DNA of 64,000 nt from a virus (lineage: Duplodnaviria > Heunggongvirae > Uroviricota > Caudoviricetes). Where the stretch lies: IMG/VR virus record IMGVR_UViG_3300045988_145635. One strand, given 5' to 3'. The notes below the pieces were generated by a model. That model worked only from the letters and a program-made list of their open reading frames with translations, was not told where the DNA came from and made no database searches. Within the stretch, counting starts at the first letter, position 1. Every line of letters starts with the position of its first letter. A program made the position numbers and the translations under genes. Positions 1 through 64,000 of this stretch are shown here, piece by piece.

Positions 1-2
1 TT

Positions 3-644
3 ATCAGCGATCTGAAAGCATTACGTAAGAGCGTAGAAGGTGATAACCATGACGTTGTTATCCATACATCCATTAACAAAGCCATTCCAACAATGCCTGA
101 CGTCGGTATCGATGCGCAGGAGTTAAAGGATATCGGCTTTCGTCTCGTGCTTAGTGGGCATTACCACAACCACAAAGAGGTCATTCCTGGAGTTATCAGT
201 GTCGGTGCGCTGACCCATCAAAATTGGGGAGATGTTGGATCTCTGGCTGGTTACATGATCGTAAACCCGGACGGCAGTTTCAGTCACTACGAAACCAGTG
301 CGCCTAAATTCATTAACCTGGAAGATTATGTTGCCGATGACCAAATTCGCGGCAACTACGTGCGTTTCCGCGCCGTAATCGAGAACGATGAAGAAGGCAT
401 TAAGTACCAGAACATCCTTAAAACAATGGGTGCAAAAGGTGTTGTGTGCAACTTCATCCGTAAGTCATCAATGATGGAAGGGACAGCAAGCACAACGGAA
501 ACCAGCAAAATCGATAGCCTGGGAGAGTCGGTATCTGCTTATTGCAAGATTGTCCACGATACTGACGGCGGATTTGATCTGAGCAAGTTGGATATTTTGT
601 GTCAGGAAATCCTCACCGAAGCGGAGAGTTCGGAGGCTGTGTGA
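3..644 (+). CDS. SbcD/Mre11-like nuclease, C-terminal part (5' end lies outside the window)
   Basis: Frame is open from the window start to the stop at 644; metallophosphoesterase-type motifs GDNHD and SGHYHNH; lies directly upstream of an SbcC-like gene. Confidence 0.55.
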   Translation: MSDLKALRKSVEGDNHDVVIHTSINKAIPTMPDVGIDAQELKDIGFRLVLSGHYHNHKEVIPGVISVGALTHQNWGDVGSLAGYMIVNPDGSFSHYETSAPKFINLEDYVADDQIRGNYVRFRAVIENDEEGIKYQNILKTMGAKGVVCNFIRKSSMMEGTASTTETSKIDSLGESVSAYCKIVHDTDGGFDLSKLDILCQEILTEAESSEAV

Positions 645-873
645 GGCAAAGTCGTTATGGGAGCTTTCGAGACTTTGCCATCACGATGAAAAGACTTGAA
701 CGAGGCCAGACGGTGATGTTTCACAAGCCCTACCCGCCACAAGGAAATCCCGTAGCGTTTTATCTTGGAAGGTTAACAAGAAAAGGCGTATTGAGGCGCA
801 GATCCTTCCCGGCGCATACGGAGTTCAGATTGAAAGAAGGCCAAAAGCTAACACACGGTATCAGAGGTGTTAT

Positions 874-2790
874 ATGAAGTTTTTAAAGCTCCAGGTTGAG
901 AATTTTATGGCTATCGCCAGCGCGGAGGTCGAGTTAGATCAGCGTGGTTTAGTGCTCATTCAGGGTGTTAATAGTGATGATAGTTCCGCATCAAGTAATG
1001 GCTCTGGAAAGTCAACGCTAATGAATAGCCTGATGTGGTGTCTTTATGGCGAAACAGCTCATGGTGTGAAGGGTGACGATGTGTTGTCTACCGACCATGA
1101 AAAGAACTGTCGTGTTGCAGTAACCATCGAGGATGAAGGCAAGAGATATGCGATCATTCGTCACCGTAAACACAAAGAGTTCAAAAATCGGCTTATCGTT
1201 CGTGGTGAAGACGGCGATATGACGAAAGGCAAAGATGCGCTGACGCAAGAGTTCGTCGAGCGTCTGATCGGTGCATCTAAAGAGGTTTTCATGGCTTCCA
1301 TCTATGCGAGCCAAGAAGCTATGCCAGATTTACCTGGAATGTCCGACAAAAACCTCAAAACCATCGTAGAAGAAGCCGCTGGCGTTGACAGACTGACACG
1401 CGCCTACGCTATTGCTCGTGAGCGAGCTAATGCAGCTGCCGCACGTATGGATGTGGTTAAAACCAAATTGGAGTCGACAATCTCGACCATTGAGGCAACA
1501 CAGTCAGAAATTGAGTCAGCGAAAGCCTCCTCTGAATCATGGGAGCAAGAGCGTTCTAAACGTTATGACGATGCCCTGGCTGGGCTGGCCAGTGCCGAAG
1601 TTGAGTTAACGGAAGTTGAACTTGAGATCCGCACTCTTCCCGAACAGATCCGTGATACCGAGAAGGCAATCGAAAGTGAGCGCAAAAAGTTAGCCTCAAA
1701 AGAAGAACATGACGCCAAGTTGCTCAAAGTTCGTGGTGCGATAACTGATATTCGGGCAAGCATCAAAGCTACAGAAAATAGTCAGGCTGATGCAATGAAC
1801 CGCGCGCGTAATTTTAAGACCAAAGCAGAAGAGGTTGGTACTAAAGTGGGATCACCATGCCCTACTTGTGGCAAAGCCTACTGCGAAGAAGATCTATCAA
1901 CGGTGAAGGAGAATTTCATTGAACAAGCACGTCAGGAAATTGGTCAGGCGAAGACACTTGCAGAGGCAATGGCTAAACACAAAACGAATCTTGAGAAAGC
2001 GTTAAGCATTGAGTCTGCCCTTGTTAAAACGACACCTGATGTAACGGCTATCATTGCCCGGATTGAAGAGCTTACGAAACAACTCTCATCTTTGCGTCAT
2101 CGTGAGAAGGAGGTTGTTGCTATTGAGTCTCTTGTGACTCGTGCTCGTACTGAGGTCGATCGTATATCAAAAGAGATTAATCCGTTTATTGCTCTTATCG
2201 CCAGACACGAAGATAACCTGGTATCCAGTAAGTCTACCTTCAAGTCCTTAAAAGATGAGTTGAAGGCTATTCAGGAACAAACGTTGCTATTGGAAAAAGC
2301 TCGTCAGGTCTACTCTCCTGCCGGGGTGCGTTCTCATATTTTGACGTCTGTTACGCCTTTCCTGAATACACGCACTGCCGAGTATCTCAATACGTTGTCT
2401 GACGGGAATATTACTGCTGAGTGGTCGACGATGGATGTCACTAAAAAAGGTGAGTATCGCGACAAATTCAACATTAGTGTGCAGAAGAAAGGTTCAAGTA
2501 AGTCGTTCCAGACCCTCTCTGGTGGTGAGAAGCGGAAGGTTCGCATTGCGTGTTCTTTGGCATTGCAGGATCTGGTTAGTAACCGGGCGAGTAAAAACAT
2601 CGATTTGTTTATCGGCGACGAAATTGACGATGCACTCGATACAGCCGGTCTTGAACGCCTCATGGGTATTCTGGAGTCCAAAGCTCGCGAGCGAGGTACT
2701 GTGCTGATTATCTCCCATAAAGAGATGAAGTCATGGTTCCGGGAAACTATTACGCTGGAAGTTAAAGAGGGGCGCAGCTATGTCGTTTAA
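874..2790 (+). CDS. SbcC/Rad50-like recombination ATPase
   Basis: N-terminal Walker A GSGKST, long coiled-coil with a CPTCG zinc-hook-like motif, C-terminal ABC signature LSGGEKRK and Walker B DEIDD. Confidence 0.85.
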   Translation: MKFLKLQVENFMAIASAEVELDQRGLVLIQGVNSDDSSASSNGSGKSTLMNSLMWCLYGETAHGVKGDDVLSTDHEKNCRVAVTIEDEGKRYAIIRHRKHKEFKNRLIVRGEDGDMTKGKDALTQEFVERLIGASKEVFMASIYASQEAMPDLPGMSDKNLKTIVEEAAGVDRLTRAYAIARERANAAAARMDVVKTKLESTISTIEATQSEIESAKASSESWEQERSKRYDDALAGLASAEVELTEVELEIRTLPEQIRDTEKAIESERKKLASKEEHDAKLLKVRGAITDIRASIKATENSQADAMNRARNFKTKAEEVGTKVGSPCPTCGKAYCEEDLSTVKENFIEQARQEIGQAKTLAEAMAKHKTNLEKALSIESALVKTTPDVTAIIARIEELTKQLSSLRHREKEVVAIESLVTRARTEVDRISKEINPFIALIARHEDNLVSSKSTFKSLKDELKAIQEQTLLLEKARQVYSPAGVRSHILTSVTPFLNTRTAEYLNTLSDGNITAEWSTMDVTKKGEYRDKFNISVQKKGSSKSFQTLSGGEKRKVRIACSLALQDLVSNRASKNIDLFIGDEIDDALDTAGLERLMGILESKARERGTVLIISHKEMKSWFRETITLEVKEGRSYVV

Positions 2791-3538
2791 ATTAAGCCGC
2801 TCGCAGTTTTTGCAGGTATTTGCAGTGATGCAGTCGATAAAACTGATCAATGGGCATACTTCCAATGGTGCGGCTCCACGTATTCTGTGGGGCAGCAACA
2901 ATATTGACGGAGTACAATTCGCCGCGTTGCTTGGTCTAATATCCGAGACGCCATTGATGCAAAGTTTGAAATCACTACCACCTGGATGTATTGCGCCGAT
3001 CCTGATTAATCCTTTTGTTGAGGGGGGATATCTTCCCAACGTCGGGCCTGGGTTTATTGCATCCCATGAAACTGAAGATCTTAACATTAATAGCGAAGGG
3101 TTCTTTGGGGGAATGGGTGCGCATCACTGTATGGCTTTCACGAACCTTATTCGACTTGCCAATAAGCGGGTGGATAGTTTGGCATCGCCAGGTGATGCTT
3201 TTACTGGTTTCCTTATCCAAAGGAGGGATAAAAAGTACAGTGCGGACAAACTACAGTTTGTTGGTAAGTATGGAGAAATGGTAGAAATCGAACTTCAGCT
3301 CCCTCATGTTTTAGCAAACGATAGTGCAGACAGTCGGAGGCTGTTGGGCATCATGCGTCATTTCATAGCAAGTGGTGTAAAACATGCCGCAGATAAACAT
3401 GCCGCAGATAAACGTGTCACGCAGGAAAATGAGTATTCAGACTTTGCAAACTATCCCCAACCAACGTTGCAAACGGCAATAGTAGCCAATTCGTTGGAGG
3501 CGAGATTATTGGAAAACCCTATATGGGGAACATGGTAA
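2780..3538 (+). CDS. hypothetical protein
   Basis: 252-aa ORF co-directional with neighbours; contains a tandem 15-bp duplication (KHAADKHAADK); no recognisable motif. Confidence 0.4.
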   Translation: MSFKLSRSQFLQVFAVMQSIKLINGHTSNGAAPRILWGSNNIDGVQFAALLGLISETPLMQSLKSLPPGCIAPILINPFVEGGYLPNVGPGFIASHETEDLNINSEGFFGGMGAHHCMAFTNLIRLANKRVDSLASPGDAFTGFLIQRRDKKYSADKLQFVGKYGEMVEIELQLPHVLANDSADSRRLLGIMRHFIASGVKHAADKHAADKRVTQENEYSDFANYPQPTLQTAIVANSLEARLLENPIWGTW

Positions 3539-3547
3539 GGAGACTAT

Positions 3548-4117
3548 ATGAGTAAAAAAATCAGCGTAGTTGGTGTTGATCCCTCAATGAGCAACTTTGG
3601 GCTTGCTGTGGGCACTTTAGACCTTGAGACGGACGAACTTGAGATTCACGGCCTTACTCTTGTTGAGACTAAAGCGGGGAGTAACAAAAAGACCGTTCGT
3701 GTGAACAGTGACGATCTGCGCCGAGCCAGTGAAATATGGCGTGTTGCGAAGCCAATCATTGATAAGGCAAATATGGTTTTTTGTGAGCTACCGGTTGGGA
3801 GCCAAAACTCTCGTTCGCAGACGTCTTACGGTATTTGTATCGGTGTACTTGCGTGTGTGGATAAGCCATTGATCCAGGTTACTCCAAACGAAATCAAGCA
3901 TTTTGTCGGCAATAAACTTACTACATCGAAAGAAGAGATTATCCAGTGGGCTACGAAAAAACACCCTAAAGCACCGTGGCTGCGTCGTAAGCAATCTGGA
4001 CAGGATGTTCTCGTGAACAAAAACGAACATTTGGCTGATGCGGTGGCTGCCATCCATACCGGTATGCAAACAGATCAGTTCCGCCAGGTGCGCGATGTTC
4101 TTAAGTCTCTCATTTGA
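3548..4117 (+). CDS. putative RuvC-like Holliday junction resolvase
   Basis: N-terminal VVGVDPS motif and acidic residues spaced as in the RuvC/YqgF fold (CELP, ADAVAAIH); sits between SbcC and nrdA. Confidence 0.45.
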   Translation: MSKKISVVGVDPSMSNFGLAVGTLDLETDELEIHGLTLVETKAGSNKKTVRVNSDDLRRASEIWRVAKPIIDKANMVFCELPVGSQNSRSQTSYGICIGVLACVDKPLIQVTPNEIKHFVGNKLTTSKEEIIQWATKKHPKAPWLRRKQSGQDVLVNKNEHLADAVAAIHTGMQTDQFRQVRDVLKSLI

Positions 4118-4190
4118 TTTCATTGATAGGTAAGTGCTTATCTATTAACATGGGCCACTATATTTAGTGGCCCTCTTTATTTGGTGATAC

Positions 4191-6506
4191 ATGATAAGCA
4201 TCGTAAAACGTAACGGCCAAACAGAGCCGTTATCCGAAGAAAAATACAACCGCGTCGTAATGTATGGCGTAGAAGGCATTCGTGGTGTAAGCGCATCCGC
4301 TGTAGCAATGGGAGCTGCGGCCAGCATTTTTGATGGGATGACCACCAGCCAGTTGCATGAGGCTTTGGTTAAATCTGCCGCTGATTTGATCTCACCAGAA
4401 GCACCAAATTACTCACAGGTGGCTGCCCGCCTGAACATTTTTAAAATCCGCAAAGATGCCTTCGGTCGTTACGACTATCCGAACTTCTACCAACACATTG
4501 TCAAGAACGTTAACAAGGGCGTTTATGACAAGGATTTGCTGACACATTATTCGTTTGAAGAGATCGAAGAACTCGGCAATTACATTAAGCCGAAACGTGA
4601 CGATCTTTTTGGCTATGCAGCTACGGTGCAGTTGCAAAGCAAATACCTCGTTCAAAACCGTGTTACTGGTGAGATTCATGAGGGACCGCAACATATCTAT
4701 ATGCTGGTAGGCATGTGTCTGTTCCAGAATTGGGAAGACGACTGCGCTGGCAAAACACGTATGGAGATGGTCAAAGGTTTCTATGACGTTACAAGTACGT
4801 TCAAACTGTCTCTGCCCACACCAATCATGGCCGGCGTCCGTACTCCAACCCGTCAGTTCTCCAGTTGTGTGCTGATTGAGTCTGGCGATAGTCTGAAAGG
4901 GATTAGTGCAGCTTCAGCCGCAATTATCGACTACGTTTCACGTCGTGCTGGAATTGGTATTGGTTTTGGCCGTATCCGTGCGCTGGGCAGCGAGATCCGC
5001 AATGGTGAAGCCACCCATACTGGAGTTATTCCATTCCTGAAGCATTTCCAGACGGCTGTTAAATCTTGTTCGCAAGGTGGTGTTCGTGGTGGCGCAGCAA
5101 CAGCGTTTTACCCGATCTGGCATCTTGAAGTTGAAAGTCTGCTGGTGGTGAAAAATAACCGTGGTATTGATGAAAACCGCGTTCGCCATCTTGATTACGG
5201 CGTCATGAGTAACCGTCTAATGTACCGTCGACTCGTCAGAAGCGAGAACATCACTCTGTTCAGCCCGCATGATGTGCCTGATATGTACGAAGCCTTCTTC
5301 ACAGACCAGGAGCTGTTTGAAAAGCTGTACCATAAATACGAAGCCGATGATTCAATTCGCAAGAAGTCAGTACCTGCCATTGAGCTGTTCTCATCTCTGA
5401 TGCAGGAACGAGCGTCCACGGGCCGAATTTATATTGCGAACGTCGATCATATTAATGAGCATGGCGCTTTCATTCCTGCTCTTGCACCTGTTCGCCAGTC
5501 AAACCTGTGTATGGAGATCACCCTACCCACCCGTCCACTGGCATTTACCGACGACCCGAACGGTGAGATCGCGCTATGCACTTTATCCGCTTTTAACCTC
5601 GGAGCCATCCGTTCACTGGAGTCTCTTAAAGAGGTGGCGTTCTATGCCGTTGCTGCACTGGATTCGTTACTGGATTATCAAGACTATCCGATGGAGGCAG
5701 CCGAAGTGCCTGCCAAAGCTCGTCGTAGCTTGGGAATTGGTGTAACCAACTTTGCTTATTACCTGGCAAAGAATGGCGTTCGTTATTCTGATACCGCTGG
5801 CAATAAACTGGTGCATGAAACGTTCGAAGCTATCCAGTATTACCTTCTTGATGCCAGCTGCCGACTTGCTGAAGCAAAAGGTGAGTGTGACTGGTTTGAG
5901 CAGACCAAATACGCAATTGGTCAGTTGCCGATCGACCATTACCGTTCTTCATTAGACGAAAGTGGCGAAACCAACTTTGAGTTAAAGATGCCGTGGGAAG
6001 AACTGCGTGAACGTATTGCAAAATACGGCCTTCGCAACTCCACACTGACGGCACAAATGCCATGCGAGACTTCCAGCCAGATCACTAATTCCACCAACGG
6101 CATCGAACCGCCTCGTGGCCCGGTGTCAGTGAAATCTTCTAAGGACGGCATCGTCAAGATGGTCGTGCCTGAGTTTGAAAAACTGAAGGAACAGTATGAA
6201 TACCTGTGGGATATGCCGGACAACCGCGGCTATCTGACAAAGGTGGCGATCATCCAGAAGTTCTTTGACCAGGCTATTTCAGCCAATACCAACTATGACC
6301 CTTCTCGCTTTGAAGGCGATAAAGTCCCAATGATGACGCTACTGTCAGATTTGCTTCTCGCCTACAAGATGGGAGTTAAAACGCTTTACTACCACAACAC
6401 CAGAGATGGGGCAGGAAAGCGTGATGACGACGAACCGCAGAATCCACTGACGCAAGCTGTAGCCGTCGAGCCAGAAGATGAGTGCGACGGAGCCTGCAAA
6501 ATCTGA
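4191..6506 (+). CDS. nrdA: ribonucleoside-diphosphate reductase alpha subunit (class Ia)
   Basis: 771-aa protein collinear with recalled E. coli NrdA, including YLVQNRVTGEI, PTPIMAGVRTPTRQFSSCVLIE and VRQSNLCMEI blocks and the C-terminal CxxC tail. Confidence 0.95.
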   Translation: MISIVKRNGQTEPLSEEKYNRVVMYGVEGIRGVSASAVAMGAAASIFDGMTTSQLHEALVKSAADLISPEAPNYSQVAARLNIFKIRKDAFGRYDYPNFYQHIVKNVNKGVYDKDLLTHYSFEEIEELGNYIKPKRDDLFGYAATVQLQSKYLVQNRVTGEIHEGPQHIYMLVGMCLFQNWEDDCAGKTRMEMVKGFYDVTSTFKLSLPTPIMAGVRTPTRQFSSCVLIESGDSLKGISAASAAIIDYVSRRAGIGIGFGRIRALGSEIRNGEATHTGVIPFLKHFQTAVKSCSQGGVRGGAATAFYPIWHLEVESLLVVKNNRGIDENRVRHLDYGVMSNRLMYRRLVRSENITLFSPHDVPDMYEAFFTDQELFEKLYHKYEADDSIRKKSVPAIELFSSLMQERASTGRIYIANVDHINEHGAFIPALAPVRQSNLCMEITLPTRPLAFTDDPNGEIALCTLSAFNLGAIRSLESLKEVAFYAVAALDSLLDYQDYPMEAAEVPAKARRSLGIGVTNFAYYLAKNGVRYSDTAGNKLVHETFEAIQYYLLDASCRLAEAKGECDWFEQTKYAIGQLPIDHYRSSLDESGETNFELKMPWEELRERIAKYGLRNSTLTAQMPCETSSQITNSTNGIEPPRGPVSVKSSKDGIVKMVVPEFEKLKEQYEYLWDMPDNRGYLTKVAIIQKFFDQAISANTNYDPSRFEGDKVPMMTLLSDLLLAYKMGVKTLYYHNTRDGAGKRDDDEPQNPLTQAVAVEPEDECDGACKI

Positions 6507-6613
6507 CATATGGTGGGGGATATCCCCACCTTCTCTTTGATTTGTAAGCCTTGTTTAAACACATAAGATAACAACTTGTTTAAACGCACCAAAAAAAGAA
6601 AAAGGAAAAACAC

Positions 6614-7756
6614 ATGTCATATTCAACGTTCCGTTTGGGTGCTAATGATGCAACCAAAGAGCCTATGTTCCTCGGACAATCTGTCAACGTGGCACGTTAC
6701 GATCAGCAAAAATACCGTGATTTTGAAAAGTTGATTGAACGTCAATTGTCTTTCTTCTGGCGGCCGGAAGAAGTTGATATTTCGAGCGATCGTATCGACT
6801 TCAACACGAAGCTGCGGGACCACGAACGTCACATTTTTCTGAGCAATCTCCGTTATCAAACGTTACTCGATTCAGTTCAGGGACGTAGCCCAAATGCAAC
6901 GCTGCTGCCGCTTATCTCTATTCCTGAACTGGAAACGTGGGTTGAAACGTGGTCTTTCTCTGAGACTATCCATAGCCGTAGCTACACCCACATTATTCGT
7001 GGCATGGTGGACGATCCGAGTATTGTTTTTGACGGTATTGTTACGGATGAAGAAATCATCAACCGAGCGATCAGTATCTCTGCTGAATATGACAGGCTTT
7101 ATGGGATGACATGCGAGCGCCAGTCGTTAGGTGAGAAGGAGTTTGAACGTCTGTACGTAAATGAATATGGCTGGGAGCCATACCCTTTGCATCGTCAGCT
7201 TTTCCGCACGTTGGTGTCCATTAATGCGCTTGAGGCGATCCGTTTCTATGTAAGTTTTGCATGTACGTTTGCCTTTGGCGAACGGAAGTTGCTTGAGGGT
7301 AACACCAAAATTATGCGCTTTATTGCCCGTGATGAAGCTCTGCATTGCGAAGGAACTGAACGCATGATCCGCTTCATGCGTACCGGTCGCGAAGGTTTAT
7401 TGTGGAAAGAGATTGCTGCTGATGAAGAAAACGTCATTTACGACACCATGAAATCAGTCGCCGAACAAGAAATGAACTGGGCAGACTATCTCTTCAAAGA
7501 CGGTTCGATGATTGGTTTAAACGCGGATATTCTGAAGACCTATGTAAAATACCGCACCAATCTGGCTATGAATCGTCTTGGCCTGAAGGCTTTATTTCCA
7601 GAAGTTACCACAGATCCGCTGGTCTGGATGAACAAGTGGTTGTTAACCGACACACTGCAAATTGCACCACAAGAGGCAGAGCAAAGCACATATCTGGTAG
7701 GTCAGATCGATTCTACCGTGGATAAGGCTTCTCTAAGCCAGTTTGCAGACCTGTAA
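6614..7756 (+). CDS. nrdB: ribonucleoside-diphosphate reductase beta subunit
   Basis: 380-aa protein with long blocks matching recalled NrdB ([38 protein letters not shown]); class A motif immediately upstream. Confidence 0.92.
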
Positions 7757-7833
7757 ACCGATACAAAGCATTATGTGGCCTGGCAACGCTGGGCCACAAT
7801 GGATCACAAGAATTAAGAAGGAACAAAACTAGC

Positions 7834-8703
7834 ATGAACTTTACCAAACTGACTGACCACCTGAAACTTGCCACCGATCGTCTCATTGGATTTAAGCCAG
7901 AACCATATGAGTTGCATGAAGGTCATGGTGTAGCTACTGAAAGTATTTACAAGATGGTCGATCAGTTTCATGAACTCTTCCAGCATCCGAGACGCGTTAT
8001 GCCGACACCAGAGCTGCTTCGTCTCCGTGCAAGCCTGATTCATGAAGAAGCTGTAGTGGAAGGTATTCCAGCCGCAATGAATGGGGATATTGAGCAACTG
8101 CTGGATGCAATGGCCGACTTTTTATACGTTGGTGTTGGTACGATGGTCGCCATCAAAGGTGGTATTTCTACCGGCATGACCTATTACACGCAGGAACAGA
8201 GCATTGATCGCTTTATGCAGACAATTTTTGTGCCCGGTAACACTGTTTTCGATGATATGGCAATGCCATTTCAGGAAGCTCGTGAGGCGTCATATATGCT
8301 CGAAGAGCTGGCAGATAAACTTGAGAACAAGACTGTTAAGGATTCTGAGCTGATTCAGGAACTGCGCCGTGTCATGAACAAAATCTATGTGGCGTGCATG
8401 ATGACCTATCGACTGGCTGATTTCCTCGGTATCAATGTAGTCGAGCTGGTTGGCGAAATTCATCGGTCTAACATGACAAAATTATGGCCTGCTGATGTCG
8501 AGGAACGTCGCCAGGCTGTGGCCAACTGCAAATACGACTCTTCAGACCTGGGATTTCGCCATGCTGATGGTACCGATAAGATGATCGGTTTTCGAATTTC
8601 CGATGGAAAGATTCTGAAGTCTCCAACCTATAGTGATGTCGATTTATCCTCCTTTGTTGAGCAAGCTAAAGCCTCAGCAATGTACGGAATGATCAAAAAA
8701 TAA
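7834..8703 (+). CDS. hypothetical protein, possibly MazG-like NTP pyrophosphohydrolase
   Basis: 289-aa ORF with two E/D-rich helical segments (LIHEEAVVEGIPAAMNGDIEQLLDAMADF; LIQELRRVMNKIYVA) resembling all-alpha NTP-PPases; assignment tentative. Confidence 0.4.
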   Translation: MNFTKLTDHLKLATDRLIGFKPEPYELHEGHGVATESIYKMVDQFHELFQHPRRVMPTPELLRLRASLIHEEAVVEGIPAAMNGDIEQLLDAMADFLYVGVGTMVAIKGGISTGMTYYTQEQSIDRFMQTIFVPGNTVFDDMAMPFQEAREASYMLEELADKLENKTVKDSELIQELRRVMNKIYVACMMTYRLADFLGINVVELVGEIHRSNMTKLWPADVEERRQAVANCKYDSSDLGFRHADGTDKMIGFRISDGKILKSPTYSDVDLSSFVEQAKASAMYGMIKK

Positions 8704-8846
8704 TTGTAGGTAGTTATCTATCTATGTATATTGTGTTAGCGCGTTAAATTCCTGAAACAACTATTCATTTTGGTGGCCTATGGCCACCATTTTTTTATCT
8801 ATCTGGCCTTGTTCCCTCAATAAATGTAAACTCACGTAATGAATAA

Positions 8847-9977
8847 GTGATTACTTATCTTTGTGAGGTTTTTGTGTCACTCCTTTTGAATCGTGAGCAT
8901 ACGAACGGTCAGGTAACAAACGCATCGTATGCAAAAGTTATTGAGACGGTGCTTAAAAGCGGCGTGCAGGCTGATGATCGCACAGGCACTGGTACTTTAA
9001 GCACCTGCTACGTTCCCTCTTACTACATGCTTACTGGTGGGACTGTGCCGCTTATTTCTGGAAAGGCGGTAAATCTTAAGCCACTGCTTGTCGAACTTGA
9101 GTGGTATCTGAAAGGCACGGGCAACATCCAATTTCTCAAGGATAACGGCGTTAAGATTTGGGATGCATGGGCCGATGAGAATGGCGATTTGGGGCCAGTT
9201 TACGGTAAGCAGTGGCGTCGATGGGAAGATACCCGCATCGTGAGCCATAGTGAATATCTGAGCAAGATCGCTACTTTCCGTGAACGCGGGTACAAAGTCG
9301 AGGGATACCTAGGTATCAGTGAAGATCGCGTAGTGCTGTCCCGTGAAATCGATCAGCTACAGCGTATTGTCGATACACTGCGCACGAACCCTACCGATCG
9401 TCGCATCATGCTTAACGCATGGAACGTAGGCGAGCTTGAGGATATGAAACTGCCACCTTGCCACTTTGTCTTCTCTTTGTGGAGTCGTGAGCTTGATTTT
9501 GAAACCCGTTTAACGATGGCAACTGACATTGGTCTTCAACACAGTCGCCTCGGTTACGAGTCTATCTACACCAAGATGCTATACGATCTGGAGATGGACG
9601 GCAGTGTTACTGAAGCTGAACTGGATGAACTTGGAATCCCCAAACGCATCCTCAACTCCTGCCTCGTACAGCGTAGCGTAGACACTTTTGTTGGTATGCC
9701 ATTCAATATTGCTGGCTATGGCATTCTCACTCATTTTCTCGCGAAGATTACGGGTCACATGGCCGGTGCATTTGTGCATTTTGGCTTTGACGTGCATTTG
9801 TACAACAACCACATGGAAGGTGTGTGTGAGCTAATGAAACGACAGGCTCCAGAGCATTCAGATCCGGTCGTTATTTTCCCTCATGAATGGTCAGAGTTGG
9901 ATGATTTCAAATGGGACGAGGTTTTAATTCTTGGCTATGACCCTCTATCGTGGATCAAGGTTCCAGTGGCGGTGTGA
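8847..9977 (+). CDS. thyA: thymidylate synthase homologue with internal insertion
   Basis: DRTGTGT, IWDAWADENGDLGPVYGKQWRRW, active-site LPPCH and DTFVGMPFNIAGY blocks; about 45 extra residues between the PCH and PFNIA blocks; start codon uncertain (ATG 8847 or GTG 8874). Confidence 0.85.
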   Translation: MITYLCEVFVSLLLNREHTNGQVTNASYAKVIETVLKSGVQADDRTGTGTLSTCYVPSYYMLTGGTVPLISGKAVNLKPLLVELEWYLKGTGNIQFLKDNGVKIWDAWADENGDLGPVYGKQWRRWEDTRIVSHSEYLSKIATFRERGYKVEGYLGISEDRVVLSREIDQLQRIVDTLRTNPTDRRIMLNAWNVGELEDMKLPPCHFVFSLWSRELDFETRLTMATDIGLQHSRLGYESIYTKMLYDLEMDGSVTEAELDELGIPKRILNSCLVQRSVDTFVGMPFNIAGYGILTHFLAKITGHMAGAFVHFGFDVHLYNNHMEGVCELMKRQAPEHSDPVVIFPHEWSELDDFKWDEVLILGYDPLSWIKVPVAV

Positions 9978-9978
9978 T

Positions 9979-10392
9979 ATGGCAAGAGGTATGTATGTCT
10001 TATGCGAAATTGAAGGTGTGCTGGCAAATGCCAGCCATCGTAAATCAGTATCTGACGCGGATGCAGGCCAGCTCATTGCCGGTGATGAACTCATTTTCCC
10101 CACCAGCCGTATGTTGCGTGGTTTTGCTCGCTCAGGGGCTGAAGTGGTGCTTATCAGTAGCCGCTCTGAAACTCTTGAAGCGCCAACTAAACGATGGCTG
10201 AAAGATTTTGGCGTTGATTATGACTGGCTTCATCTCGTACCGAATGGCACCAGTTATGAGAAGCATATTAAGCGCACATTAGCGGAGCATAAAGGCGATC
10301 TGCTTATCGCTGCGCTGGTGCACGATCCTCGACTCCGTGCCGCTTTAGCCGACTCTCACCATCGACCGGTCATCTATGAGGTGAGCAAATGA
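9979..10392 (+). CDS. hypothetical protein
   Basis: ATG overlaps the thyA stop (TGATATG); 137 aa; no confident motif. Confidence 0.45.
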   Translation: MARGMYVLCEIEGVLANASHRKSVSDADAGQLIAGDELIFPTSRMLRGFARSGAEVVLISSRSETLEAPTKRWLKDFGVDYDWLHLVPNGTSYEKHIKRTLAEHKGDLLIAALVHDPRLRAALADSHHRPVIYEVSK

Positions 10393-10865
10393 AGATGATC
10401 GCTGCTGTTGGCCGTAACTATGAGATCGGCATAGCGAATGAACTCCCCTGGCGTTGTTCTACCGATCTGAAGCTATTTAAGAGACTCACCAAAAACGCCA
10501 CTGTCGTTATGGGGCGTAAAACGATGGAAAGTCTCAAACGCCCTCTTCCAGAGCGTCATAACCTCGTTTTGACGCGCTCTCATGGCTTTGTACCAAATGG
10601 ATTCTACCCTGCTGGTGTGGATGATGTGTTGCGATTACCAGAGCCTGTGTGGGTGATTGGCGGGGAACAAATTTACTCGCTATTCATGCCGCATGTTGAA
10701 GAGATTTGGCTCTCCCACATCGGCGTTGATGTGCCAAACGCCGATGCATTCTTCCCGGCAAGCATGATGCGTAATTTAGGCTTTGTGCCTGTTGAAACAG
10801 CTTATACCCAACGAGCCAGCGAGGAAGAGCCTGGCTTTTCGCAGATCGTATACAGAAGGTCGTAA
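10389..10865 (+). CDS. dihydrofolate reductase
   Basis: 158 aa; IAAVGRN, LPWRC, VVMGRKT and VIGGEQIY blocks typical of DHFR; translationally coupled to flanking genes. Confidence 0.85.
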   Translation: MKMIAAVGRNYEIGIANELPWRCSTDLKLFKRLTKNATVVMGRKTMESLKRPLPERHNLVLTRSHGFVPNGFYPAGVDDVLRLPEPVWVIGGEQIYSLFMPHVEEIWLSHIGVDVPNADAFFPASMMRNLGFVPVETAYTQRASEEEPGFSQIVYRRS

Positions 10866-11509
10866 TGGATTACCGGATTGGGATCACTGGTGCTCAGGGC
10901 AGTGGGAAAACAACCCTGGCTAAATATATCGACAAACATTACGGAATCCCTTACGTGGATGCTGGTGTCGGAAGTTTGATGAGCCGCCTCGGTGTTCGAG
11001 TAGGTGATTCTATGCCTCTATATGAGCGGCTTCAGATTCAAATGGAAATAGCAAAGCATATAGAGCTACTTACGCGTGGTGTTGAAGGCTTTGTTATCGA
11101 TCGCACACCTGCTGATGTTATGGCCTACACGTTGGATTTGGTCGGCCATACAAATGAAGATCGGTGTATTGAGTTAGCCCTCGATATCGAAAAGTTTTGC
11201 CACAAAACTGCTATTTCAAACTTTAACGCCATTGCTGGCCTACGCCCGGGGGTCGCTCTCTCAGAGCGAGATTACTTGCGGTCACAACGAGCATCATTAG
11301 ACCGTCTGTATGTCGCTCGTATTGATGCGTTGATGTGCGGGGAACTGACAAAAATTCACCTGCATCCGCAAAGGGGAGATCTGCAAACCTTCGTCGTTTC
11401 CAACCGGTATCGCACAGTTGAAGCAAGAGCCAGATCAGTGATGAGAATGCTAGATAACGCTGTAGAAAAGATAGAAAACCGGTTCTGTGGCCGAGTGACC
11501 GTTCATTAG
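10865..11509 (+). CDS. P-loop NTPase, putative (deoxy)nucleotide kinase
   Basis: N-terminal Walker A GAQGSGKTT within the first 20 residues; 214 aa; sits in the nucleotide-metabolism cluster. Confidence 0.5.
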   Translation: MDYRIGITGAQGSGKTTLAKYIDKHYGIPYVDAGVGSLMSRLGVRVGDSMPLYERLQIQMEIAKHIELLTRGVEGFVIDRTPADVMAYTLDLVGHTNEDRCIELALDIEKFCHKTAISNFNAIAGLRPGVALSERDYLRSQRASLDRLYVARIDALMCGELTKIHLHPQRGDLQTFVVSNRYRTVEARARSVMRMLDNAVEKIENRFCGRVTVH

Positions 11510-11570
11510 AAATTGTTCGCCTCTTCGACATTGCGACAATAAAACTCTCAAAATGGGTTAAGGATAAAAA

Positions 11571-11990
11571 ATGTTTAGTGAAATGTTGCTTGAAGATGAA
11601 CTGGATCGGAAAACAACAGAGGCTTTGATTCGTGTAGCGGACGAACATTCCCGGTCGCTTATGAGCGATCGAGAGGCTCGTCTGGCTATTCGTGCCATAT
11701 TCGAAACTGCGCAGGGGCTTGTTGGTACACAAGTGGGTGAAGCCATTAACATCGCCATGTCTCAGTTCAGTGAAGGCAGTAAAAAGCCTCTGTTTCCTAT
11801 GCATTTGATGCTGGCTGGTGGCACGGTGCTTTATATCTCTGTTTGTCTGGATAGCAACCAAATCAATATTCTCAACACTGTGTCAGGTAAGTGGAAAGAT
11901 CCGATTGTCTGTGAAACCAGTGAAGAAACTTTGAAAAAAGCGGCTCAATTTGTACGTAGCGCACTACTTAAGGGCGCTAAGAAGTTGTAA
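11571..11990 (+). CDS. hypothetical protein
   Basis: 139-aa ORF with plausible AAGGA ribosome-binding site upstream. Confidence 0.45.
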   Translation: MFSEMLLEDELDRKTTEALIRVADEHSRSLMSDREARLAIRAIFETAQGLVGTQVGEAINIAMSQFSEGSKKPLFPMHLMLAGGTVLYISVCLDSNQINILNTVSGKWKDPIVCETSEETLKKAAQFVRSALLKGAKKL

Positions 11991-11999
11991 GGAGTTCTG

Positions 12000-12557
12000 A
12001 TGACAACGATTGTTGCAGGCATCGATATCGAGTCTACGGGACTGGATTTCCTTGCTGGTCATAAAATTATTGAAATCGCAATTACCCGCTATGAACTGGA
12101 GACACAGAGACATATTGATAGTCTGGAGATGCGTTTTAACCCTCGCAGAAACATAGATCCGAAAGCTCAAGCCGTTCATGGCATTTCATTGGAACAGCTC
12201 GCAGCTGAACCTTTGTTGTCAAATCATGCCAGCGAAATTGGCGCTTATATGGGGGCATGTAGTGTGTGGGTTGCTCATAACGGCGAAGCATTTGATATAC
12301 CATTTATTCGACACGAGTTTTCAGGGTATGGAGTAAGACTGCCAGAAGTTCCTGTTATAGATACTATGTTATCGGGATTGTGGGCCACAGAAGACGGTAA
12401 ACGTCCCCGCCTTGAAGAGTTGGCCTTCTCTCTTGGCTTTATATACGATCATGCCAAAGCACATAGTGCCTTATATGACACAAACTTAATGATGCAATGC
12501 TTCTTTAAGGCACGTAATAAGTACGGATTTTTTAAATTACCCTCTGAAATTGTGTAA
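12000..12557 (+). CDS. DnaQ-like 3'-5' exonuclease (DEDDh family)
   Basis: Exo I GIDIESTG, Exo II VAHNGEAFDIPF, Exo III HSALYD motifs. Confidence 0.75.
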   Translation: MTTIVAGIDIESTGLDFLAGHKIIEIAITRYELETQRHIDSLEMRFNPRRNIDPKAQAVHGISLEQLAAEPLLSNHASEIGAYMGACSVWVAHNGEAFDIPFIRHEFSGYGVRLPEVPVIDTMLSGLWATEDGKRPRLEELAFSLGFIYDHAKAHSALYDTNLMMQCFFKARNKYGFFKLPSEIV

Positions 12558-12715
12558 AACAAAAGCCTACTTTAAAAAGTTTAAAGTAGGCTTTCTTTTA
12601 AAGAACAGTCGCCTTTCAATCATTTCCTGCCTGTATTTAATACTTTTCCGCCTGATAGGTTTAGTCAAAATGTAGCCATCGAAACGCAAATGTAACCAAA
12701 CAGAAGGAGACTTAC

Positions 12716-13525
12716 ATGAGTTCGGTTGAAAATGTAATGACAAATGATGATCTGGACGAGCTGGCAGCCATGTTGCAATCACTTGATGAACCAGTAAAAA
12801 AAGCTGCGCAGGTTGAAAATACTGATGATATTGACGATCTGCTGCTCGGCCTAGATGCTGGCGTAGCCATGAGTTCTGATGATGTTGCCGAAGAACTGTT
12901 CAATGAAGAAAAAGCAGGTGATTTCAGCTCAGCTTTAAATGAGTTGGAGTTAGCGCATGAGCCTATAAACGTAATTAACGCTGAAAGTGGTGAAGCTGCC
13001 GAAAACGAACCAGAACAGTTGGGGATCATCGAGGTTGAAGGGTGTGTTGAGATTAATGATGAATTAAAAGTTCAACAGTCAAATGATAGCAACACAAATA
13101 AAAAAGCGCGTACTGCAAGAGGTCCTCGTTTTGCTCTAAGTGATAAAGATGATGCGTTTTTCAATAAAGCGGGTTTAGAGAAAGATATTTTTTTAGACGC
13201 TTACGATAACGCGCCTGTCAAAGCAAAGGATAAGATATTAAACCTTCTTAATTGGTTTAGCGGAGGTCCAGATATTAGTGTTTACACGGTAATTTCCATG
13301 AGACACCTTCTCACAGAAAAGAAGGCTACAAGTAATAGTATTAAGATTGCTTTAATGAGCAATCCAGAAAAACCGTATCCGCTTAACACTGCGTCAACTC
13401 AGGCTGGGCAAATGATGGCTGTATTTCCAGCGACAGGAATTGCCGTTAGAGACGGTGGAAATCTAACATTGAACGAAGAATCACCGATCGTTAAGAAGTT
13501 TGTCGCGGAGTACACTATTGGATGA
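12716..13525 (+). CDS. hypothetical protein with highly acidic N-terminal half
   Basis: 269-aa ORF; first ~130 residues are strongly D/E-rich. Confidence 0.5.
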   Translation: MSSVENVMTNDDLDELAAMLQSLDEPVKKAAQVENTDDIDDLLLGLDAGVAMSSDDVAEELFNEEKAGDFSSALNELELAHEPINVINAESGEAAENEPEQLGIIEVEGCVEINDELKVQQSNDSNTNKKARTARGPRFALSDKDDAFFNKAGLEKDIFLDAYDNAPVKAKDKILNLLNWFSGGPDISVYTVISMRHLLTEKKATSNSIKIALMSNPEKPYPLNTASTQAGQMMAVFPATGIAVRDGGNLTLNEESPIVKKFVAEYTIG

Positions 13526-13708
13526 CGTTCCCCTACTGAAAATAAAGCCCATAGAGAGCTTTATAGTGCTGGGTAAGCCAATCACATACCCAGCACCACA
13601 AAAACGCGCCAGAGAGCTTCTCGTTTGCATTTCTGGCGCGTTTTATTTGATTGCCAGACATAAAATCAAATGCAAAAATAGGTATTTACTTACCTATCGA
13701 GAAAGAAG

Positions 13709-14302
13709 ATGATTGCAGCCGAAAAAATCAAACAGCGAAAGCGCGACAACTCTCTTCGTGACCTCTGGAGAACACCTGACTGGCTGTTTTCTGCCATTCA
13801 ACGTTATCTTGGAGTGACATTTGATGTTGACGTTGCCTGCAACAAGGACAATGCAAAGCTGCCTAATTTCATAGGCGTTGAGCGTGATGCTTTGAAATCT
13901 GAATGGGGACAGCCAGGTACAATTGCCTTCCTCAATCCACCCTACTCCAAAATCTCCCCCTGGATTGATGCGGCTATACGTGAGCAGGCTCGCGGAGTTA
14001 CAACAGTGATGCTAATTCCTCAATCCCTAGATACAAAGTGGTATGAGCGTGCAACAGAGTGTGCGAATGAGACGATTATTCTGTCTGGTGGCCGCGTAGC
14101 GTTTGTCGAGCCTGACGTCAATCTGGGTCAGGTAGAAGTAAACATCAACCCAGGTGGCAGTATGCTCGTTGTTTTTCGAGGATTCTGTCAGGACGCTGGG
14201 CACTCTATAAGCAAGATCCCTTTGGACGTCATGAAAAGTCTGGGAGGGTATGATCCTGCGAATGTGATCAGGAAAAAAAGACCATCAAAGAAGGCTGCTT
14301 AG
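13709..14302 (+). CDS. DNA N6-adenine methyltransferase (phage Dam-like)
   Basis: FLNPPYS catalytic motif in a ~190-aa protein typical of small phage adenine methyltransferases. Confidence 0.75.
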   Translation: MIAAEKIKQRKRDNSLRDLWRTPDWLFSAIQRYLGVTFDVDVACNKDNAKLPNFIGVERDALKSEWGQPGTIAFLNPPYSKISPWIDAAIREQARGVTTVMLIPQSLDTKWYERATECANETIILSGGRVAFVEPDVNLGQVEVNINPGGSMLVVFRGFCQDAGHSISKIPLDVMKSLGGYDPANVIRKKRPSKKAA

Positions 14303-14324
14303 TTTGTTCTGGCGTCTGTAATTA

Positions 14325-14381
14325 GCCTGCTTCTGTATATATAAATAACTACATATTAATTATTAATATACGGAAGCAGGC
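14325..14381. repeat. long AT-loop hairpin element, copy 1
   Basis: GCCTGCTTCTGTATATAT ... ATATACGGAAGCAGGC inverted repeat (about 16-bp stem) downstream of the Dam-like gene; near-identical copy at 45681-45736. Confidence 0.7.
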
Positions 14382-14487
14382 TGTTTTGTATCAGAGACTC
14401 CAGACCTGAACATCACTACAGAATCCACTAGAACCCCTTCCCAGACGCTTTAAAATCGATTTTATGAACCACTTTAAGGAAACCAAC

Positions 14488-14715
14488 ATGTCATACCCGA
14501 CTAATGTCGTTGCGCTCGTAGAGAGCGATTTTCTGGCCCAGGCTCGTGAAATGATGAAAGATCGTGAGCAGGCTTTCAACTTGTACGAATGGGCAATTAA
14601 GTGCTTGCATCTTGGCGAGCATCGCGAACTTGTTGAACAGCTTTTAGGTGAGTTGATCAATGAGGTGTTTGCCTTGAATGTTCAACTACATGGTAGAGAA
14701 AATAATCAATCATAA
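14488..14715 (+). CDS. hypothetical small protein
   Basis: AAGGAAA ribosome-binding site 8 nt before ATG 14488; 75 aa. Confidence 0.4.
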   Translation: MSYPTNVVALVESDFLAQAREMMKDREQAFNLYEWAIKCLHLGEHRELVEQLLGELINEVFALNVQLHGRENNQS

Positions 14716-15303
14716 TGATAGATAAGTACAAACTATTCATAAAGTGAATTGTAAGTGCTAAGATCTGATAGTTTCCAGTCGTAGACTGGAGACTCGACCT
14801 GATGGGTGGGGGTAAGCGTCACTGGCGTCAGGTTTAAAAAAAGCTCACTACCAGCGTAGAACTGGTGCCGTTTAGGTGTCGGGGAAGGGGGAACCAAAGT
14901 GAGCGGAGACAAGGGTCACTTTATGATTGTCGAGTCTGGGGTGTTTCGAGAGGTTGAATCCAGTACTCCCCTTCATAAAGTGTGGGAAGATCTCGGTTCT
15001 GGGGTGCTGTCATCCATAACTTCCCAAGTCTAAGCTGGCAGTAGACTTAGACCATAACTTTTCAGGTTATGAAACGACCAGGTTGGTGAGGGATTTTTAT
15101 ACTCACCTCCCTGGGAGAGTATTACCTGAAAAGACAACCTCTCACTTCGTTCGAGGTGAACTTCACTCACTTCGTTCGTTCAGTTCAGGTTTATAAAAAC
15201 CTGTTCTGGGAAGTAATTTGTTTATTTTAATAATTATTAACACGCACGCGTGTGCGCACGCGCGAGGAAAAAAATCGGCGCGGCGCTTGATTCAGGAGTT
15301 TAT
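14716..15303 (+). other. ORF-free structured intergenic region (candidate ncRNA or regulatory region)
   Basis: ~590 bp with no ORF of 60 aa or more in any frame; G-tracts, repeated TCTGGGGTG and CACTTCGTTCG units, and a 25-bp alternating CG/CA tract at ~15240-15268. Confidence 0.3.
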
Positions 15304-15897
15304 ATGACGACGAAGACACCAGCCCGATCGCAAGAAAAAACTCGCAAAAAAGCCAAAAACAAAAATTCTCCCCGCACCAATTCCACAACGCCTGTCGTAG
15401 AGTTCAATCCCCAGCTTAAAACCGTGAAAATCTTCAGTGATGGCTCTTGCCTTAAAAATCCGGGTGGCCCGGGCGGTTACGGTATAGTTCTCCAGTATCG
15501 TGGTGAGGAACGCGAGTTCTCAGATGGTTTTCATAGCACCACCAATAACCGCATGGAGATGATGGGGGCACTTATCGGGCTGGAGCGTTTGAAATATCCA
15601 TGCAACGTTATTTTGCACTCTGATAGCCAGTATCTGAAAAACGGCATGACACAGTGGATGAAATGGTGGAAACGCAATGGATGGATGACTTCTGACAAAA
15701 AACCGGTAAAGAATGTTGATCTGTGGAAGCGTCTGGATGAGGCCGCAAGTCGACATAATGTTCGCTGGAAGTGGGTTAAAGGTCACGCCGGGCATCGTGA
15801 AAATGAAATATGTGATCGACTCGCGAAGATCGCAGCTTTTTCCGCAGCAGATATGCCTCACAAGAAAGATATTGGTTTTGTTTACAACAAGCAGTAA
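15304..15897 (+). CDS. rnhA: ribonuclease HI
   Basis: Strong collinear match to recalled E. coli RnhA ([62 protein letters not shown]); start placed at ATG 15304 after an AGGAG site. Confidence 0.9.
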
Positions 15898-16042
15898 GTA
15901 AGTGTTTACCTATCATTTTAAATCATGTATCTTATCGGCGTCAGGATGACAATGTGTCGGTAAGACACAGTTCCAGGATGGAACGAGAAAGGCGGCTGGC
16001 AATCGCCAGCCGCAACTCTTTCTGACACTGGATGGAGTCCAC

Positions 16043-16537
16043 ATGGCACGTCAAACCTATTTCACTTCTGCAACTAAACGTCCTCGTTCACTACGTCAAA
16101 TTTTGGCCGAATTATTTAGCGGTCGTGTTCTGTCACGTCTTGATGAACTAGAGACTGCCGTTCGGTTGCTGAATGAACGTTTAGATAAGCAAGCGTCAGT
16201 TGTTGCGAACGTGGGGGCGATTGTTACCTCTGGTTCTTCACGCGAAGCGAAAAGTACACGGCCTTTAGTGAAGGAGAAAAACAACAAGGACAGTTCGAAT
16301 GGAAAATTTTCAAAGAAAGAGGCTGAAACCAATGGCCTACGTTCTCATTATAGTTTCACTGGCGACGGTAGCCGTTCCAGCCGGCCAGAGCCTTTTGATG
16401 CCGGGTTCATCCATCACCACACCTCCGTCGACGACAATTACCACCACTCCAGTAGAGCGTCCTGTCACTCTGGATGGGATGACGGTGGATGCGATACCTC
16501 AAGTTCATCCAGTTACTCAGGATCATGCTGTGACTAA
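16043..16537 (+). CDS. hypothetical protein
   Basis: 164-aa ORF; N-terminal ~90 aa look protein-like, C-terminal part is Ser-rich and overlaps an alternative ORF. Confidence 0.35.
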   Translation: MARQTYFTSATKRPRSLRQILAELFSGRVLSRLDELETAVRLLNERLDKQASVVANVGAIVTSGSSREAKSTRPLVKEKNNKDSSNGKFSKKEAETNGLRSHYSFTGDGSRSSRPEPFDAGFIHHHTSVDDNYHHSSRASCHSGWDDGGCDTSSSSSYSGSCCD

Positions 16538-16550
16538 GGCGGTTGTATGA
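16332..16550 (+). CDS. alternative small membrane/secreted protein (overlaps previous ORF in another frame)
   Basis: AGAGG site 9 nt upstream of ATG; hydrophobic N-terminus MAYVLIIVSLATVAVPA followed by a Pro/Thr-rich segment; only one of the two overlapping models is likely real. Confidence 0.3.
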   Translation: MAYVLIIVSLATVAVPAGQSLLMPGSSITTPPSTTITTTPVERPVTLDGMTVDAIPQVHPVTQDHAVTKAVV

Positions 16551-16744
16551 ACTGGTTTTCAAATCACTTTGGAAAAACTTGGCTGGCGATTCTGGCTTTC
16601 ATAGCTCTCATGGCCGCCGGTTGGGTATCGAACATTGTAAAACTCGTTTGCTCTGGTGATCTCCAGTTTCAGGCTGGTATGACCTTGGCTCGTGTTGTTG
16701 GGATTTTTGTTTTTCCAGTCGGTTCGGTACTTGGTTATTTCTGA
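16547..16744 (+). CDS. small membrane protein
   Basis: 65 aa with two hydrophobic segments. Confidence 0.4.
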   Translation: MNWFSNHFGKTWLAILAFIALMAAGWVSNIVKLVCSGDLQFQAGMTLARVVGIFVFPVGSVLGYF

Positions 16745-16798
16745 CGGTTGTTAGTGCATATGCATTGACCGTCTTTTCGTAAGCAATTCATGTAACTA

Positions 16799-16817
16799 GA
16801 AAACAACTTGTTTTAAC
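16799..16817 (+). promoter_or_regulatory. class A palindromic motif (AAAACAA-C-TTGTTTT)
   Basis: GAAAACAACTTGTTTTAAC about 20 nt upstream of ATG 16838. Confidence 0.5.
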
Positions 16818-16837
16818 AAATAACAAAAGGAAAGCAC

Positions 16838-17263
16838 ATGTTAGGTTTATTCAAAAAGAAAACTCGTAAAGCTGTTATCGAGGTCAAAAAAATGGAGAAC
16901 CGAGATGCGGTTGAAGCCACCGTGTGGGGCGCGTACATGATCTCCTATGCCGATGGCACATGCGACGCAAAGGAAATTTCCATTCTTGAGAAAACAATTG
17001 CAGCTCTGCCTGCGTTTTCTCCGTTTGCTGGTGAGATTGCCCAAATGAGCGCCAATATCCGTGCTCAATACGAAGCCTCACCGCGCCGCGCTAATGCCCA
17101 GGCTTTACGTGAGCTGGCTGATGTGGCCGGGACTAATGATGCAGTAGATGTACTGTGTCTGTGCCTTGATATTGCCGACCAAGACGGTATTGGCGAACAA
17201 GAAGAGCTGGCCCTGAAAAAGATCGCACAGGCGCTTCAGTTGTCACTGGATGCTTATCTCTAA
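16838..17263 (+). CDS. hypothetical protein (possible TerB-like fold)
   Basis: 141-aa ORF directly after a class A motif; helical acidic protein, weak resemblance to TerB-type domains. Confidence 0.5.
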   Translation: MLGLFKKKTRKAVIEVKKMENRDAVEATVWGAYMISYADGTCDAKEISILEKTIAALPAFSPFAGEIAQMSANIRAQYEASPRRANAQALRELADVAGTNDAVDVLCLCLDIADQDGIGEQEELALKKIAQALQLSLDAYL

Positions 17264-17527
17264 TGCTTGAGAGATTCCGGCTTGTGACCGTCATTGCTCT
17301 TCTGGTGATGGCGGTGTTGGTGGATTTTACGGGAAAGATGATGTCTGTCATTTCTGATGGCGTCCTCATTGGTCTGGCGATCTACTTCGCTTATCCGCTA
17401 GTCCGTAAAGCAACGTGTTAATGACAAGGGCCAAATGGCCCTTGTGTTTCGTTGACCGAAATAGAGAGTTTGCACCTTTACGTTTAGCTTGCTCCCCTTT
17501 TATGCCACATCACAATAAAGCCAATAA

Positions 17528-17546
17528 GAAAACAACTTGTTTAAGC
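17528..17546 (+). promoter_or_regulatory. class A palindromic motif
   Basis: AGAAAACAACTTGTTTAAG about 15 nt upstream of ATG 17561. Confidence 0.5.
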
Positions 17547-17560
17547 ATTAGGAAAAACAC

Positions 17561-18130
17561 ATGTGCAAGAAATGCAAAGCGATAGCTGATGAACAAAACG
17601 CCTTATTCGAAGAAATGGATGCTAATGAACTGGTCAAAATGTTAGCCATTCTTCGAGGAATAGAAGACGTTTCCATATTTGAGAGAGTGGTTACAGCACT
17701 TAATTTTGAGTCCACCTTTGAAGAGCCAACTCAGGTTGTAGCTTTAGCACATCATTTCGGTGTTCATTATCTTGCTGAAAAAGAGCGCGCTGATAAGTTG
17801 CAGGCGACTTTGGATATGGTGAGCGAGACTCAACGAACTGATGACACTAACAAGAGTGAGGCGATTATTGCCAGCAAAGATCGTGAAATTGCTGGGCTTA
17901 AATCCTCTCTAACGATGTTGATGTCTGCGTTCAATCTTATGTCTTCTCAGGCGGGTTATAAAATGCCATCACTAAACAGCGATGATCCGATGGCCGTTCG
18001 TCAGCTTTTGGGAGCAATGGCCGACCAACTCGACGACACAAAGAGTCGGCTTGAAGACATGATGCGTGAGTTAAGCCATCGACATAACCTCGCAACACAG
18101 CCACACAAAGCCTTTCAAAGCTCTAATTGA
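17561..18130 (+). CDS. hypothetical protein
   Basis: 189-aa ORF after a class A motif. Confidence 0.5.
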   Translation: MCKKCKAIADEQNALFEEMDANELVKMLAILRGIEDVSIFERVVTALNFESTFEEPTQVVALAHHFGVHYLAEKERADKLQATLDMVSETQRTDDTNKSEAIIASKDREIAGLKSSLTMLMSAFNLMSSQAGYKMPSLNSDDPMAVRQLLGAMADQLDDTKSRLEDMMRELSHRHNLATQPHKAFQSSN

Positions 18131-18185
18131 TCTGATATGGCCGCATGATCGGCCATATTGTGTTGATAAAAAACAAGGATGAAAA

Positions 18186-18467
18186 ATGGCATACGGTACA
18201 GGGATTTACAACAATAAAGGAATTAACGTTACTGGCTTCCTTACTCCTATTTTTTTTCTTGATCGATTTACTGCGTCATCAGGCTCTAAGACGTACTCCA
18301 ATCCGCCACCGGGTAAATCGCTACATGCCGTGTGGTCATTGATGCCTCTTAACAACGACAACTACATTAATTTACCTGTTCCAACAGTTACTATTAATGG
18401 AAATACGGTTAGTTGGTCAAATTTATATACGGGGCTTGGTTCTTACATATACACATACTGGGGATAA
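18186..18467 (+). CDS. hypothetical protein
   Basis: 93-aa ORF; stop overlaps the next start (TAATTATG). Confidence 0.3.
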   Translation: MAYGTGIYNNKGINVTGFLTPIFFLDRFTASSGSKTYSNPPPGKSLHAVWSLMPLNNDNYINLPVPTVTINGNTVSWSNLYTGLGSYIYTYWG

Positions 18468-18469
18468 TT

Positions 18470-19084
18470 ATGTTCGGGATGTCAATTACTCAATCAGATG
18501 GAAGTTTGTGGATGAGTCCAGAATTTACTCCGCAAAATCTGATTAATAAAGGGACAATGTCTACATCTAAAGGTTCTGTTTTTCAAACATCAATCCCATC
18601 AAACAAATCATGCTTTTTCTTCATAAAAAGCAGTAATAAGGCGAACATGATGTTTATTCATGAGCATAGTAACGGATACAATGCTCTCAGATTGCATCAG
18701 GTAAATGGTAGCCCCGGAACAATAACAGTTTATGCTTTTTCTGATATGGTGTTACCACATTCTGGCTATGGCATTGCCATGTATAACAGCGCAGGCGCAA
18801 TGGTGTATCACGGTGAGATGATGCCCCTTGATGCGAAACTTATCACTATTTCGGACCCTCAATTTACCATAGATGTGGGGTATCCGTGTGCGGTAATGCC
18901 TGCTATGGTTGGGGTTTATAACTATAGACGAACCGATTACGACAGACCTGTCTATGTAACTATGACCGGTGCAACTGGAAACCAAGTATATAACGGTCAA
19001 TGGTATTCCGGTAATGTCACATGGGATATTAAGAAGATTTATACAAACAAAATCCTGGTTATAAATACCTCAAAGTATGATTAG
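18470..19084 (+). CDS. hypothetical protein
   Basis: ORF-track entry 18413-19084 trimmed to the internal ATG 18470 that follows the upstream stop. Confidence 0.45.
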   Translation: MFGMSITQSDGSLWMSPEFTPQNLINKGTMSTSKGSVFQTSIPSNKSCFFFIKSSNKANMMFIHEHSNGYNALRLHQVNGSPGTITVYAFSDMVLPHSGYGIAMYNSAGAMVYHGEMMPLDAKLITISDPQFTIDVGYPCAVMPAMVGVYNYRRTDYDRPVYVTMTGATGNQVYNGQWYSGNVTWDIKKIYTNKILVINTSKYD

Positions 19085-19187
19085 CAAATACCTTTATTTA
19101 AAGGATTGCCTGTTAATTTCTATTTAGCACCTTTTCATTTTTGAAATAATTGCACCATTAAACAAATCTTTTCTTAATGGTGCAATT

Positions 19188-20873
19188 ATGAATACAGCTC
19201 TTTCCATCATCGACGATGCCAACTCAAACACTGCTATCGATTATCGTCAGGAAATGAACGTCATCCACGAAATTGTGGCCGAGTGCGAGAAGGAGATCGC
19301 CTTCATGTATCAGGTTCACGACTTCGTTTATGGAGACGAACGCCACAACATGATTAATCGCCTGCTGCAACTGAACCACCGACCAGATGAAGAACGCTCA
19401 CGTTTGAATCGAGCTTGGCTGGATAAAGTCGATCTGGAATGGGTGAAACAGAATATTTGGGCCGAGTACTGGAGGAAGGTCACGGATATGACTAACGTTC
19501 TGCTGATCATGCCAGCTTCCCGTCGCGACGAGTGGCGTGAGCAGTTTATCGAGGGTAAGCAGGAAGTCATCAAAACTGACAGAACCGGCTATCAGATGAA
19601 GGTAAAAGAGTTCGTTGGTGTACCGGAGTTCAAAGCAGAAACGGTCATACCCACGATGCTTAATTTGCTGAATGACAGGCACAAATATCTCTCTGAGCGC
19701 GTGTATGGCTTGTTTAAGGCGCTGAGTCCTGCGCACAAGACAAATAAGACAAACGGTTTCAGCGAACGTCTGATAATCGCTGACTGCATTTCTGATTTCT
19801 GGCGGGACAGCGTTAGTGTGAACTATCGCAAAGAGGACTATATCGACGATCTGCGTGTCTTGCTTCATTTCTTCGCGCACAAAGAATTTATTACCATCAA
19901 CCGCACTGCTGAGGTGCTATCAGCTGCGTATCGGGCAAACGACTGCCAGACCGGTGACTGGATGAACGTCGATGGAAATCTGATGCGCGTGAAGATGTTC
20001 AAGAACGGCAACGTTCACTTTGAAATACATCCTGACGTGGCCTGGAAGTTGAATGAGGTGCTGGCTTACAGTATGCCTGCTGCAATCCCCGCGCCATGTC
20101 GCACCGCGCCAAAAACACGGGCACCAAAGCAGTTCGGGTTAATCCAGAAGACGATCTCCGTGCCGGTTCGCACTGCGCTTCGTGACGGGCGATTGAGCAA
20201 AGACAAAGGCGTATGGTACTTCTCTGATTCAGCTCTCCAGAAGTCGCAGGTGGAAGAGCTTGAGCGCACACTGAGCTTCATTGGCGGCGTGCAGGAGAAA
20301 AAGCACTGGCAGTTCCCGTATGACATCGTCCATACGCTAAATACGATTGTGGCTACCGGTTTAATACCGGATACAAAATCACACCAGTTCTACCCTACCC
20401 CACGCTTGATTGCTGAGTACGTTGCCAGAGCCACTGAATTGAAGCCTGGTGAGAAGCTGCTGGAGCCTCAAGCCGGACGTGGGGATCTTCTGGCCTATAT
20501 TAACGCCGATCTGGAAGATGTTACCTGCATAGAAATCGCACCTCTCTTCGCTGATATCCTGCGTGGAAAAGGGTATACGAACACGATTTGCTGCGACTTC
20601 ATAAAGTGGTCTGAGGACAACGTAGGTTATCAGTTCGACAAAATCGTTATGAACCCGCCGTATTCGCTTGGTCGTCATAGAGAGCACACGCTGGCTGCGC
20701 TGGGGCATCTGAAAGTCGGCGGGCGTCTTGTAGCAGTATTGCCGGGCACTGCGCCAATACTGGACTGGATGACGATGGATAATTACGTTTATGCCAGAGG
20801 GAAGTCGTTTACCAACGAGTTTGAAGACACAGGGATCACAGTCAGCGTATACGTTTTCAAACGCGTTAAATGA
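19188..20873 (+). CDS. DNA N6-adenine methyltransferase with large N-terminal domain of unknown function
   Basis: C-terminal region has motif I LLEPQAGRGDL and motif IV VMNPPYS (gamma-type order); N-terminal ~400 aa unassigned. Confidence 0.65.
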   Translation: MNTALSIIDDANSNTAIDYRQEMNVIHEIVAECEKEIAFMYQVHDFVYGDERHNMINRLLQLNHRPDEERSRLNRAWLDKVDLEWVKQNIWAEYWRKVTDMTNVLLIMPASRRDEWREQFIEGKQEVIKTDRTGYQMKVKEFVGVPEFKAETVIPTMLNLLNDRHKYLSERVYGLFKALSPAHKTNKTNGFSERLIIADCISDFWRDSVSVNYRKEDYIDDLRVLLHFFAHKEFITINRTAEVLSAAYRANDCQTGDWMNVDGNLMRVKMFKNGNVHFEIHPDVAWKLNEVLAYSMPAAIPAPCRTAPKTRAPKQFGLIQKTISVPVRTALRDGRLSKDKGVWYFSDSALQKSQVEELERTLSFIGGVQEKKHWQFPYDIVHTLNTIVATGLIPDTKSHQFYPTPRLIAEYVARATELKPGEKLLEPQAGRGDLLAYINADLEDVTCIEIAPLFADILRGKGYTNTICCDFIKWSEDNVGYQFDKIVMNPPYSLGRHREHTLAALGHLKVGGRLVAVLPGTAPILDWMTMDNYVYARGKSFTNEFEDTGITVSVYVFKRVK

Positions 20874-20934
20874 TAGGTAAATACTTACCTAATTTGTGTA
20901 AGAATGTAGTTACTAAACGATAAGAGAAAAACAC

Positions 20935-21639
20935 ATGAACAACCTCCAGTTAGAGCATTTTAACGTCACAGGCCATTCTGATTTTCCTTTCAAGTTTACA
21001 TTGAAAGGTTATGCAGAGGATGCGGTAGGCCAGATCATTATTGATAAAGGCATCGTTAAGTTTGAGGGGGATTTTGATGAATCCGCGAAAACATTCATAG
21101 ACTTCGTTGCCAAACGTTGGAGCGAGCAATGGAAAAACCTGGAAAAGCGCGCCAATGAGTTTGATCGGTTCATGGATGCAATGGATACAGCAAAAGAGGC
21201 TCTTGATGCCGGGACTCCGTTAGATCTGGAGTCACTTTTCAACGGCGAAGTGGCCTCTGCGATGTTTGCCACCATGTTCGCGGGTGAGTTCGTCCGCAGC
21301 GGTGCCAAAAACTACCTTGAGCTGGATTACAACGTCCCTGCAATTGGCGATTTCGTCGTTACCATCCAACGCAAAGAAGGTAAGACGCCAGGTGAACGCG
21401 TCGCAGAGCTTGAGGCCGTTGTGGATCAGCGTAACGGAGAGTGTGACCGTTTGATCAACGAGCTTCATGCACTTCGGGAAGAAAGAATATGCGCGGGTAG
21501 TAATACACGTAATGCAGCGGATATCTACTTCCAGTTAGTTGAGGAATGCCAGATTCCACCAGGTGGCTCTCTTGTCGATTACGTAAGACATTTAATGGCG
21601 GAAGTTAGCTCCAGCCATAAAGATGGTGAGGTGCGCTGA
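20935..21639 (+). CDS. hypothetical protein
   Basis: 234-aa ORF preceded by a class B palindrome and a purine-rich site. Confidence 0.5.
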   Translation: MNNLQLEHFNVTGHSDFPFKFTLKGYAEDAVGQIIIDKGIVKFEGDFDESAKTFIDFVAKRWSEQWKNLEKRANEFDRFMDAMDTAKEALDAGTPLDLESLFNGEVASAMFATMFAGEFVRSGAKNYLELDYNVPAIGDFVVTIQRKEGKTPGERVAELEAVVDQRNGECDRLINELHALREERICAGSNTRNAADIYFQLVEECQIPPGGSLVDYVRHLMAEVSSSHKDGEVR

Positions 21640-22019
21640 TGTTTGGCATTGACGCACAGCGTATAGCCGCTTTTGCAAAAAGCCCTCTTGATAATCCCTT
21701 GTCTCGTAGTGAGCAAATGGAGCTGGCAAGGCTTTTTCTTCACATTCAAAAACAGGCAGACATTTTCAATAACATGCCTAATCAACCTATTCTGGATGGT
21801 CACATCCAGATGGTCATTAACAGTCATGAGAAAGGCTGGGCTGCAATCGTCCCCAGCACAATTACATACAAGTTGGCGAAAGAGGTTCAAGAGTTTCGAA
21901 AAGCCAGTGTCGAATCTGAGTCTACCAAAGCCGCAATAAACACTCTTATTCGCATGGGATTCACATGGAACGGTGGAGCCTACTGGCAAGCACCTCACCC
22001 CATTTTATCCGGCAATTAG
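21639..22019 (+). CDS. hypothetical protein
   Basis: 126-aa ORF whose start overlaps the upstream stop. Confidence 0.45.
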   Translation: MFGIDAQRIAAFAKSPLDNPLSRSEQMELARLFLHIQKQADIFNNMPNQPILDGHIQMVINSHEKGWAAIVPSTITYKLAKEVQEFRKASVESESTKAAINTLIRMGFTWNGGAYWQAPHPILSGN

Positions 22020-22074
22020 ACGCTACAAATCCTTCTGCGTGAATAAATAAAGGCCATAAGTTGTGGCCTTAAAT

Positions 22075-22130
22075 AAATTGTTTTCTGCCTTTTCTTATTT
22101 GTGAAAATAACCACAACTAGAAAACAACGG
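22075..22130 (+). promoter_or_regulatory. class A extended module (AATTGTTTTCTGCC ... TTTGTGAAAAT ... AGAAAACAA)
   Basis: Conserved ~55-bp module also present at 30182-30247 and 34255-34305; ends about 10 nt before ATG 22139. Confidence 0.5.
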
Positions 22131-22138
22131 AGTTAAGA

Positions 22139-22780
22139 ATGTCTAGTATTTCCGAAGCACATATGTTCGCCGCTGGCGCTCATGGTGGCGTTGGTCAGAA
22201 AAGAAAATATACCGGCGAAAACTACATCAACCACCCGGTTGCTGTCCGAGAGATTGTTGCATTGCATGACGGAACCGTGGAGATGCAAATCGCGGCGCTT
22301 CTGCATGATGTGGTCGAAGACACCCATGTAACCATAGAGATGGTTCGTGATCACTTCGGTGAGCGCGTAGCTGAAATGGTTCAGGCTCTGACCAACATTG
22401 CAAGGCCAGAAGACGGCAATCGAATACAGCGTTTCATCATCAATGTCCGGGAGCTGGAGCAAAATCTCGACATGCAGACGCGCATGATCAAGCTGGCTGA
22501 CCTGCTCGACAATACCTCTTCTATCGTGAGTCGCGATCCTGAGTTTTCAGCTATCTACCTTGCAGAGAAAGAGCTGATGCTGGACGTACTTTTTAACGGG
22601 AAGGAGATTGGTGCCAACGCTGATGTTGTCGAGTACATGGAGAGGATAGGTATAGAACACCCGTTGTTATTAAGCGCAAAGGCGAAAGTCACTGAAGGTA
22701 TTGCGCTTCTGAAACCGGTACACATCAAACGTTATGAAAAACACAAATCGCTGATCTGGAGCGCGTGGGAGGCTGCATGA
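22139..22780 (+). CDS. HD-domain (p)ppGpp hydrolase-like protein (RelA/SpoT hydrolase domain only)
   Basis: HPVAVREIV ... AALLHDVVEDT block matching the SpoT/RelA HD hydrolase signature; 213 aa, no synthetase domain. Confidence 0.7.
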   Translation: MSSISEAHMFAAGAHGGVGQKRKYTGENYINHPVAVREIVALHDGTVEMQIAALLHDVVEDTHVTIEMVRDHFGERVAEMVQALTNIARPEDGNRIQRFIINVRELEQNLDMQTRMIKLADLLDNTSSIVSRDPEFSAIYLAEKELMLDVLFNGKEIGANADVVEYMERIGIEHPLLLSAKAKVTEGIALLKPVHIKRYEKHKSLIWSAWEAA

Positions 22781-23319
22781 AGGTCGAAAAAATAGATGTT
22801 CTTTCCTTTGTGCTGACGGATCTGGAACGCCTCGATCCGGTTCGAGTGATGATTGAAAACTACGAACCTGGTAAGGGAAGAATCACCATCACCTGCTACG
22901 GAAAAGCGTGGACTGCGGCTTGGTTTGCTATGGGCGGTGATGATGTGCAGACGTTCATTAAGCGAGTTAGCAACGATTATCTAATCGACAATTTCGACCC
23001 TCAACTGCTAAGCACGGTCGACGATGACAACGATGCAAATCTGCTTTTCGTAAAGTCAGAAATCATAAAGTTACGAAGAGAGAGAGAAATAGACGCCGTA
23101 CTGGCTCGCGAAATGTGGGACGAGGCGGAAAACGCCGATGACGTAAAAGAAAGCTGCTGTTGTTTCGGCGTCGGTAACAAACTGCTGAATCTCTTTGGTG
23201 ATGATCCGTGGTATGCCGACTGGCCAACGGTACCAAACCCGAAATACCAGTATCTGGAACGCATTGTGAACGCGGTACGTGAAGGGCTGAAAGAGTTAGA
23301 TAAGTTAGAGGCATCGTAA
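22777..23319 (+). CDS. hypothetical protein
   Basis: Start set to the ATG overlapping the upstream stop (ATGA). Confidence 0.5.
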   Translation: MKVEKIDVLSFVLTDLERLDPVRVMIENYEPGKGRITITCYGKAWTAAWFAMGGDDVQTFIKRVSNDYLIDNFDPQLLSTVDDDNDANLLFVKSEIIKLRREREIDAVLAREMWDEAENADDVKESCCCFGVGNKLLNLFGDDPWYADWPTVPNPKYQYLERIVNAVREGLKELDKLEAS

Positions 23320-23762
23320 TGAGAGAGAAAATCAAGAACCCGGTCGTCGTATTGTATAAACGGGAAACCAGCGATTCTTATGCGGTATCCATCACTGATG
23401 GAAGCCAGAACATGCACGATGGTCTGCTAATGGCCTCCGTATCTCCTGATGATTCTGACTACCCTTTCGCCACTTTCGCTATGGTTGGTTACTACATGGC
23501 TGCCGAAATTGAGAAGTTGCGTGTTGAGCTGGAGACCGTTAAACAGCGGGAAAAGGATCTGTTTATGGAAAATGTTCGACTTAAGTCAGGTATAGCAGGT
23601 CTGATACACCTCGGTATTCGATATGCGGATGTCGAAGTCATGAAAATAGCTGGAGATGCCCAGCTTTCTACTCCCTGTACTGACAGCATCATAAACAGTA
23701 TTGCATCAGGCGTTTTCACCAAAGAGGGTCAGCATGATGAGAACAGTAGAAGTTCGCGCTGA
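23319..23762 (+). CDS. hypothetical protein
   Basis: 147-aa ORF in the co-directional array. Confidence 0.5.
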   Translation: MREKIKNPVVVLYKRETSDSYAVSITDGSQNMHDGLLMASVSPDDSDYPFATFAMVGYYMAAEIEKLRVELETVKQREKDLFMENVRLKSGIAGLIHLGIRYADVEVMKIAGDAQLSTPCTDSIINSIASGVFTKEGQHDENSRSSR

Positions 23763-23922
23763 AGATGTAATCCCAGGTGATGTGGTCATAACATCTAAAG
23801 GCAAACGATGTGCGGTTAAATCTTTCTGGATGGAAGGTGACAAAGTGACTCTGTTCGGTACAGATGGTTCCGAAACGGATTATGACTACGACGAATTGCT
23901 TGTTGTTGAGAGAGCTATCTAA
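23734..23922 (+). CDS. hypothetical small protein
   Basis: AGAGGG site before ATG 23734; 62 aa. Confidence 0.35.
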   Translation: MMRTVEVRAEDVIPGDVVITSKGKRCAVKSFWMEGDKVTLFGTDGSETDYDYDELLVVERAI

Positions 23923-24575
23923 TGACCACCGTTAACAATAAGAAATGCTACCCAAGCGAGAAATATCTTAATGAGCTGATCACCAACATTGAGTTTGCTG
24001 CAAGGGCACCAGTTGAAGTCGTGAGAGCGATTGCAGCAGAGCTACAGAAGCACCGTAAGGCCTATGCCAATACAGCAGCAACTAAGGATGGTTGGATAAG
24101 CTGTAGTGAGCGAATGCCTGTAATTGGCGAGCTAAATTGGAGAACTAGTTTTCCTTTACTGGTTACGTGTGAGATCGGCGTTATACCTGCTTATTACGGC
24201 TTTGTGAGCGTTAATGGTGATAGGCATTATGGCTTTATGGAGAGTCTTAAATACGGAGACGATAACGGCAACCATCCTCAAACTAATGAATATGGTCTGA
24301 TTAGCAATGTCACACACTGGATGCCACTACCAGAACGCCGCAGGAGTCGAACAGTGAATAAAGCAGAGTTATTTCAGAAAATATCGGCTCTCGCGACTGA
24401 ATGCCACGCTATAGCATCTGAGCTTGATGTTGGCGATGAACGAACCGAGATGTTCGAAATATACAGTGTGCTGCGCAATCTCTGTCGGCGTGGCTACGCC
24501 ACTCAAGTAGGGCGAATGACTAACCCACTACTCTCATCCTGTGATGAGGATGACTCGGATGAGGATGACGAATGA
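23922..24575 (+). CDS. hypothetical protein
   Basis: 217-aa ORF with acidic C-terminal tail; start overlaps the upstream stop. Confidence 0.5.
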   Translation: MTTVNNKKCYPSEKYLNELITNIEFAARAPVEVVRAIAAELQKHRKAYANTAATKDGWISCSERMPVIGELNWRTSFPLLVTCEIGVIPAYYGFVSVNGDRHYGFMESLKYGDDNGNHPQTNEYGLISNVTHWMPLPERRRSRTVNKAELFQKISALATECHAIASELDVGDERTEMFEIYSVLRNLCRRGYATQVGRMTNPLLSSCDEDDSDEDDE

Positions 24576-24955
24576 TGCATAAATCAGTAGCCGGTGAGTT
24601 TCAGAAGGAAGTCGATAATACCACTGATCTATTGGACGATATTTTAAGCATTCTCGCGCTGCTTGAGGCTGGCGATTGGTCAGAACATTGCACTAAAACA
24701 GAGCTAGGCGGTCGGCTTGAAAGAGAGATTACACGACTGATTAGCGATGCCCAAAATGATTTGTCACCTGAGCATCTCCCCTGCGATGTAGTTCTTGTGC
24801 CAGGGATGAGGATACACGAAGGCGTCAGAACGAAAACATTATTAACCGCATTACAGAGAAGAGCCGAACTAAGCTCGCGGATAAAGTTGATGCCATCCAA
24901 AATATTTGATGTCGTCAAATTTATGCCATCGCAACATACTGAGAGAGATAAATGA
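24572..24955 (+). CDS. hypothetical protein
   Basis: 127-aa ORF, overlapping start/stop with neighbours. Confidence 0.5.
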   Translation: MMHKSVAGEFQKEVDNTTDLLDDILSILALLEAGDWSEHCTKTELGGRLEREITRLISDAQNDLSPEHLPCDVVLVPGMRIHEGVRTKTLLTALQRRAELSSRIKLMPSKIFDVVKFMPSQHTERDK

Positions 24956-25578
24956 GCACGGTAGCGAAAGATCTCACAGAAGATATTCTCAATGAAATTA
25001 TTGCTGGTGCAAATACCTCGCTTGAGCAACTTCTTGCGTTAGCACTGAGAGCCGAACGTCGAGACAGAAATCGTTTTTATGAGCGATTACCAGGGAAGCG
25101 ACCAGATAGATCGGATGAAGAAGGTTGCGATATAGACTACATGGAGCCTTCAGAGATTTATCAACTTGGTAAAGATGACGGCTGGAACGCTTATCACGAT
25201 GCTGTGATGAAGTTGGATGAAAAAGTTAAACCTCTTTCTCGACCGGTAGATCACGGTTTCCGCGATAACTGCGAATGCTCTAGTTGCCAGACCACGGCCC
25301 GTATTTGTTCCGAATTGACAGATAAGTCCAGCCTAATCTACGAAGTTAATGTAGGCGGTAATACATGGGTCGAATGCACAAGAGCTGCATACGTAAGAGC
25401 AAAAGACAAGGGTGAATTAACCAGAGTTGTTACCAATCACCCAAATAATGAGCTTAAAGATCACCAGATTCGAGAACTGGTGAACGAGTTGAGAGATATT
25501 GCGGTTCAGTACCACGGAACGCAGCAATTGCGGGAGAAGATTGCCAGAGCAGTGAACAACTCAGTCCGTAAAAAATAA
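24952..25578 (+). CDS. hypothetical protein
   Basis: 208-aa ORF, last gene of the + strand array before the non-coding gap. Confidence 0.5.
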   Translation: MSTVAKDLTEDILNEIIAGANTSLEQLLALALRAERRDRNRFYERLPGKRPDRSDEEGCDIDYMEPSEIYQLGKDDGWNAYHDAVMKLDEKVKPLSRPVDHGFRDNCECSSCQTTARICSELTDKSSLIYEVNVGGNTWVECTRAAYVRAKDKGELTRVVTNHPNNELKDHQIRELVNELRDIAVQYHGTQQLREKIARAVNNSVRKK

Positions 25579-25596
25579 GCAATAGTACGATAAAGA

Positions 25597-25621
25597 GGCC
25601 CCATGCTCTTGATGGGGCCTG
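25597..25621 (+). terminator. hairpin AGGCCCCAT-N7-ATGGGGCCT
   Basis: 9-bp perfect inverted repeat directly after the stop of the 24952-25578 gene; no clean T-run. Confidence 0.4.
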
Positions 25622-26016
25622 TAGCAACTAGCGTTATGGACGCTGGTTTACGTACTCAATGATCGCTTTGATAATCGCGAACATCGGCGGCACGATTTTG
25701 AACAGTAAGTTAACCATAACAGGCCTCACTTAGTTTTATCGCGCCTAGCTGCAAATACCTTTGGGCTTGCCTTTGCAGTTGCAATATCTGTAGTCGCCAG
25801 ATACTTACGGCACGATTTCGAGTTAAGGTAAGGTTTTAGAGTCACCAAAAACCTGGACTTAAATCTTCTTTGAGAACAACGATGTTTAGTAAATGGTCAT
25901 TATTACCTGGTATGACCACTCAACGTTTCTTGATGAATCCAGTACATTCGGTTAATCTTAATTCAGTCGCCAGATACTTATGGCTCAGGAACAGAGCCGC
26001 AAACTCTGTTTCCTTT

Positions 26017-26047
26017 TAAAAAGCCCAGCCTAGTCAACTGGGCTTTT
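26017..26047. terminator. bidirectional rho-independent terminator
   Basis: AAAAAGCCCAG-loop-CTGGGCTTTTT: GC stem flanked by an A-run and a T-run. Confidence 0.6.
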
Positions 26048-26343
26048 TAATGTCTATTTTTAACCCAATGAACCTTCAATACCGCAACATCAGTGTCTTG
26101 CGAATTAAGATAGTGTGTATAGGTTATGCATGCAAGTGCATAACTCTGTGGATAACTCAGGAAGGAAAAAGTAGCTTCCGCGCAATTTAGGCCAGACAAG
26201 GCTTTCGCAAAAGTCAACAGAGAGAAAAAATTTGTTAAAAATAACGTTTGTTGGAATTGTATATATTTATGCCTTTCAATAGTTAGCATCTTATTAACAT
26301 CTTTTTTAAGAGATAGAGTTCAAAAATATATAGCTTCAACATA

Positions 26344-26363
26344 TACTGTATGTGTATACAGTA
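26344..26363. promoter_or_regulatory. LexA (SOS) box
   Basis: TACTGTATGTGTATACAGTA fits CTGT-N8-ACAG with AT-rich centre; 16 nt upstream of the umuD'-like start, overlapping its promoter region. Confidence 0.75.
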
Positions 26364-26379
26364 TTAAGAGGCGAGTATT

Positions 26380-26769
26380 ATGGGCTTCCCTTCTCCTGCG
26401 GCGGATTATGCTGAGAGCCGTATTTCTCTTGATCAGCAGATAATTAGACATCCTTCAGCGACCTACTTCATGAGGGCAGCTGATAGTCATCATCGTGAGG
26501 GAATATTGCAGGGCGCATTGCTGGTGGTCGATTCCTCACTTACCCCGGTTGATGGTTCTCTGCTTGTATGCGCTCTGGATGGGGAATATCGCGTAAAAAG
26601 ATACCGGAAGTATCCACGTCAGCATCTGGAGGATTTAAGAACTGGTAAGAAGGAAGCATTGCCAAAGGATGACGATGGATGCACGGGCAGCAATGCCGTG
26701 TTTGGTGTGATCACTCACATTATCAACGACGCAAGAAGTGGCGAGTTTGATGATTGTCCTGTGATGTAG
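26380..26769 (+). CDS. UmuD'-like protein (UmuD homologue beginning at the position of the RecA-mediated cleavage site)
   Basis: Begins MGFPSPAADY ... HPSATYF, matching UmuD residues directly after the Cys24-Gly25 cleavage site; Ser and Lys retained in ADSH and VKRY; AAGAGG ribosome-binding site; LexA box upstream. Confidence 0.75.
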   Translation: MGFPSPAADYAESRISLDQQIIRHPSATYFMRAADSHHREGILQGALLVVDSSLTPVDGSLLVCALDGEYRVKRYRKYPRQHLEDLRTGKKEALPKDDDGCTGSNAVFGVITHIINDARSGEFDDCPVM

Positions 26770-26780
26770 GAGAACTGTTT

Positions 26781-26806
26781 AGGTGGTGCAATGCACCACC
26801 TTTTTA
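26781..26806 (+). terminator. rho-independent terminator
   Basis: Perfect 10-bp palindrome AGGTGGTGCA/TGCACCACCT followed by TTTTAT, between the convergent umuD'-like and mrp genes. Confidence 0.7.
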
Positions 26807-27907
26807 TCACACTGCGCGGAATGCGATTTCGCCAGGTATTACTTCACCTTGCCAATACATTTGGGCAGCAACGCGATCTGCGAGGTCACGATAAATAGCC
26901 GTAAATTCGCTATCTGGACGACTAATAACGGTTGGTGTTCCGTTATCCAGATCTTCACGAAGAGAGATATGAAGTGGCATTTGGCCTAACAACTGCGTGT
27001 TGTATTTCTCGGCCAGTTTCTGTGCGCCACCGGTGCCAAAAATTGGCTCGTGATGACCGCAGTTACTGCAAATATGCACACTCATGTTTTCGACGATACC
27101 CAGTACCGGCACTTCGACTTTTTCGAACATCACAATGCCTTTCTTCGCATCGATCAGCGCGATGTCTTGCGGCGTAGTTACCACAACCGCACCAGTTACA
27201 GGAATGTTCTGCGCCAGCGTCAACTGAATATCACCAGTGCCCGGCGGCATATCGAGAACGAGATAGTCCAGATCAGGCCATAGAGTTTCCTGCAACATCT
27301 GCATCAGCGCCTTGCTGGCCATCGGTCCACGCCACACCATTGCATTGTCGTCGGTGACCAGATAACCAATAGAGTTGGTTGCCAGGCCATGAGACATGAT
27401 AGGTGCCATGTGAGTACCGTCCGGTGAGGTTGGACGTTGGTTTTCCGCGCCCAGCATGGTTGGAATTGATGGACCATAGATATCGGCATCCAAAATACCA
27501 ACTTTCGCACCTTCAGCAGCCAACGCCAGTGCCAGATTTACCGCCGTGGAGGATTTACCTACGCCGCCCTTGCCTGAGCTGACGGCGATAATGTTCTTAA
27601 CGCCATTAATGCCTGGTTGGTTTTTGACGCGCTTAAGCGTGGCAATGTTGTACGACAGCTTCCAGTCAATAGCCTTTGCGCCAGTGATACGGAGCAGATC
27701 ACCACTACATTGCTCTTTCAGGTCTTCAAAAGGCTTATTCCACACGAAAGGCATGATTAGTTCGACATGCAGTGTGTCATCCATCAACGCAACATGGTGT
27801 AACGCTTTAAGCGTAGTCAGGTTGTGTTTCAGGGTTGGGTGCTGAAAATTAGCCAGCGTACCGGCTACCATTGCTCTCAGGGCATCCGGCGATTTGGACT
27901 CGCTCAT
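26807..27907 (-). CDS. apbC: Fe-S cluster carrier ATPase Mrp/ApbC (host-type)
   Basis: 366-aa protein that matches recalled enterobacterial Mrp almost throughout (SGKGGVGKSSTAVNLALAL, CSNCGHHEPIFG); divergent from metG as in enterobacterial chromosomes. Confidence 0.95.
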   Translation of the reverse strand: MSESKSPDALRAMVAGTLANFQHPTLKHNLTTLKALHHVALMDDTLHVELIMPFVWNKPFEDLKEQCSGDLLRITGAKAIDWKLSYNIATLKRVKNQPGINGVKNIIAVSSGKGGVGKSSTAVNLALALAAEGAKVGILDADIYGPSIPTMLGAENQRPTSPDGTHMAPIMSHGLATNSIGYLVTDDNAMVWRGPMASKALMQMLQETLWPDLDYLVLDMPPGTGDIQLTLAQNIPVTGAVVVTTPQDIALIDAKKGIVMFEKVEVPVLGIVENMSVHICSNCGHHEPIFGTGGAQKLAEKYNTQLLGQMPLHISLREDLDNGTPTVISRPDSEFTAIYRDLADRVAAQMYWQGEVIPGEIAFRAV

Positions 27908-28064
27908 CCCGTCTCCTTTATTTTAATTTGCGCAATTGTCGCCTTGTAGTGTACTCCAGCTACGACATTTAATCATTTATGAGAAATGCTGTTATCACAT
28001 GGCAGACATAAGGCCATTTTGTTACTATCAAGCCCCTTTTCACTACAAAGAAGTAATGCCTACT

Positions 28065-30098
28065 ATGACCCAAGTCGCGAAGAAAATTCTGGTGACGTGC
28101 GCGCTGCCGTACGCTAACGGCTCAATCCACCTCGGCCATATGCTGGAGCACATCCAGGCTGATGTCTGGGTTCGTTACCAGCGAATGCGCGGCCACGAGG
28201 TTAATTTCATCTGTGCCGACGATGCCCACGGTACGCCGATCATGCTGAAAGCGCAGCAGCTTGGTATCACACCGGAGCAGATGATTGGCGAAATGAGTCA
28301 GGAACACCAGACTGATTTCGCAGGCTTTAACATCAGCTATGACAACTATCACTCGACGCACAGCGAAGAGAACCGTCAGTTGTCTGAGCTTATCTATACT
28401 CGCCTGAAAGAGAACGGTTTTATTAAAAACCGCACTATCTCTCAGTTGTACGACCCGGAAAAAGGCATGTTCCTGCCGGATCGTTTTGTAAAAGGCACCT
28501 GCCCGAAATGTAAAGCGCCAGATCAATACGGCGATAACTGTGAAGTCTGCGGCGCAACATATAGCCCGACTGAATTGATCGAGCCGAAATCGGTGGTTTC
28601 TGGCGCTACCCCGGTAATGCGTGATTCCGAACACTTCTTCTTTGATCTGCCTTCTTTCAGCGAAATGTTGCAGGCATGGACCCGCAGCGGCGCGTTGCAG
28701 GAGCAGGTGGCGAACAAAATGCAGGAATGGTTTGAATCCGGCCTGCAACAGTGGGATATCTCCCGCGATGCGCCTTACTTCGGTTTTGAAATTCCGGACG
28801 CGCCGGGCAAATATTTCTACGTCTGGCTGGACGCGCCGATTGGCTACATGGGTTCCTTCAAGAATCTGTGCGACAAGCGCGGCGATACCACCAGCTTCGA
28901 TGAATACTGGAAGAAAGACTCCACCGCCGAGCTGTACCACTTCATCGGTAAAGATATTGTTTACTTCCACAGCCTGTTCTGGCCTGCCATGCTGGAAGGC
29001 AGCAACTTCCGCAAGCCGACCAACCTGTTTGTTCACGGCTATGTGACAGTGAACGGCGCGAAGATGTCCAAGTCTCGCGGTACCTTTATTAAAGCCAGCA
29101 CCTGGCTGAATCATTTTGACGCCGACAGCCTGCGTTACTACTACACTGCGAAACTCTCTTCGCGCATTGATGATATCGATCTCAACCTGGAGGATTTCGT
29201 TCAGCGCGTGAATGCCGATATCGTGAACAAAGTGGTTAACCTGGCCTCCCGTAATGCAGGCTTTATCAACAAGCGTTTTGACGGCGTGCTGGCAAGCGAA
29301 CTGGCTGACCCGCAACTGTACAAAACCTTTACTGATGCCGCTGAAGTGATTGGCGAAGCATGGGAAAGCCGCGAATTTGGTAAAGCTATCCGTGAAATCA
29401 TGGCATTGGCTGACCTGGCTAACCGCTATGTCGATGAACAGGCTCCGTGGGTGGTGGCGAAGCAGGAAGGGCGCGATGCCGATCTGCAGGCGATTTGCTC
29501 TATGGGCATTAACCTGTTCCGCGTGCTGATGACGTACCTGAAACCGGTACTGCCGAAACTGACTGAACGTGCAGAAGCATTCCTGAATACAGAACTGACC
29601 TGGGATGGTATCCAGCAACCGCTGCTGGGCCATAAAGTGAATCCGTTCAAGGCACTGTATAACCGTATCGATATGAAACAGGTGGAAGCACTGGTGGAAG
29701 CATCCAAAGAAGAAGTGAAAGCCACAGCCGCACCGGTAACTGGCCCACTGGCTGACGACCCGATTCAGGAAACCATCACCTTTGACGACTTCGCCAAAGT
29801 TGACCTGCGTGTGGCGCTGATTGAAAACGCGGAGTTTGTTGAAGGCTCTGACAAACTGCTGCGTCTGACACTGGATCTCGGTGGGGAAAAGCGTAATGTC
29901 TTCTCAGGCATCCGTTCTGCTTATCCCGACCCACAGGCATTGATTGGTCGTCACACCATTATGGTGGCTAACCTGGCTCCGCGTAAAATGCGCTTCGGTA
30001 TCTCCGAAGGCATGGTGATGGCTGCTGGCCCCGGCGGGAAAGATATCTTCCTGTTAAGCCCGGATGCTGGTGCTAAACCTGGCCACCAGGTTAAGTAA
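28065..30098 (+). CDS. metG: methionine--tRNA ligase (host-type)
   Basis: 677-aa protein from [25 protein letters not shown] to the C-terminal tRNA-binding domain; essentially identical to recalled E. coli MetG with a handful of substitutions; HIGH and KMSKS motifs present. Confidence 0.97.
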
Positions 30099-30117
30099 TT
30101 AAACAACCTCTGTTCGC

Positions 30118-30146
30118 AATGCCCGGCAACACGCTGGGCATTTTCA
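30118..30146 (+). terminator. metG terminator hairpin
   Basis: AATGCCCGG-loop-CTGGGCATTTT immediately after the metG stop. Confidence 0.55.
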
Positions 30147-30181
30147 TATAGACACAATCCCTTCTGATTTACGCATACCCT

Positions 30182-30247
30182 AAAACAATTTGTTTTCTGC
30201 CTTTTGTTAATTGAGATAATAAGCCACATAAGAAAACAAATTGTTTC
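30182..30247 (+). promoter_or_regulatory. class A extended module
   Basis: AAAACAATTTGTTTTCTGCC ... AGAAAACAAATTGTTT ending a few nt before ATG 30251; marks resumption of phage-type sequence after metG. Confidence 0.55.
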
Positions 30248-30250
30248 GGA

Positions 30251-30559
30251 GTGGTTGAAATGTTGAACATTACCCAAGCCTACCAGGTGGCATTGATCAG
30301 TTCATCTCATACATCAGAGGAAGATGCTCGTCGATTCATGATCGCAAGCAATGAGCTGGATTGGGTTTCGCAAATTGACGGCGGTTGTATTGTCCACGCC
30401 GGGTTACAGGATGATGTCTGGAAAGACGACTTGCGTCGATATGGTATATCCGAAGGCGCGATTGCTAACATTCAGAAAGTACTTGATGTAGGCTTTGACT
30501 CTGTACATTTTGATTGTGGTGCGCCGGTCGTTGAAGGGCTTGAGTGCTGGAACTGGTAA
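30251..30559 (+). CDS. hypothetical protein
   Basis: 102-aa ORF directly downstream of a class A module. Confidence 0.5.
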   Translation: MVEMLNITQAYQVALISSSHTSEEDARRFMIASNELDWVSQIDGGCIVHAGLQDDVWKDDLRRYGISEGAIANIQKVLDVGFDSVHFDCGAPVVEGLECWNW

Positions 30560-30604
30560 CAGATATTAAAGCATTGGTAGTTTGTTTTTAGGATTATCAA
30601 AGAA

Positions 30605-31339
30605 ATGAAAAAGTTGAAAAGTTTAGAAATCCCTGGGACTGGTTATAAATTCTTTATGGACAACGCGGAGTGTGCACCTAACGCGTTGGAAAAAATACAA
30701 AGTCTTATCAACAGCCTTACTGAAGAAGCGAAAGAACTGAAGAGCGAGGCGACAAAGGACAATACAGCTAAAATCCAATGCTTAAATCTCGTTTCTTATT
30801 GTTTATATCAAGTGTCCAAGACACTGATTAAAGGCAATATCTATTACGACGATGAAGACACCTCGACACCTGAAGAAAAAGATAGCGATGAAGAACTCTA
30901 TGAAGATATCTCTACTAGTGCGGGTCACGCTGCCTTCGATGCTATGGGTAAATCGTCAGGCATCAGATCATTTGTTGAACAGAACAATTCGACAATAATG
31001 ATTGAGTACTGTGAACAAACAAGCTCCAAGGCCATACATGTTCTTCACGATGTTGCTGCAGGGGTTCGCTGTGAGGCTGAAGCGGTCAGAAAAGATGTAT
31101 TTGGTGCAGACAGTAATACCGTGAAAGCGTTCATCAACAGTGCTCTGCTAAATTCTTACTCAAACCTTATCGTCAATGCGGCACTATGCGCAAATTCTGG
31201 TGAAGAACACATTGTCATAACCGAAACCAAATATGAGCATCAACAGTCACCAACCATAGAAGAGGTAACTGCATTGGCTATCAAACAGGCGAGTGAAATT
31301 AGTGATGAAATTCTCTCTCTGCTAAACAAAACTAAGTAA
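30605..31339 (+). CDS. hypothetical protein
   Basis: 244-aa ORF with plausible ribosome-binding site. Confidence 0.5.
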   Translation: MKKLKSLEIPGTGYKFFMDNAECAPNALEKIQSLINSLTEEAKELKSEATKDNTAKIQCLNLVSYCLYQVSKTLIKGNIYYDDEDTSTPEEKDSDEELYEDISTSAGHAAFDAMGKSSGIRSFVEQNNSTIMIEYCEQTSSKAIHVLHDVAAGVRCEAEAVRKDVFGADSNTVKAFINSALLNSYSNLIVNAALCANSGEEHIVITETKYEHQQSPTIEEVTALAIKQASEISDEILSLLNKTK

Positions 31340-31446
31340 AACATTGATAATGGCGGTCACAATTTGATTCTTTTCTATAAGAATCCGTTGATCGCCACTA
31401 CTCCCCTTCCATGCCTGGAATCACATCCTTAAATATCAATAGGTTA

Positions 31447-31482
31447 CAGTTGTTTATACCAATAAGAAAACAACTGAATAAC
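31447..31482 (+). promoter_or_regulatory. class A motif, split-palindrome variant
   Basis: CAGTTGTTT-N11-AAACAACTG inverted repeat including CCAATAAGAAAACAA, placed at the start of the AC-rich ORF-free tract. Confidence 0.4.
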
Positions 31483-32337
31483 AGATCAACGAAACATCAA
31501 CGCTTTCACCCGATTTGGTCTAAAAAATTGACGTTTTCACACATCACTGCTTATACCCGTAATTCTACGCAGCAGACAGCGCCACAGCGTCCAATTTTCA
31601 CCACAGACGACCCAACACACTACCAACAAAAACACACGCTCAAAATCGTTCCCGTTGCGTTACATAACCATATAAACAACTTATTTTCAGGAATAACAAA
31701 ACAACTAAATAACACATATGCCATTCCCAAAACAACCAACCTCTTTATGGCAGGCTACCGAAAAGACCCACCTCTTCTTCCCAGGCTACCGGACAACCAA
31801 CCTAACTTTCACAGGCAATCCGAAAACATTCATACGCGCGATACCCACGACACGCCATTACCCAAACAACGAAGAAACACCTGAACCACTGAAACCCCAA
31901 CGAAGCCTGTTACCGCAAGGATTCTCTCAATCCCAAAAGACACGAAACATAACAATCACGGGAAACGCCATTACCCAATACACGAATAACTACAAAAGCC
32001 CTTCACACACTCCAGACAAACAACTCAAACACAATAACGAAAGGAATCGCCCACCTGCCATTACTCCATACACGGAGAAGAACAATCACCAAAACGACGA
32101 GAACACCCCATAGAAGAACCACCGCAAAACGAACGAAACCACATACACCGACAGAGAGAACAACACACCCAATTCACCAACAGAAATAGTCGCCGTATAG
32201 AACGTTCTGGAAGGAGTGAGCATTAACGCCTATAGAGAGGTTGAAACAGATAAAACACGAAGAAAACACAACATGTATAGCGAAGAAGCCAGGTATGTAT
32301 AAGTGGGGAGGGAAGGAGGGGTGTCGCCTCCTTTTTC
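31483..32337 (+). ncRNA. candidate long A+C-rich non-coding transcript (hypothetical)
   Basis: ~850 bp with strong depletion of G and T on the + strand and no credible ORF; begins after a class A-like motif and ends at a GGAGG-loop-CCTCC-TTTTT hairpin (32314-32337). Confidence 0.2.
32314..32337 (+). terminator. rho-independent terminator-like hairpin
   Basis: AGGAGG-GGTGTCG-CCTCCT followed by TTTTT. Confidence 0.5.
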
Positions 32338-32399
32338 GTATTTATTCAACTCCTGATTTTATCCCCCGTAACACCCCTACGGTCAGCCTTCGGTCCATA

Positions 32400-32540
32400 C
32401 AGGGAAAAGGTTGCATCCCGCTACAGAAACGGCTGGGTTGCCTTCGGGGAACGGCTGGGGATTTTCAGGGAAACGGTCGAGTTGCCTGTGTGGATTTCGG
32501 GAAAAGGCTCGATGCCGGTTCAGGAACGGTGGCGTACCGG
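32400..32540 (+). repeat. degenerate tandem repeats, about 6 units of ~20-23 bp (CAGGGAAA-CGG-CTG type)
   Basis: Successive units CAGGGAAAAGGTTGCATCC, ACAGAAACGGCTGGGTTGCC, GGGGAACGGCTGGGGATTTT, CAGGGAAACGGTCGAGTTGCC, CGGGAAAAGGCTCGATGCC, CAGGAACGGTGGCGTACCGG. Confidence 0.6.
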
Positions 32541-32853
32541 TATAGCGTGAGGGAGAGTTGCGGCTGTCCACCTGTAATGTGCGGGAAGAAGAGAGGCGCT
32601 CACGTGCAGGCGAACTTACTTACCGTTGGACTCCCTCTGAATGCCCAGCTACAGCGTAATTGTGCCAGACAGTCAGCGGGTCACAATCGATTTCAGTAGG
32701 TTTTCGGGGAGAGGATTATTCTGCCCACCAGCCACCTTCGGCCACTAAATCAGAATAATGTAAAAAGTGTACTCGGTACTGAACCTGAAAACTCACTGCC
32801 AAAACCACATTCACCGGAATAAAATCCTTTTTCGCCTGTGCGTTATTGCGATA

Positions 32854-32885
32854 ATAACACCAACAAGAAAACATGTTGTTTAAGG
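32854..32885 (+). promoter_or_regulatory. class A palindromic motif
   Basis: TAACACCAACAAGAAAACATGTTGTTTAAGG; upstream half conserved with 35007-35036. Confidence 0.5.
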
Positions 32886-32893
32886 ATTGCTTT

Positions 32894-33223
32894 ATGTTTG
32901 CAAATATCGACATCAACCAAATCAAGAAATTAACTCAAAAAGAGTTTGATCAGTTTTATGAGTTAGAAGGTTGGTCTTCCACTCTGATCAATTCGCGGTG
33001 GGTGCTTGAGCTGATGACTCGTGATGACGCACCTGCTTTGATGATTTGCGACATGGGTGAAGATGCTGACTTTATGGATATGAGCGAATTTTGTGTGGAC
33101 ACATACAACCGCAGCCAGAAGTACTACTTCACATGCGATAGCGAAAATGACGTGATTTCTAAGGTCTATCTTCACCTCGTCCAGCATTGGGACGTTCAGG
33201 AGTTTCTTGAAGTATTCGAGTAA
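32894..33223 (+). CDS. hypothetical protein
   Basis: ORF-track start 32873 lies inside the class A motif; moved to ATG 32894 which follows an AAGGA site. Confidence 0.45.
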   Translation: MFANIDINQIKKLTQKEFDQFYELEGWSSTLINSRWVLELMTRDDAPALMICDMGEDADFMDMSEFCVDTYNRSQKYYFTCDSENDVISKVYLHLVQHWDVQEFLEVFE

Positions 33224-33349
33224 CCCCAACCAAAGCCAGCATTGCTGGCTTAACTTAATCTGTAGCCGCAGGGAAGAACCTGCATATCGCCCATGCACCT
33301 GATCAATATGCTTTGTAGCCGTTTTCTTACTGGTATTATTTACGCCATT

Positions 33350-33370
33350 GAGAAAACAAGTTGTTTACGG
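33350..33370 (+). promoter_or_regulatory. class A palindromic motif
   Basis: GAGAAAACAAGTTGTTTACGG ending 8 nt before ATG 33378. Confidence 0.5.
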
Positions 33371-33377
33371 AGTTGTG

Positions 33378-33689
33378 ATGAAAAAATCATTGGTTCTTGG
33401 TCTGGACAAAGACCAGAAGAGAAAAGAGAAGCCTGCGCTGGTTGCTCAATTAACTTTGCTGGACATCGTTGCCAATGGAACCTCTATTCGTCTGTTCCGT
33501 GAAACGGCGGTGTCTTTCGATAAAAACACCTTTACTCGTTATGTAATGAATGTTCGTCGCCAGCGTGGAAAAGGCTGGGTGGCATTTCAAAGAATGTGGC
33601 CGGAACATCAGCTCGAACTGGCTTTGATGGAAGTTAACCGCGTGGCCCAGCAAGAAATTCAGAGAGCATCAGTGATGGCAATAGCCTGA
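33378..33689 (+). CDS. hypothetical protein
   Basis: Start at ATG 33378 after ACGGAG; 103 aa. Confidence 0.45.
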   Translation: MKKSLVLGLDKDQKRKEKPALVAQLTLLDIVANGTSIRLFRETAVSFDKNTFTRYVMNVRRQRGKGWVAFQRMWPEHQLELALMEVNRVAQQEIQRASVMAIA

Positions 33690-33723
33690 TAATGTGCAAG
33701 TGGTAATTAGTCGACAGTACGAC

Positions 33724-33753
33724 AGCCCCGCCATCCTTACGGGGCTTTTTTTG
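33724..33753 (+). terminator. rho-independent terminator
   Basis: AGCCCCG-CCATCCTTA-CGGGGCT followed by TTTTTTT. Confidence 0.7.
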
Positions 33754-33816
33754 TATTGTAAGTACATACTTACGATCATAGAATATAAAAATAACCAAAA
33801 CACTACGGAGAGTGAA

Positions 33817-34212
33817 ATGACCGTTAAACGCGAAAAACTGACAGTTGATGTTTACTATGCCTCTGAAACCGCCGAAGGTAAGAATGTGGCAAAAATCACC
33901 GTTGTTACGTACAACACCGAAACTGGCGCCGAAGTCCAGGCCAGTACGATCGTGCGTAAAGGTGATGCCTCCGGCGGCGAGTACGAGACTCAATACCAGT
34001 CTATTTTCGATGCAACTGACCCGCTGCTGCTGAAAATCGAGAACTACTTCCGCCAGGTTGATGAAGAGGTGTTTGAAACCATGATGAATATGGTTAACAC
34101 CGTATTCGCCTCCAGCCTGAATACCAGCACCACCTGGATTGGCCAGTACGGTCTGCGCATTACCTCTGGCATTCCTGCCGACACCTTAATCCCTGAAAGC
34201 GTATTCGCTTAA
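33817..34212 (+). CDS. hypothetical protein
   Basis: ORF-track entry 33694-34212 trimmed: its 5' part contains the terminator; ATG 33817 follows a GGAGAG site. Confidence 0.45.
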   Translation: MTVKREKLTVDVYYASETAEGKNVAKITVVTYNTETGAEVQASTIVRKGDASGGEYETQYQSIFDATDPLLLKIENYFRQVDEEVFETMMNMVNTVFASSLNTSTTWIGQYGLRITSGIPADTLIPESVFA

Positions 34213-34220
34213 TCCTCTTT

Positions 34221-34246
34221 AAATGGCGCGTAAACCGCGCCATTTT
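34221..34246. terminator. bidirectional terminator hairpin
   Basis: Perfect 10-bp stem AAATGGCGCG/CGCGCCATTT with 5-nt loop, T-rich on the 3' side. Confidence 0.65.
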
Positions 34247-34254
34247 CTTATACC

Positions 34255-34305
34255 CGATAACAATTTGTTTTCTGCCTTATCTGATTTGTGAAAATGATTT
34301 CACTG
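34255..34305 (+). promoter_or_regulatory. class A extended module
   Basis: CGATAACAATTTGTTTTCTGCCTTATCTGATTTGTGAAAATGATTTCAC, same module as at 22075 and 30182. Confidence 0.5.
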
Positions 34306-34329
34306 AAGCAACTTAATAAGGAAACCATC

Positions 34330-34704
34330 ATGGGACTTGATATCTATATCGAGACACAGCCTAAAAACGATCTGAATAACGAGGCATCCAGAAAGCGGGT
34401 TGCTTACTTCTGTAAGTTCAATGCGCTCGTTGGGTGGATGGAGCGCAACGTAGGTGAAGTCGAAAATTGTGAGCTTTTAGAATTAACGATGAATGACATT
34501 TGTCTTCTGAAAGCTCATTTGATGCACATAAACGAAAGTAATTGCGAAGAGTACTTGCCTACTCGGGAAGGTTTTTTCTTCGGCAGTCAGGAGTACGATG
34601 AAGGTTACTGGCATGATGTGGGGGAGTTGAAAGAGCTTGTGGAAGATCTGATTAAGAACCACGACTTTCACAATAACAGACTGACCTTCTGCGCCTGGTG
34701 GTAA
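34330..34704 (+). CDS. hypothetical protein
   Basis: ORF-track start 34288 is a GTG inside the conserved module; ATG 34330 with AAGGA site preferred. Confidence 0.45.
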   Translation: MGLDIYIETQPKNDLNNEASRKRVAYFCKFNALVGWMERNVGEVENCELLELTMNDICLLKAHLMHINESNCEEYLPTREGFFFGSQEYDEGYWHDVGELKELVEDLIKNHDFHNNRLTFCAWW

Positions 34705-34706
34705 AT

Positions 34707-34850
34707 ATGGGCGATTTCAAGAAACGCCTGAAGGAAAGAGCCGAGATGGTCAGAAAGCAAAACGCCTCTTCTGTCATCAGATACGCAAGGCAGTTTAGTC
34801 GCAACAACAAATCAGTTGAGGAAAAGATCCTTAGCGTAATCGTGCGATAA
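34707..34850 (+). CDS. possible small protein (47 aa)
   Basis: ATG 2 nt after the upstream stop; basic peptide; below the ORF-track size cutoff; followed by a hairpin. Confidence 0.25.
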   Translation: MGDFKKRLKERAEMVRKQNASSVIRYARQFSRNNKSVEEKILSVIVR

Positions 34851-34855
34851 TTATT

Positions 34856-34879
34856 AAGGCCACCAGCATTGGTGGCCTT
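34856..34879. terminator. terminator-like hairpin
   Basis: Perfect 10-bp stem AAGGCCACCA/TGGTGGCCTT with GCAT loop; a related AAGGCCA...TGGCCTT hairpin occurs at 22049-22071. Confidence 0.5.
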
Positions 34880-35006
34880 AAATGACCATCCTGTTTCCCG
34901 CAGGCTAAAACACCAACCTCTTACCTCCAGGCAACCGACAAACCCACCTGTTCCCGTCCGGCTACCGCAACTTTCCACTTTGACGCCTTATTCGTACAAC
35001 GATAAT

Positions 35007-35036
35007 TAACACCAACAAGAAAACAATTTGTTATTT
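35007..35036 (+). promoter_or_regulatory. class A palindromic motif
   Basis: TTAACACCAACAAGAAAACAATTTGTTATTT about 20 nt upstream of ATG 35054. Confidence 0.5.
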
Positions 35037-35053
35037 ACGATAAGGAATTAATC

Positions 35054-35536
35054 ATGAATTTTATCGCTACTGTAAACGCACCCGCACATGGCAATATCGC
35101 TGTAACGTTCTCTGACATTGAAAAACGAGTACTTGGTGCATGGCGCGACAATGAGACGGTAGAACTGTCAGCACAAGAAAAATGCATTATTGCACGCGAC
35201 ATCATTGGCAATCGTCGTTACTCGCGGGTATTTGAGAAAGCGTATGTGGTAAATTCTGGATTCGGAACGTTCGTCTTTCCGGTGCGCTCCGGGCGATTCT
35301 GCCAGTCCAAGTTGATTGAGTTCGCTACGCAGATTTCTGTCTGGATTAAAACTCAATCGTCGTTCAAATTTTCCGACGATGAAGCAGTATCGCAGGGGAT
35401 GCGGATCGCCAACAATGCAATTAAATGCAAAAACATTACGTATACCGCTGGCGTTGATACATGGAAACTGTTTTGCGCTAACTTTATGCTGAATGTATAC
35501 GCAAGCAACCGCATCCACATCCTTGATGGCGTGTAA
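35054..35536 (+). CDS. hypothetical protein
   Basis: 160-aa ORF after a class A motif; followed by a terminator hairpin. Confidence 0.5.
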   Translation: MNFIATVNAPAHGNIAVTFSDIEKRVLGAWRDNETVELSAQEKCIIARDIIGNRRYSRVFEKAYVVNSGFGTFVFPVRSGRFCQSKLIEFATQISVWIKTQSSFKFSDDEAVSQGMRIANNAIKCKNITYTAGVDTWKLFCANFMLNVYASNRIHILDGV

Positions 35537-35544
35537 CTGAGAAG

Positions 35545-35568
35545 AGGGCCAGAAACGGCCCTTTCTCT
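35545..35568 (+). terminator. rho-independent terminator-like hairpin
   Basis: AGGGCC-AGAAAC-GGCCCT followed by TTCTCT. Confidence 0.5.
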
Positions 35569-35570
35569 AT

Positions 35571-35710
35571 AGCCACCAGCTGCCGCAGGGAAATTTTCAG
35601 AAACGGCAAGGAACGCATTCATGAGCCGACGGGAAACGGCCAGGATTTTTTCGGGAAACGGCTGCATTCGCCTTTGTGTAGAAAAAAACATCGGGAAGCT
35701 GGTGGAATCC
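35571..35710. repeat. GGGAAACGGC-type repeats enclosed by a 9-bp inverted repeat
   Basis: CCACCAGCT (35574-35582) and AGCTGGTGG (35697-35705) flank CAGGGAAATTTTCAGAAACGGC, CGGGAAACGGCC and CGGGAAACGGCTG units; same repeat family as 32400-32540. Confidence 0.55.
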
Positions 35711-36084
35711 AACCAGCGGTTGTCGGACAGGTGAGCGGGGAAAATTATGATGACTTTCGTCGCCTGAGACATCCAGATTTCTTTCGTAGCATAATCACAT
35801 ACGTGATTAAGTGGTGTGATTATGTGAAAAATCACGCGCACATAATACGCGAGCGGATACGGAACAAAACAAAATGCCGATCCGCGCCGACAAATAAACG
35901 CGGATCATAAAGCAAGACTAAAAGCCAATGATTAACCATACACCATAACGCAATATAACGCGTTTTAAGCGCGTTAATGCGCTAAGTAATGGGTATATAC
36001 TGGTAAGGATATAAAAGCTCGTCTGTGGCGTTATTTTGGCGCTTATTTTTATGTTGTTGGAGTGAGTCAAAGACAATAAAAAAA

Positions 36085-36148
36085 GCGCCATCATTGGCGC
36101 GTTATGGTGGAAGTATTGGAAACGAAAAAAGCGCCCATAGTGGGCGCT
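36085..36148. terminator. pair of bidirectional terminator hairpins closing the minus-strand island
   Basis: GCGCCA-TCAT-TGGCGC and AGCGCCCA-TAG-TGGGCGCT, both flanked by A-runs upstream and T-rich sequence downstream. Confidence 0.6.
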
Positions 36149-36153
36149 CGATT

Positions 36154-36390
36154 TTATTTATGTAAACTGATTTCAAATCCCATTTCTACAAACGCTTTTA
36201 ACATTAAAAATATATCAGCGTCATTCACGTCTGCTTTTTTTCGCTCCTGGTCGCTCAATAAGTCAATTTTGCGCGTCGTTTCATCTATAAGCTCGACTGC
36301 GCGCCCAGCGTAACCAGCGATCCCAGCGATGCGATTAACATAATATTCGTTATGGACGTTAACGCCAGCGATAAGAACAAACATGATCAA
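36154..36390 (-). CDS. hypothetical protein
   Basis: 78-aa ORF, last gene of the minus-strand array. Confidence 0.35.
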   Translation of the reverse strand: MIMFVLIAGVNVHNEYYVNRIAGIAGYAGRAVELIDETTRKIDLLSDQERKKADVNDADIFLMLKAFVEMGFEISLHK

Positions 36391-36404
36391 GCTCCTTAAA
36401 AAAA

Positions 36405-36608
36405 TTAAATAGAATTTTGAAGTTTTCCGATTAATGCGCTTAAACGTAAGTATTCACGTTTGCGCTTGCAATCTCGCTTGCTGTTAAGCAAATCAGAAAA
36501 CGTAAAATTTAATTGGTCGCGTTGCGCGATCAAATCATCGATTAATTCCAGTTTATAAGCGCGATACTTTGCGCGATATTCCGCGCGGATCTTGTCATAG
36601 CTGACCAT
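36405..36608 (-). CDS. hypothetical protein
   Basis: 67-aa basic ORF; AAGGAG site between the upstream hairpin and the ATG. Confidence 0.4.
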   Translation of the reverse strand: MVSYDKIRAEYRAKYRAYKLELIDDLIAQRDQLNFTFSDLLNSKRDCKRKREYLRLSALIGKLQNSI

Positions 36609-36624
36609 TTTAAAGCTCCTTTAA

Positions 36625-36643
36625 AGCGCCCATAGTGGGCGCT
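36625..36643. repeat. second copy of the perfect hairpin AGCGCCCATAGTGGGCGCT
   Basis: Identical 19-nt hairpin to 36130-36148, here placed between two minus-strand genes directly upstream of a ribosome-binding site. Confidence 0.6.
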
Positions 36644-36655
36644 TGATTCCATTAA

Positions 36656-37306
36656 TTACGCTTTGAAAGCATCAGCTAGATAATTGTAGAAATCATTCTT
36701 GATAAAGCGATATTGCTGCGTACCAGCTTTCGCGCTCCCAGCTCCTTTGACTTTTTCAACAAGTCCAAGACGTTCGCAAAGATTGATCAACTGGTTGGCT
36801 TGAGTATAGCCAGCGTCCAATTTAATCTCGCACGCTTTTTTCGCTTCATTCATTAAATCGAAAACAGCGCCATTGGTGAACGTGTCGATCTCGTCGTTAA
36901 TCATATCGATTAAAGCGAATACACGAGATCCTGACATATCAGCGACGGAATAAACACATTTACCAGCTTTAATGGATTTAACCAGATAAACCAGTTTTTC
37001 CAGTGAATAACTATTAGTCATTGCATCACGGAAAAATACTTCTGGCGCTTGTTTACTTGCTTTGATCGCATAGTAGAAAACAGAGCATAATTTTTCGTCT
37101 TCTACTGCGTTTACGACGTTGTTGATGAAGTAAGCAAGTTTAGTGGTAGCAGCTTGCATATTTGCTTTGTCTGCTTTGGTGTGCGTACCATTTTTATAAT
37201 GTTCATTATATGTTTGAGTTGCCAGATCTGCTTTTTCGCGCAGCTCGTCGGATACAATGGATGCAGCTTCAATGATGGATTTTTTAGAAATGATAATGTT
37301 AGCCAT
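36656..37306 (-). CDS. hypothetical protein
   Basis: 216-aa ORF in the AT-rich minus-strand island. Confidence 0.5.
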   Translation of the reverse strand: MANIIISKKSIIEAASIVSDELREKADLATQTYNEHYKNGTHTKADKANMQAATTKLAYFINNVVNAVEDEKLCSVFYYAIKASKQAPEVFFRDAMTNSYSLEKLVYLVKSIKAGKCVYSVADMSGSRVFALIDMINDEIDTFTNGAVFDLMNEAKKACEIKLDAGYTQANQLINLCERLGLVEKVKGAGSAKAGTQQYRFIKNDFYNYLADAFKA

Positions 37307-37587
37307 GATTTCAATCCTTAGTATAAAATTTAATTGTCGTTAGCGATTTCGCTTTCGATGAGTCCAATTATCGATATGAGAAAAAAGATTGCAAGCGTTT
37401 TTTAATTTTTTTTTGCAGGGCGAAAGTCCTAGAAATAAATACGAGATCGTCGAAGGTGTTCCCTAAATAAATAATCGATTCCGGCTTTAGACCTTATATA
37501 TTTATACGGGGTAGAATTGAAAGAGTATAAAATGAATGGCGTGTAAAATAATAACCGGACTTAGCCGGTTATTACCCTTATAGGAAT

Positions 37588-37887
37588 TTACATCTTTTTT
37601 GCATAGTTCCTGATTTCTTTTATTATATATTCCTGAAAACGCTCCGAGTTTTCGCATTTGTCTTTTGAAGACTCATCAAGTCCCAACTTGCATCCCGCAA
37701 CGATCAGTCCATCTTGATATGCAGCGCCTAAAGCCATGCTTAGGTCTAACATGCACAAATCGTAGTCTTCCGCCTTTGAACACAACTCTGTAGAGACACG
37801 TTGCACTCGTTCAATGCTATTTTCTTGAGAAAATGCGGAAGAGCTAAAAATGAAAGTTAAGAATGTGAATGCTGCTACAGTTTTCAT
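37588..37887 (-). CDS. small secreted Cys-containing protein (paralogue A)
   Basis: N-terminal signal peptide MKTVAAFTFLTFIFSSSAFS; four cysteines with spacing similar to the paralogue at 37963-38259. Confidence 0.5.
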   Translation of the reverse strand: MKTVAAFTFLTFIFSSSAFSQENSIERVQRVSTELCSKAEDYDLCMLDLSMALGAAYQDGLIVAGCKLGLDESSKDKCENSERFQEYIIKEIRNYAKKM

Positions 37888-37903
37888 ATCAATATCCTAA
37901 AAC

Positions 37904-37955
37904 GGTAAAATTCGGTCAACCAAATCGAAGAAAACAAGAATTTTTCTGCCGTCTT
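37904..37955. repeat. 52-bp direct repeat, copy 1 (second copy at 38270-38321)
   Basis: GGTAAAATTCGGTCAACCAAATCGAAGAAAACAAGAATTTTTCTGCCGTCTT, about 94% identical to the copy that encodes the C-terminus of the 38263-38826 ORF. Confidence 0.8.
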
Positions 37956-37962
37956 CATACAT

Positions 37963-38259
37963 TTATCGGACTGACTCTACAGCCTTACGATTGGTGTCAA
38001 AAAGCGCATCAACGAACAGCAATGAAGAGTTGTTCAATTCACATGGTTCATAATTTTCCACCTGTTCACATAGTTGAGCGGTCTTACCTATGTTTATCCC
38101 TAGTTTTACTGCTGCTGAAAGTTGAAACATGCAAACTGGAATATTCTGAGACGTTGAGCATACGTCATGCATCAGCGACTTAATAATTGCAATATCATCC
38201 TTTGCATTGGCTGAAATTGAGTAAACTAAAAATAATGATGTCAATAGTATCGATTTCAT
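37963..38259 (-). CDS. small secreted Cys-containing protein (paralogue B)
   Basis: Signal peptide MKSILLTSLFLVYSISANA; four cysteines. Confidence 0.5.
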   Translation of the reverse strand: MKSILLTSLFLVYSISANAKDDIAIIKSLMHDVCSTSQNIPVCMFQLSAAVKLGINIGKTAQLCEQVENYEPCELNNSSLLFVDALFDTNRKAVESVR

Positions 38260-38262
38260 AAC

Positions 38263-38826
38263 TCAAAAAGGTAAAATTCGTTCAACCCAATCGAAGAAAA
38301 CAAGAATTTTTCTGCCGTCTTTCAACTTAAGTGTGACTAGGCAGGCATCAACGCCATCTGACGTTCCCTCAATTTCGCGGCCGTCTGCCATGTAGACCCT
38401 TATAGATTGGCCGTTTTGATAAGCCTTGCGACATATCTTAAAAAAATCACGACGTGATGGCTGGTTGTCTACATAGTCAGGGTGTATTGTTAGTCTCCCT
38501 TTGAAATCGTAATCAATGCCATCAATTACGCCTGATTCAATTGTGCTAATGCGCTCAAGTGGGAGCCTTATACGATTTTCTTTGTCAAATGGAGTTGGAC
38601 AAAGGTCAACTTTGTTACGAGATGACATGAGACCATAAACGTACATGCAAAACACTTGGCCGTCTTCGAGAGTGACTCTTACAGGAAATTTAGCCCTCCG
38701 CCAGAAGAGCAAGGTGCGTTCAGCATGTTCGTAGTCTCGCGGCCATACTTCAGCCGGTATGCCGTAGGTGATATCTTTCGTCGTCATATCATTATAAAGT
38801 GGTTGGCAATATGTCCATTGTACCAT
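38263..38826 (-). CDS. hypothetical protein
   Basis: 187-aa ORF; alternative start at ATG 38787 would avoid overlap with the lipoprotein gene; its last 19 codons lie in the 52-bp repeat. Confidence 0.45.
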   Translation of the reverse strand: MVQWTYCQPLYNDMTTKDITYGIPAEVWPRDYEHAERTLLFWRRAKFPVRVTLEDGQVFCMYVYGLMSSRNKVDLCPTPFDKENRIRLPLERISTIESGVIDGIDYDFKGRLTIHPDYVDNQPSRRDFFKICRKAYQNGQSIRVYMADGREIEGTSDGVDACLVTLKLKDGRKILVFFDWVERILPF

Positions 38827-39211
38827 CCCAGGTAGTGAAAACCCGATATGTTTTCGAATCGCCCTGCTTTAGCTTTATTTCTCGTTCCATCCTGGAGGGG
38901 TTAAATGCGCAAAGACCTGAACTTTCAATTGATGTCCCAACGATCCACTCTCCTTCGTTAAGGTAGAAAGTTGCTTTTTCACCAGGTTCTAGCTTTGCAG
39001 CCGTTTCTCCATTGATGAAAATGGAAGCGTTACATGCAGAACCAACCAGCCCTTTGTCTCGAACTATTGTTAGACTAGACTCATGTGGTGTTTGATATTT
39101 AAATATTCTGCTTTGAGGTGCATCCTTTGCCTTTGAAATAGATATAGACGAAGACGAACACCCAATTAGTGACGTGGTTAGCATTAGAATCATTAAGTTT
39201 TTTGCTTTCAT
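38792..39211 (-). CDS. putative lipoprotein
   Basis: MKAKNLMILMLTTSLIGCSSSS: signal peptide with LIGC lipobox; 139 aa. Confidence 0.6.
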   Translation of the reverse strand: MKAKNLMILMLTTSLIGCSSSSISISKAKDAPQSRIFKYQTPHESSLTIVRDKGLVGSACNASIFINGETAAKLEPGEKATFYLNEGEWIVGTSIESSGLCAFNPSRMEREIKLKQGDSKTYRVFTTWDGTMDILPTTL

Positions 39212-39238
39212 ATTTGATTGACTATGATTAGTGAGTGG

Positions 39239-39787
39239 CTACATGCTATTCTGAGTTCTGTTGTAAATATCTTTTAAGAGGTCATCTCTTTTTATGTTTT
39301 TACAGACTTTGTCGAAACTTAATTCACCTGATGATATGCAGTTGTTGTATTTTTCGATAAAATTTTTTAATGCCAGATGATTTTTGAAAAGAAAAGAAAA
39401 ACCATAGGGTGACGTGCTATCTCTTATCCATTTCCGAGCACTGGGATAAGTGTATAAATTTGAATGCAACTCCAATTTTCCAGGGGCCACGCCATCACAG
39501 GAGTCCATAATAGCGAACATTTTTGATATATCAAAAGGATAAAAGACTACTCCGCAATTTGTCCTGGTGCCTTCAATATCTTTCACGTATATATAGTGTT
39601 CATAACGATCTTTACGTGAAGTCTTTAACCTGTATTGTATTAGTTTGTGCTCTTCTTTTTGAGAAGAAGTTAGGTGTCTAGGGTTTTCTAAGCAAGATTT
39701 CTGTTTATTTTTTTTATGATAAAAATCCACACAGTCCTTTATTTCCTTTGCACTTAAAAATCTCTTATCAAAAGGTAAGTGACCCAT
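39239..39787 (-). CDS. hypothetical protein
   Basis: GGAGG site 5 nt before the ATG; 182 aa; AT-rich codon usage. Confidence 0.5.
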   Translation of the reverse strand: MGHLPFDKRFLSAKEIKDCVDFYHKKNKQKSCLENPRHLTSSQKEEHKLIQYRLKTSRKDRYEHYIYVKDIEGTRTNCGVVFYPFDISKMFAIMDSCDGVAPGKLELHSNLYTYPSARKWIRDSTSPYGFSFLFKNHLALKNFIEKYNNCISSGELSFDKVCKNIKRDDLLKDIYNRTQNSM

Positions 39788-39927
39788 TCATGCCTCCGGT
39801 TCTAAACATAGGTAAGCCTACAAATATCGTTCAGCCAATCAAGATCTTTTTTCAGCCGGAGGTATATGTTTCAAAAAACGTGACGAATGTCACATGCAGG
39901 TGCTCTCATACACCTGCATGTAGACTA

Positions 39928-40494
39928 TTAATCATTCAATAATCTATATTTTCTTTTGATTAAATCTTCACCTTTTTTGGTGAACACAAAACCAAATTGC
40001 GATTTTTTGTTCAGCCTAAGGACTCTGTTATCCAACGCATCGGTTGATGGAATCAATGTTTGATCATCTATCCAATTTAGTAGCGTAAGAAAGTTCAGCA
40101 GCCTCAACGTTGTTGTGCGAAGCTCTTTCGATATATTTTCAATGCTGGCAATTCGTCTTTCTTTTTTCTCAGGTGGTACAGATAATTGTTCTTGAGGTTT
40201 CGTGGATAGATAATCAATTTCGTTTGCAGCATCGAATGATATATGTGGCGTAATTTTGCTAAAAAAGCCTTTCGCTGACTCACTTGATAATAAACCAGAC
40301 CTATTCATATCGTTTGTTATTCTGTACAGGAGTGGACTGTGTTTCATTTCAGGATAACGTTGATAAAAGTTAAGCAATTCAAAAGCAGCATTAGCGCCAA
40401 CAAGAAAATCAGAAGGATCGCTGACTTTCCAGAAAGAATGATTTTTCTTAGCGCCAGTGGTGTCAACAAATGATAATTCTTTTAACCAACTCAT
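39928..40494 (-). CDS. hypothetical protein
   Basis: ORF-track start 40527 trimmed to ATG 40494, which follows an AAGGAG site at 6-nt spacing. Confidence 0.5.
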   Translation of the reverse strand: MSWLKELSFVDTTGAKKNHSFWKVSDPSDFLVGANAAFELLNFYQRYPEMKHSPLLYRITNDMNRSGLLSSESAKGFFSKITPHISFDAANEIDYLSTKPQEQLSVPPEKKERRIASIENISKELRTTTLRLLNFLTLLNWIDDQTLIPSTDALDNRVLRLNKKSQFGFVFTKKGEDLIKRKYRLLND

Positions 40495-40559
40495 GATGTG
40501 CTCCTTTCTAACAAGTGAGCACATCATAGAATTAGTAGATAGGGGGTAAATATGAAATG

Positions 40560-40838
40560 TTACGGCAACCTGCTCAGTATTTCCTCTAAATCTTTTTTTG
40601 TCATATTGGAGTTTTCATAGATGCGCATGATTTTCTCACGCGTCTTAGCGGAAACCCCAACAGCAGATGTGACTTTGTCAAATTCAGCCATAGTCATCGT
40701 CTCCAGAATGGCATTGATAACTTCAGCCTTAGACATCTTAATTTTTTTCTCTTTGAGTTTTATTTGAAATTTTCCAAGTTTTTCATTGGCCTTATCAGAC
40801 AATGCCACTTGGCAATAAGTTGTTTTTTTTTCGCTCAT
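40560..40838 (-). CDS. hypothetical small protein
   Basis: 92-aa Lys-rich ORF immediately downstream of the helicase gene. Confidence 0.45.
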   Translation of the reverse strand: MSEKKTTYCQVALSDKANEKLGKFQIKLKEKKIKMSKAEVINAILETMTMAEFDKVTSAVGVSAKTREKIMRIYENSNMTKKDLEEILSRLP

Positions 40839-40840
40839 AA

Positions 40841-42400
40841 CTAATCTCGTTTCAGAATTCCAAAATCGAATGCGCCATCAATAGGCAATACACCTTCCGC
40901 AAAGCCAGGTGTGGTGTCGATGATGTGTTTTCGCTCATAAGAGTGAGACAACAGGTATTTGTTGCTAGTGTCAATGAAATCAGTGATAAAACACACGTTT
41001 GCCTGATTCTTCTTGGCTCGTAAGCCACGACCGACACGCTGTCTCATTTCAACTTCTGCTTTCCCACCACCAGCAAGAATGACCGCACCAACGCTTGGCA
41101 CATCAACACCAACATCCAGAATAGTCGAGCCTATTAAAACATCTATTTCACCAGACGCTAAACTGTTCAGCTTTGCTTGCCTTGTCGACTGGTTCGATTC
41201 CCCATAAATGAAGTCAACTCTAAGGCCGGACTCTTTCATCATTTCCATCAGGATTTGCCCGTGGCGTTTAAGACGAACCAGAGTCATACAATTGAGAGAA
41301 TGTTGCTTATAGAGCAATGCTTCGCGAACAATGGCCTCATTACGTCCCAAATTATACACGATCCCCAACTGATAAGCCTTTTGGTAGGCAGTGCTCATAC
41401 CTACTCTAAAATTGAGGTGTTTGTTGGCAAGTTCTGCCTTGATTCTGGCCTCGTCCGGCTTGTAGGCAACTTTATGATAAAGGAAGTATGGTTTTGCCAG
41501 AATGCCTCGATCAATCAGGTACTTTTCTGTGACTTTAATTTCAATTCGCCCGGCCACAGCCATCAGACGCATGTTGGCTTCTGTAGAATCCTTCATGAAC
41601 GGCGTGGCCGTAAGCGCCAGACGATAGTCTGCGTTCACACATAATCTGGCAATGTCATAGAAATTAGAGCCTGAAGACTCATGCGCTTCTTCCAGAATAA
41701 GCAGAGACACACTTGAAAGGAAGCGTTTCACTAGCTCCCGACGTTTGAGGTGGTAGCTCTTTTTATCTGGTGTTGCATCGCGTGGTGGTTCTTCAAGGAA
41801 ACTTGCCAGAGTTTGAACTGTAGCGACGTTGATATGTCGTGATACCTGGAACTCACCCGAGCCAATGACTCCAACCTTTTGGCCCTTTAACCACGGTTCG
41901 CCATTTTCGGCGCGGTAGTCGATGGATCTCTGGAAGTTTTCGGCCATTTGAAACATCAGAACAGAGCGGGTTGTTAAAAATAATGTCATTCGACCGATAC
42001 GTGCAGCTGCTTTGCAGGCAACATTAGATTTCCCGCCACCAGTAGCGATCTGCGCAATCATCATTCCCTCTCGAACCAGTGTTTCCACAGTCTGATCCTG
42101 ATACGCATAATCAGGATTGTATGGGAATGGGTTAACCGCCGGATTTGGTTTTCCAAGCGCCGGGGCTTTGTCTTTGCGGATATGAACACATTTGATGCCC
42201 GCCTTGTTCAAGTTCGCCGCTACAGGCTTGGCAAAGCCAGCAGGGAACGAGTTTTTACTCCAGTTGAACATCGTGCTTGTGCCCTTCCAGTCGCCAGTCT
42301 CGACTTCGTAGCTCAACATCTGTTGCACCAGTTGCTTTACCTTGTCATCTGCGCCAGAAATAAGCGCATTAACTGCGTTAGATACAATCCGAACAGTCAT
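40841..42400 (-). CDS. superfamily 2 helicase
   Basis: Motif I ATGGGKS, motif II LILEEAH (DEAH-type), motif III LTATP, motif VI QRVGRGLR; AAGAGG ribosome-binding site. Confidence 0.8.
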   Translation of the reverse strand: MTVRIVSNAVNALISGADDKVKQLVQQMLSYEVETGDWKGTSTMFNWSKNSFPAGFAKPVAANLNKAGIKCVHIRKDKAPALGKPNPAVNPFPYNPDYAYQDQTVETLVREGMMIAQIATGGGKSNVACKAAARIGRMTLFLTTRSVLMFQMAENFQRSIDYRAENGEPWLKGQKVGVIGSGEFQVSRHINVATVQTLASFLEEPPRDATPDKKSYHLKRRELVKRFLSSVSLLILEEAHESSGSNFYDIARLCVNADYRLALTATPFMKDSTEANMRLMAVAGRIEIKVTEKYLIDRGILAKPYFLYHKVAYKPDEARIKAELANKHLNFRVGMSTAYQKAYQLGIVYNLGRNEAIVREALLYKQHSLNCMTLVRLKRHGQILMEMMKESGLRVDFIYGESNQSTRQAKLNSLASGEIDVLIGSTILDVGVDVPSVGAVILAGGGKAEVEMRQRVGRGLRAKKNQANVCFITDFIDTSNKYLLSHSYERKHIIDTTPGFAEGVLPIDGAFDFGILKRD

Positions 42401-42445
42401 AAACCTCTTTCCTTAGTGCCTTTTGTATGTTATTTGGCTATTATA

Positions 42446-42466
42446 ATAAGTAAGTGATTACTTAGT
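42446..42466. promoter_or_regulatory. class B palindrome (AATAAGTAAGTGATTACTTAG) in a divergent promoter region
   Basis: Sits in the 65-bp gap between the divergently transcribed helicase and ParB-like genes. Confidence 0.45.
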
Positions 42467-42482
42467 GGATTGTAGCAATAAA

Positions 42483-43163
42483 ATGGATGTAAAAATCACG
42501 ATTTTGCAGGTTGATGTTGCCAACCTTCGCCCGAATACCTGGAACACCAATTCGGTTGGTGCGCAGAATTTTGAAAAACTGAAAGGTTCTATCGAAAAAT
42601 TGGGCTTTTTTAAGCCAATTTTGGCTCGTGAACTTGAAGATGGATTTTTTGAAATCCTCGGCGGCGAACATCGCTGGCGTGCCGCTATTGAGCAAGGAAT
42701 TTCAACGGTTCCAGTGCTTTCTGTGGGCAAAATTAGCGATGTCGTAGCTAAACAGATGTCACTGGTGGACAACGAGCGATACGGTGAAGACGACCAAATC
42801 GCATTGCAACGCTTCATTGAAGAAATTCAGTCAGAACTTGACTATCAACTGTCTGAAATCGCCCCGTATGACGACGAAATCTCGATGGTTTTAGCAAAAG
42901 AGGCGGCAATCGACCTTGAAGCACTGGAGGCGTTGTCTCGTGGTAGTGATGGGCCTGTCGATACCGACAAACGAGAGAAAACCGAACGTGTGGGGGCGGA
43001 ACATCAGACCATGCGCTTCAAAGTAACTTTCGATGCGTCAGATCGTGTTGCAGAAACCATAAAAAACATCATCAAAGAGCAGGCTATTAACACCGGTAAT
43101 GAAATGGAGAACGCTGGTGAGGCTCTGGTGTGGCTGGTCGACTACTACAAGGAGCGTATGTAA
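42483..43163 (+). CDS. ParB-like nuclease domain protein
   Basis: ILGGEHRWRAA motif of the ParB/sulfiredoxin fold; ORF-track start 42465 is GTG, ATG 42483 preferred. Confidence 0.65.
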   Translation: MDVKITILQVDVANLRPNTWNTNSVGAQNFEKLKGSIEKLGFFKPILARELEDGFFEILGGEHRWRAAIEQGISTVPVLSVGKISDVVAKQMSLVDNERYGEDDQIALQRFIEEIQSELDYQLSEIAPYDDEISMVLAKEAAIDLEALEALSRGSDGPVDTDKREKTERVGAEHQTMRFKVTFDASDRVAETIKNIIKEQAINTGNEMENAGEALVWLVDYYKERM

Positions 43164-43831
43164 TGACCAAAAAGTTTGAAATCGTATATCGCGACCCGGC
43201 AGATCTTATTCCCTATGAGATGAATGCCAAAAAGCATGATGAACAGCAGATCCGAGATCTGGCCGCAGCCATTAAAAAGCGCGGATTTGACCAGCCAATT
43301 ACGGTCGATAAGAACGACGTAATTATTACTGGCCACGGCCGCCGTGAGGCTGCAATTTTTGCTGGACTTGAGCGCGTGCCGGTTATTGTTCGCGATGATC
43401 TGAGTGATGACGAGGTACGTGCAAAGCGCCTTGAAGATAACCGACTTGCCAGCATTGATTACGATGCAATTAAGCTACAGAAAGAGCTTGAGTCGCTTGT
43501 TCTGGACGATATCGAGGTTTTCGGCTTCGAAGAGCGTGAGTTGAATGTTCTCGTTGGCAGTATGACAGAAGAAATGGACACCGACTCGCTAGTTATCGAT
43601 CTTGGCGAAGAAACTAAACGACAGAAGGATGAACACACCGAGATCAGTCGTGAAGTTGCAGCGGAAGAAGTACGTGTTGTCGACGTATTGGGCTTTAAAA
43701 CGCTCCCTGCTGGCTCTGCCATTGTTGTTGGTGATTTGCTTGCCCATATGGAAGAAATGACGGGAGAAAGCGGGGTAGACGCATTTGTGGCATATGCGGA
43801 GAAGATCTCTTCCGGGGAGATGGCTGCATGA
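43163..43831 (+). CDS. ParB-like nuclease domain protein (second copy)
   Basis: ITGHGRREAA motif; start set to the ATG overlapping the upstream stop (TAATG). Confidence 0.65.
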   Translation: MTKKFEIVYRDPADLIPYEMNAKKHDEQQIRDLAAAIKKRGFDQPITVDKNDVIITGHGRREAAIFAGLERVPVIVRDDLSDDEVRAKRLEDNRLASIDYDAIKLQKELESLVLDDIEVFGFEERELNVLVGSMTEEMDTDSLVIDLGEETKRQKDEHTEISREVAAEEVRVVDVLGFKTLPAGSAIVVGDLLAHMEEMTGESGVDAFVAYAEKISSGEMAA

Positions 43832-44493
43832 GCAAATACATCATCAACGTATCGTTTCAGACACGCGTAAATAAAACCACGCGCACGTTGGAAATCGCTG
43901 AGTCGTTCGGGCTTGGCCTGGACGAAAAAGAGTGGACGCTTTACGACAATCTGGAGCTGGAAGTGAAGCAGGGCGATGTGGTGTACATCACCGGCCAATC
44001 CGGTTCCGGCAAATCCGTTGTGCTGCGCGAGTTGCAACGACAGATGAAGGATGAAGGGCTGTCTGTAGCCTCCATCGATGATTTTACCTTCGATAATGAG
44101 GTTAACGTCATCGATCAGTTGGGCAAAACGACCAGCGATGCGCTTGGGTTGTTATCTATGGCTGGTCTGAACGATGCATATCTGTTTGTTCGCAAGCCTT
44201 CTGAAATGTCAGACGGCCAGAAATATCGTCTCAAGATTGCCAAACTGATTGAGTCAGGCGCTAAAGTGTGGGCTGCTGACGAGTTCGGCGCTGTTCTCGA
44301 CCGTGTAACCGCTCAGGTTGTGGCGTCTAACCTCCAGCGTGCCGCTCGAAAGGTTGGTGCGACGGTAATGGTGGCGACGACTCACGAAGACCTGAAGAAC
44401 GCGCTGCGCCCGGATATGCAGATCACCAAGCACTACAAAGAACGCGTGAAGGTGGAATATCACAATGGTAGTCATGATGAGGTTCATTTATGA
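43828..44493 (+). CDS. ABC-type ATPase-like protein (nucleotide-binding domain only)
   Basis: Walker A GQSGSGKS, signature-like SDGQKYRL, Walker B VWAADEFG, H-loop ATTHE; no transmembrane domain. Confidence 0.6.
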   Translation: MSKYIINVSFQTRVNKTTRTLEIAESFGLGLDEKEWTLYDNLELEVKQGDVVYITGQSGSGKSVVLRELQRQMKDEGLSVASIDDFTFDNEVNVIDQLGKTTSDALGLLSMAGLNDAYLFVRKPSEMSDGQKYRLKIAKLIESGAKVWAADEFGAVLDRVTAQVVASNLQRAARKVGATVMVATTHEDLKNALRPDMQITKHYKERVKVEYHNGSHDEVHL

Positions 44494-45380
44494 CGGACAT
44501 CATCATTAAACGCTACCGCCCTGAAGAGTTTCCGCGTCATCTGGATTTTCTGGAGCGAATGACTGTCACAAAGGGAACTGTAGAGGACTGGCACGCTCTT
44601 AAGTCGCTTCACTACAAAACAGACGGCAAACCTTTCGCGCCAACTTACTATCGCTGCGAACTTGATGACCGTCTGGTGGGCGTCGTGGTTATGGCTTACC
44701 CGAAACTACTGTTGGCACCTCGCCACCGCATGTTTCCTAAGTTGAAACCAACCACTAATACCACCGTGGCTAACCAGTACTGGGGTCGGTACGTGAATAA
44801 CAACTTTGCGGTGATCAGTCGCTCAGTTGTGGATACTCAGTATCGTGGCGTAGGCGTCTCTTATCGAATGATTAACCTGGTTAGCAGGATGCATGACCGG
44901 CCAATCATTGAGATCCAGTCCTCGATGAGCAAATACAATCCCTTCGCCATGAAAGCAGGGTTTAAGTTCATCCGCCCTGAGCGACCGAAGAGCTATGAAA
45001 GTGCACTGCGTGTATTCCAGCGCCATTTCCGTTCCGACCCGGGTGATAACGAGGCGATCGTCAAAGAGTTGTTCGCAATGAGCGAGTCTCGTCGTCGCCG
45101 TGCACTGCGTGATCTGGTGGCGGACTACCACAAGAACAGTTCCCTGGCAAAAGCTGGGCGGAATCGTGGCACGACGATTCAGGACATTGCCGACAGTCTG
45201 GTGGACGAGGCCAGCATTGTGAAGCTGCTCAAGGACATTCACAACCTGAGCTTTACGTCTCCGTTGTATGGTGTGTACCGAAACCCTGACTTTGGTCGTC
45301 GACTGCCTGACACGCTGCCACTGCTGGCATTCGACAAACAACCTTTGGATAAACCGTTAGAAATTGCTTTACCGGCATAA
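44490..45380 (+). CDS. hypothetical protein (possible GNAT-like fold)
   Basis: 296-aa ORF; QYRGVGVSYRMI segment resembles GNAT motif A; tentative. Confidence 0.4.
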   Translation: MTDIIIKRYRPEEFPRHLDFLERMTVTKGTVEDWHALKSLHYKTDGKPFAPTYYRCELDDRLVGVVVMAYPKLLLAPRHRMFPKLKPTTNTTVANQYWGRYVNNNFAVISRSVVDTQYRGVGVSYRMINLVSRMHDRPIIEIQSSMSKYNPFAMKAGFKFIRPERPKSYESALRVFQRHFRSDPGDNEAIVKELFAMSESRRRRALRDLVADYHKNSSLAKAGRNRGTTIQDIADSLVDEASIVKLLKDIHNLSFTSPLYGVYRNPDFGRRLPDTLPLLAFDKQPLDKPLEIALPA

Positions 45381-45389
45381 GGATTTGCC

Positions 45390-45656
45390 ATGACGTTAAC
45401 CGATAAACAAAAGGACATCATCAAAACGCTCAATCTCGGTTATGAGCGAGGTCATTTACTTGATCTGGACGAATTGCTTGAAGTTTTGCCGTACAAGACA
45501 ACCAAGCAAAGTATCCAGTTCTCAATTCGCGCTCTGATAAAAAAGGGGCTGGTGGAGAAAGGGCATACGCGCCAACGCAGTGACAATCGCTATCACCGCC
45601 GGACTCTTGGGTTAACCACTTTAGGTCGAGCCAAAGCGAAGTTACTGGTGATGTAA
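45390..45656 (+). CDS. small putative DNA-binding protein
   Basis: 88-aa basic protein with helix-turn-helix-like segment. Confidence 0.4.
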   Translation: MTLTDKQKDIIKTLNLGYERGHLLDLDELLEVLPYKTTKQSIQFSIRALIKKGLVEKGHTRQRSDNRYHRRTLGLTTLGRAKAKLLVM

Positions 45657-45680
45657 TCGGTCTGGGAGCTTATTTAAAGA

Positions 45681-45736
45681 CCTGCTTCTGTATATATAAA
45701 TAATAAGTAACTTATTAAATATATACGGAAGCAGGC
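45681..45736. repeat. long AT-loop hairpin element, copy 2
   Basis: CCTGCTTCTGTATATATAAATA ... ATATATACGGAAGCAGG, near-identical arms to 14325-14381. Confidence 0.7.
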
Positions 45737-45770
45737 TTAGTAAGACATGCCCAGACCTAATTAAACACCC

Positions 45771-45818
45771 CAGAAAACAAGTTGGTTAGCATATGCAGTA
45801 AACAAGTTGTTTTAGAGC
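45771..45818 (+). promoter_or_regulatory. class A motifs (two adjacent copies)
   Basis: CAGAAAACAAGTTGGTTAGC and GTAAACAAGTTGTTTTAGAGC upstream of the terminase small subunit gene. Confidence 0.5.
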
Positions 45819-45852
45819 GCATGGACGCGCTCTGTGTGTTTTAGAGGGATCT

Positions 45853-46485
45853 ATGACGGTCGAAAAAGACGAGGTAAAAACTCGCCTGACACCAGCGGAG
45901 TGGGCCGAAGCTGAAGCCAAATGGACGTCAGGCGAATATACACTCTCAAAGCTGGAGGAAGAGTACGGCATTCGTCGTGAAACACTCTCCAGACATTTCA
46001 AAAAGCGAGGATTAGAGAAAGGCGCGGACTCTGTTGGGAAGATGGTTCGTGAGTCTCTTAAATCTGACGCAGAGCTTCGCGCTAAAGCCCGTGCGGAAAA
46101 GATAGAAGAACGTCGTACACGTTATGACGGCTGGGCGTATGCGTTGGGGCAGATGGTGATGGTCGAAGTCACTACGGCCAAACGTGAGGGTAAGCCTTTA
46201 GGGGCGATTGAGGATTCTCTCAAGAGCTTACAGAGAGCCAGTAATACCCTTGCAAAATGCTTTGAAGTTTCGTCCAAAGCATTGGGCATGGATCATGCGG
46301 AAAATGACGAGGAAGAAATTCCGAACCTGGTATTTGGTGAGCTTACGCCTTCCCAGGTGGCGAAATTACGTCAGGAAGACGACGAGCCTGAAATCATCGA
46401 TGACGAATTGCTTGAGACGTTGGAAGAAGAAGCTCTAAGCGAATTTGATGCGACAGATGATGGAAGTGAAGGGGAGGACGAATAA
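45853..46485 (+). CDS. putative terminase small subunit
   Basis: Position immediately upstream of the large terminase; N-terminal helix-turn-helix-like region; acidic C-terminus. Confidence 0.55.
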   Translation: MTVEKDEVKTRLTPAEWAEAEAKWTSGEYTLSKLEEEYGIRRETLSRHFKKRGLEKGADSVGKMVRESLKSDAELRAKARAEKIEERRTRYDGWAYALGQMVMVEVTTAKREGKPLGAIEDSLKSLQRASNTLAKCFEVSSKALGMDHAENDEEEIPNLVFGELTPSQVAKLRQEDDEPEIIDDELLETLEEEALSEFDATDDGSEGEDE

Positions 46486-47741
46486 TGGCAATCCCGTCCT
46501 CGCTCAGTCTTGTGCAACTGCATTCTGGACAGATGAAAGTCTTCCAGTCTCCGCATCGATTTAAAGTTGTTTGTGCTGGTCGACGCTGGGGAAAATCCCG
46601 GTTGTCGATCTCCACTATTATTCGTGCGGCGGCAAAGGAAAAAAAGCAAAGGGTCTGGTATGTCGCTCCTACTTACCAGATGGCTCGTCAGATTTTGTGG
46701 GACGATCTACAGGAAGTTCTGCCCCGTAAGTGGGTTAGGAAAAAGAACGACACCACGATGACAATCGTGTTGAAGAACGGTTCGGAGATCGCCCTCAAAG
46801 GTGCTGATAAACCTGACACTCTGCGCGGCGTAGCGTTGCATTTTGTAGTGCTTGATGAATTTCAGGATATGAAGGCTGACACCTGGTACAAGGTGTTACG
46901 ACCTACTCTTTCATCGACACGCGGCGGTGCACTGATCATTGGTACGCCAAAAGGCTTCTCGGAATTTCACAAACTGTGGACTATAGGCCAGAACGTAGAG
47001 CTGCAAAGAAAGGGACAGTGGAAGAGCTGGCAGTTTGTAACTGCTGATTCGCCGTTTGTGCCTACGGCGGAAATTGAAGCTGCTAAGAACGATATGGACC
47101 CTAAATCGTTCGCTCAGGAGTACCTGGCCAGCTTTGAAAATATGTCCGGGCGCGTTTACTACCCGTTCGATCGAAACGTGCATGTTAAACCGCTTCAGTT
47201 CAACCCTCGGTTGCCTATATGGGTAGGACAGGACTTCAACATTGACCCGATGTCTTCCGTAATTTTGCAACCTCAGCCAAATGGTGAGCTATGGGCAATT
47301 GATGAATTGGTGCTCTTTTCCTCTAACACGGCAGAGGTTTGTGATGAGCTTGAGAGACGCTTCTGGCGCTGGAAATCACAGATAACGGTATTTCCAGATC
47401 CGGCAGGTGCTTATCGCCAACATGCTCGCGGGGAGTCTGACGTCGACATATTCAAAGAGAAGGGATTCTTACGTGTCGATTATTCGAAAAAGCACCCGCC
47501 AATTGCGGATCGTGTTAATGCTGTTAACCGAATGCTGATGACCGCATCTGGAGATATCCGGCTGTATATCGATCCGAAGTGCAAGCATTTGATTGATTCA
47601 TTGGAAAAAGTCATCTACAAGCCTGGAACACGAGATATGGATAAGACAGGTGGCATTGAGCATAGTGCAGACGCATTGGGCTATCCAGTACATCGTAGGT
47701 ATCCAGTCAAAAACCGTGTTATTCTTGGTGGCTCTCGATAG
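46485..47741 (+). CDS. terminase large subunit
   Basis: Walker A VCAGRRWGKS and Walker B FVVLDEFQ in the N-terminal ATPase domain; C-terminal nuclease-sized domain. Confidence 0.85.
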   Translation: MAIPSSLSLVQLHSGQMKVFQSPHRFKVVCAGRRWGKSRLSISTIIRAAAKEKKQRVWYVAPTYQMARQILWDDLQEVLPRKWVRKKNDTTMTIVLKNGSEIALKGADKPDTLRGVALHFVVLDEFQDMKADTWYKVLRPTLSSTRGGALIIGTPKGFSEFHKLWTIGQNVELQRKGQWKSWQFVTADSPFVPTAEIEAAKNDMDPKSFAQEYLASFENMSGRVYYPFDRNVHVKPLQFNPRLPIWVGQDFNIDPMSSVILQPQPNGELWAIDELVLFSSNTAEVCDELERRFWRWKSQITVFPDPAGAYRQHARGESDVDIFKEKGFLRVDYSKKHPPIADRVNAVNRMLMTASGDIRLYIDPKCKHLIDSLEKVIYKPGTRDMDKTGGIEHSADALGYPVHRRYPVKNRVILGGSR

Positions 47742-47759
47742 GTAAGTAATTATCTAAGG
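47737..47759. promoter_or_regulatory. class B palindrome (GATAGGTAAGTAATTATCTAAGG)
   Basis: Between terminase and portal genes. Confidence 0.4.
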
Positions 47760-47767
47760 TTATTCAA

Positions 47768-49342
47768 ATGGAATTGAACGACAAACAAATTAAGGATCTG
47801 GTGGTGCGACGCCACCCGGAATACGAAAAGAAAAAAGAACATTGGGACTTCCTCGCCAGCACTTACGCTGGCGGGCGTGGTTGGTTTACAGACAATATCT
47901 TTCGTTACTTTAAAGAGGGAGATCAGGAGTTTAAGGAGCGAGTTGAGCGTGCTTATCGCTTCAACCACACTCGTGAGGTGGTAAACCTCATCAACAAATA
48001 TCTCTTTAAAGAAGACATTCATAGAAATATCGAAGAGGCACCAGAGCAGATCCGCAATTTCTGGAAACGTGCGACTCGCCAGAATGCCTCTATTGACTCA
48101 TTTATGGCCGCTATTGATTTGCAGTCGTCTATTTACGGTCGCATATGGGTTGTTGTCGATAGCACGATGAGTGGTGATGTTGAGTCAGTAGCTGACGAGA
48201 AAAAGAAAGATGCTCGCGCCTACGCCTACTGGATTTCACCTCAGCAAATGCTGGATGTGGCATGGGACGACGACGGGAATATGTTATGGGCGTTAATTGT
48301 GGAAGTCGCTCGCGATGACGCAGATCCTTTTACTTCTACAGGTCAGGAATACCAACGTTATCGTCTGTGGACACAAAACGAGTGGTATCTGTTCCGTGAG
48401 GAAGTGAAGAAGGGGGCTGGTGGAGCAGGTCGTCGTCAGGCAAAAGTTATTTTAGAGGACAGCGGCGCGCATAATCTCGGCGTAGTTCCTGTGTTTCCTG
48501 TTGATTGTATTGGAGAAAGTGAATCACCGTATTTCAGCCCATCGTTGATCGATGATATCGCTTATCTTGATCGTGCGGTTGCAAACTATCTGTCAAACCT
48601 TGATGCCATTATTCAGGATCAGACATTTAGCCAGTTGGCTATACCGGTACAGTCGCTTTTACCTGGTGATGAAAACCACACTAAAGTGCTTGAAATGGGC
48701 ACAAAGCGAGTCTTCACCTACGATTCTGAAGGTGGAAACCAGCCGTTTTATCTGTCACCAGACCCGAAACAAGCTCAGATGATCATCACTACGATTAAGA
48801 CGGTGATTAACGAAATCTACCATTCAGTTGGTGTAGCTGGTGAGCGAACGAAGCAGGACAACGCACAGGGAATCGATAATTCATCTGGTGCCGCAAAAAT
48901 GTATGACTTCCAGCGTGTAAATAGCTTGCTTGTCACAAAAGCAGAGCGTCTGGAAAGGGCTGAACGCCAAATCATGCTACTGGTTGCGAAATGGATGGGG
49001 GTAGATCTGGACGAAGACCACTCTTTAATTGCGTATCCAGAAAGTTTCGATATTCGTGGCCTTACTGATGAATTTTCTGTTGCCGAGAAACTGTCATTAC
49101 TTCAGGCACCGGACTCTGTACGTCGTCACCAGATGGAAATGCTTATTGAGAAGATTTTCCCGAACATTACTGAGGCGATGAAAAAGGAATTTGATAAAGA
49201 TCTCTTGAATTTTCCTCCAAAAAATGATCTAAATACCCTTGAAAATAAGTCAGTACTTACTTATGATCGTGGTGCAGCCCAAGAAAGCGGGCAAGATCAA
49301 CCCCGAGGGAATGGGGACTCATCTACTCAAGAGAACGAGTGA
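47768..49342 (+). CDS. portal protein
   Basis: 524-aa protein immediately after the large terminase; acidic C-terminus; position and size typical of portal proteins. Confidence 0.75.
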   Translation: MELNDKQIKDLVVRRHPEYEKKKEHWDFLASTYAGGRGWFTDNIFRYFKEGDQEFKERVERAYRFNHTREVVNLINKYLFKEDIHRNIEEAPEQIRNFWKRATRQNASIDSFMAAIDLQSSIYGRIWVVVDSTMSGDVESVADEKKKDARAYAYWISPQQMLDVAWDDDGNMLWALIVEVARDDADPFTSTGQEYQRYRLWTQNEWYLFREEVKKGAGGAGRRQAKVILEDSGAHNLGVVPVFPVDCIGESESPYFSPSLIDDIAYLDRAVANYLSNLDAIIQDQTFSQLAIPVQSLLPGDENHTKVLEMGTKRVFTYDSEGGNQPFYLSPDPKQAQMIITTIKTVINEIYHSVGVAGERTKQDNAQGIDNSSGAAKMYDFQRVNSLLVTKAERLERAERQIMLLVAKWMGVDLDEDHSLIAYPESFDIRGLTDEFSVAEKLSLLQAPDSVRRHQMEMLIEKIFPNITEAMKKEFDKDLLNFPPKNDLNTLENKSVLTYDRGAAQESGQDQPRGNGDSSTQENE

Positions 49343-49363
49343 TAAGTAACAAAAGGAATTTTT

Positions 49364-50251
49364 ATGAATCTGTGGCAAATGCTTTTGGCCCGTCGTGGTC
49401 TGATGGATGTCGCTGAAGCGCATGAGCGTGGAGGCGCTGGCGGTGTAGCTGCTGATAATGAGCAGAGTACACAAGATCCTGACAAACAGGGTGAACAAAA
49501 AGAGCAGCCGAAGGGCGATGACGAATACGCTGGCATGACTCAGGAAGAGTTACTGGCCGAGCTTCGTAAAACCAAGAAAGCTGGTGCTGAACTGCTGAAG
49601 GAGAACATGAAGCGCAAAGAGAAAGAGCGCACATTGGCCGATCAGCTTGCTCAGTACGGTGATATCGATCCGGCTCGTGCTCGCCAGCTTTTAGAAGCTG
49701 AACAGGCCGCAGAAAACGCACGTCGTGAGGCGGAGCAAGCTGAACTGGAGCGTCGTGGTGAGTTCGATGCTGTTAAAAAACAGATGATCGAAGCACACCA
49801 GGCAGAGCTAGCACAGCGTGACGAACGTTATGCAGCACTGGAAAGTGAAAACGCATCACTGAAATCTCAATTAGTCGAGATGACCGTGGGCGCTTCCTTC
49901 AGTAACTCTCTCTTCCTACGTGACAAAGTTCTGATGACCCCGGCAAAAGCCCGCGTGATCTACGGTTCTCATTTTGAAGTGGGTGAAGACGGTAGCGTAG
50001 TGGGTTATGACAAACCGGCAGGTCACAAAGAACGAGCTGTTCTGGTTGACGGTGAAGGTAAGCCGTTGCCGTTTGAATCCGCGATTGAACGCATTGTGCG
50101 GGCAGATCCGGAAGCTGACGCATTGATGCGTAGCGAAGCCAAGCAGGGTGTAGGCTCACATTCCAAATCGACCTACACAATATCCCAACCGAAGAACAAG
50201 TCGACTATGGATAAGTTGGCCTCCGGTCTGGGGAAAATTGGACTTAAGTAA
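49364..50251 (+). CDS. putative head scaffolding protein
   Basis: Coiled-coil-rich (EQAAENARREAEQAELERR) 295-aa protein between portal and major capsid genes. Confidence 0.5.
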   Translation: MNLWQMLLARRGLMDVAEAHERGGAGGVAADNEQSTQDPDKQGEQKEQPKGDDEYAGMTQEELLAELRKTKKAGAELLKENMKRKEKERTLADQLAQYGDIDPARARQLLEAEQAAENARREAEQAELERRGEFDAVKKQMIEAHQAELAQRDERYAALESENASLKSQLVEMTVGASFSNSLFLRDKVLMTPAKARVIYGSHFEVGEDGSVVGYDKPAGHKERAVLVDGEGKPLPFESAIERIVRADPEADALMRSEAKQGVGSHSKSTYTISQPKNKSTMDKLASGLGKIGLK

Positions 50252-50276
50252 CATCTAAATCAAAGGGAATTGATAG

Positions 50277-51152
50277 ATGCCATTACTGCGTGAAGAAGCT
50301 GAAAAGCTGTCTAACAACGAACTTGAACAGGGTGTGATCGAAACTATCATCGATCGCGATGACCTGTTTGCCATCCTGCCTTTTATGAAAATTAATTCAA
50401 AGGCATATCTGTACAACCGTGAAAAAACGCTGAGTGAAGCTACCTTCATCGACGTTAACGACACCATCCCTGAAGGTGCAGCAACCTTCGAAGAATGCGT
50501 TGCGAAACTGCGTATTCTGGCTGGTGACGTAGACGTTGATAAATTCCTGGCGACCACTATGGCCGACACCAACAACCAGTTGGCTATTCAGGTTCGTCAG
50601 AAAGTTAAAGGTCTGGCTCGTGCGTTCCGTCGCAACCTGATTTTGGGTGACTCCAGCTCCAACAACAAGGCGTTTGACGGCATTCCACGCCTGATGCACG
50701 CAGATCAGAAGATCGATATCGCCGGTGCATCTATGACTTTCTCTATGTTCGACGAACTGGTCGATGCGGTGAAAGATCTTGGTGCTGACTGCATCATGAT
50801 GCGTTCAGAGCACCTGCGTGCTTACCGTGCGCTGCTGCGTACAGTAAACGTAGGTCCGTCTGAAATCATGATGGAGAACTTCGGTCGTCCGATGCTGTGT
50901 CATAACGGCGTTCCGTTCATCATCAACGACTTCATCCCGACCGATGCTGGCAAAGCAAGCATCTACTGCCTGCATCTGTCAGAAGAGAACGGCGTTACTG
51001 GTCTGTATGGCGGCGATAACGCAGGTATCGTTGTTGAAAACATTGGTACTGTACAGAACAAAGACGCAGTACGTACCCGTGTGAAGTGGTACTGCTCTCT
51101 GGCGAATAAGCACGATAAGGCTATCGCTGCACTGACCAATGTAAAAATTTAA
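50277..51152 (+). CDS. major capsid protein
   Basis: 291-aa protein following the scaffold; highly expressed-type codon usage; strong terminator downstream. Confidence 0.7.
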   Translation: MPLLREEAEKLSNNELEQGVIETIIDRDDLFAILPFMKINSKAYLYNREKTLSEATFIDVNDTIPEGAATFEECVAKLRILAGDVDVDKFLATTMADTNNQLAIQVRQKVKGLARAFRRNLILGDSSSNNKAFDGIPRLMHADQKIDIAGASMTFSMFDELVDAVKDLGADCIMMRSEHLRAYRALLRTVNVGPSEIMMENFGRPMLCHNGVPFIINDFIPTDAGKASIYCLHLSEENGVTGLYGGDNAGIVVENIGTVQNKDAVRTRVKWYCSLANKHDKAIAALTNVKI

Positions 51153-51186
51153 TCAGTGTGGTAGATAAGCAATTATCTATGTTTAA

Positions 51187-51215
51187 GGGTGGGCTATACG
51201 CCCACCCTTTTTGTA
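51187..51215 (+). terminator. rho-independent terminator
   Basis: AGGGTGGGC-TATAC-GCCCACCC followed by TTTTTG, directly after the capsid gene. Confidence 0.75.
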
Positions 51216-51225
51216 GGAGCGAGAA

Positions 51226-52146
51226 ATGCCAGAACAAAAGATGAAGATTACGGAAGAGGCATTTTCGGATTTTACGGGGCATATGTGCCGCGCCGGATTT
51301 ACCAATTCTATCTCCGATGAACCTTTAACCGAGCGGCAACAAAGTCAGCTATCTGCTTGTTTGCAGGCGGTTCCCCTCTCCCAATCCGTAAACATAACCC
51401 CGGCTTCACCGTCAGTTTTGGTTGGGAAAACTGTTCAACTTAGTGCAGGTATTAGTATGGGTAAGAGTGCCAGTTCATTCACCTGGAAGTCAGCGAATGA
51501 TCAAATTGCAACCGTTAACGGCACTGGATTAGTAACTGGTGTAGCACCAGGCAAAGTAAAAATTACTGCAACTGATCAGGAAACCCAGCTTTCCGCTTCA
51601 GTGGAAGTCACCGTAAATCCGGTAGCCGTTCAATCCGTAACGGTAACGCCAGACTCAACCTCTGTTGAGAAAGGGAAATCAGTCAGTCTGAAAGCGAATG
51701 TTCAGCCGTCAAATGCGACGAATAAGGCTGTTACCTGGTCTTCCAAAAATGAAGATAAGGCAACGGTAGACCAGAGCGGGAACGTTACTGGTGTAGAAGT
51801 TGGCACTGCGACGATTGAGATCGTTTCCCAAGATGGCAGCAAAAAGGCAACTGCAACGGTGGAAGTAACTGCGCCTGTTGTAGCTGTTACCGGCGTCGAA
51901 ATCGACCCAAATAGCACAACCGTTGAGGCAAACAAAACTGTTCAGCTGACCGCAAATGTCGAGCCGGCAGGAGCAACAAATAAAACCGTTACTTGGGAAT
52001 CCAAAAATACCGAGTTTGCAACGGTGGATAGCGAAACCGGTGTTGTAACTGGCGTTGCGGCTGGTACTGCCACAATCGAGGTTACTACCCAAGATGGTAG
52101 CCACAAAGCGACAGCGACCGTAGAAGTCACTGCTGCACAGGAATAA
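51226..52146 (+). CDS. Ig-like (Big_2-type) domain protein, probable head decoration protein
   Basis: Three tandem ~90-aa repeats of the pattern TATVDQSGNVTGVEVGTATIEI typical of bacterial Ig-like domains. Confidence 0.65.
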   Translation: MPEQKMKITEEAFSDFTGHMCRAGFTNSISDEPLTERQQSQLSACLQAVPLSQSVNITPASPSVLVGKTVQLSAGISMGKSASSFTWKSANDQIATVNGTGLVTGVAPGKVKITATDQETQLSASVEVTVNPVAVQSVTVTPDSTSVEKGKSVSLKANVQPSNATNKAVTWSSKNEDKATVDQSGNVTGVEVGTATIEIVSQDGSKKATATVEVTAPVVAVTGVEIDPNSTTVEANKTVQLTANVEPAGATNKTVTWESKNTEFATVDSETGVVTGVAAGTATIEVTTQDGSHKATATVEVTAAQE

Positions 52147-52190
52147 TCAATATTGGGCGGCGAAAGCCGCCCAAGTGGAGAGAAAGCGTT

Positions 52191-52625
52191 ATGAAACCAG
52201 CAAAAATTGTTTTATTAGAACCGCAATTTTCCGGTTATTCGGGAATGCTGTGTGGCGTTCAGTTCGAGAACGGGGTGTCCGTAGCGGAGTTGCCTTTTAT
52301 CGATCAGCAAAGGATTTGTGCCTCAATGCGAGCATCAACAGTCGAGGGCAAAAATGTTTCTCCGTCTGCCGCATACAGTGATCGTGGCGAGTTGACCGCA
52401 GACCTGATTACCGAGCCAGCAGCACCTGACATTGTGCCAATGAAACGTGGGACACCAGATGAACCGGCCAAACAGATCCAAACTTTCACACGAGAAGAGT
52501 TGGAGTCAATTGCAGACAATGAAGGCATTGCCGGTCTACGTGTGATTGGTAATCAGGTTGGTGTCAAAGCGAAAGGAATTGTCGAGATGATTGAAGGCAT
52601 CCTGAAAGCACAAGGCGGTGAGTAA
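52191..52625 (+). CDS. hypothetical structural protein
   Basis: 144-aa ORF in the head-tail connector region. Confidence 0.4.
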   Translation: MKPAKIVLLEPQFSGYSGMLCGVQFENGVSVAELPFIDQQRICASMRASTVEGKNVSPSAAYSDRGELTADLITEPAAPDIVPMKRGTPDEPAKQIQTFTREELESIADNEGIAGLRVIGNQVGVKAKGIVEMIEGILKAQGGE

Positions 52626-53458
52626 TGGCGCAGATCGACTCGTATCGTAGCGGTGAAGCTGTTTCCCTTTCATTTGCCTTCAACGTGCTGGATATCGAAT
52701 CTGCTACCTACACAGTAAAGGACAGCACCGGGGCTATTCTCGTTGATGGCGAGCCGCTAGAAATTACCAGCGGTCAAATGTCGATTCCGGTTGTCGTGTC
52801 GGCTGAATATAACCAGCTCTCTGAGAAAGAACGCGATCTGCGGTACGTCATTGTGAAGGCTGTTGCATCGGGTCTGACGCATGAAGAGCGGCAAATGTAT
52901 GTTCTGCTGAATAGTTTTGAACTGTCGATACCAGAACAGTCGTTTGCAACTGTCGCTGATGCTCAAATGCAGGCGATCGATATGCTGAATGGGGACACTT
53001 TGCTGTCGGATGGTGAAGGCTTAATGCGCAAGCGTCTCATTGAGGCTACCAGACGAATTAAAACTTTACCGTTCTCAATCCGCAAAATTCTACGTATCGA
53101 CTTTGACCGATACGATCGCCCTCAAAATATGCTGAATGTGTATGACATTCCGTGGGGAGCAGATGGAGCGTACCGGCATGATTTAGTCGATTGGGAAAAG
53201 ATGACGCAGGAGAAGTTTGAAGAGTTCCCTGACTACTTCAAAGAAGCGTTGATGCTTGCCGTTGTCAACGAAGCGTGTGAGATCGCAAATGGCAATGATG
53301 TTGCCGCAGCACGAGAGGATGGCATTTTGTCAGAGTCCATCGGTGAAACAACCAACATGTACCGTACCGGTAAAGCCGCAAGCGTGCATGTGGCTCGCAG
53401 TACCTGGCGCTTGCTGGTCAGTTACATCAACAACCGTATGATTGTTCGCCGTGCGTAA
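52625..53458 (+). CDS. hypothetical structural protein
   Basis: 277-aa ORF; start overlaps the upstream stop. Confidence 0.4.
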   Translation: MAQIDSYRSGEAVSLSFAFNVLDIESATYTVKDSTGAILVDGEPLEITSGQMSIPVVVSAEYNQLSEKERDLRYVIVKAVASGLTHEERQMYVLLNSFELSIPEQSFATVADAQMQAIDMLNGDTLLSDGEGLMRKRLIEATRRIKTLPFSIRKILRIDFDRYDRPQNMLNVYDIPWGADGAYRHDLVDWEKMTQEKFEEFPDYFKEALMLAVVNEACEIANGNDVAAAREDGILSESIGETTNMYRTGKAASVHVARSTWRLLVSYINNRMIVRRA

Positions 53459-53537
53459 CGCCAGTCGCATTATTTACTTTTGGTCTAAAGGGTTTTTGGC
53501 CAGTAATGAGAGCGACCGACAACAACAGGGAGAGAGC

Positions 53538-53882
53538 ATGAATATTTCATGGCAAACAGAAATTGCGATCTACCGCTTTGGCGCAAAGAACGTTTACGGT
53601 GAGGCGCAATTACAATTCGTCAGGAAGACGAATGTCGGCGTGGTTAAGTTCGAACAGAGTAATGAGAAATCGTCAGTTCGTGCTGATAGCTCTGGTAGTC
53701 GTGGTAAGGCGAGTCTGGAGCTGTTTGATGCTGTGTTAGTTGTCCCTTTAGAAGCGGCTGTACAACTTGATGATGTACTGATCCTTGAAGGTCAAAAATT
53801 AAAGGTGTCCAGTGTTCATCGCCGCTGGGGGCTACGAGGAAGACCTGGGCATCTTGAAGTAGGGGCGAATATATGGGTCTGA
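53538..53882 (+). CDS. hypothetical head-tail joining protein
   Basis: ORF-track start 53442 trimmed to ATG 53538, which follows a GGGAGAGAG site. Confidence 0.4.
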   Translation: MNISWQTEIAIYRFGAKNVYGEAQLQFVRKTNVGVVKFEQSNEKSSVRADSSGSRGKASLELFDAVLVVPLEAAVQLDDVLILEGQKLKVSSVHRRWGLRGRPGHLEVGANIWV

Positions 53883-54346
53883 AATACGATGCGCATCAGT
53901 TCAAACGTGCGGGGAATCGACTCAACAACAGCCAGAAAGCATTTAAGCGATATCTTATTCGGGACATGGAAAAGCTGGCGCGTTTGGTTGAGCGTCTCAG
54001 CCGTGCAATGGCCCCGCTGGAAACCGGATCTCTGGAGACAGCCATCTTTGCCAGGGTGATTAAAGAAGGTTATTCAGGGCTGCGTATTGAGCTTTCTGTG
54101 TCTGGAGCAAAACCACGTCAGGGGCATCCGGGCGTAGAAGTCGGTGACTATGCTAAGTACATGGAGCTGGGTAAATACCGACTCGGTTATCTTTCTCGAA
54201 TGAAGAGCGTGACAAACCCACCAATTGCCGGTGTTAAACCTCGTGTTGGGCCACACTTTCTGGAAAGAGCGGTGGAAATTAGCGAGAAGCAGTTCTCAGA
54301 AGCGATTCTTGAGGCTGCCAGAAAAGCCGGTTTTACGAGAGGTTAA
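53873..54346 (+). CDS. hypothetical tail completion-type protein
   Basis: 157-aa ORF with position and size typical of HK97 gp10-like proteins. Confidence 0.4.
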   Translation: MGLKYDAHQFKRAGNRLNNSQKAFKRYLIRDMEKLARLVERLSRAMAPLETGSLETAIFARVIKEGYSGLRIELSVSGAKPRQGHPGVEVGDYAKYMELGKYRLGYLSRMKSVTNPPIAGVKPRVGPHFLERAVEISEKQFSEAILEAARKAGFTRG

Positions 54347-54347
54347 T

Positions 54348-54731
54348 GTGTTTATTGAAGCGTTTGCAAGTTTGATGCAGAAGGCAAAGATTGGCACGGT
54401 CGGGACTGACATTTTCTGTCACTACTTGCCTGCCAATGTGAAATCTGGCGTCCTGCTTATTAACCCAAATACCGGTATCAGCATCGATCATGAGCTACAG
54501 GGCTTTTATCACGAATCATTCACAATCATTGTGCGTGGTTCGTCAATTACTACGACGGTTGAGAAAGCCAATAAAATCATTGAGATGTTTCCAGTAGAGG
54601 AAACGGAATCTGGTGGTGTTTATTTTCGACTGGTACGACCGATGGCGATGCCAATCATTTATCCCAAAAATGATGGGGCATTAATAGAAGCAGGCATTCC
54701 TGTTGAATTTGCTGGCTATTTATTGAATTAA
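54348..54731 (+). CDS. hypothetical tail protein
   Basis: GTG 54348 after a GAGAGG site, directly following the upstream stop; 127 aa. Confidence 0.4.
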   Translation: MFIEAFASLMQKAKIGTVGTDIFCHYLPANVKSGVLLINPNTGISIDHELQGFYHESFTIIVRGSSITTTVEKANKIIEMFPVEETESGGVYFRLVRPMAMPIIYPKNDGALIEAGIPVEFAGYLLN

Positions 54732-54734
54732 GTT

Positions 54735-54759
54735 AATCGGTAAGTATATACTTACTATT
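54735..54759. promoter_or_regulatory. class B palindrome with perfect GTAAGTATATACTTAC core
   Basis: Located upstream of the major tail protein gene. Confidence 0.45.
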
Positions 54760-54805
54760 AGCGCAATGAATGCGTAGAATTAACGGAAAAAGGAGTTTTC
54801 CATCA

Positions 54806-55552
54806 ATGTCTAATACCCATGTAAAAAACATCAAACTTGGTGCCTGTAAGGTGTCGTTTGGTGGTGTGGATTTGGGTTACACCAAAGGTGGTGTTCAGGT
54901 TGAAGTAGCCACTGAAACGCTGAAAGTCACCGTCGATCAGTTGGGGCAGACCGTAATTTCCGAATTAGTTCAGGGGCGCAACATTACCATCACCGCGCCT
55001 CTGGCTGAGTCTGTACTCCAAAACATGGTTGACCTGATGCCTGGTTCTACTCTGAGCGAAGATGACAACTCTGTCACGATCACATCTGCACAGGGCGTTA
55101 ACCTGATTGATGTGGCGAAGGAGCTGGTTCTGACTCCGCAGGACACCACCGACTATGTGTTGACCATCCCGAAAGCGGCAACCGCGGGCAACTTCACTAT
55201 GACCTACCAGTCTGATGATGTTCGTGTGTTCTCTGTTCAGTTCAGCGCATACCCGGATGATGAAGGCGTTCTGGGCAAAATGAGCGGCCCTAAACCGGTA
55301 AAAACTGTGTCGATCTCACCGGAATCTCCAACCGTAAAAGCTGGAGAAACTGTGCAACTGACAGCCGAAATCACTCCAGCTGATGCCGCAGACAAAACCG
55401 GTGTTTGGGAATCCGAAGACCAGGAAAAGGCCACGGTAGATCAAACGGGTCTGGTACGTGGTGTGGCGCAGGGTTCTACAAATATTTCCTTCACCAGCAA
55501 TAGCGGTGGTAAGAAGGCAACTAAGTCAGTAACGATTAACCCCGCAGATTAA
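54806..55552 (+). CDS. major tail protein with C-terminal Ig-like domain
   Basis: ATG 54806 after AAAAAGGAG; C-terminal 90 aa form a Big_2-like repeat similar to those in the decoration protein; position upstream of the chaperone and tape measure genes. Confidence 0.65.
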   Translation: MSNTHVKNIKLGACKVSFGGVDLGYTKGGVQVEVATETLKVTVDQLGQTVISELVQGRNITITAPLAESVLQNMVDLMPGSTLSEDDNSVTITSAQGVNLIDVAKELVLTPQDTTDYVLTIPKAATAGNFTMTYQSDDVRVFSVQFSAYPDDEGVLGKMSGPKPVKTVSISPESPTVKAGETVQLTAEITPADAADKTGVWESEDQEKATVDQTGLVRGVAQGSTNISFTSNSGGKKATKSVTINPAD

Positions 55553-55607
55553 TCAGTAATTAAGCAGAGGCTCAGGATGGGCCTCTCTTTTAAAAGGATT
55601 TTAACCA

Positions 55608-55925
55608 ATGACCAAATTACTCGATCTCGATTCCATTCTGCCTCCGAAGAAAAGCATCAAATTTGGCGGTCAGGAATATCCCATCGTTGAAATGACGGTA
55701 GGTCTGTTCGTTTCCATCAAGCAGATGGAAGGCAAAGATCTCATGAACATGTCTCCTGTTGAGCAAGTGACAGCTTATGCAGATCTGGTTCGTAAGGTTA
55801 TCCCTTCAGTACCTGACGAAGTTCTTGAAAAACTGACTGTTCCGCAACTCCAGCAGATCTTCACCTTCGCTATGGAAGTGATTGATGAAGAAAACGAAAA
55901 AGCGGCTGGCGAAGGGGCAAAGTAA
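55608..55925 (+). CDS. tail assembly chaperone (lambda G-like)
   Basis: 105-aa acidic protein directly upstream of the tape measure gene. Confidence 0.55.
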   Translation: MTKLLDLDSILPPKKSIKFGGQEYPIVEMTVGLFVSIKQMEGKDLMNMSPVEQVTAYADLVRKVIPSVPDEVLEKLTVPQLQQIFTFAMEVIDEENEKAAGEGAK

Positions 55926-56005
55926 TTTCCCGCGATGAATCCGGGACAAGGACCGTCTCAATAGATCTCGGATTCTATTTCAGTCGTGTAGTTGCTCACT
56001 ACGCC

Positions 56006-56275
56006 GTGTCGCCATTAGAGCTACTGAACGTTCCTCTCACGATGTTCTGGATGCTCAGTCGCAATATAGACCGTCTGCGTGCGGAAGAGGATGTCCGCAA
56101 CTTACAAGTCGCTCGTGCGTCCCAGGCGGATGGCGAGGCTGTGAAGGCGTTCATGGAGGGTTTGCAACTCAGGATTGGAAGACCAGTCGTAACAGATAAA
56201 GTCTACGATCCAAGCCAGGATAAGGCAGACCCTGACGCCAAAGAGCAACTGATGCAAATATTTGGCAGAGGATGA
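56006..56275 (+). CDS. tail assembly chaperone T-like segment (possibly made as a frameshift fusion)
   Basis: The -1 frame is open from 55889 through 56275 and overlaps the end of the G-like ORF; A-rich candidate slip region GAAAAAG at about 55896-55902. Confidence 0.35.
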   Translation: MSPLELLNVPLTMFWMLSRNIDRLRAEEDVRNLQVARASQADGEAVKAFMEGLQLRIGRPVVTDKVYDPSQDKADPDAKEQLMQIFGRG

Positions 56276-59200
56276 CAAGGGAATGTCACAAAACGTAGAG
56301 TTTATCCTGTCGCTGGAAGACAAACAGTTTACAGCGTCAATCGATCGTGCGGGGAAACTGCTTACTCGATTTGGTGAGCAGGTAACAAAGCCTGCTCAAA
56401 AAATCCAAACCTTTGAACGCTCTTTGGGTTCGGTCGCCCGTATCATTGGCGTTCTGGAAAGCAAGCTCGATTCTACGGCAGATAAACTACAGGATGTAGC
56501 TGCCGGTTTTGAGCTTGCTTCAGATGCTACGCGTAAAATGCGTGGCAACATCACCAGCCTCAATTCTGGTCTTAAAGCCCTGATTGAGCGCGTCGATACG
56601 ACAACTTCTTCAGTAGATAAACTCACCGCGTCATTACGTAAAGTGCAATCAGAGCTAAATGATTTCTCTGATTGGGCGACCTATGCAAGCAAAAGCGCAA
56701 GCCGCTTTGGTACGGAGGTCAAAGAAGCCTCTGTGTCCGTGAGTGGCATGAATACGCGCCTTAATACCACGACGAAGCGACTCAGTAATTGGGGTGTCAC
56801 AACGAGTCAGGCTGCCGAGGGACTGAAAAAGGTTCGTGAGCAGATGGACGAAGTTATCGGACGTCAGCAACTGATTAGCAAGCCGGTACGCGTTCGTACA
56901 TCTGGAAGTGGCGATGGTGGTAGCGGGCGGCGTAGCGGCGCTTCTGGCCATAGCGGTAAAAGTAACGAAGGAGGTATGTTCTCTGGCCTTCGTGGCAACA
57001 TTTTCCTGCTTGGCGAGATCGGAGATGCAGCCAGAACGGTTACTGACATCATGTTTGGGTGGCAGAAGCCTATTGTTGAAGCTGCGGCCGAAATGGAACG
57101 TATGCGGGTGATGCTTCGAGGGTTGAATAAGGAGAAGTCCAACCCGGGCCAGGCTGCCGCTGATGATATGAAGTACATCGTAGACATGGCTCAAAATGCG
57201 CCGTTCGCGATGCAGGCGTTAACAGACTCCTTCGTGAAGTTTCGTTCTGCTGGCTTAGATCCAACCGATGGTTCTCTGAAGGCGCTGGTGGACTCCGTTG
57301 CTCGTTTTGGTGGTGATAGTGAGCTGTTGAAACGTGCGGCTGTGGCCGTTCAGCAGATGTCCGGTAAGGGCGTTGTGTCAATGGAAGAGCTACGTCAGCA
57401 ATTAGGTGAAGCCGTTCCTAACGCGATGCAGGCAATGGCAGACGCCGCAGGCATCACTATGGGGGAACTGACTAAAGCCGTTGCCAGCGGTACGGTTGAG
57501 GCAAAACAGGCGTTGTCTCTGATGTTTGTTGGTCTGCGTGCGGAGAATGAGAACGCAGCGAAAGACATGATGCAAACCTACACAGGTGCGCTGGCGCAAC
57601 TTCAGACGTCATTCACGTTATTTGCTGATCGGGTTGGTCAGGCCGGATATCTGGATTCTCTATCGAAGGGGATGAAAGAACTGGCTTCAATCATGAATAG
57701 CGCCGAAGGGATTTCGTTTGCCAATTCTTTAGGTTCGGGGTTAACAACGGCAATCGATGGGTTGCGTCAGCTTGCTCAATGGTTAGCAAAGAACCAAGAG
57801 CTGGTAATTAATCTCGGTAAGGTCGTGGCCGCGATGGTTGCGTTCAAACTGATGCGAGCAGGGATCATGGGGGTAGTTGGCGCTGGGAGCCAGATGGTTA
57901 GCACCTTTGCCACTATGGCGACCGCCATACAGACTCCATTTAACCTCGGCGCTACAGCAGTAACTCGATTCAATCGTGCGGCACGTATGGGGCTGGCTCC
58001 GATCCCCTCTCTTATTTTCGCCATCCGTGGGGCGATTACGGGGCTTAAAGGCGCTTTTGCTGGCTTGACTGCGTTTATTGCGGCGAATCCGATAGGTTTT
58101 GTTTTCACTGCTGCAATGACCGCTGTTGCTGGCTTAATCACGTATATGACCATGCTTCGTAGCGAAACTTCAAAGGTCGTTGACGAGATTAGGAAAATAC
58201 CAGAAGCGATGACGGCGGCCAAACGTGCACAGATGGCGGAGTATAAAGCGCGTCTCGAGCAACAAATCACGCAAAAGGAACAACAGTTAAAATCTGGCGA
58301 AAAGGTGGTTTATGGGCCGGGTATGGCCGGAACCACAGTAAAGATTGATCAGGATGAACGGAAGCGAATAGAAACTGGGCTAAATGATCTTCGTAAGGAA
58401 CTCGATAAAACTACTGGGGCTATTGAACGTGGAGACACAGCTGTTGCAAAACGTCTTGCAAAAGATGCGGCAGAATCACAGATAGAGAAAATACTCGAAG
58501 AGAATAAAGACTTTGCGGCAACATTCGTTAAATCTCGTCAGGAGGCTCTGGAGAAGATTCAGAAAATCAAGGATGACGGTTCACTTTCAGATGACGAAAA
58601 GAACAAGCTATTGGCACCGTTACGTGAAACGGTAAACAAAAGCTATCTGAAACCAGCGCAAGAATTGGTTGATTCACTTTCTTCTCGTAAGAATGCTGTC
58701 GAGGGGCAAATAGCCACTCTTAATGATCAGCTTGAAAAAGCGAAAAAGGAAGGAAACACCGAGCAGATCAAGAAACTGCAAGGCAGTATTCGTGGTTATC
58801 AGGAGAATTTGGAAGTCGTCGCTCAGGAACTGACTCAGGCAGAGTTTAAGAGGGATAACGCGGCCAAAAGTGGTAATGGCTTAATGTCAGTCAATGGAGA
58901 TGTTCTTGGGTTAGGTACAACTGATAAAGCTGCTCAGAAGGCGCTGGCGCAATATATGCGAAACCAGATGGATTCTGCGACTTATCAACGTACTTTGCCT
59001 GACGGCACTCCGATGATGGACTTCGAAGGTAAGCCGATTATTGGGCCTAAACAACTCAAGACGCAGCTTAATTTGCAGAAAGCATCCAGTGCCAGCTCTC
59101 TGGAGAAAATGAGCGATGAAGAGCGTGCCGCAGCCATTGCCGCACTGACTAAAGCTCGTGAACAGGATGCAGCAGCAGCCGAGAAAGCAGCCCAACGATC

Positions 59201-60860
59201 AGCTAACGCCTCGCAGCGTGCGGCCAAGAAGGAACAGGCAGCGCAACAGAAACTGGCAGCCGGATACCAGAAGGCTCTGGACAAAGCCGATCAGCTTATG
59301 GGGCAAATGGGTGAAAGCTCTAAGGCTACGGTATCGTTTGATCAGTCTCTTCGCGATACAACGAAATCGCTGACAGATTTGGCTAATGCGGTTCCTAACG
59401 AGTTCATCACTCAAGAGATGATCGACAAGGCGAAAAAACGTCTTGAAGACCTCAAAAATGCGACACCTGAATATCGCGAGATGTTTAATCGCCGCAATGT
59501 TGAGCAGATGATCTCCACTTGGGCACCGGAGGCGGATTCCATTATTAGTGCTGGCTATACGCCGTCTCGCGAAGAGAAAGTTGCTGATTTCGAAGACACC
59601 TACAACCGCAATCTCAAAGCGTTGATAGAACTTCGTGATAAGGCGTCTGATCCTAAAGTCGTGGCGCTTTATACAAAGAAAATCAATCAACTTATTGCTG
59701 CTGGCAATACCGCGCTCATTAAAGAGACAGGGACTGCGACGCAGAAGTTGGCACTGGAATACGAAAACCTGGCAGAGCAGATCGAAAGCACCTGGACTGA
59801 TTTGTTTAGTGGCTTAACGGATGTCCTGACTGATTTCGTTATTAACGGGAAGATGAGCTTCTCCAGCCTGTCTCAGTCCATTTTGAAAGATATCACCAAT
59901 ATGGTCGTGAAGTCGCAGATCACGCTGCCTCTAATGAACATGTTGGGGATGGGAACCACCGCAGCTGGTAGTTCACAGAGTGGTAATTTGCTCACCGGGG
60001 TTGCTTCCGCCGTTGCCAATCAAGGGGTACGAATGGGCAACACTGTTAACGGCGACAAGTCGGTAGGAGAAGCCACGAAGGAGACGTCCAGTTCGGTAAC
60101 TGGATTGGGGCAAACGACACAGCAGACCACCAGCGCAATTGGCACAGCAACAAATGCGATTGGTAGCTGGGTATCAGGGCTATTTGATAGCACCGAAGCC
60201 AAAGATGCTGAGACAAAAGCAGTGAAGGATTCCATCTTCTCGATGCAGAACCTCAGCTCTGTTACCGGCGCTCTGTCTGCCGCGTTTGCAATGCTTGGAG
60301 CTAATGCTTCCGGCTCTGGTAATAAGTGGTTGAATTTCGGCGCGACAGTTGCATCTGGTTTGGTTTCAGTATGGGCTGGTGGTGGATTCGATGGATTGAT
60401 GTCCGGTTCTTCTGGCTCAACTTCCGGGTTCAACAATCTGACCAGTTCTGCTGCCGATGGCACGAATGGTATTCCTGCAATTCCGAAGTTTGCAAATGGT
60501 GGCATATTCGGAAAAGACGGCGTGATCCCGCTCCGGGCATACCAGAAAGGCGGTATCGCCAACTCACCTCAATTGGCGTTGTTTGGGGAAGGCGATATGA
60601 ATGAGGCGTATGTTCCATTGCCTGATGGTCGAACAATCCCTGTAACGCTCAGTACCGATGGTATGAGTGGAGGAGGAAATGTTCTTTCTCCTGTATCAAT
60701 TGAGATCAACGTCCATAGTGACGGTAGCACAACTGAATCCGGCGATACAGAAAGCATATGGAACAATGCCGCTCAACGGATGAAAGCAATCGCGCTTGAG
60801 ACTATCGCTCAAGAGAAACGCCCTGGCGGATCACTCAACCCAAACACTCAACGTAACTAA
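56262..60860 (+). CDS. tail tape measure protein
   Basis: 1532-aa protein with long coiled-coil regions, Gly/Ala-rich hydrophobic segments and its position in the tail module. Confidence 0.9.
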   Translation: MAEDDKGMSQNVEFILSLEDKQFTASIDRAGKLLTRFGEQVTKPAQKIQTFERSLGSVARIIGVLESKLDSTADKLQDVAAGFELASDATRKMRGNITSLNSGLKALIERVDTTTSSVDKLTASLRKVQSELNDFSDWATYASKSASRFGTEVKEASVSVSGMNTRLNTTTKRLSNWGVTTSQAAEGLKKVREQMDEVIGRQQLISKPVRVRTSGSGDGGSGRRSGASGHSGKSNEGGMFSGLRGNIFLLGEIGDAARTVTDIMFGWQKPIVEAAAEMERMRVMLRGLNKEKSNPGQAAADDMKYIVDMAQNAPFAMQALTDSFVKFRSAGLDPTDGSLKALVDSVARFGGDSELLKRAAVAVQQMSGKGVVSMEELRQQLGEAVPNAMQAMADAAGITMGELTKAVASGTVEAKQALSLMFVGLRAENENAAKDMMQTYTGALAQLQTSFTLFADRVGQAGYLDSLSKGMKELASIMNSAEGISFANSLGSGLTTAIDGLRQLAQWLAKNQELVINLGKVVAAMVAFKLMRAGIMGVVGAGSQMVSTFATMATAIQTPFNLGATAVTRFNRAARMGLAPIPSLIFAIRGAITGLKGAFAGLTAFIAANPIGFVFTAAMTAVAGLITYMTMLRSETSKVVDEIRKIPEAMTAAKRAQMAEYKARLEQQITQKEQQLKSGEKVVYGPGMAGTTVKIDQDERKRIETGLNDLRKELDKTTGAIERGDTAVAKRLAKDAAESQIEKILEENKDFAATFVKSRQEALEKIQKIKDDGSLSDDEKNKLLAPLRETVNKSYLKPAQELVDSLSSRKNAVEGQIATLNDQLEKAKKEGNTEQIKKLQGSIRGYQENLEVVAQELTQAEFKRDNAAKSGNGLMSVNGDVLGLGTTDKAAQKALAQYMRNQMDSATYQRTLPDGTPMMDFEGKPIIGPKQLKTQLNLQKASSASSLEKMSDEERAAAIAALTKAREQDAAAAEKAAQRSANASQRAAKKEQAAQQKLAAGYQKALDKADQLMGQMGESSKATVSFDQSLRDTTKSLTDLANAVPNEFITQEMIDKAKKRLEDLKNATPEYREMFNRRNVEQMISTWAPEADSIISAGYTPSREEKVADFEDTYNRNLKALIELRDKASDPKVVALYTKKINQLIAAGNTALIKETGTATQKLALEYENLAEQIESTWTDLFSGLTDVLTDFVINGKMSFSSLSQSILKDITNMVVKSQITLPLMNMLGMGTTAAGSSQSGNLLTGVASAVANQGVRMGNTVNGDKSVGEATKETSSSVTGLGQTTQQTTSAIGTATNAIGSWVSGLFDSTEAKDAETKAVKDSIFSMQNLSSVTGALSAAFAMLGANASGSGNKWLNFGATVASGLVSVWAGGGFDGLMSGSSGSTSGFNNLTSSAADGTNGIPAIPKFANGGIFGKDGVIPLRAYQKGGIANSPQLALFGEGDMNEAYVPLPDGRTIPVTLSTDGMSGGGNVLSPVSIEINVHSDGSTTESGDTESIWNNAAQRMKAIALETIAQEKRPGGSLNPNTQRN

Positions 60861-60902
60861 CTATCGACTGCCCCCGACGGGGCAGTCTTACAAGGATGTG
60901 AG

Positions 60903-61238
60903 ATGGAAAGACAGACGTTTAATTGGTATCCAGATTACGAATCTGAGAAAAGCGTAAAACCGAATGTAACGGTACTTAATTTTGGTGATGACTACGAGCA
61001 ACGACAGGCTCAAGGTCTTAATCGTATTAAAGAAGAATGGTCGCTAACCTTTACCAGACCATACAACGAAATTAATGCAATCGATGACTTCCTGACTGAG
61101 CGAGCAGGCGTTGAGTCGTTCTATTGGGTTAATCCAAGAGGAAAACGGATTGTAGTTGTATGTGACAGTCATACGGTCAAGCGATATCAGGGGTACTGTG
61201 TCTTAACTGCTACATTCAGACAAGTATTTGAGGCTTAA
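60903..61238 (+). CDS. minor tail protein (lambda M-like)
   Basis: 111-aa ORF immediately after the tape measure gene. Confidence 0.55.
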   Translation: MERQTFNWYPDYESEKSVKPNVTVLNFGDDYEQRQAQGLNRIKEEWSLTFTRPYNEINAIDDFLTERAGVESFYWVNPRGKRIVVVCDSHTVKRYQGYCVLTATFRQVFEA

Positions 61239-61244
61239 GTATCT

Positions 61245-61270
61245 GGATAAGTAAGTACTAATTTACTATC
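61245..61270. promoter_or_regulatory. class B palindrome-like motif
   Basis: GGATAAGTAAGTACTAATTTACTATC followed by a GGCGCT/AGCGCC hairpin. Confidence 0.35.
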
Positions 61271-61320
61271 ATTGTGGCGCTGACAGGATGTTAGCGCCTA
61301 CTTATTTCAAGGATGAAACA

Positions 61321-62019
61321 ATGGGAATTAAAGCTGATATTCAGAGCTTATCTCCCTCTGCACTCATTGAGTTGTTCGTACTGGATATGTCGAACACAAC
61401 TTCAGGGGGGAAGCTATTCTTCCACGCCGGAACAAACGAACTGATGCAACCGGTCGTCTGGCAAGGAGTGACATACGAGCCGTGGCCAATCAAAGCATCA
61501 GGCTTTGACAAAACTGGCCAGGGAACGTTGCCACGTCCAAAAATTCAGGTATCGAACTTTGCCGGAACTGTCTCTGCGGAAGTTCAGGCAAACGACGATC
61601 TTGTTGGCTGCCGCATTATTCGCAAGATGACACTGGCTCGCTTCCTCGATGCCGTTAATTTTAAAGACGGCAACCCAACAGCAGATCCAAACCAACATTT
61701 CCCGGATGAAATGTGGTTTATCGAACAGAAAACTCTCGAAACTCATCAGGTTGTCGAGTTTGAATTGTCCAGTGTGTTCGATTTGATGGGGGTGCAACTG
61801 CCGTATCGTCAGATCATTAAAAACACCTGCCCGTGGAAATACCGAGGGCCAGAATGCGGCTATACCGGTCCATATATCGACAAAAATAACCAGCAGACGT
61901 CTATGTCTGGTGCGGATTACTGCACAAAACGTTATGACGCCTGTAATGCGCGTCGGAATTATTTTGTCGACGGTGTGATCCATTTTGGCGGATTTATTGG
62001 AGCTACGCGGTATGGGTAA
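61321..62019 (+). CDS. minor tail protein (lambda L-like)
   Basis: RFLDAVNF ... NTCPWKYRGPECGYTGP block matching the recalled lambda gpL cysteine region; start set to ATG 61321 after AGGATGA. Confidence 0.8.
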   Translation: MGIKADIQSLSPSALIELFVLDMSNTTSGGKLFFHAGTNELMQPVVWQGVTYEPWPIKASGFDKTGQGTLPRPKIQVSNFAGTVSAEVQANDDLVGCRIIRKMTLARFLDAVNFKDGNPTADPNQHFPDEMWFIEQKTLETHQVVEFELSSVFDLMGVQLPYRQIIKNTCPWKYRGPECGYTGPYIDKNNQQTSMSGADYCTKRYDACNARRNYFVDGVIHFGGFIGATRYG

Positions 62020-62809
62020 TAAAGCAATCCCTGAGCTTGGCTCTGACGTTATGCAGCAAATCTATCTCTGCGCCATAAATCGCTACCCTAATGAAGCGTG
62101 TGGCTTTCTGGTTAGAACTAATGGCGACAAATATCGCTTTATGGAAGCGCGGAATGTTTCAGAGAACCCGCAGAACACTTTTGTAATGCACGTTGACGAC
62201 ATTATGGCGGCAGAGGATGCAGGTGACGTAATCGCAATCTGGCATTCACATACTGATGAATCAGCAGAAGCATCTGATGCCGATCGTGCAGGCTGTGAAG
62301 CGACGGAAGTTCCGTGGATGATTCTGGCTATTCGCAAGAATGTTGAGGGAGATGCCCCTTTCCATTTTAGCGAGATGAATGTGATCACACCTGATGGTTT
62401 CGAAATGCCATACCTGGGCAGACCGTATGTATTTGGCGTATTCGATTGCTGGATGTTGTGTCGGGACTATTTGAAGCGTGAGTTTAACGTCGAACTAAAC
62501 CCGAACGCACACCTGCATATTCCATCGTGGTACACCGGCGATAACGACATTCTCGACCAGAACTACCGAAACGAAGGATTGGTACGGCTTGCGCCCGGAA
62601 CAGAACCTCAACGTGGGGACGTCTTCTTTATCCAATACGGAAAAATGCCTGACCACTGTGCGGTTTATATCGGCGATGGAATGATTCTTCATCACCAGAT
62701 CGACCGTCTTAGTTGTCGTGCTTATTACGGCGGGATGTATCAGAAACATACGACGCATCACTTGCGTCACAGAGACTTGCTCAAGGGAGATGAGACGTGT
62801 CTGAGTTAG
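62012..62809 (+). CDS. tail assembly protein (lambda K-like, JAB/MPN plus NlpC/P60-type)
   Basis: HSHT-x8-SDAD metalloprotease-type motif followed by a Cys/His-containing C-terminal half; start overlaps the L-like stop. Confidence 0.7.
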   Translation: MGNKAIPELGSDVMQQIYLCAINRYPNEACGFLVRTNGDKYRFMEARNVSENPQNTFVMHVDDIMAAEDAGDVIAIWHSHTDESAEASDADRAGCEATEVPWMILAIRKNVEGDAPFHFSEMNVITPDGFEMPYLGRPYVFGVFDCWMLCRDYLKREFNVELNPNAHLHIPSWYTGDNDILDQNYRNEGLVRLAPGTEPQRGDVFFIQYGKMPDHCAVYIGDGMILHHQIDRLSCRAYYGGMYQKHTTHHLRHRDLLKGDETCLS

Positions 62810-63390
62810 TTCATGTGCAGCTTGGCGGCCCTATGGCCAAACATTTTGGCCGCCACTGGCATCTAAAGGTGCGCAATACAAAACAGGCTCTGGATTTAAT
62901 TGAGGCCAACAAGCCTGGGTTTAAAGCATGGATGAAGCGCAATATCAAAACCTATGACCGTTACCACATCCAGATCACCAATAAACAGGGCCACAAGTGG
63001 TCTGTGGACGAGAGTGAATATCAGATGATGGGGCAGTCTGACAACATTGCAAAAATCCGCATTACCCCTGTTCCGCGAGGGAGCGGCGGATCTGCTTTTG
63101 GGTGGTTTCAGACGGTAGTAGGCGCCGCTTTGTTGGTTGTATCGGCGGTAATGATGCCTGCTTTAGCACCTCTCGGTTTGTCACTGATGATGGGTGGTAT
63201 ATCACAAATCATATCGCCGCAAGCCACTAACGAAAGTGTGAGGCAAGCGGATAATTCGAACTCATATTATTTCGACGGCCCTCAAAATACAGAAAACCAG
63301 GGAAACCCAGTACAACTTATCTACGGCGAGGAAATTCTGGTTGGCTCACAGGTTGTGAGTTCTTCAATCACGATTGACCAGCTAATGTAA
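62797..63390 (+). CDS. tail assembly protein (lambda I-like)
   Basis: 197-aa protein with C-terminal hydrophobic stretch; position between the K-like and J-like genes. Confidence 0.55.
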   Translation: MSELVHVQLGGPMAKHFGRHWHLKVRNTKQALDLIEANKPGFKAWMKRNIKTYDRYHIQITNKQGHKWSVDESEYQMMGQSDNIAKIRITPVPRGSGGSAFGWFQTVVGAALLVVSAVMMPALAPLGLSLMMGGISQIISPQATNESVRQADNSNSYYFDGPQNTENQGNPVQLIYGEEILVGSQVVSSSITIDQLM

Positions 63391-63408
63391 ACAAGGATTT
63401 TTTTGAAC

Positions 63409-64000
63409 ATGGAACAGTTCAAGAAGAAAAAGTTACCGCTGTTTATTGCAGGTGCGGGTGGTAAAAAAAGCAGCAAAAGCTCCAGCCGTACACCGGTTGA
63501 AGCCGACGATACCGTAAATTCTCGTGCAATGGCCGCTATCCTCGATCTTCTTGGGGAAGGGGTAATTGGCGGCTTAGTAAATGGCGCAAGATCTATTTTT
63601 ATCGACGATCTGCCGATTGTAAATGAAGACGGTTCCTCCAACTTCAGCGGAATCACATGGGATTTTCGCGACGGTTCACAAGACCAGACTCCAATGTCTG
63701 GCTTTGATTTCGTTGAAACGCCTAAATCCGTCAATATCCAGTTAAAAAAAACACATTATGTAACGGTTTCAATCGATAACGATGAAGCTGATCGGGTTCG
63801 TGTCATCATGAAGTTTCCTTCTTTGCGAAGCATAGATAAAAAAACTGGTGACACGAACGGTACGACTGTTGAGTACAAGTTCCAGATAGCAAATGGCGAC
63901 TCAACATTTGTAGATGTGGTCGCTGAAGGTGAAAAAAGCGTTGGCATTAAGCTAACAGCAAAGAAGACCGGCGTTTATTACCGTAGCTATGAGCTGAAGC
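63409..64000 (+). CDS. host specificity / central tail fibre protein (lambda J-like), N-terminal part; continues past window end
   Basis: Open frame from ATG 63409 to the window end; N-terminal segment LDLLGEGVIGGLVNG ... GSQDQTPMSGFDF parallels the recalled lambda gpJ N-terminus. Confidence 0.75.
   Translation, partial: MEQFKKKKLPLFIAGAGGKKSSKSSSRTPVEADDTVNSRAMAAILDLLGEGVIGGLVNGARSIFIDDLPIVNEDGSSNFSGITWDFRDGSQDQTPMSGFDFVETPKSVNIQLKKTHYVTVSIDNDEADRVRVIMKFPSLRSIDKKTGDTNGTTVEYKFQIANGDSTFVDVVAEGEKSVGIKLTAKKTGVYYRSYELK

Follow-up and report, generated by a model that had tools for sequence, protein, structure and literature searches.

Dispersed 20-bp palindromes in an SSU5-like phage-plasmid: putative operators of an element-encoded lysogeny repressor

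Scattered along the 64,000-nucleotide stretch of viral DNA considered here (the window) are palindromes of the general form GTAAGT...ACTTAC, referred to as class B, and the question they raise is which protein, if any, reads them and to what end. The window derives from an SSU5-like phage-plasmid and displays ∼98-99% identity to the Escherichia coli LF82 phage Cyrano. The relatives employed for comparison were Cyrano (E. coli), SSU5 (Salmonella), pJN2-26 (Klebsiella), Acinetobacter types 1 and 2, Rhizobium RHph_N2_6, and nickie. No published description of these palindromes was found in the literature searched.

The class B unit is a 20-bp dyad with the consensus ATAGGTAAGT-ACTTACCTAT, extended symmetrically, if weakly, by ∼3 bp on either side. 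Enrichment over shuffled sequence, the point on which the initial annotation had made its proposal depend, is strong in both consensus counts and with a weight matrix. The pattern TAAGT-N(0-12)-ACTTA occurs seven times in the window versus 0.62 expected, and none of 100 dinucleotide shuffles reached seven. With up to three mismatches to TAGGTAANNNNTTACCTA allowed, 12 matches were observed as compared to 1.54 expected and a shuffle maximum of six. A 20-bp weight matrix applied at a threshold of at least 17 bits identified 12 non-overlapping sites versus 0.02 expected (200 dinucleotide shuffles), a figure that is partly circular, as the training set of the matrix came from close relatives, whereas the two consensus counts are not circular. 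The class B palindromes are real and conserved putative protein-binding sites of 20 bp. Relevant coordinates are provided in Table 1.

Table 1 Class B sites and adjoining features of the window, with their counterparts in relatives.
Feature	Position (strand)	Sequence	Context	Bits	Relatives
Class B dyad	4126-4145	ATAGGTAAGTGCTTATCTAT	Between RuvC-like gene (stop 4117) and nrdA (start 4191)	27.8	Kept with its promoter hexamers in SSU5 and pJN2-26
Terminator-like hairpin	4152-4173 (+)	GGGCCACT..AGTGGCCC + T-run	Directly 3' of site 4126		Kept in SSU5 and pJN2-26
Marginal site	8706-8725	GTAGGTAGTTATCTATCTAT	Just past MazG-like stop (8703)	17.4
Variant site	8839-8862	Includes 16-bp perfect palindrome ATAAGTGATTACTTAT (8843-8858)	thyX 12 nt downstream		Full-length orthologs in SSU5 (72511) and pJN2-26 (9789)
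Site	13678-13697	ATAGGTATTTACTTACCTAT	Dam methylase start (13709) 12 nt on	27.6	Perfect 20-bp palindrome in pJN2-26 (14621)
Site	15894-15913	GTAAGTAAGTGTTTACCTAT	Overlaps RNase H stop codon (15895-15897)	25.9	Orthologs in relatives
Site	20873-20892	ATAGGTAAATACTTACCTAA	Abuts DUF4942 gene stop; next gene 43 nt on	27.0
Marginal spacing variant	33754-33773	TATTGTAAGTACATACTTAC	Accessory region		Cyrano counterpart (96686), 11.2 bits
Site	42446-42465	ATAAGTAAGTGATTACTTAG	Divergent gap between UvsW-helicase operon (-) and ParB operon (+)	20.6	Gap site in both Acinetobacter lineages; type 1 with strong leftward TTGAAA-18-TATAAT promoter
Site	47738-47757	ATAGGTAAGTAATTATCTAA	Overlaps TerL stop codon; portal start 11 nt on	23.7	Gap site in SSU5, pJN2-26, both Acinetobacter lineages, and Rhizobium phage
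Sigma-70 promoter	49239-49267 (+)	TTGAAA-17-TATGAT	Within portal ORF; near-consensus, 10/12 match		-10 TATGAT in Cyrano and SSU5, TATCAT in pJN2-26
Class B site	49245-49264	ATAAGTCAGTACTTACTTAT	Spacer of 49239-49267 promoter; 78 nt before portal stop	28.7	20-bp site and TTGAAA hexamer identical in Cyrano, SSU5, and pJN2-26
Site	51161-51180	GTAGATAAGCAATTATCTAT	9 nt past major capsid gene stop	20.3	Perfect palindrome in pJN2-26 (44026); capsid gene also trailed by a site in both Acinetobacter lineages
Terminator hairpin	51187-51207 (+)	GGGTGGGC-TATAC-GCCCACCC + TTTTT	After capsid-gene site
Variant site	54736-54755	ATCGGTAAGTATATACTTAC, with perfect palindrome GTAAGTATATACTTAC	Before major tail gene	20.4	Orthologs in relatives
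Half-degenerate site	61247-61266	ATAAGTAAGTACTAATTTAC	Between tail genes M and L	23.5	Full site in pJN2-26 (53621)

The ten palindromes listed by the initial annotation all carry the sequences ascribed to them, but the strong copy within the portal ORF was missed. Of these ten, those at 8839, 54736, and 61247 are variants that are weaker or shifted in register, additional sites at 8706, 14337, and 33754 are marginal, and that at 20873 matches TAGGTAANNNNTTACCTA with zero mismatches. Because of the portal copy, which is positioned in the 3' end of the gene, the earlier statement that the palindromes are always intergenic must be amended to 11 of 12. They had likewise been described as preceding genes; the distance to the next start ranges from 2 to ∼130 nt, but the preceding stop codon is as frequent an anchor, and sites 15894, 20873, and 47738 overlap one. 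The separation from the class A motif holds, the latter being AAACAANTTGTTT and located ∼25-45 nt ahead of the start codons of another set of genes. Of the suggestion that the palindromes mark either a temporal promoter class or an operator, the comparative evidence favors the operator; a temporal class is not supported, class B sites preceding DNA-metabolism (early/middle-type) and virion (late) genes alike.

Twenty sites in Cyrano score at least 17 bits; 19 of them are intergenic, and all lie in the lytic modules, namely among the DNA-metabolism and virion genes. The accessory and plasmid-maintenance regions of that genome contain no sites at this threshold. Of 20 positions, 18 retain an orthologous site in SSU5, 16 in pJN2-26, and 15 in both. 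Within these 15 orthologous triplets the identity is 0.87 inside the site versus ∼0.5 in the flanks. As would be expected for dispersed repressor operators, the sites are high in information, over-represented, and confined largely to the noncoding DNA of the lytic modules.

Given that the palindromes are found in transcribed intercistronic gaps, some of them 11-13 nt ahead of start codons, they might be imagined to function as RNA (or single-strand DNA) hairpins, serving as processing sites, stabilizers, translational operators, or terminators in polycistronic transcripts. The element encodes a FljA-family protein (38263-38826; Pfam PF03614), and FljA binds fliC mRNA. The two half-sites, however, vary independently, with 392 Watson-Crick pairs versus 398 ± 6 when the halves are shuffled. 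There is thus no covariation, and the mismatches (51 G-T and 41 A-C) reveal neither a strand bias nor an excess of G-U. Such independence, in the absence of compensatory changes, is consistent with a DNA site for a dimer rather than a hairpin. Moreover, the palindromes are not followed by a U-tract, the FljA-like gene is missing from an Acinetobacter lineage that carries the motif, and the copy lying right after the -10 hexamer of the repressor promoter, at approximately the expected transcription start, is suited to a DNA operator. We consider a hairpin function extremely improbable. Note that separate, GC-rich terminator hairpins do adjoin some class B sites.

Approximately 25% of the sites, or four to seven per genome, coincide with the spacer of a forward sigma-70 promoter that is well formed, and overlap with promoters in the reverse orientation is almost never seen except at leftward operons. 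Besides the portal-ORF promoter, site 4126 fills the spacer of TTGATA-17-TAACAT (4123-4151), the predicted start of which would fall within the 5' arm of the hairpin that follows, and site 61247 sits inside the promoter match TGGATA-17-TATCAT (61244-61272). A leftward TATAAT abuts site 42446. Most sites have no recognizable -35 hexamer, and -10-like TATYAT flanks are observed on both sides of the palindrome, such that promoter overlap is supported for a minority of the sites. Overall, no directional -10 signal distinguishes the two sides.

The same dyad architecture is observed in distant phage-plasmids, in gaps of the same kinds (that between TerL and portal, for example), with each carrying its own variant. 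Acinetobacter type 1 contains ∼30 copies of ATTAGTAAGCGCTTACTAAT (consensus ATTAGTAAGC-GCTTACTAAT), Acinetobacter type 2 contains 28 copies of ATCAGTCAGTACTGACTGAT (consensus ATCAGTCAGT-ACTGACTGAT), and Rhizobium RHph_N2_6 contains ∼33 copies of GTCAATCAATATTGATTGAC (consensus GTCAATCAAT-ATTGATTGAC). Every one of these motif-bearing lineages encodes an HTH protein of the CYRAN_45 family. CYRAN_45 of Cyrano is an XRE-type HTH protein of 128 amino acids whose gene adjoins that of the integrase; the family member of the present element falls outside the window. Expression of CYRAN_45 in LF82 lysogens has been reported (PMC9928086). One or more sites lie upstream of the CYRAN_45-family gene in each lineage, including both Acinetobacter types and the Rhizobium phage. 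From 80 IMG/VR loci, the repressors of which are 56-100% identical, 19 distinct upstream sequences were drawn. All 19 contain TTTACA-16-TGTAATAT followed directly by C(G/A)GTAAG(C/T)ACTTACCA, one with a single core substitution. An operator-like copy is hence present at the repressor's own promoter in the immunity region.

The sites occur together with the repressor family and vary with it, four repressor lineages carrying four motif variants. A second DNA-binding protein co-diverges, however, namely an 88-residue winged-helix protein encoded just before terS (45390-45656), which shows 36% identity between the Acinetobacter types as compared to 29% for the repressor. Co-variation alone therefore cannot single out the repressor. 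Two further observations count against it: the copy at the repressor promoter matches the dyad in the inner 14 bp only, and the operator consensus is constant among the enterobacterial elements although their repressors diverge by up to 44%. The syntenic virulent phage nickie contains neither a CYRAN_45-family repressor nor a palindrome family of any kind, a joint absence known from one natural lineage, the genus Nickievirus. SSU5, which has been described as virulent (PMC5427195), lacks the integrase-repressor module. Its 98-99% match to natural Enterobacter plasmids extends to a breakpoint just past the tRNA-Asn gene, suggestive of a recent deletion there.

On the basis of the dimer-type site, the co-occurrence of motif variant and repressor, the copy at the repressor promoter, and the copies within sigma-70 spacers, the palindromes are probably dispersed operators of a dimeric, element-encoded HTH lysogeny repressor, the counterpart of CYRAN_45, that silences the lytic program. 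Both the identity of the binding protein and the sign of regulation we infer from these comparisons. In the plasmid-prophage state the repressor would sit on ∼20-25 sites interspersed among the lytic-module genes. Initiation would be blocked where a site fills a sigma-70 spacer or -10 region, as at 49239-49267, 4123-4151, and 61244-61272, and at the remaining sites the bound repressor may, in addition, impede read-through as a roadblock. The 14-bp core copy just 3' of the -10 hexamer of the repressor promoter, presumably covering the start site, would lead to negative autoregulation. Upon loss or inactivation of the repressor all units would be freed simultaneously, and the virulence of SSU5 could be explained in this manner by loss of its repressor module.

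Could the palindromes instead be bound by a phage activator that replaces the -35 element of middle or late promoters, in the manner of the P1 Lpa -22 element? The majority of the sites lack a -35 hexamer and end in TATYAT, and the P1 late-promoter palindrome AAGTGACTT, 4 nt before the -10 hexamer, resembles the AAGTACTT center observed here. Indeed, the P1 late promoters, of which there are ∼11 copies, likewise in a phage-plasmid, share the AAGT/ACTT half-sites, with the palindrome overlapping a -10-like hexamer or immediately preceding it, and no -35. The candidate binder would be the winged-helix protein. Its gene is placed as lpa is in P1, directly before the terminase genes, in an operon that begins at class B site 42446, and the protein is found in all motif-bearing lineages and is strongly divergent among them. 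An activator positioned over the repressor start site would stop repressor synthesis during lytic growth. Yet the P1 palindrome is 9 bp in length versus 20 bp here, and the present sites extend beyond the late genes, being found also ahead of nrdA, thyX, dam, and genes of replication and recombination, and copies occur in the immunity region. In addition, the -10-like ends are symmetric, several sites lie in near-consensus sigma-70 spacers that call for repression rather than activation, and nickie possesses a winged-helix homolog but no palindromes. No Lpa homolog was found by tblastn (best hit E = 0.29, in a non-conserved gene), and neither phrog_1704 nor PF25716 matched any of the candidates tested. 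An activator of this type is accordingly judged unlikely.

Less likely still is that one of the two ParB-family proteins (42483-43831) binds the sites as a KorB-like global regulator or as a partition or condensation factor. Two ParB_N proteins are encoded directly 3' of site 42446, and in number and dispersal the sites are reminiscent of KorB operators, KorB of RK2 acting at 12 OB palindromes. The motif, though, does not track the ParB-family proteins: both are kept in virulent nickie, which is without palindromes, they are 56-65% identical between the Acinetobacter types despite the different motif cores, and the plasmid-maintenance regions are avoided by the sites. Binding by a host transcription factor, which would account for an identical consensus in E. 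coli, Salmonella, and Klebsiella elements whose repressors are 56-100% identical, is very improbable. The Acinetobacter baumannii phage-plasmid types differ in their cores (GTAAG versus GTCAG), and the occurrence of two types of motif within a single host species speaks against such a factor, as does the wiring of the motif into the immunity region. We know of no enterobacterial factor with such a site.

The principle of dispersed repressor operators is not new, having been established for P1, the mycobacteriophages, and SPbeta. P1 is likewise a phage-plasmid, and the operators of its C1 repressor are scattered at separate lytic units, many over sigma-70 promoters, and at the repressor's own gene. 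The C1 operator is, however, asymmetric and 17 bp in length, as opposed to the 20-bp dyad and small XRE-type candidate repressor described here. C1 is an unrelated protein in that no homolog was detected in this element by tblastn. The stoperators of L5 and other cluster A phages, recognized by the gp71 repressor, are present in tens of copies, frequently at stop codons, in the short intergenic gaps of lytic operons both early and late, and are thought to silence the prophage genome-wide. They are 13-14 bp in length, asymmetric, and oriented with transcription, whereas the sites reported here are dyads with symmetric flanks, some of which clearly overlap promoters. Multi-copy palindromic operators that are spread over a large mobile element and answer to a single global regulator are also exemplified by KorB OB (IncP RK2) and the SPbeta MrpR elements. 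KorB belongs to the ParB family, the homologs of which do not follow the motif here, and SPbeta is an unrelated Gram-positive prophage.

Tentatively, the SSU5, pMT1, pKpn, Acinetobacter AB, and Rhizobium assemblage might share one genome-wide silencing system in which a small XRE repressor reads 20-33 intergenic dyads that serve as operators and elongation roadblocks, and the GTAAG, GTCAG, and ATCAA cores might define heteroimmunity groups. If so, the conserved [TNRR][TNRR]T-A[YYNA][YYNA] build, in which each half-site consists of two tandem 4-mers, would imply a binding mode that is unusual and possibly of higher order. The repressor model predicts immunity groups, such as GTAAG versus GTCAG in Acinetobacter, and with the operator defined, a candidate repressor named, and target promoters listed, the lysis-lysogeny switch is directly testable. 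Lytic transcription units of the SSU5-type family can also be annotated easily with the motif as a sequence marker. Phage-plasmids of this type abound in clinical Enterobacterales, in Yersinia pestis (pMT1), and in Acinetobacter; in PLSDB, ∼950-1000 records contain the capsid and repressor genes.

Over a 10-kb segment, the window matches Escherichia phage Cyrano (phage-plasmid pLF82 of E. coli LF82) at 99.1% identity; in the same comparison the identities to Salmonella phage SSU5 and to Klebsiella phage-plasmids are ∼81% and ∼78%, respectively. Its counterpart in Cyrano extends from 63773 to 108379 plus 1 to 18281, with blocks that are mostly 97-99% identical, short stretches at 85-96%, and a few indel differences. 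The + strand carries almost all of the genes, which fall into a DNA-metabolism/recombination region, an accessory region, and a region for packaging and for head and tail structure. Genes for a MinD-like ATPase and a full methionyl-tRNA synthetase are present here and absent from SSU5 and the Klebsiella relative pJN2-26. Within the element, conservation is highest for a paired ABC-type ATPase and ATPase-acetyltransferase, which display 96-99% amino acid identity among the E. coli, Salmonella, and Klebsiella elements and are still 37-57% identical to Acinetobacter and Pseudomonas relatives.

The recurring motif is a 20-bp dyad with the half-sites ATAGGTAAGT and ACTTACCTAT. The initial annotation had listed ten such palindromes, and the described sequences are indeed found at all ten coordinates. 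Their enrichment over composition-matched expectation is borne out by three counts: TAAGT-N(0-12)-ACTTA occurs seven times in the window (0.62 expected), TAGGTAANNNNTTACCTA is matched 12 times with three or fewer mismatches (1.54 expected), and a 20-bp matrix, trained on close relatives such that the count is partly circular, yields 12 sites at ≥17 bits versus 0.02 in 200 dinucleotide shuffles. TAG and TAA occur within the motif, and at three sites it overlaps the stop codon of the preceding gene. The palindromes had been described as always intergenic, which does not hold for the previously overlooked site at 49245; this one falls within the portal ORF.

Coordinates of features in the window and in related elements, with lineage variants of the dyad
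Feature	Position	Remarks
Strong dyad sites	4126, 13678, 15894, 20873, 42446, 47738, 49245, 51161, 54736, 61247	
Weaker dyad sites	8706 and 8839/8843	
Predicted sigma-70 promoter	4123-4151	TTGATA-17-TAACAT, dyad in spacer
Predicted sigma-70 promoter	49239-49267	TTGAAA-17-TATGAT, dyad in spacer
Predicted sigma-70 promoter	61244-61272	TGGATA-17-TATCAT, dyad in spacer
Hairpin	15992-16013	GCGGCTGGC-AATC-GCCAGCCGC
Hairpin	61276-61298	10-bp stem, GGCGCTGAC..GTTAGCGCC
Tail L gene start codon	61288	
AAACAANTTGTTT 13-bp sites	6569, 16801, 17530, 22071, 30183, 30234, 31674, 32869, 33354, 34258, 35021, 45775, 45800	
LexA box	26346-26361	CTGTATGTGTATACAG
UmuD/HumD-like S24 peptidase gene	26380-26769	
MinD-like ATPase gene	26807-27907	- strand
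Methionyl-tRNA synthetase gene	27936-30098	+ strand
FljA homologue	38263-38826	- strand
ABC-type ATPase/ATPase-acetyltransferase pair	43828-45380	
Winged-helix protein	45390-45656	phrog_900
Sigma-70-family factor, p5734_2	8092-8757	
Sigma-70-family factor, RHph_N2_6	16494-17129	
Small integrase, p5734_2 (type 1)	2556-3140	
Small integrase, NZ_CP155459.1 (type 2)	25297-25884	
Motif variant, A. baumannii p5734_2 (type 1)		∼30 copies, consensus ATTAGTAAGCGCTTACTAAT
Motif variant, A. baumannii NZ_CP155459.1 (type 2)		28 copies, consensus ATCAGTCAGTACTGACTGAT
Motif variant, Rhizobium phage-plasmid RHph_N2_6		∼33 copies, GTCAATCAATATTGATTGAC type

In the complete Cyrano genome, ∼20 sites score at least 17 bits, and the portal site is the sole non-intergenic one. 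They are confined to the lytic modules, namely virion, lysis, replication, recombination, and nucleotide-metabolism genes; across the whole genome at this threshold, none is found in the accessory region or among the plasmid-maintenance genes. The distances from a site to the upstream stop codon and to the downstream start codon are both widely variable. The consensus is unchanged in SSU5 and pJN2-26, and at 20 Cyrano positions a matching site is present in SSU5 in 18 cases, in pJN2-26 in 16, and in both in 15. At orthologous sites single bases turn over around the consensus. Site-anchored identity for the 15 orthologous triplets is 0.87 inside the 20 bp versus ∼0.5 in the flanks, and is slightly higher than the flanks over the adjacent 3-6 bp. 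The positional orthology of the sites across genera rules out a mobile element or a chance repeat.

Among 54 distinct sites, the two arms form 392 Watson-Crick pairs as compared to 398 ± 6 when the right halves are shuffled among the sites, and G-T mismatches (51, versus 41 for A-C) are not favored. Since the arms pair no better than shuffled halves and no G-T preference is observed, each half-site fits the consensus independently. At the level of sequence, such independence is the pattern of a dimeric DNA-binding protein and not of a base-paired RNA or DNA structure, and the hairpin reading, lacking both excess pairing and G-U bias, was rejected.

The symmetry of the dyad continues into its flanks (A-W-R ... 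Y-A-T), thus placing a TATYAT hexamer at either end. The -10 signal is not directional, in that its best scores are about equal on the two sides. Joint scoring of -35 and -10 elements reveals four to seven sites per genome at which the dyad lies in the spacer of a good forward sigma-70 promoter, and the forward bias is limited to these high-scoring combinations. Good scores in the reverse orientation are nearly nil, the exception being the divergent UvsW/ParB gap, which has a leftward operon. A GC-rich terminator hairpin is positioned 6-8 nt downstream of the sites at 4126 and 51161, with the predicted start site inside its 5' arm, an order that would terminate the upstream transcript and begin a new one. 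A separate hairpin surrounds the tail L start codon and may play a role in translation control rather than termination. Another, perfectly symmetric and GC-rich, lies in the gap behind the RNase H gene and has a terminator score on either strand. Recognition of the sites by a dedicated sigma factor was also considered and rejected: a sigma-70-family gene is present in the Acinetobacter and Rhizobium relatives, is absent from this element and from the syntenic virulent Pseudomonas phage nickie, and does not track the motif. That gene lies between cobS and dnaE in p5734_2 and RHph_N2_6, and no counterpart is found in Cyrano, SSU5, or nickie.

Relatives at merely 50-60% capsid identity have their own versions of the motif, with base changes that are mirrored in both halves. 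The build common to all variants is two tandem 4-mers in each half-site, and gaps such as TerL-portal, the one behind the capsid gene, and UvsW/ParB are reused across lineages. No palindrome family was found in nickie. One host species holds two motif types, which disfavors a host factor as the binder.

A presence/absence profile was run on all Cyrano proteins across the motif-bearing lineages tested and nickie. The only regulator found in those lineages yet missing from nickie is CYRAN_45, a protein of 128 residues with an XRE-type helix-turn-helix, whose gene lies outside the window and adjoins the integrase; ParA and three tail proteins show an identical pattern. LF82 lysogens express CYRAN_45, which is annotated as a putative repressor, and Cyrano is induced by ciprofloxacin (PMC9928086). 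The repressor gives only weak, generic XRE-type matches in the PDB and NCBIfam. Both Acinetobacter types and the Rhizobium phage encode homologues, and the taxonomic spread of the family in PLSDB parallels that of the capsid gene. An FljA-like protein, CYRAN_37, and a Cra-like protein were rejected as binders on the basis of their absence from the motif-bearing Acinetobacter lineage, and two ParB-like proteins and the conserved ATPase pair on the basis of their presence in nickie, which has no motif. The FljA-like protein is a full-length homologue (Pfam PF03614, E = 4e-80) of the Salmonella repressor of phase-1 flagellin; it is kept in SSU5 and the Klebsiella element, is not found in the Acinetobacter relative, and may target host flagellin expression.

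In each of the 19 distinct sequences inspected upstream of the repressor gene, TTTACA-16-TGTAATAT is directly followed by C(G/A)GTAAG(C/T)ACTTACCA, which is the 14-bp motif core. These derive from 80 IMG/VR loci with repressors that are 56-100% identical, and the core carries a single substitution in one locus. Given its location directly after the -10 element, the core presumably lies over the transcription start. The Acinetobacter and Rhizobium lineages have their own motif variant upstream of their own repressor gene, and the divergent immunity region of Acinetobacter type 2 contains a full site plus additional full and half sites. The two Acinetobacter types share the small integrase beside the repressor at 98% identity, as against just 29-60% for its neighboring genes, which suggests a recent exchange at this immunity locus.

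The integrase-repressor module is missing from SSU5, which has been described as virulent (PMC5427195). As far as a breakpoint (∼42600) right after the tRNA-Asn gene, SSU5 shares 98-99% identity with natural Enterobacter plasmids, and beyond this point the remainder matches other parts of those Enterobacter records. Loss of the module probably accounts for the virulence, and if SSU5 is a recent deletion mutant, then its continued possession of the sites is to be expected.

The most economical model, and one that we regard as reasonably probable from the sequence comparisons, is that the prophage repressor controls a multi-operator regulon through the dispersed dyads. It would occlude those promoters whose spacer or -10 element is filled by the dyad, might block read-through at the remaining sites, and would autoregulate its own promoter. 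The working principle would resemble that of the P1 C1 operators or the mycobacteriophage L5 stoperators, but the system belongs to neither family. P1 uses an asymmetric operator and an unrelated protein, C1, whereas here a symmetric 20-mer is paired with a small XRE protein; mycobacteriophage stoperators, including those of L5, are asymmetric and oriented.

The main alternative, in which the dyad is an activator site of the type used by Lpa, the late-promoter activator of P1, appears unlikely. The P1 -22 element, AAGTGACTT, is similar to the motif center, but tblastn, PHROG, and Pfam searches found no Lpa homologue in this element, and the P1 system has a different geometry and serves a different set of genes. 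Although a -35 element is missing at most sites, the dyad fills the spacer of near-consensus promoters, and sites are present at early-type genes. The 88-residue winged-helix protein encoded before terS diverges between lineages almost as much as the repressor does, yet it is also found in nickie, where the motif is absent. Readings of the sites as ParB/KorB-like, host-factor, or RNA elements are judged less likely than repressor operators. The winged-helix gene keeps its position directly upstream of terS in all relatives, including the virulent nickie, and its product could regulate late genes or packaging.

A search of the full-text literature, with subscription papers outside its scope, returned no description of the motif strings or of repressor, operator, or inverted-repeat regulation in the SSU5 family. 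The motif, the candidate repressor, and the lineage variants across SSU5, AB (Acinetobacter), and Rhizobium phage-plasmids thus appear to be undescribed; dispersed repressor operators are, as a principle, already known.

A second palindrome, AAACAANTTGTTT, presumably corresponds to the other class in the initial annotation and is matched 18 times versus 6.4 expected. In the examples inspected, it lies ∼10-45 nt upstream of the start codon, behind or in the vicinity of sigma-70-like promoters; the genes concerned are mostly small ones of the accessory region, and it is also found before terS. Cyrano, SSU5, and pJN2-26 each have 17-20 copies, and numbers are near chance in the Acinetobacter plasmid and nickie. 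Finally, a canonical LexA box is positioned directly upstream of the UmuD/HumD-like S24 peptidase gene, an arrangement as in phage P1.

Follow-up and report, generated by a model that had tools for sequence, protein, structure and literature searches.

What does a near-palindrome that recurs directly upstream of start codons do for the element that carries it? The question is raised by a stretch of 64,000 nucleotides (hereafter, the window) of an SSU5/pHCM2-type phage-plasmid, to which Escherichia phage Cyrano is 98% identical. A sequence-only reading had proposed a phage-specific promoter class, an operator for a dimeric regulator or a shared translational control element. The repeated unit, motif A, is a 19-base near-palindrome, AGAAAACAA-N-TTGTTTAAG, with the symmetric core AAACAA-N-TTGTTT. 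With a probability of roughly 0.6, it is an operator on host sigma70 promoters, through which an element-encoded repressor silences lytic genes.

The window contains 12 full copies of motif A and 2 half copies consisting of AGAAAACAA only, every one of them intergenic (Table 1). The recurrence that had been noted is real at all the places named, and its frequency is far above that in shuffled sequence: the exact pattern AAAACAA-N(0-30)-TTGTTT gave 10 strand-matches in the window against 0.41 expected, and the core AAACA-N3-TGTTT gave 7 against 0.13. A PWM scan of the window placed 12 sites at scores of 18-27 over a background of at most 14; since the matrix was trained on these same 12 sites, the independent tests of enrichment are the pattern, core and whole-genome counts against shuffles. 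Whole-genome counts were 11-14 copies in Cyrano and SSU5 against 0.2-0.4 expected. Intergenic DNA makes up 13% of the Cyrano genome and fully contains 15 of its 17 strong sites; the remaining two run into annotated gene starts, which were probably placed too far upstream. SSU5 has the same motif at about 21 sites, and a divergent Klebsiella plasmid, with proteins 34-78% identical, likewise keeps about 21.

Some details of the first description needed correction. The sequence at 31447 is present, although as two separated half sites and not as a palindrome; the interval 34255-34305 holds the upstream copy and lacks a second, downstream one; and 22075-22130 comprises one full inverted copy and a half copy. 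The distance to the ATG, given as 15-42 nt, is 8-37 nt for forward 19-mers (37 for the second terS copy, the first lying at 62) and 52-61 nt for the three inverted ones that belong to promoter modules.

Table 1. Copies of motif A, associated promoter elements and candidate regulatory genes in the window.
Feature	Position	Strand	Context
Motif A AGATAACAACTTGTTTAAA	6566..6584	+	Upstream of nrdB (ATG 6614); kept at Cyrano 70323 and SSU5 70216
Weak -10-like AGCAAT	16782-16787		Precedes the 16798 copy
Motif A AGAAAACAACTTGTTTTAA	16798..16816	+	Upstream of TciA-like gene (ATG 16838)
-10-like CACAAT	17511-17516		Precedes the 17527 copy
Motif A AGAAAACAACTTGTTTAAG	17527..17545	+	Upstream of ATG 17561
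Three-element promoter module	22068..22137	+	Precedes ATG 22139 (Eae-like gene); same module at SSU5 85599
Inverted copy CTTAAATAAATTGTTTTCT	22068-22086		Part of the 22068 module
TG plus GAAAAT	22100-22108		Part of the 22068 module
Half copy AGAAAACAA	22119-22127		Part of the 22068 module
Putative double-operator module	30180..30249	+	Precedes ATG 30260; inverted copy 30180-30198, TGAGATAAT 30212-30220, forward copy 30231-30249
Half copy AGAAAACAA	31465..31473	+	Separate TTGTTT at 31451; weakest member; about 240 nt of A/C-rich DNA without ORF downstream
Extended -10 TGCGATAAT (32847-32855) and forward copy AGAAAACATGTTGTTTAAG (32866-32884)	32847..32884	+	Start codon likely 32894
Extended -10 TGGTATTAT (33331-33339) and forward copy AGAAAACAAGTTGTTTACG (33351-33369)	33331..33369	+	Followed directly by GGAG ribosome-binding site and ATG 33378
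Inverted copy CGATAACAATTTGTTTTCT (34255-34273), then TGTGAAAAT (34287-34295)	34255..34295	-	Precedes ATG 34330; 16 nt between copy end and TGTGAAAAT
GATAAT (35001-35006) and forward copy AGAAAACAATTTGTTATTT (35018-35036)	35001..35036	+	Precedes ATG 35054
FljA-family gene	38263..38826	-	Cyrano ortholog matches PF03614 at 1e-80; 79% identical to SSU5_121
92-aa protein (CYRAN_117 ortholog)	40560..40838	-	Ribbon-helix-helix-like sequence pattern; expressed in lysogen
88-aa winged-helix-like protein (CYRAN_123 ortholog)	45390..45656	+	Just upstream of the putative terS operators
Two motif A copies, 25 bp apart (45772-45790, 45797-45815)	45772..45815	+	Terminase/late operon leader (ATG 45853)
G+C-rich hairpin AGAGCGC-N-GCGCTCT, then GTGTGTTTTAG	45813..45834	+	Terminator scan and fold; between the putative operators and terS

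The palindrome had been described as unlike a sigma70 promoter, which holds for the palindrome itself and not for the locus, where a conserved sigma70-type promoter lies immediately upstream. Motif A adjoins an extended -10 promoter of this type (TGnGATAAT / TGTGAAAAT) with a weak -35, and most window copies start 10-11 nt downstream of the -10. Such a hexamer (GATAAT, GAAAAT, TATTAT or the weaker CACAAT) was found at that distance from 6 of the 10 forward or half copies, namely 22119, 30231, 32866, 33351, 35018 and, with CACAAT, 17527. The copies at 16798 and 45772 have weak -10s (AGCAAT and, at 45756, CCTAAT) and could need activation, and no -10-like hexamer was found 10-11 nt from 6566 and 31465. 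The upstream TG is present at 22100, 30212, 32847, 33331 and 34287, and three of the four inverted window copies end 16 nt upstream of a -10. Several of these promoters have an extended -10 near consensus, and near-consensus extended -10 promoters should fire unaided with sigma70.

The same geometry was observed in related sequences. A -10-like hexamer (A at position 2, T at position 6) accompanies 205 of 292 forward copies, ending exactly 10 or 11 nt upstream in 199 of the 205 and carrying TG at -15/-14 in 160 (78%), and among 89 inverted copies with such a hexamer it starts exactly 16 nt downstream in 80; because the related sequences are not mutually independent, these counts (205, 89), as well as the 116 variants used for covariation, make the sample look larger than it is. 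Start codons lie at distances of 6 to 74 nt. Across 54 distinct orthologous upstream regions of the 35018 locus, the conserved footprint consists of T(T/G)GACG, an invariant CGATAAT and the motif, while the 15-16 bp spacer and the leader vary. A scan with strict -35/-10 consensus sequences did not flag the motif promoters, and the sites that it reported were no commoner than in shuffles. Taking the transcription start to be about 7 nt after the -10, the forward copy would cover roughly +5 to +23, and the inverted copy about -47 to -29. Both positions overlap the core promoter, which suits a repressor, and the downstream one is not that of a classical activator. A phage-specific promoter class is unsupported, since a host-type sigma70 promoter adjoins the motif and the annotations of Cyrano, SSU5 and PhiR41_1 list no phage-encoded RNA polymerase.

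Conservation of the motif was then compared with that expected of an RNA structure. The core is kept across about 160 relatives. Among 116 distinct variants, each of the symmetric positions (4-9 and 11-16) is conserved in 91-116, position 11 being the only one below 104, while the centre base varies freely. Symmetry is broken 71 times at the six central pairs of these variants, never with a compensatory change. Folded as RNA, the motif forms a hairpin of just -0.4 to -0.8 kcal/mol, whose stability does not exceed that of shuffled sequences (z-scores from +0.4 to +0.7), and a search of the whole window against Rfam yielded nothing at gathering score. On these comparisons, the conservation of motif A appears to be sequence-specific and not structural. 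The flanks are consistently asymmetric, with AGA on one side and A-N-G on the other, a feature that a simple homodimer does not explain. A shared translational element is disfavoured by the variable start-codon spacing, the lack of a stable hairpin and of compensation, and the location of some copies upstream of the promoter. An operator for a dimeric regulator fits the symmetric core, the fixed -10 spacing, the inverted copies over the -35 and the invariance in relatives.

At the terminase locus, both copies are kept in 34 distinct relatives with a variable intervening spacer, and Klebsiella-type relatives have a single fused copy. The hairpin that follows looks like a terminator or attenuator, and compensatory changes were seen in it (GCGC/GCGC to GCAC/GTGC).

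In the proposed mechanism, an element-encoded multimeric DNA-binding protein would sit on motif A and exclude or trap RNA polymerase. Host RNA polymerase (sigma70, extended -10) would be the user of these promoters, of which about 12 in the window and about 20 genome-wide would be held silent during plasmid life. The genes under control would belong to nucleotide metabolism, replication, a small early-type gene cluster, the parA operon and the terminase/late operon. Some promoters carry the inverted copy, in place of the downstream one or alongside it; where both are present, their centres lie 51 bp apart, about five helical turns. This spacing was found in the 30180 module and, identically, in its SSU5 equivalents (88316/88367), and cooperative binding or looping at the paired copies is suggested from it.

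Repression as the mode of action is suggested by the motif position and by one published RNA-seq set, which comes from a lysogen of the 98%-identical Cyrano and not from the element of the window (PMC9928086). In these data, median expression was 7.6 for the first genes behind the 14 Cyrano motif promoters, the background being 9.8, and among these genes only parA reached 5 times background. The parA operon carries the motif yet was expressed at 5-9 times background, with 9 times for the small protein gene that follows parA.

Lysogen silence of the downstream genes would be explained equally well by a missing activator and by a present repressor. A lytic-phase phage activator or sigma-appropriating factor, for instance the winged-helix-like CYRAN_37 or CYRAN_123, may read the motif and define a temporal class of promoters, middle or late, that stays off in lysogens for want of the activator. 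This account is consistent with the background expression of both genes in the lysogen, with the weak -10 and -35 elements of some members and with the placement of the inverted copies, whose centres near -38 approach class II activator positions, but most copies lie at about +5 to +23, where classical activators do not work, and the element is found downstream as well as upstream of the core promoter. CYRAN_37 is found wherever the motif is and is absent from the motif-lacking plasmid Drgb1, whereas the putative recognition helix of CYRAN_123 is kept in Drgb1 despite the missing motif. Since many members have a TGnGATAAT extended -10 that should not need activation, and the motif-bearing parA operon is expressed in the lysogen, activation was considered unlikely.

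Control at the RNA level is less likely again. Here the FljA-family protein (38263-38826, minus strand) would read the motif in 5' untranslated regions and repress translation of about 20 phage mRNAs, or destabilise them. Salmonella FljA is said, from work of Yamamoto and Kutsukake in 2006, to bind the fliC mRNA leader and block its translation. Of the relatives examined, all those with the motif have the FljA-family gene, and only Drgb1, which is without the motif, lacks it, but the encoded protein drifts to 34-58% identity while the motif is invariant, and in the lysogen the gene is near background (18 vs 9.8). Transcripts would include the forward copies, 8-37 nt ahead of the start codons; nevertheless, the fixed spacing is to the -10 and not to the ribosome-binding site, and the inverted copies, located between the preceding terminator and the -35, would be absent from the mRNA. 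The Salmonella fliC leader (primer sequence, PMC5056187) has CAAGTTGT about 24 nt before the AUG, like several phage copies, although the likeness spans only 7-8 bases. The weak hairpin, the 71 uncompensated departures and the absence of an Rfam match also argue against an RNA target. Finally, the palindrome might be functionless and carried passively in a duplicated promoter cassette spread by recombination. The modules at 22068, 30180 and 34255 (55-70 bp) are indeed about 80% identical end to end, and the fused terS copy of the Klebsiella relatives shows recombination between copies. However, most copies have only the -10 and the motif in common, the motif is invariant in orthologous regions while adjacent bases diverge, and some 21 sites are retained in the Klebsiella plasmid despite its protein divergence, which makes a passive repeat very improbable.

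For the preferred reading, a repressor acting on motif A, candidate binding proteins were compared across five genomes. The leading candidate, weakly held, is the small protein encoded directly after a Walker-type parA (CYRAN_29 / SSU5_034), whose gene lies outside the window. The parA promoter has a motif copy in Cyrano (29256), SSU5 (30446) and the divergent Klebsiella plasmid (31195), and in the distant plasmid Drgb1, otherwise without the motif, it keeps AAGAAAACAA and an inverted GTTTTCTT. ParA has Pfam matches, and the gene order is parA and then the small protein. The latter family, down to 48% identity, keeps the invariant stretches PQGRPTRGK..I.SRTMS.EDE and FTRSDVIRAAI; its conservation pattern and predicted strand-helix-helix order are compatible with a ribbon-helix-helix fold, the AlphaFold monomer being of low confidence (pLDDT 64). 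No Pfam family matched this protein, and Foldseek and hhalign comparisons with ParG, CopG and omega gave nothing significant. In addition, Y. pestis pMT1 has four motif copies yet no homolog of it, and CYRAN_37 tracks the motif across genomes as well as it does. Known partition proteins of the ParG/omega type bind short-repeat arrays, not single 19-bp sites; here the sites are dispersed singles or pairs without an array of repeated subsites, and upstream of parA there is one motif copy only and no clustered centromere array.

Two other proteins encoded in the window were disfavoured as binders. The CYRAN_123 ortholog has a putative recognition helix unchanged in Drgb1 and is expressed at background in the lysogen, and the predicted DNA-facing residues of the CYRAN_117 ortholog differ between relatives whose motif is invariant.

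An extension that we regard as doubtful is that the post-parA partition protein binds motif A, with the roughly 20 operators serving both as scattered centromere sites and as lytic-promoter switches. If so, plasmid segregation would be tied directly to the maintenance of lysogeny. In Drgb1 the action of the protein would be confined to its own parA promoter, which would imply that the SSU5 lineage recruited a partition protein as master lytic repressor.

SSU5/pHCM2-type elements are widespread: tblastn with two small proteins retrieved about 800 plasmid records from Klebsiella, Escherichia, Enterobacter, Salmonella and Citrobacter, with Yersinia pestis among the hits of one of the two queries. 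Resistance genes are present on some of these plasmids. In the literature, no account was found of what silences their lytic genes. One invariant operator on about 20 promoters would give a concrete handle on lytic control, define a regulon and predict transcription starts. Motif A could also be used as bait for identifying the repressor and as a target for deliberately inducing or curing such elements.

Among known systems, the FljA/fliC leader resembles the present case in that the element has an FljA-family gene and that many genes have the motif in their presumed 5' leader, but motif A is anchored to promoters, occurs also upstream of them, and has neither a stable RNA structure nor covariation. 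Operator position recalls lac and gal. The lac O1 operator is centred at +11, and gal and lambda have paired operators flanking the promoter; motif A likewise overlaps the start region, and four modules (two from the window and two from SSU5) have a second full copy on the far side of the core promoter, offset by about 51 bp and on the same face of the helix, although the sequence and the protein family are different. Omega of pSM19035, ParG of TP228 and KorB/KorA of RK2 are partition proteins doubling as global repressors. Similarities with these are the motif in the parA promoter, the small conserved protein after a Walker-type ParA, expressed in the plasmid state, and palindromic operators over many promoters of one replicon. 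However, omega and ParG recognize arrays of 7-8 bp repeats instead of single 19-bp sites at about 20 promoters, and KorB binds a 13-bp site through a ParB fold. In phage P1, also a plasmid prophage, the C1 repressor controls many dispersed operators, each overlapping the promoter of a lytic operon. The element studied here would share with P1 the scattered operators on lytic promoters under one, here proposed, repressor; P1 operators are asymmetric 17-mers (ATTGCTCTAATAAATTT), unlike the palindromic motif A, and neither Cyrano nor SSU5 has an annotated C1 homolog. Control by dispersed operators is most likely a familiar kind of regulation that is newly described for the SSU5/pHCM2 plasmid family.

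Along its entire length, an 8-kb piece of the window was 98% identical to Escherichia phage Cyrano (pLF82 of E. coli LF82); it also matched other SSU5-type phage-plasmids. In coordinates, window 28000 equals Cyrano 90931, and the Cyrano record begins at what is the terminase end of the window. According to the Cyrano, PhiR41_1 and SSU5 annotations, the window encodes ribonucleotide reductase, thyX, DHFR, MetRS and a block of small genes, followed by a minus-strand UvsW helicase block, ParB-like genes and then the terminase and structural genes.

The recurrence of the motif, a 19-base near-palindrome with the symmetric core AAACAA-N-TTGTTT, was confirmed; its sequences and the adjoining start codons were read directly from the window DNA. 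The exact pattern proposed in the sequence-only reading matched 10 times with both strands counted, where dinucleotide-preserving shuffles predict 0.41, and the tighter core AAACA-N3-TGTTT gave 7 in the window against 0.13. When all gapped 5-mer palindromes were counted without bias, AAACA-N3-TGTTT and AACAA-N1-TTGTT were among the most enriched, with 11-12 copies in the whole of Cyrano (0.3-0.4 expected) and 13-14 in the whole of SSU5 (0.2 expected). A PWM scan returned 12 window sites at scores of 18-27, with a clear gap to the remainder. PWM hits at 37929 and 38295 were rejected as operators: they fall in the FljA-like gene and its duplicated 3' end, where the sequence codes for GRKILVFF. 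A scan of IMG/VR with the exact pattern returned SSU5-like contigs and scattered single matches, and was uninformative.

In Cyrano, where intergenic DNA makes up 13% of the genome, 15 of 17 strong sites are wholly intergenic and the remaining two run into annotated gene starts that seem to be placed too far upstream. The annotated start of CYRAN_105 falls inside the motif (window 32873 vs 32894) and that of CYRAN_110 upstream of it (Cyrano 97903 vs 97972); since in both cases a start codon preceded by a proper ribosome-binding site is found just 3' of the motif, these two genes are probably annotated too long. Some details of the first description had to be revised. The site at 31447 is only a half copy, and at 34255 the upstream copy is real but there is no other. 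The distance from motif end to start codon, thought to be 15-42 nt, is 8-37 nt for forward copies (those downstream of the -10). The second copy before terS ends 37 nt and the first 62 nt before the start codon, while the three inverted copies (those upstream of the -10) in promoter modules end 52-61 nt before it. No tandem repeat was found upstream of 35018.

To study the anatomy of the motif, 116 distinct variants were gathered from the window, Cyrano, SSU5, the first 50 kb of PhiR41_1 and some 150 IMG/VR relatives. Around a free centre base, positions 4-9 (AAACAA) mirror positions 11-16 (TTGTTT), and both arms hardly vary. The flanks are asymmetric throughout: one carries AGA, the opposite one A-N-(G/A). 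Of 205 related forward copies with a -10-like hexamer (GATAAT, GAAAAT or TATTAT), 199 have it finishing 10 or 11 nt ahead of their AGA side, usually with TGn in front (TG in 160/205). Inverted copies read CTTAAACAA-N-TTGTTTTCT, then GCC, and end exactly 16 nt before a -10-like hexamer in 80 of 89 cases. Paired copies 51 bp apart, centre to centre, occur at 30180/30231 and at SSU5 88316/88367 and 93659/93710; at 22068/22119 the offset is identical, with just a half copy on the downstream side. The terminase leader carries two copies 25 bp apart; a G+C-rich hairpin with a T-run follows them, immediately ahead of terS. After the half site at 31465, a stretch of about 240 nt (31484-31720) is A/C-rich and lacks an ORF, with a weak motif-like site (31671) at its end; it may represent a long leader or else a non-coding RNA.

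For the gene at 35054, whose protein is only 67-100% identical among relatives, a footprint alignment was made from 54 distinct orthologous upstream regions. It shows, in order, a conserved T(T/G)GACG, a freely varying spacer of 15-16 bp, CGATAAT without any change, AACCAAC (conserved), the motif and a divergent leader. Judged by this conservation, the region is a sigma70 promoter with a putative operator just past the start. A strict sigma70 consensus scan of the window found promoters no more numerous than in shuffles and missed the motif promoters, because their -35 is weak and their spacer short; the extended -10 was seen only after the alignment was anchored on the motif. A phage-specific promoter class is not supported, given this adjoining sigma70 footprint, and no phage RNA polymerase is annotated in the SSU5-type family (Cyrano and SSU5 annotations). 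If transcription starts about 7 nt after the -10, forward copies would span roughly +5 to +23 and inverted ones roughly -47 to -29. Each placement overlaps the core promoter, which favours the operator among the options first suggested.

Whether the motif works in DNA or RNA was addressed from its folding and spacing. Folded as RNA, the palindrome is worth just -0.4 to -0.8 kcal/mol and does not outdo shuffled sequence, and the six central symmetric pairs show 71 departures from complementarity with 0 compensatory changes over the 116 variants. Its spacing is fixed to the -10 and not to the ribosome-binding site. The inverted copies sit between the terminator of the preceding gene and the -35, and are therefore absent from the mRNA. 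The weak fold, the lack of covariation, the anchoring to the -10 and the untranscribed copies point to a motif acting as DNA, and a shared translational element, also suggested earlier, is not supported. Control at the RNA level by the FljA-family protein of the element (PF03614, 1e-80) was nevertheless kept as a rival, because its Salmonella relative FljA is an mRNA-binding translational repressor. The confirmed Salmonella fliC leader shares only CAAGTTGT with the motif, the FljA-like protein drops to 34-58% identity in relatives that keep the motif as it is, and Rfam gave no match anywhere in the window.

As a DNA site, the motif could serve repression or activation. The downstream position is not an activator position, and many motif promoters have a near-consensus extended -10. 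In RNA-seq of the Cyrano lysogen (PMC9928086), the first genes behind 14 motif promoters had a median of 7.6 vs a prophage background of 9.8, and only parA stood out, at 49.8. Repression is favoured, since promoters that look strong are silent in the plasmid state; an activator is possible for the weaker members. The best explanation is a DNA operator for a repressor encoded by the element.

The motif was also found among relatives, where the first description had proposed to look for it. SSU5 has about 21 sites, at corresponding promoters, and the divergent Klebsiella ozaenae plasmid CP027615 about 21, with regulator candidates only 34-78% identical. Y. pestis pMT1, which kept part of the backbone, has four. 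In Drgb1, a Pectobacterium plasmid and the most distant relative found (CYRAN_123 ortholog 59%), there is no strong motif site; its parA promoter still has AAGAAAACAA and an inverted GTTTTCTT, and two or three further promoters carry -10-N-AGAAAACAA.

Candidates for the protein that binds the motif were compared. To our knowledge, none of the host consensus sites for KdgR, NrdR, IHF, CRP, Fur, 434-type repressors or sigma28 fits the motif in both sequence and spacing. Several proteins of the element were set aside: CYRAN_45, an XRE-type helix-turn-helix protein expressed in the lysogen, has no counterpart in SSU5, where the motif set is complete; SSU5_116 is missing from both the window and Cyrano; in CYRAN_117 the residues predicted to face DNA are variable; and CYRAN_123 keeps its putative recognition helix in motif-less Drgb1 and shows no expression above background in the lysogen. 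Neither PHROGs nor sequence searches of the PDB gave a useful name to these candidates. CYRAN_37 and CYRAN_62 remain as candidate binders, being present wherever the motif is and undetected in Drgb1, with background expression in the lysogen. The protein encoded after parA, outside the window (CYRAN_29/SSU5_034), is expressed at 9x background in the lysogen, and its own promoter bears the motif in three lineages. Across its family, ..I.SRTMS.EDE.. and FTRSDVIRAAI stay invariant down to 48% identity; this pattern, together with a position behind a Walker-type ParA, is reminiscent of ribbon-helix-helix partition proteins. In 58 plasmid records the version of this protein is less than 60% identical. 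It had no Pfam or PDB sequence match, hhalign against ParG, CopG and omega was not significant, and its AlphaFold model is of low confidence, which makes Foldseek meaningless. In addition, pMT1 keeps motif copies without a homolog. All in all, CYRAN_29 is the leading but doubtful candidate for the binder.

Other elements of the window are collected below.

Further features of the window
Feature	Position	Strand	Remark
FljA-family gene	38263-38826	minus	
Small signal-peptide ORF	37963-38259	minus	
54-nt duplicate of FljA-like gene 3' end	37900-37953	minus	
Second small signal-peptide ORF	37588-37887	minus	
Second, unrelated palindrome TAAGT-N4-ACTTA	8844-8857, 33759-33772, 42451-42464, 49246-49259, 54741-54754		
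LexA-box-like CTGTATGTGTATACAG	26346-26361		perfect; 19 nt before S24/UmuD-like gene
S24/UmuD-like gene	26380-26769		stand-alone
Hairpin AGAGCGC..GCGCTCT + GTGTGTTTTAG	45813-45845		directly before terS

The layout around the FljA-like gene (37588-38826), which encodes a flagellin-repressor homolog, looks like a cassette insertion by duplication. Drgb1, where a FljA-like gene was not detected, encodes an Hfq homolog (48354-48575) just upstream of its DnaB-like helicase; in its place, members of the SSU5 group carry the FljA-like (tandem Sm-like) protein. TAAGT-N4-ACTTA, with 5 copies in the window against 0.02 expected, occurs 8 times in Cyrano, 8 in SSU5, 10 in CP027615, 7 in pMT1 and not in Drgb1. 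It overlaps core promoters (e.g. TTGAAA-17-TATGAT around 49246 and TTGTAA-17-TAGAAT around 33759), some of them inside the late operon, and looks like a second regulon with its own putative regulator. The S24/UmuD-like gene has no umuC beside it, and in the Cyrano lysogen its ortholog shows good expression (148 vs background 9.8); with its LexA-box-like site, it may be an SOS input for induction. The terS hairpin is kept in all relatives with compensatory changes. It may act as an attenuator or terminator, in which case the late operon would be governed by antitermination.

In the searchable literature on SSU5, pHCM2 and phage-plasmid regulation, no operator and no such motif is described. In function, the closest parallels are the P1 C1 repressor with its dispersed operators and the global regulons of RK2 KorA/KorB or pSM19035 omega; by sequence, the motif belongs to none of these systems.

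Follow-up and report, generated by a model that had tools for sequence, protein, structure and literature searches.

The gene at nucleotides 8874–9977 on the plus strand of the window, the whole 64,000-nucleotide stretch of DNA analysed here, is an ordinary and already correctly annotated thymidylate synthase (TS) gene of an SSU5-like Escherichia coli phage-plasmid of the Cyrano type. Judging by its sequence, the product is a canonical TS, and it belongs to a subfamily of phage enzymes that carry inserts. We infer that it has TS activity and that the inserts leave this chemistry unaltered. The reading in which we place high confidence is that of a genuine folate-dependent TS with ordinary chemistry, encoded within the nucleotide-supply block of a phage-plasmid, whose two inserts (ins1 and ins2) are old, maintained features of a clade.

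Host element and gene model

Escherichia phage Cyrano, an SSU5-like phage-plasmid, is 99.3% identical to the window at the nucleotide level. The same thyA gene is also present in SSU5 and in Klebsiella phage-plasmids, and was found in 204 of 5426 complete E. coli genomes. It occupies 208 places in these genomes, 206 of them plasmid-borne (the eight listed measure 107–115 kb), and the product name given by PGAP in the E. coli plasmids is thymidylate synthase.

The open reading frame had at first been drawn from 8847 to 9977; its start is corrected here to 8874, by comparison with relatives. The resulting gene has a GTG start, encodes 367 amino acids and, with its stop codon, spans the same 1104 nt as in Cyrano and in the PGAP annotation. 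A ribosome-binding site, GAGG, can be read on the plus strand at 8865–8868, 5 nt 5' of the GTG, and is kept in Cyrano, SSU5 and pJN2-26. The codon at 8847 is GTA in SSU5 and pJN2-26, and the longer frame from GTG 8847 was rejected on this ground; GTG 8874 is therefore taken as the start. Its equivalent in both SSU5 and pJN2-26 is TTG. Further upstream, between thyA and a gene for a MazG-like protein, a terminator-like GC hairpin (TGGTGGCC/GGCCACCA) followed by a T-run can be read at 8771–8796 on the plus strand.

Family membership, fold and catalytic residues

That the frame encodes a ThyA homologue, as the first-pass annotation had it, is borne out by the match to Pfam PF00303 (261.8 bits against a threshold of 24.3, E=7.6e-78). 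The product also exceeds the cutoff of the NCBIfam equivalog TIGR03284 (217.2 against 108.35 bits) and matches PHROG_160 with E=5e-94. The narrower PRK01827 sub-models do not reach their threshold (259 versus 327), a shortfall that is to be expected of an insert-bearing protein. Solved bacterial TS chains match in three collinear blocks (E=1e-62 to 5e-59), and identity to E. coli ThyA is 44% over aligned columns. The AF2 model (pLDDT 93.4, pTM 0.92) has the same fold as E. coli and other bacterial ThyA enzymes (EC 2.1.1.45; PDB 2TSC, 1TYS); in Foldseek, its core superimposes on E. coli TS with a TM score of 0.94, normalised to the target (E=1e-29).

Compared with E. coli ThyA, every residue that takes part in catalysis or binds dUMP or folate is either the same or conservatively substituted, as is the C-terminal tail. 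Residues kept are, in E. coli numbering, R21, K48, E58, I79, W80, W83, Y94, R126, R127, L143, C146, H147, Q165, R166, S167, D169, G173, F176, N177, H207, Y209 and the C-terminal VAV. The two motifs on which the initial assignment had rested, LPPCH and PFNIA with an extra segment between them, are both in place on the plus strand. LPPCH (residues 193–197, nt 9450–9464) contains the catalytic Cys196 and His197, equivalent to E. coli C146 and H147. Together with the dUMP phosphate-binding set R36, R176, R177, R267 and S268 (E. coli R21, R126', R127', R166 and S167), these two residues are invariant in an alignment of 30 sequences. The set for folate binding and hydride transfer consists of E74, W96, W99, Y110, D270, F277, H308, Y310 and the PVAV C-terminus, corresponding to E. 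coli E58, W80, W83, Y94, D169, F176, H207, Y209 and the C-terminal tail, which folds shut over the cofactor. The tail is encoded at 9963–9974 on the plus strand, aligns with E. coli P261-V262-A263-I264 and is absent from hydroxymethylases. In TS, the residues of the folate pocket and the C-terminal tail have a role in excluding water, according to mutant studies.

PFNIA (residues 276–280, nt 9699–9713) carries Asn278, the determinant of uracil specificity. It is the counterpart of E. coli N177 and is invariant in the same alignment of the insert-bearing family. The specificity for uracil that had been proposed from this residue is supported. At this position Asn goes with uracil specificity, and a change from Asn to Asp confers a preference for cytosine (PMC8670742).

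Gene neighbourhood

The gene lies in a conserved block, all on the plus strand, in the order nrdA, nrdB, NTP pyrophosphohydrolase, thyA, a small HAD-like protein, a DfrA51-family dihydrofolate reductase (DHFR) and a P-loop protein that may be a kinase. The upstream part consists of the class Ia ribonucleotide reductase (RNR) genes nrdA (4191–6506) and nrdB (6614–7756), which together span 4191–7756 and are assigned by PF00268 for nrdB and by the annotation of Cyrano, SSU5 and pJN2-26. The MazG/PRA-PH-like nucleoside triphosphate pyrophosphohydrolase that follows (7834–8703, 289 aa; PF01503, 36 bits; PHROG_671, E=1e-47) is a possible supplier of dUMP. Directly after thyA comes a 137-aa protein resembling HAD/PNKP phosphatases (9979–10392). 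Its PF25109 score of 22.8 bits is under the cutoff; it belongs to PHROG_5387 (E=3.5e-90), a family of unknown function, and its position is conserved in SSU5 and pJN2-26.

DHFR is encoded at 10389–10865, 412 bases 3' of thyA with this one small gene between, an arrangement kept in SSU5 and pJN2-26. It is assigned by PF00186 (119 bits) and, to the DfrA51 family, by the NCBIfam model trim_DfrA51 (338 bits against a cutoff of 322); the SSU5 orthologue, which defines DfrA51, has been shown experimentally to be functional (PMC12217456). TS needs DHFR and a hydroxymethylase does not (PMC4528723), and since true dTMP synthesis requires DHFR, the adjoining gene gives the TS reading indirect support. 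TS and DHFR also co-occur across jumbo phages (PMC7824862). The last gene of the block encodes a 214-aa P-loop protein (10865–11509) with an AAA_28 match and weak matches to (d)CMP kinase and to a PHROG of thymidylate kinases, which suggest a candidate dNMP or dTMP kinase. Phages with 5-hydroxymethyluracil (hmU) use similar types of NTP pyrophosphohydrolase, HAD-like phosphatase and P-loop kinase to reshape their pyrimidine pools (PMC8989533), so the gene context alone does not fully discriminate.

Relation to pyrimidine hydroxymethylases

The first-pass annotation had taken the extra segment as a possible sign of a hydroxymethylase (HMase) or a modified-base pathway. SPO1 gp29, T4 gp42, Kuttervirus Det7 gp108, PhiW-14 gp230 and the TS-like protein of the M6-like phage Max were therefore aligned with the window's protein, profiles were built, and the protein was scored against them; four of these (SPO1, Det7, PhiW-14 and Max, from lineages with hmU or hypermodified thymidine) make up the dUMP-HMase profile. 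The alternative to be weighed is a dUMP hydroxymethylase akin to SPO1 gp29 that supplies a pathway to 5-hmdU or hypermodified thymidine, with the inserts opening the active site to water. The HMases, T4 gp42 included, share with the window's protein the superfamily and the core of catalytic Cys, Arg166, Ser167, Asp169, His207 and Tyr209. The TS fold and Asn177 are common to dUMP hydroxymethylases as well, and the pyrophosphohydrolase, phosphatase-like and kinase-like neighbours recall those of hmU phages.

The scores and residues nevertheless separate the two groups clearly. Our protein scores 279 bits on the TS profile and 33 on the dUMP-HMase profile, whereas the HMases reach 37–58 bits on the TS profile and 442–574 on their own; its identity is 20% to SPO1 gp29 and 23% to T4 gp42. 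The HMases differ at positions 80, 83, 143, 147 and 176 and, except in PhiW-14, at 165, where Q165 is kept in the window's protein. Their signature, derived here from four sequences and not a published rule, comprises L143D, H147N, residues other than Trp at 80 and 83 (unalignable in Det7), F176A/I and loss of the TS C-terminal tail. None of these substitutions occurs in the protein studied here, which has L143, H147, W80, W83, F176 and the VAV tail, all of the TS type. The HMases also lack both inserts, and the extra length of SPO1 gp29 is a C-terminal extension. The co-located DHFR would be superfluous to an HMase, and 204 sequenced E. coli genomes carry the element as a replicating plasmid. 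Genes for hypermodification are likewise missing from the parts inspected: no 5-HMUDK, aGPT-Pplase or glycosyltransferase is present in the Cyrano annotation at 1–30000 and 63603–108379, the stretches that match the window, or among the open reading frames scanned in the window. A hydroxymethylase identity was rejected on the profile scores, the retained TS residues and the missing HMase substitutions, and we regard the dUMP-hydroxymethylase alternative as exceedingly unlikely.

Activity on dCMP, as a methylase or hydroxymethylase yielding DNA with 5-methyl- or 5-hydroxymethylcytosine, has a precedent in ThyA-fold enzymes of T4 and other phages. It would call for a different residue at position 177, where Asp confers the cytosine preference (PMC8670742); T4 gp42, a dCMP hydroxymethylase with a TS-profile score of 46 bits, has Asp there (D179), in contrast to the Asn278 found throughout the insert-bearing family. 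Neither a glucosyltransferase nor a carbamoyltransferase partner was found in the Cyrano annotation of the window part, and the probability of this alternative is practically negligible.

The window had also been credited with two adenine methyltransferases. One of them could be confirmed, as a Dam-type N6-adenine methyltransferase (PF05869), and the second candidate examined belongs to the DUF4942 proteins; for neither is a connection with pyrimidine C5 chemistry known. A literature search found no report that SSU5-like phages or SPN3US modify their DNA. As far as the sequence can tell, nothing points to a modified-base pathway, and the protein is best read as a TS.

Position and structure of the inserts

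About 100 residues of the protein have no counterpart in E. coli ThyA; they are located at the N-terminus, in the 101–109 loop and at the tip of the 153–160 hairpin. Aligned with hmmalign to a profile of 264-aa TS proteins, they resolve into a 15-aa N-terminal extension and two inserts of 34 and 51 aa. The larger one, ins2, had been put at about 45 residues and taken for the only one, ins1 having been missed.

The N-terminal extension (8874–8918, plus strand) shows the lowest conservation in the protein (amino acid identity 0.56–0.69), and its first ten residues have a pLDDT of 74. The N-terminal region had been described as remodelled, which is true of these 15 or so residues; the remainder is an ordinary TS N-terminus in which R21 and E58 are kept. 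Ins1 (residues 119–156, net +34 aa; 9228–9341, plus strand) lies in a surface loop equivalent to E. coli 101–109, before helix H, and is predicted in the AF2 model to form a strand, two short helices and then a β-hairpin. Ins2 (residues 207–257, net +51 aa; 9492–9644, plus strand) is predicted to form three helices, and sits at the tip of the β-hairpin equivalent to E. coli 153–160, after the catalytic Cys. It had been placed near the active site. In linear sequence this is so, but in the AF2 model it leaves from the tip of the hairpin of strands 197–206 and 258–270, with about 10 residues of strand separating it from Cys196 and Arg267. Its conserved anchors read SRELxxxxR and LDxxGIPxRxL, also described as L-[ST]-x-E-E-R and L-D-x-x-G-[VI]-P-x-R, and recur in 95 clusters.

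Surface inserts specific to a lineage are tolerated in the TS of L. casei, of eukaryotes and of T4 (td), with the reaction unchanged. The small-domain insert of L. casei and human TS falls at E. coli positions 66–93; in L. casei-type enzymes it measures about 50 aa, whereas the protein described here has no extra residues there (d_small = 0). The eukaryotic 8-aa insert lies in what we take to be the same loop as ins1, and the alignment with human TS is consistent with this. We know of no characterised TS with an insert at the ins2 hairpin. Searches of PDB sequences and structures found no solved TS with sequence at either site, and neither insert peptide matched a PDB sequence. Against Pfam (E up to 10), ins2 gave no match and ins1 only Sedlin_N (E=0.098), whose 13.2 bits are far under the 23.1-bit cut-off.

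Conservation and distribution

Insert lengths are identical, and the inserts in frame, across elements of Escherichia, Salmonella and Klebsiella. Among the available SSU5-like sequences dS is saturated, so that regional dN/dS is mostly undefined and dN alone can be compared: it is 0.035–0.30 for ins1 and 0.14–0.20 for ins2, which evolves at 2–3 times the rate of the core. For the core, dN/dS is about 0.06–0.08. By these comparisons, both inserts are under purifying selection.

The search for relatives gave roughly 1750 strong TS matches (E below 1e-30). In a survey of the 150 best-scoring clusters at 50% identity, ins2 of at least 15 aa was present in 97, ins1 in 78 and both in 55. The first-pass annotation had allowed that the insertion might be common to ordinary phage ThyA proteins, and it is: besides these clusters, cultured SSU5-like and jumbo phages have it. 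All SSU5-like elements, the SPN3US-like and Erwinia jumbo phages and many metagenomic clusters have both inserts. The insert-bearing clade thus takes in SSU5-like phage-plasmids, jumbo phages of the SPN3US, Erwinia and 201phi2-1 types and many uncultured large phages. The enzymes of the SSU5-like and jumbo phages share both insertion sites with that of the window, keep the ins2 anchors and are annotated simply as thymidylate synthase. The jumbo-phage enzymes are 38–40% identical to it, with shorter inserts (SPN3US, 338 aa) or additional ones (201phi2-1, 457 aa); SPN3US TS matches over the full length, inserts included, at 39% identity. Models of phage TS reach a TMq of 0.83–0.86 in Foldseek, against 0.68 for insert-less TS. 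The two inserts are ancient, folded and selectively maintained features of a large phage TS clade.

The surroundings of the gene in SPN3US were also compared. Two scanned frames downstream of its thyA (at +13 nt and +0.8 kb, on either side of a 252-nt frame) gave no Pfam DHFR match, and no homology was detected between the MazG-like proteins of the window and of SPN3US.

These data bear on two further explanations. One regards the extra segments as recent mobile insertions, such as intein or homing-element remnants, or as assembly or annotation artefacts. Phage TS genes are known intron hosts (T4 td), and the ins1 site holds very large inserts in some metagenomic relatives. Conserved insert length, purifying selection and a homology still recognisable in relatives at 35–40% identity led us to reject a recent mobile insertion or intein; in addition, the inserts are predicted with high confidence to fold together with the enzyme and resemble no Pfam family in sequence. 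This explanation has next to no probability. The other takes the protein for a TS homologue that is moonlighting or impaired in catalysis, its real function (for instance regulation, RNA binding or anti-defence) residing in the inserts. E. coli already has a thyA of its own, and conserved, folded inserts of unknown function with Arg, Asp and Pro anchors would fit such a role. A non-enzyme, however, would not maintain all catalytic residues invariant across divergent members; the low dN/dS of the core and the place of the gene within a coherent RNR–TS–DHFR block likewise speak against it, and we consider it very unlikely.

Proposed role and significance

As a genuine TS, ThyA would convert dUMP and CH2-H4folate to dTMP and H2folate, and DHFR would regenerate the tetrahydrofolate that TS oxidises; the block as a whole would raise the dTTP supply during lytic replication of the element. 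What the inserts contribute is more speculative. Our best guess is that they provide an accessory surface that adds stability or lets the enzyme dock to other proteins of the phage's nucleotide metabolism, by analogy with T4 TS, for whose surface inserts a similar role has reportedly been proposed. A literature search found neither a description of insert-bearing phage TS nor an enzymatic or genetic test of any such enzyme. A bolder view, possible although we would not favour it, is that the inserts, and especially the three-helix ins2, form a phage-specific accessory module with a function of its own. Such a module might serve as the dock by which TS joins DHFR, RNR or further phage enzymes in a dNTP-synthesising complex, or it might add dimer contacts or protect the phage TS from a host factor. 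A large clade of phage TS, including SSU5-like phage-plasmids and jumbo phages, would then share an undescribed functional add-on.

Taken as an ordinary TS gene, thyA is a housekeeping-type gene of nucleotide metabolism in a common E. coli phage-plasmid, and its practical significance is small. With the suspicion of modified bases set aside on sequence grounds, the element needs no priority for nucleoside analysis. The adjacent dfrA51 is a recently recognised determinant of trimethoprim resistance, and its closeness to the TS gene may matter for effects of these elements on antifolate susceptibility. Beyond the single element, there is a large, mostly phage-borne TS subfamily with two conserved, folded inserts that are represented in none of the solved structures and of which we found no description in the literature; it offers a starting point for work on phage dNTP-synthesis complexes or TS engineering.

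The gene and its genetic element

The window is part of an SSU5-like phage-plasmid. DNA identity is 99.3% with Escherichia phage Cyrano, 98.4% with further phage-plasmids of E. coli and 77.6% with Salmonella phage SSU5. Of 5426 complete E. coli genomes, 204 carry the same 1104-nt thyA gene; 206 of its 208 occurrences are plasmid-borne (the eight plasmids listed measure 107–115 kb) and PGAP labels it 'thymidylate synthase'. The element is therefore SSU5-like, and the gene is already known and publicly annotated, correctly so.

In the six-frame list, the open reading frame (ORF) spans 8847–9977 and encodes a protein that hits Pfam Thymidylat_synt with E=7.6e-78. The true start is almost certainly GTG 8874, because a GAGG motif (8865–8868, +) lies 5 nt 5' of it, the arrangement of GAGG followed by GTG or TTG is kept in Cyrano, SSU5 and the related phage-plasmid pJN2-26, and the resulting 367-residue product is the gene model of both the Cyrano annotation and PGAP. 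The longest-ORF start, GTG 8847, is ruled out by the GAGG motif, by the conserved downstream start and by the matching codon in SSU5 and pJN2-26, which is GTA. A non-ATG start (GTG or TTG) is used for thyA across the SSU5 group.

Catalytic residues and comparison with hydroxymethylases

All checked positions of E. coli thymidylate synthase (TS) are in the TS state, namely R21, G23, K48, E58, I79, W80, W83, Y94, R126, R127, L143, C146, H147, Q165, R166, S167, D169, G173, F176, N177, H207 and Y209; the C-terminal V-A-(I/V) is also retained. The sole substitutions, H51N, L172V and I264V, are conservative. The checked catalytic positions are invariant across a 30-sequence alignment with relatives down to ~36% identity, and the protein passes the NCBIfam TS equivalog TIGR03284 (217 bits; cutoff 108).

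The first-pass annotation took an insertion in this protein as a possible sign of a hydroxymethylase (HMase) or a modified-base pathway. The HMases compared, experimentally known or implied by lineage, were SPO1 gp29 (dUMP HMase), T4 gp42 (dCMP HMase) and the gp29 homologues of Det7 (a Kuttervirus), PhiW-14 and Max (an M6-like phage). Identity is 44% to E. coli ThyA, but 20–23% to SPO1 gp29 and T4 gp42. None of the HMases has either of the two extra segments described below (ins1 and ins2); the additional length of gp29 is a C-terminal extension. PF00303 scores are 262 bits for the window's protein, 77 for gp29 and 60 for gp42. A canonical-TS profile gives it 279 bits and the five HMases 37–58, whereas a dUMP-HMase profile gives it 33 bits and its own members 442–574. 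Where alignable, the HMases depart from TS at positions 80, 83, 143 (Asp), 147 (Asn or Thr) and 176, and, PhiW-14 excepted, at 165; all lack the TS C-terminal tail, and T4 gp42 further has Asp179. At every one of these positions the window's protein has the TS state, including the tail and Asn rather than Asp179.

Gene context points in the same direction. TS needs dihydrofolate reductase (DHFR) because it oxidises its cofactor to dihydrofolate, whereas an HMase does not (PMC4528723), and a DHFR gene lies nearby. Of the partners expected of a hydroxymethyluracil (hmU) or hypermodification pathway (5-HMUDK, aGPT-Pplase, a glycosyltransferase or similar), none was found in the Cyrano annotation of the window's part or in Pfam scans. 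Neighbouring genes for an NTP pyrophosphohydrolase and for phosphatase-like and kinase-like proteins do not discriminate, since dTTP-making and hmU-making phages alike have them. Profile scores, residue states and the DHFR together make an HMase very unlikely, and the inserts are not evidence for new chemistry. Two adenine methyltransferases had also been noted. They are probably a Dam-family N6-adenine methyltransferase (13709–14302, +; PF05869, 132 bits), which is confirmed, and a 561-residue DUF4942 protein (19188–20873, +), which is a candidate methyltransferase. Of possible DNA-modification genes, the annotation and the scans showed these two alone.

Layout and predicted structure of the inserts

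In a phmmer search of PDB sequences, solved TS chains, that of E. coli among them, match the protein in three collinear blocks and leave two gaps unaligned. Measured against a profile of forty-six 264-residue TS proteins, ins1 (residues 119–156) adds 34 residues in the loop matching E. coli 101–109, and ins2 (residues 207–257) adds 51 at the tip of the hairpin matching E. coli 153–160; the classical small-domain site has no extra residues. The insert of ~45 residues reported earlier between LPPCH and PFNIA is thus real, if slightly longer, but ins1 had been missed, and the supposedly remodelled N-terminus is merely a 15-residue extension. In eukaryotic TS, too, the loop that holds ins1 is a hot spot for indels.

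The AlphaFold2 model, computed from the 30-sequence alignment, is confident along the whole protein (pLDDT 93.4, pTM 0.92, no segment below 50). In it, ins1 is predicted to form a strand, two short helices and a β-hairpin, and ins2 three helices that protrude from an intact hairpin stem; the tip from which ins2 departs is ~10 strand residues away from Cys196 and Arg267. The top Foldseek match in the PDB is E. coli TS (E=1e-29), with a TM-score of 0.94 normalised to the target and 0.68 to the query; the TS core is therefore complete, and ~100 residues lack a counterpart in any solved structure. The core is left untouched by the inserts. The insert peptides gave no matches to PDB sequences and nothing meaningful in Pfam (ins1 to Sedlin_N, E=0.098, is chance-level).

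Distribution and conservation of the inserts

The insertion is not unusual: it is common among ordinary phage ThyA proteins, which the first-pass annotation itself had named as an argument against its suspicion. Both inserts are present in all SSU5-like elements (from Escherichia, Salmonella, Klebsiella, Enterobacter, Raoultella, Morganella, Providencia and Xenorhabdus; contigs mostly ~97–121 kb). The next cultured relatives are jumbo phages (SPN3US, the SPFM phages, CR5 and Erwinia phages Machina, Huxley and Wellington), 38–40% identical over 95–98% of the length; the alignment with SPN3US TS is continuous across both inserts. Among BFVD viral models, phage TS proteins, including that of Pseudomonas phage 201phi2-1, reach query-normalised TM-scores of 0.83–0.86, against 0.68 for the best insert-less TS, which indicates shared extra structure. 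Two distant relatives with inserts come from metagenomic contigs of 104 kb and 356 kb that, from their dense small ORFs, T4-type RNA ligase, ribonucleotide reductase (RNR), thymidylate kinase and NAMPT, look like large phages.

Searched exhaustively with HMMER, 1.84 billion cluster representatives yielded 10,706 TS-family hits. Among the best 150, at least 15 extra residues occur at the ins2 site in 97, at the ins1 site in 78 and at both in 55; this ranking favours insert-bearing proteins, and the counts are lower bounds on diversity, not frequencies. Each insert occurs without the other in many of these clusters, so the two need not be one unit. The ins2 anchors, N-terminal L-[ST]-x-E-E-R (Arg in 75 of 95 clusters) and C-terminal L-D-x-x-G-[VI]-P-x-R-x-L (Pro in 81 of 95), are conserved around a variable middle; ins2 is demonstrably homologous across the 95 clusters. 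Within the SSU5 group insert lengths are identical, and dN is 0.035–0.30 for the inserts, with dS saturated, and 0.056–0.12 for the core. The inserts are thus under purifying selection, though for ins2 it is 2–3 times more relaxed.

The metagenomic relatives have three indel hot spots, with maximum extra lengths of +95 residues (small domain), ~+135 (ins1 loop) and +80 (ins2 hairpin). Several proteins of 430–590 residues probably carry ~275 extra residues at the ins1 loop or upstream, and some relatives may contain inserted whole domains or inteins.

Gene neighbourhood

Downstream of thyA come a small HAD-like ORF and, at a distance of 412 bases from thyA, DHFR, an order kept in SSU5 and pJN2-26. 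The DHFR (10389–10865, +) passes the NCBIfam DfrA51 cutoff (338 bits; cutoff 322). TS and DHFR also co-occur across jumbo phages (PMC7824862). The intervening ORF (9979–10392, +; 137 residues, HAD/PNKP-phosphatase-like, PHROG_5387 of unknown function) shares 4 nt with the start of DHFR and is likewise kept in SSU5 and pJN2-26. Cyrano labels it 'polynucleotide kinase'; only a phosphatase-like domain is detectable, below the Pfam threshold. Next comes a 214-residue P-loop protein (10865–11509, +) with weak matches to (d)CMP kinase and a thymidylate-kinase PHROG, which may be the dNMP kinase of the gene block; it is labelled variously 'ABC transporter ATP-binding protein' or 'AAA family ATPase'.

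Upstream of thyA, a 289-residue MazG/PRA-PH-like NTP pyrophosphohydrolase (7834–8703, +) matches the Pfam domain only in its N-terminal ~65 residues; no similarity was detected between it and the MazG-like protein encoded close to TS in SPN3US. Between this gene and thyA, a GC-rich hairpin (TGGTGGCC...GGCCACCA) with seven consecutive T after it (8771–8796) looks like an intrinsic terminator or attenuator inside an otherwise co-directional block.

Elsewhere, a 720-residue ORF (27936–30098, +) is the counterpart of a Cyrano gene annotated as methionyl-tRNA synthetase, which phage-plasmids do not usually carry. Four co-directional genes (42465–45380, +), encoding two ParB_N-domain proteins, an ABC-type ATPase and a 296-residue protein without Pfam matches, adjoin an oppositely oriented gene for a UvsW-like helicase and could form a partition or DNA-processing module.

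Proposed role and significance

Together, nrdA, nrdB, the MazG-like pyrophosphohydrolase, thyA, the HAD-like ORF, DHFR and the P-loop protein most likely form a self-contained deoxynucleotide supply module. RNR provides dNDPs, and the pyrophosphohydrolase could plausibly convert dUTP or dCTP to the monophosphate. Given complete residue conservation, ThyA would methylate dUMP by the standard Michael addition of Cys196 and hydride transfer. DHFR, whose activity has been demonstrated for the SSU5 orthologue, regenerates H4folate, and the P-loop protein may, on weak evidence, phosphorylate dTMP. The preferred, if speculative, reading of the inserts is an accessory surface that would either stabilise the enzyme or dock it to its partners.

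The protein belongs to a large, mostly phage-borne TS subfamily with two conserved structured inserts, absent from every solved TS and apparently undescribed in this role as a subfamily trait; this is a modest structural curiosity. DfrA51, defined from phage-plasmid SSU5, confers trimethoprim resistance, raising the E. coli MIC, and binds the drug in purified form (PMC12217456). With its DfrA51-family DHFR, the window therefore carries a recognised trimethoprim-resistance determinant.
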